NCBI RefSeq assembly: GCF_033153115.1
Contig: NW_026889750.1
Coordinates: 29,760,001 to 29,824,000, forward strand
From: Saccostrea echinata
Taxonomy: Eukaryota
Length of the DNA: 64,000 bases
Reading direction: 5' to 3'
Positions 1-64,000 of the stretch are shown here, piece by piece (the stretch's first letter is position 1; every line of letters starts with the position of its first letter). Both the position numbers and the translations under genes were made by a program. The notes under the pieces are model-generated. The model worked only from the letters and a program-made list of their open reading frames with translations. It searched no databases and was not told the origin of the DNA.

Positions 1-27131: not shown

Positions 27132-28651
27132 TATAACATTTTTTTTTCAACATCAGCCAAGGCCACAACTTGGTCAAACAAAAAATGGCTACAGTCTACA
27201 TTTAAAGATCAGTACTTTGAATATTATCAGGAAAGTCTTTATTTCCACCATAAACCATTATTATTTATTTCACAGATCTTAAAAAATATTGAATTTTAAA
27301 AATGTCACAAAAAAGGTGTTGCACTTCTGACATTTTTAGCATCATTTTTGGGCATATATATATATATTTTTTTTGGGGGGGGGGGGGGAATTAAGATATC
27401 AATGAGATATTTGCCAGGTATTTAGATACTATCTAAAGACATATGCTGAGACATAGACATTTGTTCCCATTGCCTGTACTTTTAGTGCAGGTTGAAAAAT
27501 ATGTGTTTGGTCATTTTTATTAATTCACCCTTAAGTCATATGCTGACTGACGTTTTTTCATACTAATTGTTAGGCCATTATTTACACACTTGTCGACGGA
27601 CTTTTCCGTTATTTCCCGATCATGACAAGGAGCACACGGCGGATGTGACCGGTCGGCAGGGGATGCTCACTCGTCCCATGGCACCTGATCCCATCTCTGA
27701 TGTTTTAGAGGCCCGTGTTTGCTCTGCTCCTAAATTTGTATTGTTTAATAGACTTTTGAGCTTGAATACTGTTATTTCCATACACTTCACTTTATGGTCA
27801 TAACTATGGCATTGGTCATGCCTAGGTAAACTTGAGTGAGAATTTGGTAACCTTTTGAACTTAAGAAGGAAAAAAAGCTTTTAGGCCTAATGATATTTTC
27901 GGATCCTTTGTAAAAATATTGACTCCTGTTGTGATCTTATACTTTGCCCTAGAGATGAGACTTTGACAACATTAATCATAATTATAGGCATCATGCTGAT
28001 TTGTATTCTATAGATCTGATCTAGCAAACTTGATTTCAAAGAAATCTTTTTCTACGCAATTTTATTGAAATCTTGTGTCTTCCTCTAGATTTTTTTTGGG
28101 GGTGGGGGTGGGGTGGGGGTGGGGGGATATGTAATGATTTTATGTAATCATCTGTGCAAAGATGTCTGTTTCTTACACACCAAACAGTTTTTAAAACTGA
28201 GGTCTGTCTTAAGATATAATTAATTTGTTGAAAAGGATGTATTCGCTATAACAAAAGATTTGACCTATAGGAGAGAACAATTTTCCGGAAAAAAGTCACA
28301 TTTTAAAAAAATCAATGTTCTATAGTTGTTTTCTATCGTGTATTTGTCGAAATTTTTCAAATTAATTTTGCATTTTGAACCTAAAATTGTTTATTTGCAC
28401 CTTTGATATTAACCTCCAAAGTTGGTCAAAATAGTATTTTGTCCGTTAAAGCACTAATTTTTGCATGAATTTTGGCATAGAAGTCCTTCAGGGCAGGCCT
28501 GCCCCTAAATTGAATTATGAAATTTTGATAGATTTTGATCTAAGAAATAATTTAAAACAAGATTTTTTCGGGGCACCCATGCCCTAGGGTCGAAATTCGT
28601 AGAAAACCTACACAAAATGCGAAAACCTATTTCTATCATACTGGTTTATAT

Positions 28652-30490
28652 CACTGTAAAAACTGTGTTTAGAAAATAAACACTTTCATTACGTGTTTAG
28701 ACCTAAACGTGTTTAATATTATATATGTTTAAAAACTAAACACTTACGTTTTAACATGTGTTATATCTAAGCGCGTTTAGATATAATACGTGTGTAGATA
28801 TAAGTGTTTAGATATTGAACACTTTTCTTTGAAATACAGAGTTATCTTCCCGGAAATGACGCGTATATTTTTGAACGTTGATTAGAGCGGTTATCGAAAC
28901 AAAGAAAATCCCAATGTAAGCTAAAGAAGATGTATCAAAGGGTGTGAATGATAACCAAAGTGATAACCATGAAGAGATTTTGAAGGACTTTTGAAAGGCA
29001 TCTTATTACTACGATAAAGTTCTGTTTACTTTTTTATTTTACATGAATTGACCACAATGAGCAACGTAAATATAAACATGCAGTTACACATTAATGTAGA
29101 TCAAGATTTCCTTCGGTTATTTTGCATTCATGAAAGCTAGAAAGGAGTTTATCCCATGTTTACCCCTTTATCCTGTGGATATGACTCATTGGATAAATTT
29201 TTCATAATCCACAGTTGTGACCTCACAATGGTTTTTGCGTTAGCGCGATGAAGTAAAATAAAGTGGAGTCCTATATAAAACAGTGTAAAACATTGGTTGT
29301 GAAGTATTAAACATGGGATAAAAAGAATCTCCCATGATTTGTAGTTGGATATGACTTTTATCCAACTCGTTGTGTGTTTTTATCCCCTCGCCAAGGCTCG
29401 GGGATAAAAAACACACAACTCGTTGGATAAAAATCATATCCAACTACAAATCATGGGAGATCCTATATATCTATATCGAATTTCATTAAAAATATTTATA
29501 TCAGTAAATAGTACTATATAATAGTTAAATGAGTTTCACTTAAAGTTGCACAATAATGTCTATCAAACAAATGTAAAATTTAAGTGAGGAGCATACTTTT
29601 ACTAATATTTAAATTTCTTTCTTACAGGATATGGTCCAGATCGAACTTAAAAGCAAAAACACATGTATCAGAGTAACTGGTGTCATCTCCAAGTTCAAGT
29701 GCATTTGTTGTTACAATTCAGCATTTCTCACATTCTAAAGGAAACTGGAATTTGAAAATCTACTGTTCGGTAGTTTTGAATATCATTCTTGTACATTGGA
29801 AATGGATTACTTCCTAACTCCTGACAGTCATGGATGGATACAAATCATACACTGTATGTGTTGCTAGTGAAGGACTTGCTGAACGTTAATAAATTTGATG
29901 AACCTTTTGTTACTGATGTGAGGAGAAACTGCTTGCTGAGCTGATTAATATTGAAATTAACTATAATAAATGATTATGTTTAAGCATACATGTATATTTA
30001 ATTTGAAATTCCTTATGATAAATCTATGTTTAAATGTTCAGTGATGTTATTGATAGTTGTTCCTTTCTTGTGACATGGGTACCTTTGAAGTTAAAAATTT
30101 TGTTAACTATATGTACGTACGAGTGCATTAATATGCTGTACTTCTAGTAAACTTATCAAATACATTGAGTTTTCTTGTAACAGTTTATCATGTAAACAAT
30201 TGTTCTGGAACCAATGTTGTAGAACTAAACATGTTAAGCAACTTAACACCTGAAGTTAAAATTTGTTTAGAAATGAGACGTGTTTAGAGCTAAACGTGTA
30301 AATAAAAAAGTGAAACAAATTATGTGTTTAGCTAAAAGTGTTTAGGGATTAAACATGTTTAGCTACTAAACACATGAAGTCTACGTGTTTAGAAATGAGA
30401 CATGTTTAGAGCTAAACGTGTAAAAAAAAAAAGTGAAACAAATTATGTGTTTAGTTTTGTGTTTAGGATCTAAACACTGTTTTTACAGTG
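28652..30490. mobile_element. CACTA/EnSpm-like non-autonomous element A
   Basis: TIRs cactgtaaaaac..tgtttag / ctaaaca..gtttttacagtg, many subterminal gtgtttag/ctaaacac repeats, flanked by TAT. Confidence 0.75.
29327..29461. repeat. 135-bp hairpin, Crypton-like terminal structure nested in element A
   Basis: About 60-bp arms atctcccatgatttgtagttggatatga... / ...tcatatccaactacaaatcatgggagat. A ctcg core recurs in direct orientation in both arms and in the loop. Confidence 0.6.
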
Positions 30491-31171
30491 TATTTATGAC
30501 GTATGTGTTCATAGTCAATATAGCTCAGAAAGATAGACCGCAGACTCTCACCATGAACATTTTTTGTGTCCTGGTTTAAATCGACCTGTTGGCATTTTTT
30601 TCTTCAAATTTTTAACCTGTATAAACACGAATTTAATTTTTTCTATACAGGCTTTTGCATTTTACTTCTATTTTCTTCCTTAAATGTATGTTTGCTGTGG
30701 ACATAGAAACATTTATGGAAATGCAGATCATAAATTCTCTTTAATTAAACGCAATCAACCAGAACTATACCTCAGTGTAAGCACACTTTGTTCGAGGACA
30801 CAAATCATTCACTTTGTGTTACTCGATACTGCAGGTGTCACGAAAAAAATCATGCCGAGCAAAAGTTGCTGCGTTTGTCTTTCAAGAACATCTCTGGGTA
30901 ATAGTACTGTTGTTCCAGTGGGAGAGATACTGCTCTATGCAGAGTAGATGCAGTTCATTCCTAGGGAAAATTGTGTGCATTGGAGACATGTTATGCCAAA
31001 AATGCAGGAGGGTTTATTTACAGATTTAAAAAGAGTGTGGTAAGGTCAGTTAAGGTTTTATGTCCCGTTGCCATTACCCAGGCATTAAGTAAGGACTCTC
31101 ATACAAAGGATGTATCTGTAAATACTGAGGGAGGGTCAGATGAACACACAATTGACTACAATAAAGTGATA

Positions 31172-32450
31172 CACTGTAAAAAATGTGTTTAGATGATAGA
31201 CACATTTCTAAGCACATTCTTGTCACACTTTTTTTAATGCGTTTAAATTTTAAACATGTTGAATTTCAGTACGCGTAATGGAAAGTGTTTTAAACATAAA
31301 TACATACATGTTTAGAGTTTAAACGCAATTCTAAACACTTAGATTCGCGTTTAGAAGCTAAACACTTCAATGTTTTAAACAAGGATCTGCAAGAAAACCA
31401 AAATTGTAACAGGTGTGTCCGTTTCAAGTTTTATTTACTTCTAAACATCATATTAAAATGATAAAAAAAGGCCTAACACACAGTAAAGTGTTCTCACGGA
31501 ATCATTGTCCAGTGGAATTCCTTTTACTTGTGAATGGTTTCCATTGTTTGTCACAAAGTCTTTTAGATGTTTTGACATATGAAACTATCTGGCATCTGAA
31601 GAGTTAGTAACATCCAAGTTGTTGAATTGTCTGCATTTTGTACCAGTAGCACAATACAAAGCAAATATATATGTAAAAGACTCCAGCTATGGTGTGCTTC
31701 TTGCAGTGTGATGCAATACGGATCACTATTTCAAATCCGTCGTGATGTAAACAAAGCAGCATGTTATCTGGATAATCTTGAAGGTATTTTCTACGGCAGT
31801 ATAATTCACATCCATATATTATCAGAAATGAATTTTGTTCTTTCTCTCGGCTATCCAATTAACCTGTAAGAAAGGACGTACGTTGCATAAGTAACAGTAT
31901 GTGCTCCTCACTGAACATGCTGAAGTTTTACATCAATTACTAAGCATATAAAAAATGTTTAAATAAATATTATTGCAACTATAGATTCAATATTTACTCT
32001 CATTAATGAATACATGATATGACACCGAAAGACATCCTTGATATAAAGTGCAATGTTATTTACTTTGCTCATCATGTTTATTTTATATAAAAACAAAAGC
32101 ATACATACCCTATAGCAATAACAATGAGCCTTTCACATGTTTTTCACTATTTCTGCGGTGGTTGGCACTCAAATTCTCATCAGCTTTCTTGAAAACATCG
32201 TTTACTGTTTTGTTGTGATTTTCTTTGTTTCGACAACCGCACTTATTAACGTTCAAATGTGTATCATTTCCGGGAAGATAAATCTGCACTTGACCGAATT
32301 TAAAACAAAAAAACATGTTCAATATCTAAACGCGTATAGATTTTAAATACATTTAGATATCAGTGTTTTGTTTTTAAACACAATATCAAACACGTTTAGA
32401 TCTAAACACGTAATGGAAGTGTTTATTTACTAAGCACATTTTTTACAGTG
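31172..32450 (-). mobile_element. CACTA/EnSpm-like element B with transposase remnant, inverted relative to A
   Basis: ta|cactgtaaaaaatgtg...cacattttttacagtg|ta. Minus-strand LCLHHDGFEIV..ASHCKKHTIAGVFY resembles the EnSpm transposase motif LY.DDFE..NPLGS...KHK...Y. Confidence 0.75.
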
Positions 32451-32604
32451 TATACATGAGAAACAAGAAACTACACGCATGTGGCCTAAAGTCAGCGACC
32501 GGAACGGATATCGATAAGCTTTTTCTAAAGACTGAAACCAATATCGGCCCTATAGGTCATCGCATATATTTACCTAGAAGTGATCCTTTCTCCACAAGAA
32601 AATA

Positions 32605-32811
32605 CTGTGAAATCACTAATTTTCGTGGGGTTTAATTTTCGTTGTTTTCGAGGTACAAAGAGACCCACGAATTCATGATCACCACAAAATGTAAAATTCC
32701 ATGTACATAACTACTCGACACTTCTCCAACCACGAAATTCAATCCCCACAAACCAATACTTTTTTCTCAAACCTCGAATATTTGACCCCACGAAAATATG
32801 TGATTTTACAG
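32605..32811. mobile_element. MITE (ctgt...acag ends)
   Basis: TIRs ctgtgaaatcac..attttcgtgggg / ccccacgaaaat..gtgattttacag. Confidence 0.7.
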
Positions 32812-33235
32812 TGATGTATTAATGTGTGTATTCTCATTAGTGATAAAAACTAGGGATATTATAATTCTTCCATAAGATTTGATTATTTATCATGACTTAC
32901 TCTGCATGAATAGTAACTTTACTGGATAAGTTAAGATAAGTTTTGTAAATGGTAAAATGATTTAATTGCTGGTGTGATCTGTCGACAGGGGATGCTTACT
33001 CCTCCTTGGAACTTGGTTCCATCTCTATTTTCAGCGTTTGGCTCTGATCAAAATGTGCATTATTTCATTGAATTTTGAGTCTGATCTCTGTTCGGTATCT
33101 TCACATTTCATTGCAAAATCAGAGAGAATGATATTCTTAAACAAAAGTATCACTAAACTGCATTGGATGAATTTTTCTTCTCTTCAAACAAGTAACTATT
33201 AAATGAATATGAATAAACAGAAAATATTTTAATGA

Positions 33236-33444
33236 GGCAAACTTTAAAAAATTGTTTGGTTGCCCGACCGACTAGCTAAAAATGGCCCGACTCGAATTTT
33301 TTTTTTTTGCATTCCGGATAATAGATTTTGAAATTTCAGCATTAATGTTGAAATTTTTTGGAAAAAAAATTTCACCTACCTACCGACCCAATTATTTTTA
33401 TCTTGAGTCGGGAGAGGGCAAACAAACATTATTTTAAGTTGGCC
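33236..33444. mobile_element. MITE with 3-bp TGA TSD (Harbinger/Zator-like)
   Basis: tga|ggcaaactttaaaaaattgtttggttgccc...gggcaaacaaacattattttaagttggcc|tga. Confidence 0.7.
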
Positions 33445-33669
33445 TGACTTCTTTCTCGGATATCTTCTCTACACCTTCATTCAACTTTTGTTAACTAGTA
33501 TTGAACAAAGCATCCTCATGCAGTTTGGATTTTTCTTACACATCGATGGGAGAGATGACCAAGATATGCGGTCAAAAGTTATACATAGAAATATGAAGAA
33601 AATATTAAGAATTACTTGCAGCATGGTTACATCTGGTTCTTTTGCAAAGTCACGTGATTATAGAATTTA

Positions 33670-33933
33670 CAGGCGCGGACCTTGGATTTTGCGTTAGAGG
33701 GGGCGCCATTAGATTCCGAGGGGATTTGATACCATCTAGGTCCTTAACGATCAAGGACAGCGAAGCCCCCGTAAGCTCAAGAGAATAGGCAATTAAAAAA
33801 AATATTTCGACACAAAATAATTGTTATTTACCTGTTTCATATCGATGAATGCCATTGGAAATTATCTTAAATATTTTTGGGTTGTTTTAGAGGGGGCGCG
33901 CGCCTGGAGCGCTCCCGCCTGAATCCGCGCCTG
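33670..33933. mobile_element. hAT-like MITE
   Basis: TIRs caggcgcgga...tccgcgcctg with GC-rich subterminal ttagagggggcgc repeats. No clean 8-bp TSD. Confidence 0.55.
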
Positions 33934-34129
33934 ATATAAATACATGTAGTAGGGTCATGCGTTAGCACGGCACTGTAAGCTCGCTCCTGGGGATTAAAGA
34001 GATATTAGTATTATAATGGCTAATATTGAAGTAATGGGGTGTAAGAAATTTGGGCTATACAGTTGTATTTTATTATTATATATGAATGCTTACCTGCATA
34101 ATTGAATAAAGCACTAGAGAGCAGCGTTC

Positions 34130-35335
34130 CTATATAATATGTTGTATTCATATTTGAAGTCTATGTCCACACTTTGTATTTCATACAAATATACATCGAC
34201 AATTGTTACAAACTTTTCAATTACAGAAACTCTACAGCGCCTAGATATCGAACTTTTGATACATAATCCTCCAACATGTTCATGTTCACCCTACAACTAT
34301 AGTCCTGCTGGACACATCATTACTGGTGACGTCAATATAGTTAATAATGAGGACCTTAAATCACTTATTTTAAAAGGGCCAAAATTTACGGAACTCCAAT
34401 CTTTCAACCGGCATCATAGTGTCACAAATATTATACATTCTGTGGAAAATTACGCCAGACGATGGGCCAAATATGAAAAAGAAGACCTTGACACTTTGTC
34501 AGAATGGATTAAAAGTATCAGATGGATGTTGAAATCTCGCATTAAGCAATTGAGGAGGGGGGGGGCAATATGAAAACCATCTATCCTTCTGTCTTCCACA
34601 ATGCAGAAATGAAACAAGAATTGGATAGATTACACAATCAGTATGTACTGGTCCCAGCTAACAAAGCAGGTAACAACATTGTCTTTGTTTGTAAGACTCA
34701 TTATTTCAACTGTAGTTTTAGAGGAACTAGGATTTAATTTTGCAAGTAATAATCCAACTTAAAATATATCCATAGCCCTTTTTAAGGAGGAAATTCTTCA
34801 AAATTCTATGTCAGTTTTAAATATTTTAAATATTCATAACAATCAAAATGAATTTGTATTACCATACCTATACTGGATTCCAAAACTATGAAAATCCTTA
34901 CAAACAATTTGAAACAAAGATACATAGTGGGTTCCAACAAGCTCTTTTCTTTACTCCTCACTAACATATTTACAGCAATGAAGGAGAAAAATCAGAAGTA
35001 CTGTACAACAATATATTCGAGAAGTGGTGTAAATCAGATGTGGATACTAAAAATTCCAAGGAACTTTTAGAAAATTTGAAATTACAAAATTTTATCAAAA
35101 TCAATAACATTAAAACGTCACTTCGACTTTTTAACATTTTATACAACCATTCGAGGCTTTTTGACATCATAGACAGATGCTTTTTCAGTAAAAATGGAAC
35201 ATGTAAATATACTTACCTTGTCATTGGTCATTTGCAAAATTATTTGTTAGAAACATTTCGATTGTACACACAGGTACTCTAAAGTTGATATTTAAAAGAT
35301 GCTTGAGCTTCTGATTGACAATATCTAATTATCTA
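34130..35335 (+). mobile_element. PLE fragment, pre-RT and N-terminal RT (Naiad-type inferred)
   Basis: PTCSC..YSPAGHIITGDVNIVNNEDLKSLILKGPKF.E, YVLVPANKAGNNIVFVCK, LPYLYWIPK and SRSGVNQMWILK, with frameshifts. Confidence 0.8.
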
Positions 35336-35694
35336 TGTAGGTAGAATTAAAACCACATACGAAATTAGACCGTCTTTATTGGGTAGGGAACAACATGAAT
35401 AATTCTACTATCGTTTATTTTATATATATATTCAAGCAAATTTCTTCTTATCTGAATCTAAATGGTGGTTTCTCCTAGTTTTTATTTCATGTTCTGTAGG
35501 ATATATCATTTCTATGCCAAATGTTAGATCCTGTATGAAGATTCTTGTCAATATATCTCGTCAAGATACTGACAAACAGTATATGACACATAGCAGGTCT
35601 GTAAATTTTGATACAGAATAAAGGTGATGTTACTACATTGTTTTTTGCATAACCCAGAACCCAATTTTCAAACAAACTTTTATTGAATTTTGAT

Positions 35695-35998
35695 CGTTTG
35701 TTTATTGTTTAACGTCCCTCTCGGGAATTTTTCACTCATATGGAAACGCCACCACTTGGCGGTGGGAGGGGGGCTGCAAATTTAGACCTATAGTCGGCAC
35801 TTAGGGCCATTGAGTAGTAAGGGATCTTTATCGTGCCAGCACCTACTCCGACACGGGACCTCGATTTATACGGTCTCATCCAAAGAACCGGTCTCCACAT
35901 CCCGCAGTGGGATTTGAACCCGCGATATAAGGATCAACTACTTGTATTGCAACTCTACAGCAAATGCTCTAACCACTGTGCCACGCCGTGCGGTGCGG
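35695..35998 (-). mobile_element. tRNA-headed SINE (Nin/Deu-like core)
   Basis: Minus strand has A box gtggcacagtggttagagc, B box gggttcaaatccc, core ggcacgataaagatccc and a simple-repeat tail. Confidence 0.75.
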
Positions 35999-36278
35999 CA
36001 ACTTTGATTAAGATCATTAAGTTTAGATAATGAAGTTTTTATTCTGTATTGTGACATTAAACAAATGTATAAAAGTACAAATAGTGTTTCAATAATGTGC
36101 ACCTACATTCCAGCTTATTCACTCCAGTCCACTTTCAGCATCTTTTGCTCCTATCTCGAATTGTTCAGAACATTCATGTTTCACTTTTAAACACTGTGGA
36201 TCAACTAGCATACGATGACATTAAGGAATGTAACTGTCACAATGGATATATTATCAGAAAGGTTATCCTGTGTATATT

Positions 36279-39200
36279 TCATTGCCAGTACTTAAATGGT
36301 TTGTAGATTATTTGAGGAGTATATGCAAATGCTGTAACTGGTTGCTCAAACCTGAAAAAAATTGATAAACTGTTTCGAAGTCTTAATAATTTTTTTAAAT
36401 AGCTAGATATTGAAAAAAATGTTTTTTTCTTTTAATGAAAGAAAGACTAACTTAGTTTTCTTTTCATTCACCATCTCCCTGCTGCCCTTTTCCTCTTCTT
36501 GCTTCTTGCGAAGATAGAACAGGCTGATGATGACCGTTACTAGAATAAAAACGACAGCCGCCGAGACACCGAGCCCAATGCTTAATATCATGCCGTTATT
36601 ATCTGGCAAATACATAGATCTAGATTAAATTCAATATAATATCATGTGCACCACAAAGGCACATAATACGCCCGAAAGGATAATAGGTTATTACAAATTA
36701 CTTTACAGCAATGTTACACCATGCCTGCGGATACATCAATGACAAGGCGTAATGATTCTAGGTCTTACATTGTGTAAGAAATTGGACACGATTTGATAAA
36801 ATATCCAAAACGCAGACACGGTCAATGACCAACTTTTGGGTCGAGGAGCCGTTTCCCCCCGAAAATGTTGATTCTAGGTCTCATCTGTTTCATATTTGGA
36901 TATTTTACTAGAAAAAGACGTTAATGGTAATCTAACAACAAAGCTATATGTTAAGCGTAATGACTTTAATTTTTCAATCGTCAATTCACTTACTTATGCA
37001 GCAATATACCCTAATCACCTGCATATGGGATGTATATCTCTCAGTCGATTCGATACGCAAGAGCATGCTCTACGTATGTACAATTTCTACAACGAGGTAA
37101 GTTATTGACAAACAAGTTGATGAAACAAGAATATCAACAGTTTCGTTTAAAGTCATTATTTCGTAAGTTCTATGGTCGATACAATGACCTTGTCAGTAAT
37201 TACAATCTATCATTAAGTCATATGTTGACTGATGCTTTTCATACTAATTGTTAGGCCATTATTTACACACTGAATTGTCGACGAATTTTCCCGTTATTTC
37301 ACGATCATGACAAGGAGCAGACGGCGGGTGTGACCGGTCGGCAGAAGATGCTCACTCCTCCATGGCACCTGATCCAATCTCTGATGTTTTTGGAGGTTCG
37401 TGCTCTGCTCCCGATTTGTAGTGTTTTAATGGACTTTGAGCTTGAATACCGTTCGTTATCTCCATATTTCATTGTGCAAGATATGGTCCAGATACCATTT
37501 GATTATGCGCAGGCATAAAATGCAAAACGAGGTCACAGCAAGCTTCTGTTGGCTTGAAACACATCTCTCACCCAAGATACATAAGCTCAGAAGGTTTGAC
37601 GATCCCAAGCGTCTTTATGGTGAAATATAAACACAAACAAAAAACTTACAGACAGACAGGTATACCATACCATAATAAGATGCGAAAAAAAATTATAAAT
37701 TCATATCATATGAAATTCAACTTGAATAGTTATAATTTATCTCATTAAACAACATGGAAATGGTCATCATATTTATTTTTTAATCAAACTGTATCAACAA
37801 TTTCAGGAGTTCTGTGTATATTTGAATTATGTCAGACTCCCTTTCACAACATAAGTCATTTTACTTACCTGGTCTAACGTTGTTTCTGGAAGATAAGAAA
37901 AAAATGATTTCAAACGTTCATCATATTTTTTTTCAACTGTCGACCTATTATTTTATTTATATTCTATACATTGAATTTAAACAATATAGCATCATAACAC
38001 CTATGTACTTACACACACATCCCAAGATCTTCATTGCAGTACTCCCTTATAGAACATGTCACATATAACTGAGCTATTTCACATGCACGAGTTTGTCGCG
38101 TAAACGTCACTAGGAAAAAATCATTAAAAGGTTTTATATTGCCACTACTTCTTTCTGTGTCACTTAATTAGAGTGAAAGAACGTCTAATTTTTTAATTAT
38201 TGTATGCTTTTATACTTTCAACATATACATCTATGTGAATCAAAGTGTCCATTTTAAAAATATATAAGAGATTTTCGTAATTCAAACTCCAAGAAGATAC
38301 TAGTACATGTAAATTTTTTATGTATCGTTAGAACGTCAAGTCTACGACAAACAGCAAAATAAGTGCATAACTCTGGAGCAGGTTTAACAGTTTTCATTTA
38401 CAAAATGTGAACATACCATTCTCTGTTCTGTCGTTTGTCATCAGGGTGACGTTAGAAAATGATGTGGTTGACCCTCCGATATTTATAGAGTTGCCCCCAC
38501 TGGACAGGTTGGACAGGGTTTTGGAGAGTGCAGCTGTACTAGCAGTTTTATTGTCCCCGTCTATCACCACATCGTGTTCCACGGAGATGTCGCTCAAAGA
38601 GCGGGTGCTTCGTTTTCTTCTGACTGTTTTGGGTCTAAATTTGATAGAAAGCCAAATAAACGAGTACACACTTAAAGAGAAAGAAAAATATTGCCATCTA
38701 ATTTTACTCACACGACGATAATGTCTTTAATATGAATGCTTTTGAAGTTGTTGACTTTAGATCTGTAAAAGTTTTCTAACTGAAAAGATAAAAAAAAAAG
38801 GTTTCTGTTATATTCAAATTAACGTTAAGTAATTACACAAATTACAACCATTTGAAAGCATACTTTTTATTTTCTTAAATACATTACAAGCAGTTCAGAG
38901 TTTTTAAATTCATATGGTCGGTCACCCTCTTGTAGGAAATCATCTTTGGCTTACTTTATTAATTATTATAAAAATCAGGTTAGAATACAATTTAACGAAT
39001 TGAGAGAAACAAGTTACTATGCTCAGAATACATTACACATATACTATACATGAATAAAATCAGAAAAACAAGTTCCATAACTCAAAATCGTGATCATCTG
39101 GCAAATAAACCTTTGTGTTGAAAATATATTTATTTCGTGATCATTTTTGTCTTTCAATAATAAAATTCATCTTATACTTGCCTATTAACATGTAACGCAC

Positions 39201-42200
39201 GATATATCCTTATGTGGAAATTAAGGTTAGAAATAATATTTTGAAGAATTTTTTTCTTTTCCTTTAAAACAGTATTTCAACTATACATCGACATATAATG
39301 GACATGCTACATTAACGTGAATGAGAAAAATACGTGAAAGACAAGTGCATTTTTCTGTCTTCGCCAGAGTTATACTATTTCATAAAAAAATTCTCAAATT
39401 CAAAACTTCAGATTATATGTAAAAAAGAGAAATTAGTTTAAGTCAAAAAATTACAAATTTGATATCGCATAGACCTTAACAAAGGATTTTGCAAAACAAT
39501 ACGTGAGCATGAAGAAACAACGTCTACAGAATACTAGTAATATGGGCGAATTCAAAAATAATGACCCGCTAATTGAAATTTTTTGGGGAAAAAATTCATA
39601 TCATTATAGCATATTTTTCTATCATAACATCATATTGTACATACATTCTGTTTTGCATTTCTGAAGTTACAATAGAAAAGACAAATGGCATAAAAAGGTT
39701 TCAAAATTTTTATTAGACCTTTATTTGAAAAAAGAAAATATTACTACATCCAAAAAGACAATTTCAAATTCATAATCAAAAGAAATTATAGTTTTTATCC
39801 TTCAAGCTTTAGTCAGAGATATGATATAGATGATTAGATCTAAACCTTGGTTGAGTTTCTTCTCGTGTATATGTGAAAGAAATTGGTTTTTGATTGTTTT
39901 TTTACATTGATTGTTTCAATTTTTTGAAAAGTTTTAAAATGAAATAAATATGATACGATAAATTCCCCCAAAGTTACTTTTTTGTCCATTAGTCATTTTT
40001 TTTTTAATCTAAGCCAAAAAAAGAATTTTGATAGTTTTCTTACAAAAAGTACTAGATTTTGAAGTGATCCTATTTTACCTTATTTTGCTGTACTCTGGAC
40101 ATCTAGTATGGTTTTATTTACCTTATTTTGCTGTACTCTGGACATCTAGTATGGTTTTATTTACCTTATTTTGCTGTACTCTGGACATCTAGTATGGTTT
40201 TATTTACCTTATTTTGCTGTACTTTGGACATCTAGTATGGTTTTATTTACCTTATTTTGCTGTACTCTGGACATCTAGTATGGTTTTATTTACCTTATTT
40301 TGCTGTACTCTGGACATCTAGTATGGTTTTATTTACCTTATTTTGCTGTACTCTGGACATCTAGTATGGTTTTATTTACCTTATTTTGTTGCACTCTGGA
40401 CATCTAGTATGGTTTTATTTACCTTATTTTGCTGTACTCTGGACATCTAGTATGGTTTTATTTACCTTATTTTGCTGTACTCTGGACATCTAGTATGGTT
40501 TTATTTACCTTATTTTGTTGCACTCTGGACATCTAGTATGGTTTTATTTAACATTGTTTTAAAAATTATAACACACATAACCCATTCAACGTTTGTAAAG
40601 CAATTCGTCGTTTTGTTATTTTTATCATTTACGGCAAGTTTTGGATATTTTCTTGACTTCAAAATATGATTATTTGCTTATGTAATATATATTTAAAAAT
40701 ATATGTTTAGTGACGAAAACTATTCTGTGAATTGACTGTAAAATGTCCAAAAATATTCGTAATTTGTTGATAGACATAATGATTTCAACTAGAAATAGTA
40801 TCAAACATTTTCTGCAATTTATTTTTAGTAAAGATAGTTGAAGTAAGTTCATTGATAATTATAATACAGCTTTGTTGCACTCATGACTGCATTAAAATCT
40901 AATCTAAAATCAAAACCATCGAACACAAAAATTCTTAAATTGTTCTCAATATCAAGTTGCAACGAAATTGTGCAACGAAAATGTTTATAGGCCAATACTT
41001 CATTGTAAAAACACATAGACTTATTTTAACTTGGTTGTATATCTTGATTTATTCCTTTTTATTGTCACAATACGTGAAAGACAAGTGCATTTTTCTGTCT
41101 TTGCCAGAGTTCTACTATTTCATAAAAAAAATTGTCAAATTCAAAACCTCAGATTATATGTAAAAAAGAGAGATTAGTTTAAGTCAAAAAATTACAAATT
41201 TGATATCGCATAGACCTTAACAAAGGATTTTGCAAAACAATACGTGAGCATGAAGAAACAACGTCTACAGAATACTAGTAATATGGGCGAATTCAAAAAT
41301 AATGACCCGCTAATTGAAATTTTTTGGGGAAAAAATTCATATTATTATGCATATTTTTCTATCATAACATCATATTGTACATACATTCTGTTTTGCATTT
41401 CTGAAGTTACAATAGAAAAGACAAATGGCATAAAAAGGTTTCAAAATTTTTATTAGACCTTTATTTGAAAAAAGAAAATATTACTACATCCAAAAAGACA
41501 ATTTCAAATTCATAATCAAAAGAAATTATAGTTTTTATCCTTCAAGCTTTAGTCAGAGATATGATATAGATGATTAGATCTAAACCTTGGTTGAGTTTCT
41601 TCTCGTGTATATGTGAAAGAAATTGGTTTTTGATTGTTTTTTTACATTGATTGTTTCAATTTTTTGAAAAGTTTTAAAATGAAATAAATATGATACGATA
41701 AATTCCCCCAAAGTTACTTTTTTGTCCATTAGTCATTTTTTTTTAATCTAAGCCAAAAAAAGAATTTTGATAGTTTTCTCACAAAAAGTACTAGATTTTG
41801 AAGTGATCCTATTTTACCTTATTTTGCTGTACTCTGGACATCTAGTATGGTTTTATTTACCTTATTTTGCTGTACTCTGGACATCTAGTATGGTTTTATT
41901 TACCTTATTTTGCTGTACTCTGGACATCTAGTATGGTTTTATTTACCTTATTTTGTTGCACTCTGGACATCTAGTATGGTTTTATTTACCTTATTTTGCT
42001 GTACTCTGGACATCTAGTATGGTTTTATTTACCTTATTTTGCTGTACTCTGGACATCTAGTATGGTTTTATTTACCTTATTTTGTTGCACTCTGGACATC
42101 TAGTATGGTTTTATTTAACATTGTTTTAAAAATTATAACACACATAACCCATTCAACGTTTGTAAAGCAATTCGTCGTTTTGTTATTTTTATTATTTACG

Positions 42201-45200
42201 GCAAGTTTTGGATATTTTCTTGACTTCAAAATATGATTATTTGCTTATGTAATATATATTTAAAAATATATGTTTAGTGACGAAAACTATTCTGTGAATT
42301 GACTGTAAAATGTCCAAAAATATTCGTAATTTGTTGATAGACATAATGATTTCAACTAGAAATAGTATCAAACATTTTCTGCAATTTATTTTTAGTAAAG
42401 ATAGTTGAAGTAAGTTCATTGATAATTATAATACAGCTTTGTTGCACTCATGACTGCATTAAAATCTAATCTAAAATCAAAACCATCGAACACAAAAATT
42501 CTTAAATTGTTCTCAATATCAAGTTGCAACGAAATTGTGCAACGAAAATGTTTATAGGCCAATACTTCATTGTAAAAACACATAGACTTATTTTAACTTG
42601 GTTGTATATCTTGATTTATTCCTTTTTATTGTCACAATACGTGAAAGACAAGTGCATTTTTCTGTCTTTGCCAGAGTTCTACTATTTCATAAAAAAAATT
42701 GTCAAATTCAAAACCTCAGATTATATGTAAAAAAGAGAGATTAGTTTAAGTCAAAAAATTACAAATTTGATATCGCATAGACCTTAACAAAGGATTTTGC
42801 AAAACAATACGTGAGCATGAAGAAACAACGTCTACAGAATACTAGTAATATGGGCGAATTCAAAAATAATGACCCGCTAATTGAAATTTTTTGGGGAAAA
42901 AATTCATATTATTATGCATATTTTTCTATCATAACATCATATTGTACATACATTCTGTTTTGCATTTCTGAAGTTACAATAGAAAAGACAAATGGCATAA
43001 AAAGGTTTCAAAATTTTTATTAGACCTTTATTTGAAAAAAGAAAATATTACTACATCCAAAAAGACAATTTCAAATTCATAATCAAAAGAAATTATAGTT
43101 TTTATCCTTCAAGCTTTAGTCAGAGATATGATATAGATGATTAGATCTAAACCTTGGTTGAGTTTCTTCTCGTGTATATGTGAAAGAAATTGGTTTTTGA
43201 TTGTTTTTTTACATTGATTGTTTCAATTTTTTGAAAAGTTTTAAAATGAAATAAATATGATACGATAAATTCCCCCAAAGTTACTTTTTTGTCCATTAGT
43301 CATTTTTTTTTAATCTAAGCCAAAAAAAGAATTTTGATAGTTTTCTCACAAAAAGTACTAGATTTTGAAGTGATCCTATTTTACCTTATTTTGCTGTACT
43401 CTGGACATCTAGTATGGTTTTATTTACCTTATTTTGCTGTACTCTGGACATCTAGTATGGTTTTATTTACCTTATTTTGCTGTACTCTGGACATCTAGTA
43501 TGGTTTTATTTACCTTATTTTGTTGCACTCTGGACATCTAGTATGGTTTTATTTACCTTATTTTGCTGTACTCTGGACATCTAGTATGGTTTTATTTACC
43601 TTATTTTGCTGTACTCTGGACATCTAGTATGGTTTTATTTACCTTATTTTGTTGCACTCTGGACATCTAGTATGGTTTTATTTAACATTGTTTTAAAAAT
43701 TATAACACACATAACCCATTCAACGTTTGTAAAGCAATTCGTCGTTTTGTTATTTTTATTATTTACGGCAAGTTTTGGATATTTTCTTGACTTCAAAATA
43801 TGATTATTTGCTTATGTAATATATATTTAAAAATATATGTTTAGTGACGAAAACTATTCTGTGAATTGACTGTAAAATGTCCAAAAATATTCGTAATTTG
43901 TTGATAGACATAATGATTTCAACTAGAAATAGTATCAAACATTTTCTGCAATTTATTTTTAGTAAAGATAGTTGAAGTAAGTTCATTGATAATTATAATA
44001 CAGCTTTGTTGCACTCATGACTGCATTAAAATCTAATCTAAAATCAAAACCATCGAACACAAAAATTCTTAAATTGTTCTCAATATCAAGTTGCAACGAA
44101 ATTGTGCAATGTTTATAGGCCAATACTTCATTGTAAAAACACATAGACTTATTTAAACTTGGTTGTATATCTTGATTTATTTCTTTTTATTGTCACAAAA
44201 CTTGCTAAGAATATAATAAGAAGATAAAAGTATATTTTATAGTATTTTATTCCTTCCAAGGTACAAACACCGTAAGCAATATTGAGGTCAACAAGAAACA
44301 TTCTACTCATCATTTTTTTTCTTTATATCTGATCATTAACATTTTTGTTGCACTACTGACCAAGAGCATGAGAGTATTTAAGGAAGAATTGTGATGCATA
44401 AATTACAACGTTTACAATTAAACTACTTTATACTGTTGTTTCAGTGAAGTTGTGATAGAATTACTTGAATTTCATAACAATTTTTCAGTGTATTTTTTTT
44501 TAGTTCAAAAAAAAAAATTAAAAGAAAAGATTAAAAAAAACATCTGGATTGATACAATTGAAAAAAAGAGACAGATTTTAATAACAAAACTGTCAATAAT
44601 TTAGTACTAAATTATTCAAATCGATTATCATTGATTTAAGAATACTTATTAGTATGAATAGAAGTCTTTTCGTCATTGAACTTTGATCTTTAAAAAAAAA
44701 GTGTTACACTTCTGATCATAGAAATATGGAAAAATGTTCTTTGTGTGTTTATTTTCCAAAAATAGAAAGCAAAGAATCATATACCGATAAACCTGTTTCC
44801 ATCTTGAGGAGCAAAACATCAAATGTTGCACTCCTGACATAATTAGGTATGCACAGATACTTGACTCTCATTAATGCCGCTTGTGACATATATAACATTT
44901 TTAACTTATAAATGGTATATCAGTTATTGTTTTACACTTTGAAAATTCCTTTTGGCTTAATTATCATACAATTTTTTTTAAATCAATGTTTATTCGGCAA
45001 CACTACATTTTTTTTCTGGCATGACATGGTATAACATTTTTTAACAGCAGCCATGGTCATAAATTGGTCAAACAAAAATTACTACAGTCTGAATTTAAAG
45101 CTTAATACATTAAATTTTTATTAGGAAAGTCTTTATTTCCAACATAACCATTATTACTTGTTTCACAGATCTTCAAAAATATTAAATTTTCCAAATGTCA

Positions 45201-48200
45201 CCAGAAAGGTGTTTCAACATCATTTTTGGGCGTAACTTATTTGTGACTTGAGATATCAATGATATATTTGGTAGGTATTTAGCCAATATCAAAAGACATA
45301 TGCTGAGTTATACACGTAGAAATTTATTCACATTGCCTGTATTTTTAGTGCAAGTTGATAAATATTCATTTTTTTTCAATTCACACATACATTGATGTTT
45401 AATATACTTCGTCATTTCAAATTACATTCAAAGCTAGTTAAAATCTACTTATTAAGAGCATTCTTCACTTACCGCCGTTTGACTCTCGGCGACTAGTTTA
45501 GTGTACTCTAGAGACGTCTTGTTGGCAACGTCGTTTACGTTAACATTAGACAGAGTTAACACTATTTCATACACTAACTCCTTTACAGCTGAAAATAAAG
45601 AGGAACTTTTCCTGATATATATTTATACATTATTGTGTTTCACTATGGAAAAAAAACTTGACAAATAATGAGGAATTGAGAAAGATTTTTGATTCTGACT
45701 TTCAAAAATGGTCATCAATATACTCGATAAGTATTGTATCAATGCATAAGTTTAAGTAAAATATATGTACTGTTATTCCATTGATGTATAGCTTGTGCTT
45801 TATTTCCAGATCCGTCCACCATATTGACCGTCAGAGAATACTCTCCGTTCCGAAGCTCTGTTCCGACCCATTTGTTATTACATGACACCTCTCTCACCTG
45901 TACTGGGGACTGAACTGTACAAACTGACGTCACTTCTTCGTTCGTTGTCCACGACAACATCATACTTCCGGCTGTTTTTAATGAGGGTATACCAGTCCAC
46001 TGCAGGGAGGGTGGTGTCACGTCCTCTGAAAATTTAGAGTCATATTCTAGTATGACATGCTTTAAACCTCATCATCTTCAGAGTTGACATGTGAATTACT
46101 TAAAGTCCACGAAAACGAGAGATTAGTTTGAATGTTTCATGGTTTCGTGTTAACATAAACTAGTTACTGAACTTTCTTTTACTCCAAACGCGTTTCCGCT
46201 ACACATTAGGGAACTTTGTCAACCTGTATAAATGACAACGCAGTACTACATGAGACTTTTGTAACAACTTGTGCATGGAATAAGTCGATCTTTGTATACC
46301 ATGGTAGTTATAGTGTTTATTCAATAGAAATAGCTAATCATGTATTGCATATGAAATATCCGAGCTAAACAACGATATTTTCACTCTTGGAATAAAGTTG
46401 TTGAAAAAATGCTCTGGTATTTACATTGTCGGTTTACCATTAATCCATCTGTATACATATGGTCCTCCGAAGTTTCCTGAAGAGTCCGTGACGGAGATCA
46501 CAAGTTTGTAAGATCCTGGGGGAAGTAACATACCCCTCCATCCTCCATCACATGACGATTTCCGGTAGAAGTTGGCGGGACCATTGACGACGCAGCTGCT
46601 GTTTACCGGCTCCGTGACAGCCCAGGTTATTGTGGCATTACTATATGTTCTCGAAGGTGCTTTTGAAAATGCTAGCCGTGGTCGGATAGTATCCACTAGG
46701 ACATTATTATATATATTAGTTTGTTTTTATTAAAACGAAAGTTATATATGTACTATGATTTACATATTTCAAAGTAATGATGATTCCTACGGTTCAAAAA
46801 TTTTTATTGGAACCTATAGGAAGTATCCAATTTTCATATTTTGCGATGCTATTTACATTTATATGTAAATAAATATTTATATCTATATGTTCCAAAATCA
46901 AAAAAGATGAAATATGATTATATTTCCATTTTAGATTTTGTTTCCTGGCTAGAATATAATCTCCACAAAGAATTCAACCGAGAAATTAACCGTTATAGAT
47001 TTCTTTCAAAACTGCATAGAGGCCATGATAAAACACACCTAAGAATTTAAAAAAATACGTTCTATGTGAACGATAACCAAAAATGTTTTTAGAAGTATTG
47101 TTTTAGGGTAAACTTAAGAGTAACAATCCTCAGACTTTAACTGTACATTAAATGAGATGCTAATGATGTCACTTTTACTTCTTACAAAGACATACCATTT
47201 CGCCAGTTATGAACAAAAGGACCAGCTGTGTTATTCCCTAGATCTACTGTTATAATGCTGAGTTTGTAATTTCCTCCCTGCATACTGCTACCAGACCAGG
47301 TACCAGAATTACACAAGAACACCTCTTTGTTGTTGGGCGTGGTTAATGTACACGTTGTCGATACTGGCTCATTCACAGACCACGTGATTTTTGCGTCATT
47401 TATTGTAAGGACATCAATTCGTGTAAATGTTAGAACAGGAGGAGTGACGTCCTCTATTAAAATGTTTAGAAAACAGTTAACTGTGATTTACCAAACCTTC
47501 TTTGGTAACTGTATAAACCTTTGTATAATAAGTGATATTTCAACATGTTTTTTTCATTATTCAAAAAATTGTATTCTAGTTAAGGATTTCAATTACTAGG
47601 ATACTTTTGCAGGACTCAAACCTACGCATTAAAAAAATTCAGCTATAACAAATATTTTAATACTGTCTCATGGAAATGAATTTCAAGTAAATGATAATGG
47701 GAAAAAATAACTTACTGTTGTACCACGTGTATTTGTACGTTGGCGCCGAATTTCTGGATTTATCCCTGGCTGTAATTTCTAATGTTACATTTCCCTCCGG
47801 CAAAAATATCCCATTCCAACTTCCATCACAGCCAGGAAACACTTGGCGCTGTACTGATGTTGTGATAACACATGTTGACGTAGCAAATTCGTTGAATGTC
47901 CACGTAATCGTTGCATTATCAGTAGATTTATGACAGTGAGGTGTATTTGTAAACTTCAATTCTGGGGGTTTTACGTCCCCTTAAATTAAGAAAAGAATTA
48001 CTTGCACAATTTAACAATACAATGATGGACAATACTACAAAATATCTCAAAAAAATAACATTTGACCTATAGCAATAAATAGTAACCTATAGAGAATTTC
48101 TTTTCTTAAACTATCGTTCCACAGTGTGATTTTAGGTGACAGAATGTGTGTTTTTTTTTAATCCAGTTGGGGTTGGAAGATCATTTTTAAGCCAAGCGGT

Positions 48201-51200
48201 ATTCAAACAGAAACATATTCCAGGTATGAATGGGATTAAAACACTTTTCACACAACAAGAGTGTGGTAGTTCGCAAGTACTACGTACTCAGTATACTTAT
48301 CAAAGGAGGATGTAGAGTGGAGATTTTAGGTATTTTAATAAAAAATATTCATGAAACATGAATGTATTTCGACTTACGCGAGTGAGTCAATTGGCAATTT
48401 TTGTGAGAAAGTGATTTTTTTGGAACCTGAACTTTACTTTTTACTTACACGACATCGTCAAAGATATTGCAAAATTACGGACTGTATCACTTTATGATCT
48501 CACCAACAGAAGCCAACAAGTTCACAACTTACTGTTATACCACTTATGCTGGAAAGGACCTGCCATGTTTAAAGATTCGTCATAGACTGTGACATTCAGA
48601 ACAAAATTTCCTTCTGGTAGATAGTCCTCGCTCCATCCTTTATCACACACCACTGAACGATAGAATGATGGACCCTCAATTTCACAAACTCCAGAAGCGA
48701 CCTCGTTAGTCACCCACGTGATGTTGGCTTTGCTAAGTGAACGTCTTGGTTTCCGCCTAAATGTGAGTATTGGAGGTGTAACGTCGACTAAAAACAATAT
48801 TTGAAATGCATTAGCTGTATATTTGTAAGGGGAACACATCAACATAAAAATTATGGTTAATTTCATTGATTTTATTAATATTTTACATTTCTTTCTACTG
48901 ATGTCATTTCTAGTTGAAACGGTCATGACCAAGAGCAGATATTGATTCGGGTATTATAAGATAGAGTTAAATAGAGGTTCAATAACCTGTGTGAGTTTCA
49001 TCCCGAGTTTCTTAATTTTTTAGTGTTAAAAGGACACGAGCTTGCAGAGTACAGGTACAAACTAGAAAACTGACAATCGGAGAGGGCCCCGCTAAGGGCT
49101 GTGGCTGTTTAAGGAAAGTGCCAACTGCATTTAGTTGTATACATCCAGGCATACATACAAACAGACAAATTGATATTATCCCGAAATGTATATGCGTATA
49201 GGTGCCTTGCTCTTATAGTAAAGTACTTTTAAAAAATGAAAAAAAAAGTTTCGTTGAAAGTTCACGAGTCATCGCATCACAATAAAAGCGTTGGCAGATG
49301 GACAGTTAGACGGACGGACGGACAGATAGACAGACGGACAGAAAATGTGATATTTCTATAGGGATCGCGCAATTTTCCTGCGAGACCCTTATTAATAGGG
49401 CTTCCTAGCACCAGAATCCCAAACCCAGTCGTAAAGAATTTTCTAAATTCTGGTAGAACACCCTTCCTCGTTAAAATACTCTCTTTGCCTCCTGGATGCC
49501 CGGGAGCAAAAAAAGATTTTCAAAGAATAAATGCATTTTGACTATGATATGATCTATAGAGACCCACCTGAACACCAGAATCCCTGACCAGGAGATAATT
49601 ACCTTCACAATTTTGGAAGAGGCACTTTGTTCATCAAAACCATGCACTTACTAGTAGTAGCTAAATATCCAAGAACAGAGATTTTCAGAGAATCAATGCA
49701 TTTTCACTATATGATCAATATAGTCACACCCTAACATCAGACCTCCTGATTTAGGGGCCATGAAATTCACAATTTTGGAAAAAGTGCTCATCAAAACTAT
49801 TTCCTTGCTTAATACCTAAAATCAAAGAAGAATATTTTTAAAGAATTCTAGCATTTTCACTAAAGATTATTTTTAGAAACCTACCCTAACACCTGAACCC
49901 CTGAACCAAGGGCCATGAATTTCACAATATCAGTAGAGGGCTCAATGATTGTTATAATCATATAAACAGTTTGACTACTTGATGTCCAGGAGTAAAAAAA
50001 GATTTTTGAAGATTGCAATGATTTTTATGGTTTTTCGTCCCACCCTTAGGGTCCAAGTGGGGCAAAGACCATAAAATTAACAATTTTCGTTCCCTTTGTC
50101 AAAGAAATGCCATGACATTTCAGAGAAGGCTAGAAATGTTCAAATATTAACGGATGTAGCACGACGACGGACGAAAACAGAAAGCAATGGGTCACCTGAG
50201 GGACTCAAGTTACCTAAAAATCAAGGAATGAGAGTTAGAAAAAAATCGGTAACTAAAGAGCACGTATTACGGAACCCTTTTTCTAGCATTGCAAAAACTG
50301 AATTTCTTCACATCTTATGGTATAATTACTTCGCGGATCATGGCAGATCACAGCAACCAATCAAAGGCTTTGCTGATCAAATGCTCGCAAGGAGTTCTCT
50401 AACATGTAAGAGAACCAAAATCAGAATAGTGATGACATCATATAGCTCTAATGGGAGAAGACATTTTCATACAACAGGTCGTCGGAAGGGTGTAAATTTT
50501 TATCCCTCAAGATCTTGACCATGTTGCAAAAAATGTTTTCGAAAATAATTAATTGTAGTTAACAGAAGTAACTTACAGTCGCAATGATTTATATTTTATG
50601 TTTTAAAAAAAAGTAAAATTTTATCAAGAATATTGATATATATTTTTTTAAAAATGATGCAGTTACTCCCATAAGTCACTTTATTTCATAAATCAAAAGC
50701 ATATTTTCTACTTTTTTCACATCGTCTGAAAAAGGAAAAATATGGTCTCTATAAGTTTAAGATTGTTACAATTGATTCCGATTTGTTTTTGACATTTCTC
50801 ATGTTTTCAGATGAAGTACGGATTTTTGCATTTGAATGTTTTGCTGATTAGTTGTTTTAGCCTTGGAAAATGAACGCATGGAAAATATACCTTTACACAA
50901 CATATTTTTATTCGCCAGTGTAGCAGATCAGAGGCATAGGTATCACTTTATCTAGAGTTCATTCCGATTCTGTCTGCCTGACTTTCTGAGAGGAGTCACA
51001 TTTTCACAAACAAGCCTCGACCTAGAACTATCTTATTTTAAATCATTTCATCGTGATATTTTATGGAAAAATAATTCTCAAATGCCATCATTATAGAAAT
51101 TAGAAATTGTTAGCTGAAATTCAAAATTGGATGTTTTCGCAAAAAAAAAAAAAAAAAAAAAAATGCCGTTATCATTGATAATTGGAGTCGATCTGCATAT

Positions 51201-54200
51201 ACATCTCCCGATGTATCTGGCATCAATGTGACTGAGCAAAACGCATCAGTAAACACTTAAGAGTAAATACATCGATGTTCTCTTTAAGAATTCTTGGTGC
51301 AAATGAAAATAAAAACATGAATATTCTACAATATTCATGAATCTATCATCGGGATCATTCATAAGCAGTTTTTGTCTAACATAAGCAGTGTCTAAGAAAT
51401 CCATTATTTCCATTGACTATCAGCCGGCAATCCGTGTTCATTGAACATTCTAGTTCATATAATCTAATATCACATAAAACAAACGAAAGGATACATAACA
51501 TTACCACTAAGAATAGTTACACCAAAGTGTAAGCATAATTATATACTGTTAGTCCAAGTGTGAAGAAATGGCCCTCCTTGAAGACCAACCAGATCCACCA
51601 AGGTGATGCTGATCTGGTATGAGCCACGCGGTAAGTCAACAGCCTCCCATTGACCATCACATAATTCGTTTGTCTTGGTGGTGTTTGGATATGTAATGAT
51701 ACAAGAGGAAGATGCAACAGGCTCGCTTGCATTCCACGTGATGGATGCATTGCTTTTGGTAAGCGAAGGGTTCAAGGTGAAACTGAGATTTGGGGGTGTC
51801 ATATCATCTGAAATACAAACCAGGACTAAGATTAAGAAGAAATATAGCAAACACAAAGGTGTCATTAAGCACTCTTGGAATACATTTTTCATAACAGTTG
51901 CTTTTGTGACAAATAGAATAATCTTAAAATTCTATTATACATATCATACAAGAGTTGTCCCAGAAAAACGCCAACTTTTTAAAGCTATATATGGCGTATT
52001 CAAATAATCAATATTAAGAAGATCTTACTATTTGTTTCATTACTTTATACATAAAGATAAGACTTTTCTGTAAATTACTCAATTTTAATCAATGACGTTT
52101 CAAAGATATCAAAAGTATAAAACAATAAAATATTTATTTACCGACTCCACAAAAAAATAGAGATTTGAATATATCCGCCTTAATTTGATCGCGTGACACT
52201 ATATTTAGACAATCAACAATAATGGCGAACAATGAGAACAAGAAGTAGACCAGCGAACACAAGCAGTTTAACAGACTAAGAGAATAAAGAAAGGAAGAGA
52301 CAAACACAGAGAGAAGTAAAGAGAAAATTTTGTTACAATATCATGTCCATTTATACCTCTTCTTCCATCATGGCTTTCTCGCCGAAATACGGCTGAAGTA
52401 TTGCCGACTCGGCGTTAAACAATAACAATCAATCAATCAATCCATCATGGCTTTAATGCTGTAGTTTCCCACAGTCATGTTCGTGGCGGATCTTATTAAT
52501 ATTCAACACAAAGTGTAAAGTCAATTTAATTATAGAAACAAGGGTTATTCGAGTTCAAAATCGGTAAAAGTTTTAATTTAAACGTACATAACATATATCA
52601 TGTTTTTTTTTTTTTACACTCAATTACGTATTATTATGTTTTAGTTCAGATAAGCCATGTATACCTTTAAATATCTCATAAAATATCTGACCAAAATGAT
52701 TCACTGGAAGAGGAACCTGATTGAACAAACAAGCATTCTGAGAGTATTGCATTAGCAATACTAGTCCCCTACCGGCAAGTGTAATCTGGTTCCCGTTAAA
52801 AATTGAAAATGCCATAATTCTGTCAAAAATCAATGAAGCGGAACGAAATGCAAACTTAATCTATAACTCATCAAGGTAAAGTTACATACCAAAAAACAGC
52901 TCAATATCTGCAAGCGTTCAGAAGAAAATTGCGGAAAACCCTGAGAAATTGAAAAGGTCATAATTCCGTCAAAAATCATTGAAGCGGAACGAAATTCAAA
53001 GTTGTTCTGTAACTCATCAAGATACACTCACATACCAAAAGTCAGCTCAATATCTGCAAGCATTTAGAAAAAAAGTGCGGAAAACCAAGTGGGACAGACA
53101 GACAGAGGGAAAGATAGACAAACAGACAGACAGACGGACGGACAGACTCAGAGGAAACCTATAGTCCCATCCGGTTTCACTAGTAGGGGACTAATAAACT
53201 GAAAAGTAAGAATCAGAACGTCATACGTGGAGACCAACTTCTCGAGAAGTTGGAATCATCATCAGGGTTGGAAAATGGTCTTTTCAAAAAATCCATTACG
53301 CGATCTTTAGAGTGTGTGAGAAAGGTATTTCAGTTACTAAATGAAAATCAAATGTACTGTCCAAATCCTGCTTCAAATGAAATTTTAAGATTCTCAAGAA
53401 AAAAAAAGCGCAATTCCTAAACAATTTTACAAACGCCAGGAACGTGTTGGGCCAACAGTAAATCAGTTTGACTGAAATAAAATTGTTATTTATAGAGATA
53501 CTGTATTAAAATTTATACCAAGCATGCATAAATTGTTGATTATTATGCATGCAAATTTTTTCAACTTTTTAATATCATTGATACAAAAAAATATTGTAAA
53601 TGTTGGCGTTTTTTCTGGGACAACCCTCGTATAATACTGGTTTGGAGATATGTGATCAAACTTACTGATAACCCACTGGTGAGTGTAAGGGCCGGCTTTG
53701 TTCCCAGACAAGTCTTCTATGTCAATACTGATGACGTAGTTTCCTGGTGCCAATTGGCTACTGAACGATTTACTGCACGAGACAACAGACGCACCGGTAG
53801 GCGTGGTTAAATTACATTGTTCCACTGAGAGAGCTTCGTTCACCGTCCAAGTCATGATGTACATTTCGTCGCTGTTCTTTTGTGATGGAGTTGACGTAAA
53901 GTTTAAGACAGGTGGGCTAAGGTCAACTATACCGAAAAAATAACAAAAACAGCAGTTGCAAGATAGTTGTTCATGATAACAAAATATCGTTTAATTTGCA
54001 GTCGGTTTTTTTAAAAAAAAATATTTTCGTAAGTAATGATGGATGAATTTGTACAAAGCAGGTGGGGTTCCTTACCAACAGTAAAATTCCAGAAGAAAGG
54101 TTGTGAGATCCCTGTCCAGTCTGTTGTACAGCTGAAAGAATCCGCAGCAACGGCTCCTGATATAAAACAGTTTTGCAGGTTACTAAGAAATCAGCTTTTT

Positions 54201-57200
54201 ATATAAGGTTACAAAGAAATGAGCTTTTATATGAAATTCGGAACACAAACGTTTGAAGGGCTGTAATCACCGAATACATTTCCTGTCTGGTTCAGCAAAA
54301 GTTTTTTGCAGTATGTCTTATCGTCTTTGGCAATTTTGTATGTCTTAGAATGGAAAGCACATGGCAACAATTATAGAATGGCATATCAATAAAAATTCTG
54401 AACATATTACCTGACTCCACAAGAACATAGTACTCTCCAGTAGGTAAAATAATGGAATCTGCAAAGAATTTTTTTTAACTTTAACACATCAGATCTGTAA
54501 ATAAATCTTTATCATGTTAGTTTAAAGTCAGAGTTACCTGGGGAGCCACCCAACGTGACTGTGACTTCCCTGCCGCCTGAGTCCGGAAAGGAGGCCACAG
54601 CTGGGTCTGTCAGATTCAGTTTGTGTGCCACAGTTCCGTTGGTATGATGTATTATAAGGAATTTTTCTGATGTCGGTCGAACGAACTAGCAAGAAAGAAA
54701 TGTAATATGTTTTAGGTCAATTTCAAGATGTTTATTTTGAATTTAAATAGACTAAAGATTTTTTTATATTTTTTTAAATTTTTTATTTATGATTTGTAAG
54801 TTGCTGTAGGTTTTTCCCTTTCTTTATACTTTTATTTGCAATATGGATCTTGCTTTTATACAGCCCAGTAGCTAAGTACTTCGGTACTAGCTTGAAATAC
54901 GGATATATATTTAATTGCTGTGGTGAAATTTAGAAATTTATTTCAAAAATTAAGGATTATCTCCCTCATGCATAACTCTGATCCTTTGACGTATTTGGCT
55001 CCAGTCTTTGGCACCCACTTTTTTCAGCTCTTCAAAGTTTTATTTAAATATTTCGGATTTCCAATGTGTCGGCATGAGCAATCACTGAAGAGACATAATT
55101 TGTCGAAATGCGCATCTTGTGCATCAAAATTGGTACCGTATAAGTTTTGCATGGAACTGATTGCTTCGGATCTGATTCATTCTGGAATGAGTTTTTCGTA
55201 TATTGAAGGTCAAGATATTATGAGCTATGCCTAAGAGATTGGCACTAGTCAATATGTTGTTGAGTGTGCCCCTCACCTTGTCAAAGGCCACAGATGATAA
55301 GTTTCCTTGTTCAAAGGTAACGGACTTTAATTTTTATGTTGGTAGATAGTTACCTTTCTGTTAAAACACATCTTTAATGTGTTTGTGAGTTTATCCTCAA
55401 TTTCTCGCAATGGCGTTAAACATCCTTTTGTTAGCTCTATTGCAGGTGGGGCTACAAAGAAAATGATATCATCTGAAAAGCAACAACAATGAAAATAGTT
55501 TTGATTTCCATTGTAAAATATTGATCTGGTATACAAAGACAGAATATCATCTAATCTTTACTCTTCTTCATTATGCAAAAATAATGTTTCATACATAACA
55601 AAAATTTTAAAACAAAGAACTTGAAAAGTATGATCCTAAAATATGGAACATTACTCAGGCAAACAATAAAACACGTAAACAGTATACTGCGAGGTGAATG
55701 ATATCAGATTACTTGGTATCATTCGAAGAGTTCTATGTTACCACTTACTTCCTTTCAGAAGATCAACACAGATCATACTGGAAGTTAATCTGAAAGAGCA
55801 TATTTTCGCAATTAATCGAAATGGTTTATTATCATTTAATTACAAAGTGTCAGGTATTAACAATATCAAATGATACGAAGAACATCCACTTAATTGCGCG
55901 TCCAATAGTTTTTGTCTACCAGTCGGTCTACACTTGACAGAATACTCTTGTAAATTAACCATGCCTACTTATTATTTATTTCTGCATTGAAGCACAGCAA
56001 GTGCAGTCCACTTTGACTCTGCGTCGGTGTCCATGTGACTGTAATTGACCATTCCCTTCCGGAGCTACCATAGGGAGACAAGCTGGACTTCCCAATTCCT
56101 ACCGGACCCATTATGGATAATTTTGTTATCCTTTAAATTGATATATGACATCTAAAGTTAATAATCAAATGACTACTATCTATTTTTAATAAGAAAGACA
56201 TACATGAATACTGTAAAAGAAAAAGCAACGGTTCCCACTGTCACAAACTTGATGTGGAAAGCAAGACGAAACGGACATGACCATTCAGTTCCCTTTGTAT
56301 TCCTTTATGTTAGTTTCTCTTACTTTCCTCTTAACTGTTTTGTGGGTAATGGAGTATATTCATGTGGTGAACACAAGCGTGATACTTGCTTCAAACATTC
56401 TAACAGTCTCTTTGTCTTTGTGTGACGTTTGTATATTTTGCCTTTGCCTTGTTTTCTACTTTCCTTCAACAAGTACAGCATTCGCTGGAGATCCTTGTGC
56501 CGAAGAAAACATGAATCAGGTAATCAAAGCAATGAAATACAATTTTTCGTTTCGTTTTGTTTTCATCCAGTTCTTATATGTTTTTCTCTCGTGTAGTCTC
56601 GATTTCGTGATTTGTTCTGAATTGCATCTACTTTGTGCACGTTGCCCTACTTTCCTCTTGAATTTACCTTTTTGTTGCACTACGCTCAGTTTATATTTTT
56701 TATGTATTGTGAAAACCATTGCTCTTTTTCCCCACTAATTCAGGTTCTGTGAATCTACTTTCAAGAAACCAAATACACGTATAATATCTAAGTTTTGTGA
56801 CAAAACCCAGGCTTAACACTTACGTATGAGAGGCACTTGTAGTTCTGGCCACAAGAATTTTTGTGAATGTGTTTGAGACAACATAACAGCTGCCTTCGGT
56901 AGGAGTAGGATCAACAAAGATAGGAGCATCAGTGCACTTGAGTGGGTCGTCAAACACTACTATTAGAAACTGAAGGGGAACCGAGCTGAGCACAGTTGCC
57001 GGAGCCGTGGTTGAGAAGTCTTCGATTTGTACGTGCACACCAAAGGTTCCGGTTCTGGTCGTGTTATAGGAAAACATGCAAGTGTCCTACAGAAAAAAGA
57101 AACATTGACTGGTCAGGTTGAAAAAAGAAAGCCTGCATGTATAAATACCAAATTACATGTAATCCATTAAAAAGCTGTTATAGAAGTGGAGATAATTCAG

Positions 57201-60200
57201 ATAAGAGCTATAGACGAACAATTAGTCACAAGAAAGAGGTAATATAACGCAATTTTAAAATTTCATGCAGAATTCATAAACACAAAATTCTGACAATTCA
57301 GTAAGTTTGACCTCTTCATCGGTAAGGGTCTCGGGCATGGTCATATGGGGGTATTTTGAGAAAATATTCATGAATTTTTTTTTCCAAACGTGCTCTTACA
57401 TTTTATAATCCATGATATCTCGCTGCATGTGTCGGAATCAATGAACACTTTTCTTGGGAACACCTTTTCTTGAGATTTAACAATCATATTTTCAACTTAA
57501 ATAACATAGTCAAAAGTATGCAAATTTACAAGTCATATTTTAACAAGGCAGGCTTTGCTAGTGACATGCATTAGTATTCCTTGTTTATCGTTACACAGAG
57601 AAAACTGCGTTTAATTCTATTCATTGCATTGTATGTTAAGGTCATTAAGACATTTTTAGGGCAGGTAAATCCATTGAAATTTCTTTCAATACTGTGTCAC
57701 CAAGACCTCGGATAAAGTACGAGTCCATTCACACTGCCCAAAAAGGTCTGTTTTCAATTTGCTCAAACTATAGATTTCACAACCGCCAATTACCAAAATT
57801 GAAAATTCTCTAAGATTTTTTTTCTATTTTATTTATTTTTGGATAGTTAGCAAAACCCTTCTAAAATTGTTATGCTTATAAATATAAAAGTTTATTTTTG
57901 ATATACAAACCTTGTCTATTGTACTTCCCGAGAGTCCATTACAAAGATACCCACATTCGTCAGTGTCGCTCCCGCTGGAAAAACGACATCTGACAATATC
58001 CCCATCAGCATCAATCACTGCAACAAAAGTGTGAAGTGTTGCACGAAGTTAAAATACGTATATGTACTTGTAGTATGAAAAAAGTAAAGATAGCTTACAG
58101 TGGTCGATCTCAAGAAAACTTACAAACAACATAAATCTGTGAACAGAGCAAAAACAAAAGCAAGGACCCCAAGAAATTCCAGAGGTGGAATCAGGTGCCT
58201 AGGAGGAGTAAGCATCCCCTCTCGACCTGTCACATCCGCCTTGAGCCTTATGTATGTCAAGTAGGCGTAATATTCCGAAGTCAAATTTAGTATAAAACAA
58301 ATGCCTAACAATTGATATGAAATATGTGAGACAAAATACGACTCAATGATTGGTTATTTTGCTTACAATGTCAATAAACATGTAACGACCATAGAATTTA
58401 TGAAATGCTGACTTTAAACGAGGTTGTTGAAATTCCTATAACTTTGTCAGTAGCCTGCCTCGGTTTAAAAATTGATCAACTCAAAGCATTCTCTTGAATA
58501 TCGAATAAGTGGAGACACAAACACGATATGCAGGTGAAAGTGGAATATTACTACGTCAATTGGGAGAGATGACGATGGAAAAGCTGAGTTCATCTCCTTT
58601 GTCATACAGTTTAATTGTTAGTTGGCCCTTATCGTCAATAGTAAGTGAATCGGATGTGGCTGATATATATTCCATAAGGTTATAACTGTACCTGGAATTC
58701 TGAATGTGTGTGGACAATTATAGAGAAGGCGAATTATTGGCGCCATGGTAACTACTGGGGAGGAGTTTATGACCCCGGTGTCCACCCTCGGCGCTGTGTT
58801 GGCTGTCATGGTCATCCTAACATTTTTTGATGAAGCACCAGTGGTCAAAGTCTGCCAACAACACTGCTCCATTCTGGGAAGGAAAAAAATTGCTTATTCT
58901 TATTTTGAGACAAGAATTTGATAATGTATGGGTAGGTTTGATTTCAAAAGAAATGTGCTTGGGAAAACGATTGTCAATTTTATAAAACATTTACACATAA
59001 GATGCCATGAAAATATAGAAATTGCAAAATGTTGACTTTAAACAAAATATCCTTGTATCATCAACTTATTTGTCAAGAGTTTGTCTCGTTTTAGAAATTG
59101 TTCGTTCGTAAAAAAAAATGCTCTTGCGTATTGAATCAACTCCAAATGCATGTGATAATGGTACATTGTTATTTATGTATAAATAATTAGGGGAAGGTGA
59201 TGATTAAAAAAAAGTTGAAGTCATCACGTATATCAAGTTTAGTTGTTGGTTTGCCATCAACGTATTTCTCTAATAAAATATGTCAATATGAAACTGATTT
59301 GTCAGACTCTGTGGTGTCTTTTATTTTGAGTACAAAGGGTTCTATCGAAGCAAGGAGAATATTGTTAATTGACAAAATGTCGTCGATATATCCAAATCTT
59401 GATTTGAAGGACACAGCCAGAGACTTTTTCTTTTCATGTTGAAGTTTTTTAATAAATTCTGTTCCAAAGGAAAACAGAGGCACAATTAGTTCCCATGAGA
59501 AGTCCAACAGATTGTTGGAAAACCTGGTCTTCCAAAACTACATAGATATTGTCAATCACAAACTCGAACATATTTTTATCATCAACTTCGGAGTACCTAT
59601 GCGTACAATCAGAATGTTTTAAACCAAAATATGTTTGCAAATGACCAATGACAAGGTAAGTAAATTTGCGAGTTCCATTTTTATTAAAAACGCAGTTGTC
59701 AATAATGTCTAAAAGCCTAGTTTTTATTCTATCATGGGAAATGGTAATAAAAGTGTTGAAAAGTCGTACGCTTTAATGCTGTTGATTTTGCTAAAATTTT
59801 GTCACTTCAACTTTCAAAAAAAAAATTATTTTGTGAGGAATAAAGTAAGAAGGTTGTTAGAAAATTTCCTAGAACTCGCTATGTATCTTTGTTAGTATGG
59901 ACTTTATGTAGTTTAAGAATCTAGTATAGGTATGATTAATCAAATTCAATTTGTTTGTTTGGAACATTAAAAATATTTAAAACTGATATGTGATTTTGAA
60001 GAATTTCCTCCTTAAAAAGCGAACTATGATTATAAGTTGGATTACCACTTGTGGAATTAAATCTAAGTTTTTCTAAAATACAATTATAATAATGAGCCTT
60101 AAAAACAAATGCAATATTGTTATCTGCTTTGTCAGCTGGAACCAGTATATATTGATCGTGTAAAATATCTAATTCTTTTTTCACTGCTGAATTACTGAAG

Positions 60201-63200
60201 ACAGCAGGATAGATGGTTTTCATATATTGCCCCTCAACCATTTTACGCGAGGTTATGACATCCATCTTATTCTTTAATCCATTTTGACAAAGTGTCAAGG
60301 TCTTATCCTTCAGATTTGACCAATCGTCTGGCATAATCTTCGACAGAATTCATAACATTAAGAAATGTTTACGCTCATCACGAAATCTAACTTAGATACT
60401 GAAGCATAACTTCTCTAATTAGAGAATTCCTTTTTGCACACCAAGTATTGCATCTCGGTGTTGTTTCATCATTTAAGGTTTAGCACATCTTAAGAATCAT
60501 TGTTTTGTTTACCTAAATACGTAGAATCATAGAATCATCTTAAGAATCATAGCTTTGTTTACCTAAATACGTAGTTGATCCCCGGCGTCGGGAGAGTAAA
60601 CGTGAAGGTTCCCTCGCCTAAAGACCAGTTCTCGCTGGAACTATAAGCAATGCATTTCCCATGCATTGAGCTGATCTGTGTGTTGCACCCCGTCCTGCAG
60701 TACAGCTTACCATCGACCGTTATTAGACCCTGGGAAGAAATCTTGCTGTCGTCACAGCTAGCTCCACTGTATGTACGTCTCCAAGCCATCTGGTAGGATA
60801 TTTCAATCTGCAATGGTCACATTTGGATTTTAAAATTTTAAGAATAATGTAATCGTAAAAATACTTGTGGTCCTCAGTAAGAAAATAAGGGATATGTCCT
60901 TGTAATTAAAAATTCTAATAATGGCTTTCATAGTGAACTTGTTTATGTTGTGTGTGTCGCTGATCTGAGATATTTTAGGCAAAAATAAAGTTATGATTTT
61001 GAATTTAATTCATGGGAAAGTGAAATGGTAGCATTTCCAATATCCACATTGTGGTCTAGGATGATGATTTGTACTTTTTTTTTTATCTGGGTTTGTTTTG
61101 TTTTGAATTTATATCTACACATGGCAAACAACACTTACAATATAATTTTCTCGCCCAAATTCAAATATTAAGAACTAAATCATAAAATAAAGTTAAACGG
61201 TAAAAACTCACTGAAGTAGTATATGGAGTAAGAGAATGCAACCTGAAAGACAGACTAACACGACATTTTTATGAACAAAAAAAAGAAGAAGAAAAGAGCA
61301 AGTGTTTTAAACCGTAGAAGGAGTACACAGGAAAAAGTATACGTCTTGGTATACTCAAGGATGGGAAACCCAGAATTTTAATCTTACTTAACATCAAAAG
61401 CAGTTGTGAGCAAGGAATACCGAGAATGCAAGAGAATGGAAGGACATGCGAAGATTAGGAAAAAGAGACAATACCAGACAGAACTATAAAAAAAAAAACT
61501 CAAAAAGTCTGCTTCTTCAAAATACATAGACTGCAATTGCCTCGGAATATATATAAAGATCGATGCAAGAGAAGAGTAAAAAGAAAATGTGTAAAACAAT
61601 GTGACTAGTTATGAATCTAATTAATTGTGTTTTCTTTCTTTTAATATCTGGTATATAGGCTAATGCTTGTTAACAATGATTCTATAAGTTCAAGATAAGA
61701 TGTCGAGAATATTTAAACCATTAGTTTATTGTAGTTTTAAGTACAGACTTGGAATTGGCGACAAGTTTTGAAAACTTGTCACCCCTTTCTCTTATTCCAT
61801 GAATGCAAATGTCAATCTACAGACAAACTTTAGTGGAATCCAATATGTAGTGATGTGAAATAATAATAAATATTGAGTGAATATTGACAATTACATTTAG
61901 AAGAAAGATTATATATGTACTAAAAAAAAGTTTGTTTTTAAAGAGAGAAGACATTTCAGGAAACGCGTTTTATGGAAATAATAACTACAGTAAAACTCGG
62001 TTACAGCAAAGTCCTGGGGGCCTGTAAATTGACTTCGTTATTTACGCAATTTATTATCCGTATAACCAATTTGTTAAAGTATAGATAGCGAATTCGCAAT
62101 ATACATATGCACATGTTTTCCTTCAAGTTTGATTACTGATTATATGTCCGGGGATGTATTAAATACAAAATTAACATTGGATAACAAATTCTTTTCGATG
62201 AATTTCATAATAAATAAAAATAGTAACGAAAAATTACATACGTCGACTCAATATATCTCAATAAACTCGAAATAAAAGACACCACAGAGACTGCCATATC
62301 TGTTTCATATTTGGATGTTTTACTGGCTTTAGACGTCGATGACCAACTAACAACTTAACTTTATTACAAATATGATGTCTTCTGCTTTTCCTTCTTCAGC
62401 TACCCCTATTTATGCAGTAATATTCCACTTATTACTTGCAGCAGATGTTTATGATTCCCAACTGATTCGATACGCAAAAAACATATTATGATGTACGATC
62501 AATTTTTTAACTGAAACAGGCTACTGACAAATTAATTTATGTAACAGAGCTTAAAACAATCTCGTTTAAAGTCAGCATTTTGCGAAATCTGTGATCAGAA
62601 ATATGACCCTGTTTGCAAATACAACTTAACGTTTTGTCGTATTTTTAATCGCATATTTCATACTAATTGTTTTACCACTTTATACTTTTTGACTACGGAT
62701 TTAGCTGATCAAATACAGAGGGAGGGGATGCTTACTTCTCCTGAGCATTTGATCACCTCTAGTCTGTTTTTGTCCTGTTCACGGTTTATATAGTACAGGA
62801 TTTATGAAAATAATAACTGTTCGTTATCTTCGAATTCACCTTTGATAATAACATCTGTTGAAGTGTATACACAGAATCAATTCATTGCAGAATAGCTCGC
62901 TACCATTTCACAGACATTTTTTTCCCTAGCTTTGAGTACAACAAAAATTGTTCATAACTAATTTTTTTTAAAAAGCCCATTTTCTAGTAATTTTTTCTAC
63001 ATGTTAAACATGCAAATGAGTAAATGCGTAAAAAAAATCCCATGGAAACGTCCAAGCATTTTACGTGCACTGCACGTACCAACTCTAGAAAAACTTTGTG
63101 AATTTTAATTATGATATAAAATGTCAACAGTTTAGGATACAGTTAAAAAGTTTATGAAATCATAAACTTTGTGAATTTTACTTTTAATTGTCAACAGTTC

Positions 63201-63660
63201 AAAATTAAGTTTAAAAGTTGATAGAATCATTACAAAACATGATTGATATAAATTGACCTTTCATAAAGCAATTTATTTTAGTCATTTAAGTTATGTTTAA
63301 AATGAATTCGCAAAAATATATCATACTTTTTATGATAAATTTGAAATATTTTGGAGTAAAAACCATTGAAATCGACCTTTTACAGTTTAAAATTCCGAAA
63401 GTACCCTACATTGATATACTTGTCAAATGCAAAAAATTTCCAAAGTGAAGTTGGAACAAAAATAATAAATACTTTAGTGAGACTGAAGGTCAGCAAATAG
63501 ATATACAAATCCTAAAAAAAAAAAAAAATAAATAACCCGCTAACAACAACTGTACCTGTTGAGGTGATGATGTTGGCTTCCAAGAAATGGATCCGCCTCT
63601 GAAATGACTACAGGTAACAAAGGACATCAGAAAAAGAAATATATATGTCTTCAGCAGCAT
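36279..63660 (-). CDS. Uncharacterised Sib/integrin-beta-like type I membrane protein with SbsA-Ig, 7 Ig-like repeats, SEA-like and EGF-like domains (about 1343 aa)
   Basis: 25 coding exons in transcript order: 63660-63556, 60807-60563, 58873-58692, 58017-57911, 57086-56824, 56130-55969, 55789-55749, 55451-55354, 54685-54538, 54458-54411, 54156-54076, 53926-53666, 51807-51547, 48787-48533, 47979-47716, 47453-47196, 46695-46438, 46025-45771, 45588-45473, 38779-38712, 38634-38417, 38109-38013, 37885-37869, 36602-36452, 36351-36279. Total 4032 nt, GT-AG, open frame. Signal peptide MLLKTYIFLFLMSFVTC then SHFRGGSISW; also NSSPV, DADGDIVRCRF..EC, VQIEDF..SSVPLQF and TM ILSIGLGVSAAVVFILVTVIISLFYL-RKK. 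AATAAA on the minus strand at 36043-36038. Confidence 0.88.
36880..37470 (+). mobile_element. PLE 3' fragment inside a HINE-like remnant (about 36640-37700), intronic
   Basis: SYLDILLEKDVNGNLTTKLY, YISQSIRYARACS..LKSLFRKFYGRYNDLV, stop, then the conserved 3' tail. Confidence 0.8.
39329..44198. repeat. Near-identical tandem triplication (units of 1740, 1567 and about 1560 bp) in an intron
   Basis: Unit start aatacgtgaaagacaagtgc at 39329, 41069 and 42636. Identical spurious ORFs recur at exactly 1567-bp spacing. Confidence 0.95.
39544..45386. mobile_element. Second, diverged copy of the Kolobok-like element
   Basis: Left end gggcgaattcaaaaataatgaccc, right end caattcacac. Colinear with 21748-27530 but lacks both nested insertions. 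Confidence 0.8.
40075..40548. repeat. 43-bp minisatellite, 11 copies (7 copies each at about 41814-42115 and 43381-43682)
   Basis: Unit ttaccttattttgctgtactctggacatctagtatggttttat, with variant gttgcac units in a repeated AAB pattern. Confidence 0.95.
49060..50220 (-). mobile_element. Two adjacent HINE elements (about 49060-49395 and 49396-50220)
   Basis: (gacg/gaca) microsatellites, ~160-170-bp degenerate repeats and terminal hairpin gggtcacctgagggactcaagttacct. The second belongs to the same family as 1729-3125, inverted. Confidence 0.7.
52378..52440 (+). mobile_element. 63-bp 5'-truncated retroposon 3' end with 14-bp TSD
   Basis: tccatcatggcttt duplicated at 52364-77 and 52441-54, with a (caat)n tail. 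Confidence 0.8.
52728..53197 (-). mobile_element. HINE nested in the mariner-like element
   Basis: subTIR tagtcccctac / gtaggggacta, (gaca)n microsatellite and two ~145-bp repeats. Confidence 0.75.
55074..55125 (+). ncRNA. Minimal type I hammerhead ribozyme (PLE/retrozyme type)
   Basis: CUGAAGA (55085-91), stem II gaca-taatt-tgtc, GAAA (55105-08), palindromic stem III ugcgca, cleavage triplet AUC (55114-16). Stem I (gcaauca / uugugc) is imperfect. Confidence 0.8.
58130..58675 (-). mobile_element. PLE 3' fragment in an intron
   Basis: Decayed KLYDK, NIPLSPAY and LIRYSR remnants plus the conserved 3' tail at about 58175-58240. Confidence 0.7.
59000..60400 (-). mobile_element. PLE RT fragment in an intron
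   Basis: LHDQYILVPADKADNNIAFV, YDF.T, QVFQQSVGLLMGTNCA, FGYIDDILSINN and KIKDTTES. Confidence 0.8.
62240..62830 (+). mobile_element. PLE 3' fragment in the first coding intron
   Basis: LEIKDTTE..SYLDVLL, LCSNIPL, QLIRYA remnants and a degenerate 3' tail. Confidence 0.7.
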
Positions 63661-64000
63661 ATTTAGCTGCGATGAATTTGTGCAGGTTGAATAAATTTCG
63701 GATACTGGATGGATGTTCCATACACCCGTCACTGCTAACCGCCCTATCCAAGAAACGGGTCATGGAGAACTACTTAATCTGCTCTTATGGAAAGGCAGAA
63801 AAACAAGTCTGGGTTCATAACGAAGGTCTTAATGATAGATAAATAGCTTAACATGACGATGCGTTTTAATTTTCCCCCCCAACACAACTGACAGTCCCAG
63901 CGGGACTTAGAGGTAATTGAATGATTATTGTAGGTGTTATTATGGGTTAATGTACGAGCTACCTCTCCATTCCTTTAAAGAAATAGAGCCCAGACCCGAA

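What the first reader, a model, noticed from the sequence alone, without database searches (positions are those of the whole stretch)
36279..63660. Mosaic cell-surface receptor/adhesin combining Sib-like and bacterial-type Ig domains with a metazoan SEA-EGF-TM stalk
Seen: an intact 25-exon ORF with signal peptide, HFRGGxISW start, NSSP / DxDGDxVRCR / VQIEDF..SSVPLQF motifs, an SbsA(Big_5)-like domain, 7 Ig-like repeats, SEA-like and EGF-like modules, TM and tail. Known: this N-terminal signature occurs in Dictyostelium Sib adhesion proteins, secreted bacterial proteins and poorly characterised invertebrate 'integrin beta-like' proteins. Inference: a patchily distributed, possibly bacterially derived adhesion or microbe-recognition head mounted on a mucin-type stalk. 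I do not recognise this architecture as described. The tail lacks NPxY but has a YxxPhi motif (YKPF). This is the best candidate for a new system in the window.
Basis: partly seen in the sequence, partly recalled or inferred. Interest (0 to 1): 0.75.

Follow-up and report, generated by a model that had tools for sequence, protein, structure and literature searches.

The report
Oyster receptor with ancient adhesin tip
This intact oyster gene encodes a predicted cell-surface protein whose outer tip is shared with bacterial surface proteins and with many corals, molluscs, echinoderms, amphioxus and lamprey proteins; it likely arose by reshuffling older animal genes rather than by recent transfer from bacteria, and its tips are predicted to pair with each other, which would make it a likely calcium-dependent adhesion protein.

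Summary
Real gene. A 25-exon minus-strand frame (63660-36279, 1343 aa) rebuilds cleanly and matches Saccostrea echinata LOC133196641 in all but 4 residues. Layout: signal peptide, four Ig-fold head domains (H1-H4), seven one-exon Ig repeats, a SEA-like domain with a furin-type site, a four-cysteine module, one membrane helix, short tail. The repeat+SEA layout was found only in oysters. The head is not oyster-specific: it tips ZP, CUB, EGF, SRCR, adhesion-GPCR and giant CARDB/RHS proteins from cnidarians to lamprey, and rare bacterial surface proteins. Trees place head and repeats among animal sequences; residues 7-677 are collinear with the Nematostella and crinoid RHS giants, the likely donors. 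It is not a Sib (no VWA hit, no NPxY), has no mucin PTS region or full EGF, and YKPF is not conserved. An orthologue's H1-H2 was predicted to homodimerise (0.48, best control 0.04) around an invariant acidic junction, but that surface is not specially conserved. Best reading: calcium-stiffened, head-to-head adhesion protein with a sheddable ectodomain (0.4). New variant of a known kind.

The parts
63556..63660 (-). Exon 1, aa 1-35: signal peptide and start of head domain H1 (SHFRGG motif)
60563..60807 (-). Exon 2, aa 36-116: H1 (SIBA-E_N-like Ig-fold sandwich)
58692..58873 (-). Exon 3, aa 117-177: end of H1 (CCW), NSSP linker, start of H2
57911..58017 (-). Exon 4, aa 178-213: H2 with D180-x-D182-x-D184 and E198
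56824..57086 (-). Exon 5, aa 214-300: end of H2 (E235-D236, SSVPLQF), start of H3
55969..56130 (-). Exon 6, aa 301-354: H3 (Ig fold)
55749..55789 (-). Exon 7, aa 355-368: end of H3
55354..55451 (-). Exon 8, aa 369-401: H4 (CopC/Big_5-like)
54538..54685 (-). Exon 9, aa 402-450: H4
54411..54458 (-). Exon 10, aa 451-466: H4
54076..54156 (-). Exon 11, aa 467-493: end of H4
53666..53926 (-). Exon 12: Ig repeat R1 (phase 1-1)
51547..51807 (-). Exon 13: Ig repeat R2
48533..48787 (-). Exon 14: Ig repeat R3
47716..47979 (-). Exon 15: Ig repeat R4
47196..47453 (-). Exon 16: Ig repeat R5
46438..46695 (-). Exon 17: Ig repeat R6
45771..46025 (-). Exon 18: Ig repeat R7
45473..45588 (-). Exon 19, aa 1098-1136: SEA-like domain, first part
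38712..38779 (-). Exon 20, aa 1137-1158: SEA-like domain
38417..38634 (-). Exon 21, aa 1159-1231: SEA-like domain with RRKR (1164-1167), predicted furin-type site
38013..38109 (-). Exon 22, aa 1232-1263: four-cysteine module (C-x8-C-x5-C-x6-C), not a full EGF
37869..37885 (-). Exon 23: 17-nt micro-exon, missing from the database model, supported by orthologue sequences
36452..36602 (-). Exon 24, aa 1270-1319: membrane helix (about 1272-1302) and charged juxtamembrane tail
36279..36351 (-). Exon 25, aa 1320-1343: tail end with aromatic motif (YKPFKYW) and stop; no NPxY

Best explanation
This is an intact oyster gene for a predicted single-pass surface protein whose two outermost Ig-fold domains likely bind calcium at their junction and are predicted to pair with the same domains of a second molecule, so it likely works as a head-to-head adhesion or cross-linking protein held out on a rod of Ig repeats and likely released by furin-type cutting in its SEA-like domain. 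Shown: exon structure, domain order, membrane helix, family membership, invariant acidic residues, relatives. Inferred: (1) signal peptide and 25 sequons put it through the secretory route; (2) N153, D180, D182, D184, E198, E235, D236 bind Ca2+ and lock H1 on H2, as the DxNDN/DxD/xD motifs do in cadherins (layout recalled; homology to cadherins not detected); (3) H3, H4 and seven repeats form a spacer of very roughly 40 nm (about 4 nm per Ig domain, recalled), tuned by exon duplication (7 or 9 repeats in members that keep SEA and helix); (4) a proprotein convertase cuts at RRKR, the SEA halves stay clasped, and force or proteolysis sheds the ectodomain; (5) the short tail serves sorting rather than talin coupling. 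Origin (inferred): head plus first repeats come from the animal CARDB/RHS giant family, the first repeat was amplified, and a SEA-4Cys-TM end like that of another head-bearing oyster gene was joined on.
For: Model and database match. Acidic residues: N153, D180, D184, E198, D236 in 31 of 31 animal-side rows, D182 and E235 in 29 of 31; D180 in 19 of 19, N153 and D236 in 17 of 19 bacterial rows. Homodimer of the S. cucullata orthologue P0002 18-265 with four Ca: score 0.48, best of 3 controls 0.04; mark reached by 21 of 30 solved homodimers and 0 of 23 monomers (microbes), 17 of 29 and 0 of 30 for eukaryotes; runs agree in at least 93% of contacts, pLDDT at least 86; reciprocal H1-to-H2 contacts at 88-94 and 177-183. 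No solved sequence relative of the head. In bacteria the same H1 sits at or near the tip of He_PIG/Cadherin_3/HYR/PKD stalks. RxKR in 5 of 7 members, aligned to the G-SLIV position of the SEA of oyster paralogue P0186 (hhalign 86%, E 5e-6, 111 columns). Collinearity of aa 7-677 with Nematostella P0107 (34%, E 2e-99) and crinoid P0091 (33%, E 3e-100); trees.
Against: The dimer job used the orthologue, without alignment, with a ligand outside the calibration; only 1 of 7 eukaryotic homodimers with no older solved relative passed, so a pass may be from memory of similar folds. Interface positions are no more conserved than random non-Cys positions (0.52 vs 0.49, 2650 of 10000 draws as high; oysters 0.82 vs 0.78, 1699 of 10000). 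This protein has N95 (a sequon) next to the interface where the orthologue has D. H2 vs cadherin repeats: hhalign probability 0.29%. The model cannot tell cis from trans pairing. Two of 7 members lack the furin site; a profile search scored P0186's SEA at only 4.2 bits. The repeat-tree clade is 91/95, below the tool's starred mark, on 87 columns. No expression or localisation data.
Confidence: 0.4

Rival explanations
1. The tip binds something foreign or extracellular (microbial surface, glycan, matrix) and the protein is a tethered, sheddable pattern-binding or decoy receptor of gill, gut or haemocytes.
For: [quoted passage not shown]
Against: No lectin or ligand-binding fold stands out for H1 (best Z 7.0, rmsd 2.9-3.4, generic Ig/FN3); heads are 61-69% identical across oyster genera and paralogues in H1, not hypervariable; tail has no conserved signalling motif.
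Confidence: 0.28
2. A structural glycocalyx, mucus or shell-interface protein: heads pair side by side on the same cell or cross-link shed ectodomains, with no cell-cell adhesion.
For: 25 sequons; SEA with furin site; the same head sits on ZP and tectorin-like matrix proteins; a ZP protein is in coral skeletal matrix (PMC4890752 passages; whether it has this head not checked); the dimer prediction fits cis as well.
Against: No PTS region; the predicted contacts are H1 against H2 of the partner, which suits a crossed or antiparallel pair better than a parallel one (inference).
Confidence: 0.22
3. A Sib/integrin-beta-like receptor coupling substrate to talin.
For: Sub-threshold SIBA-E_N and Ig_SIBA-E_2nd hits; an orthologue is auto-named 'integrin beta-like protein A'.
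Against: No VWA hit, no DxSxS in this protein, NPxY in 0 of 7 tails; these are the features that define Sib's likeness to integrin beta.
Confidence: 0.04
4. Head or repeats were acquired recently from a bacterium by the oyster lineage.
For: Clear bacterial homologues of both.
Against: 18 exons with ordinary introns; the 7 oyster heads lie among 31 animal-side rows split from 19 bacterial rows at 100/99; oyster repeat profile scores 72-75 bits on first repeats of the animal RHS giants (and one unnamed record), at most 41 on long prokaryote-like proteins.
Confidence: 0.03
5. Unexpressed or mis-joined model.
For: No reads were laid on the junctions.
Against: Open 4-kb frame over 24 GT-AG introns, independent database model, 60-67% identical full-length relatives in Crassostrea.
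Confidence: 0.03

Closest known systems
Dictyostelium SibA-E (Pfam PF24907 SIBA-E_N, PF24908, PF24910)
   Same: Type I membrane protein; N-terminal Ig-fold domains related to H1-H3; adhesion role proposed here by analogy.
   Different: No VWA hit, no NPxY, no GxxxG; has Big_5-like H4, Big_13-type repeats and SEA. No Sib sequence could be fetched, so the relation rests on Pfam models. A survey reports Sib only in Dictyostelia (bioRxiv 2020.04.29.069435, passages).
Animal CARDB/RHS giant proteins (Nematostella LOC116611783 P0107/P0198, crinoid LOC117108507 P0091, Mercenaria LOC123559098 P0121)
   Same: Collinear H1-H4 plus first two repeats; first repeat groups with oyster repeats.
   Different: They continue into HYR_4C, CARDB, YD/RHS core and DUF7619; the oyster gene has seven repeats and SEA-Cys-TM instead. 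Uncharacterised as far as my searches reach.
Other head-bearing animal proteins: coral and amphioxus ZP proteins, lamprey VWD-C8-TIL-ZP protein, oyster adhesion GPCR LOC111112680, oyster SRCR-EGF giant LOC111125451
   Same: Same four-domain head after the signal peptide; LOC111125451 also ends in SEA-4Cys-TM.
   Different: Different stalks and outputs; LOC111125451 keeps a G-SLIV autoproteolysis-type motif.
Bacterial SIBA-E_N-tipped surface proteins (e.g. L032 Flavipsychrobacter, L011 Marinimicrobium, L005, L037)
   Same: Signal peptide then HFRGGxI[ST]W, CC pair, N..P linker, DxDxD-type and ED residues, on Ig-type stalks.
   Different: Lack the animal disulphide pattern; function unknown; no Big_5-like H4 or SEA seen in the parts read.
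Transmembrane mucins with SEA-EGF-TM ends (MUC3/13/17 type; recalled)
   Same: Membrane-proximal SEA-like domain, cysteine module, one helix, short tail.
   Different: No PTS region, four not six cysteines, basic site instead of G-SVVV.
Cadherins (recalled layout of Ca ligands and X-dimer)
   Same: Acidic residues at an interdomain junction in a similar order; predicted dimer centred on that junction.
   Different: No detectable homology; only one such junction; no catenin-binding tail.

Membership tests
Sib family | N-terminal SIBA-E_N and following Ig domains | tested here: inconclusive
   18.1 bits vs cut-off 28.1 and E 0.05 for the second domain; homologous heads P0010 and P0024 pass the cut-off
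Sib family | Extracellular VWA domain | tested here: not met
   No VWA Pfam hit at E up to 1; every ectodomain segment otherwise assigned; no DxSxS
Sib family | Two cytoplasmic NPxY motifs | tested here: not met
   0 of 7 members
Sib family | GxxxG in the membrane helix | tested here: not met
   Only SxxxG and GxxxS at the helix start (sequence)
Sib family | Talin binding; needed for substrate adhesion | not testable with these tools
   Needs pull-down and knock-down
Transmembrane mucin | PTS-rich O-glycosylated region | tested here: not met
   Max S+T+P 42% in 50-aa windows
Transmembrane mucin | SEA domain | tested here: inconclusive
   Pfam E 0.019 and 0.0089, below cut-off; Atlas 0.79, a lead; hhalign 86% to paralogue SEA-like region; not folded
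Transmembrane mucin | G-SVVV autoproteolysis motif | tested here: not met
   0 of 7; RxKR at that place in 5 of 7
EGF-like domain | Six cysteines, EGF profile hit | tested here: not met
   Four cysteines; no hit
Cadherin superfamily | Cadherin repeat homology | tested here: not met
   hhalign probability 0.12-5% for H1, H2, H3, R; no Pfam cadherin hit
Cadherin superfamily | Ca2+-binding interdomain junction | not testable with these tools
   Candidate residues invariant; binding not measured
Big_5/SbsA/CopC-like domain (H4) | Profile or fold match | tested here: met
   CopC Z 9.3, rmsd 2.4, 95 aligned on orthologue model; homologue passes Big_5 cut-off; no hit in this protein itself
Bacterial-type Ig repeat (Big_3_3/Big_13) | Pfam score over cut-off | tested here: met
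   35.4 and 34.6 bits vs 27, summed over repeats
Animal CARDB/RHS giant family | H1-H4 plus repeat N-terminus | tested here: met
Animal CARDB/RHS giant family | CARDB, YD/RHS core, DUF7619 | tested here: not met
   No such hit in P0001

The most novel reading that the evidence does not exclude
H1-H2 is an unrecognised calcium-dependent, self-pairing adhesion module, independent of cadherins, that entered early animals from bacteria inside a giant CARDB/RHS membrane protein (a second bacterial RHS import besides teneurin) and was then shuffled onto ZP, tectorin-like, adhesion-GPCR, SRCR and SEA receptors; the oyster gene is a compact, testable member.
Probability: 0.2. Interest if true: 0.82.

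Novelty: new variant of a known kind. Interest (0 to 1): 0.5.

Why it matters
The oyster gene by itself is one more lineage-specific product of exon shuffling. Its value is as a handle on the head module, which has no solved relative, is auto-labelled 'integrin beta-like' although it lacks every integrin-like feature, and tips very different receptors from corals to lamprey as well as amoebal Sib and bacterial surface proteins. If it self-pairs with calcium, it would explain one function across coral ZP matrix proteins, an oyster adhesion GPCR and Sib's untested tip, and a 245-residue construct makes that directly testable.

Tried and rejected
No whole genome is held. RNA runs for 45450-54700: no RNA holder listed; no reads laid. 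Exon-by-exon Pfam scan: no hit over cut-off. Profile search for long relatives reached only 3582-5000 aa proteins; 3 of 9 hits carried the head, 6 were Fat-type cadherins presumably matched through EGF columns. NCBIfam: nothing over cut-off for P0001. PDB sequence searches: none for P0001 at E up to 1; family profile best E 0.14; head-led profile hit only ZP/EGF positions. Foldseek on the 667-aa model gave generic multi-Ig rows with TM under 0.2; on H1 no E under 0.001; VIA on H1 none at Z 8 or more; H2 and the SEA region were not folded alone. ESM Atlas for aa 18-262: unnamed rotifer-rich clusters (0.92-0.93) and one cluster with He_PIG in 14% of members. No second copy of head, repeat or SEA elsewhere in the window. 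A histidine-brace copper site was considered and dropped: the His is predicted second in the mature chain and is Glu in P0002. Sialic-acid binding from the H3 match to SraP/GspB rows was dropped: those rows tie with generic Ig rows. Cornillon 2006 is not held. Literature searches without a description of this family: (6 gene ids, 0 papers); supplements were not read and may list these gene ids in expression or proteome tables. PMC7148315 (passage) concerns a VWA-type integrin beta; PMC3239186 (passages) gave nothing relevant.
Full report
Observation. I rebuilt the gene from the minus strand by hand-picked splice sites. Twenty-five exons from 63660 to 36279 give an open frame of 1343 aa with GT-AG at all 24 introns, a hydrophobic N-terminus, one membrane helix near 1272-1302 and 25 N-glycosylation sequons. 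A search with exon 5 returned a 100% identical 1343-aa record, Saccostrea echinata LOC133196641 (P0001), which differs from my model at 4 residues. The difference is a 17-nt micro-exon; 4 of 6 other family members read like the micro-exon form. No reads could be laid.

Anatomy. An AlphaFold model of the S. cucullata orthologue P0002 (75% identical to P0001 in the alignment; mean pLDDT 75, head mostly 80-95) shows four beta-sandwich domains before the repeats. H1 folded alone (pLDDT 88) is an Ig/FN3-like sandwich with no close solved match (best Z 7.0). H3 matches generic Ig domains (Z 9.2) and H4 CopC (Z 9.3, rmsd 2.4, 95 aligned), in line with Big_5 on a homologue. Pfam gives SIBA-E_N and Ig_SIBA-E_2nd below cut-off, Big_3_3 and Big_13 above, SEA below, and no VWA or EGF. 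The seven repeats are single phase 1-1 exons, 30-44% identical. The SEA-like region aligns with the SEA-like end of oyster paralogue P0186 (hhalign 86%, 111 columns), with RRKR where P0186 has G-SLIV, and both are followed by a four-cysteine module and the helix; a plain profile search scored this match weakly (4.2 bits, same call). RxKR is in 5 of 7 members, NPxY in 0 of 7, YxxPhi in 1 of 7. There is no PTS region.

Relatives in animals. The head search returned 35 proteins. By local profiles, partly built from these same proteins, 33 of 35 carry H1-H3 and 7 of 35, all oysters, carry repeats plus SEA; two of the seven are models that start in H3, and one has nine repeats. The others join the head to ZP, CUB, D8C, EGF, sushi, VWD-C8-TIL or GAIN-7TM domains in corals, clam, scallops, starfish, crinoid, amphioxus and lamprey. 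A full HMMER scan with repeat 6 gave 163 hits, 150 listed; besides two oyster records, four carried the head as well: Nematostella, crinoid and Mercenaria records and one unnamed record. The Nematostella and crinoid proteins go on into HYR_4C, CARDB, YD/RHS core and DUF7619, with a C-terminal membrane helix in the longer forms; the Mercenaria model shows HYR_4C and CARDB. Residues 7-677 of P0001 are collinear with the first two at 33-34% identity.

Relatives in bacteria. A motif scan of one genome per prokaryotic species gave 39 loci; 29 read the motif in an open frame, 27 of these with a head-profile hit and 23 with a downstream D-x-[ND]-x-D. Most follow a signal peptide. Of 10 scanned, 9 matched SIBA-E_N at E under 0.01 (3 over cut-off), on He_PIG, Cadherin_3, HYR, PKD or TSP3 stalks. 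The domain is rare: 4 of 301 genomes in the phylum of a Bacteroidota carrier and 1 of 301 in that of a Pseudomonadota carrier, each count including the seed genome; 0 of 14 controls.

Origin. In an H1-H2 tree of 50 rows (29 named animal, 2 unnamed, 19 of the 29 bacterial; P0186 dropped; no Sib available) the animal side splits from bacteria at 100/99 and the seven oyster-family heads form one group at 100/100 inside it. In a repeat tree of 70 rows, 25 of 27 animal-side rows, all 21 oyster repeats and the first repeats of the four giants, group at 91/95 on 87 columns. So the bacterial-looking parts reached oysters through older animal genes. Whether they entered animals by an ancient transfer is open: the tree is unrooted and the bacterial sample is motif-biased.

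Mechanism. Seven polar residues at the H1-H2 junction and in H2 are near-invariant in animals and mostly kept in bacteria. Their order recalls cadherin calcium ligands (recalled), although profile comparison finds no homology. A homodimer job on P0002 18-265 with calcium scored 0.48 against a best control of 0.04 (mark reached by 21 of 30 solved homodimers and 0 of 23 monomers in microbes; 17 of 29 and 0 of 30 in eukaryotes, but 1 of 7 without an older solved relative), with at least 93% contact agreement and pLDDT at least 86; H1 loops touch the DxDxD loop of the partner's H2. Against this, the interface is not more conserved than background and this protein has a sequon at N95 beside it. I give 0.4 to calcium-stiffened head-to-head adhesion with a sheddable ectodomain, 0.28 to binding of foreign or matrix ligands, 0.22 to a structural coat role.

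Comparison. SibA's likeness to integrin beta rests on VWA, a glycine-rich helix and NPxY-dependent talin binding (passages of PMC12686525, PMC9197732, PMC3002383 and bioRxiv 2020.04.29.069435); none is met here, so this is not a Sib, though it shares Sib's tip by Pfam. It is not a mucin or a cadherin by the tests listed. Eight literature searches found no description of the oyster family, the animal head module or the CARDB/RHS giants; I saw only listings and passages, no supplements. Teneurin papers state that cnidarians lack teneurin (passages of PMC3278476 and bioRxiv 2025.11.11.687626), so the Nematostella RHS protein is something else.

Verdict. Observation confirmed; interpretation partly supported. 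A new, oyster-restricted arrangement of known kinds of parts, with an under-studied ancient tip module that is the real point of interest. Interest 0.5.

Noticed in passing
P0107/P0198 (Nematostella LOC116611783), P0091 (crinoid LOC117108507), P0121 (Mercenaria LOC123559098): Giant animal proteins with head, Ig repeats, HYR_4C, CARDB and, in the first two species, YD/RHS core and DUF7619; longer forms end in a membrane helix, and the P0198 tail has NPxY. A non-teneurin RHS family in animals; no description found.
   Followed up: partly
P0009 (C. virginica LOC111112680): Adhesion GPCR (EGF, Ig, HRM, GAIN, 7tm_2) tipped by the same four-domain head.
   Followed up: no
P0035 (Lampetra fluviatilis): VWD-C8-TIL x3 plus ZP protein with this head at the N-terminus, where alpha-tectorin has NIDO (recalled).
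   Followed up: no
P0186 (C. virginica LOC111125451): 4998-aa head-SRCR-EGF protein ending in SEA-like domain with G-SLIV, four-cysteine module and helix; on a contig of the same length as two members of the present family.
   Followed up: partly
window 39329-44198 (intron 19): About three tandem copies of a roughly 1.57-kb unit, 98-99.6% identical, each with a 43-bp minisatellite (7-11 copies); recent amplification or assembly artefact.
   Followed up: partly
window about 13400-16900, + strand: Exons of another gene; one has a W2 domain hit (E 0.00024, below cut-off); looks like BZW/eIF5-mimic (recalled).
   Followed up: partly
window 4101-4370, 19744-20061, 21406-21744, 34118-35280, 36880-37250, 59190-60350: Scattered decayed copies of one reverse-transcriptase-like repeat (similar translations; no Pfam hit in the pieces scanned; class recalled).
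   Followed up: no
L001-L039 (e.g. L003, L011, L016): A tight group of mostly gammaproteobacterial giant surface proteins with SIBA-E_N tip, Cadherin_3, He_PIG and TSP3 repeats, some behind DUF4347; one verrucomicrobial row lies inside the group.
   Followed up: partly
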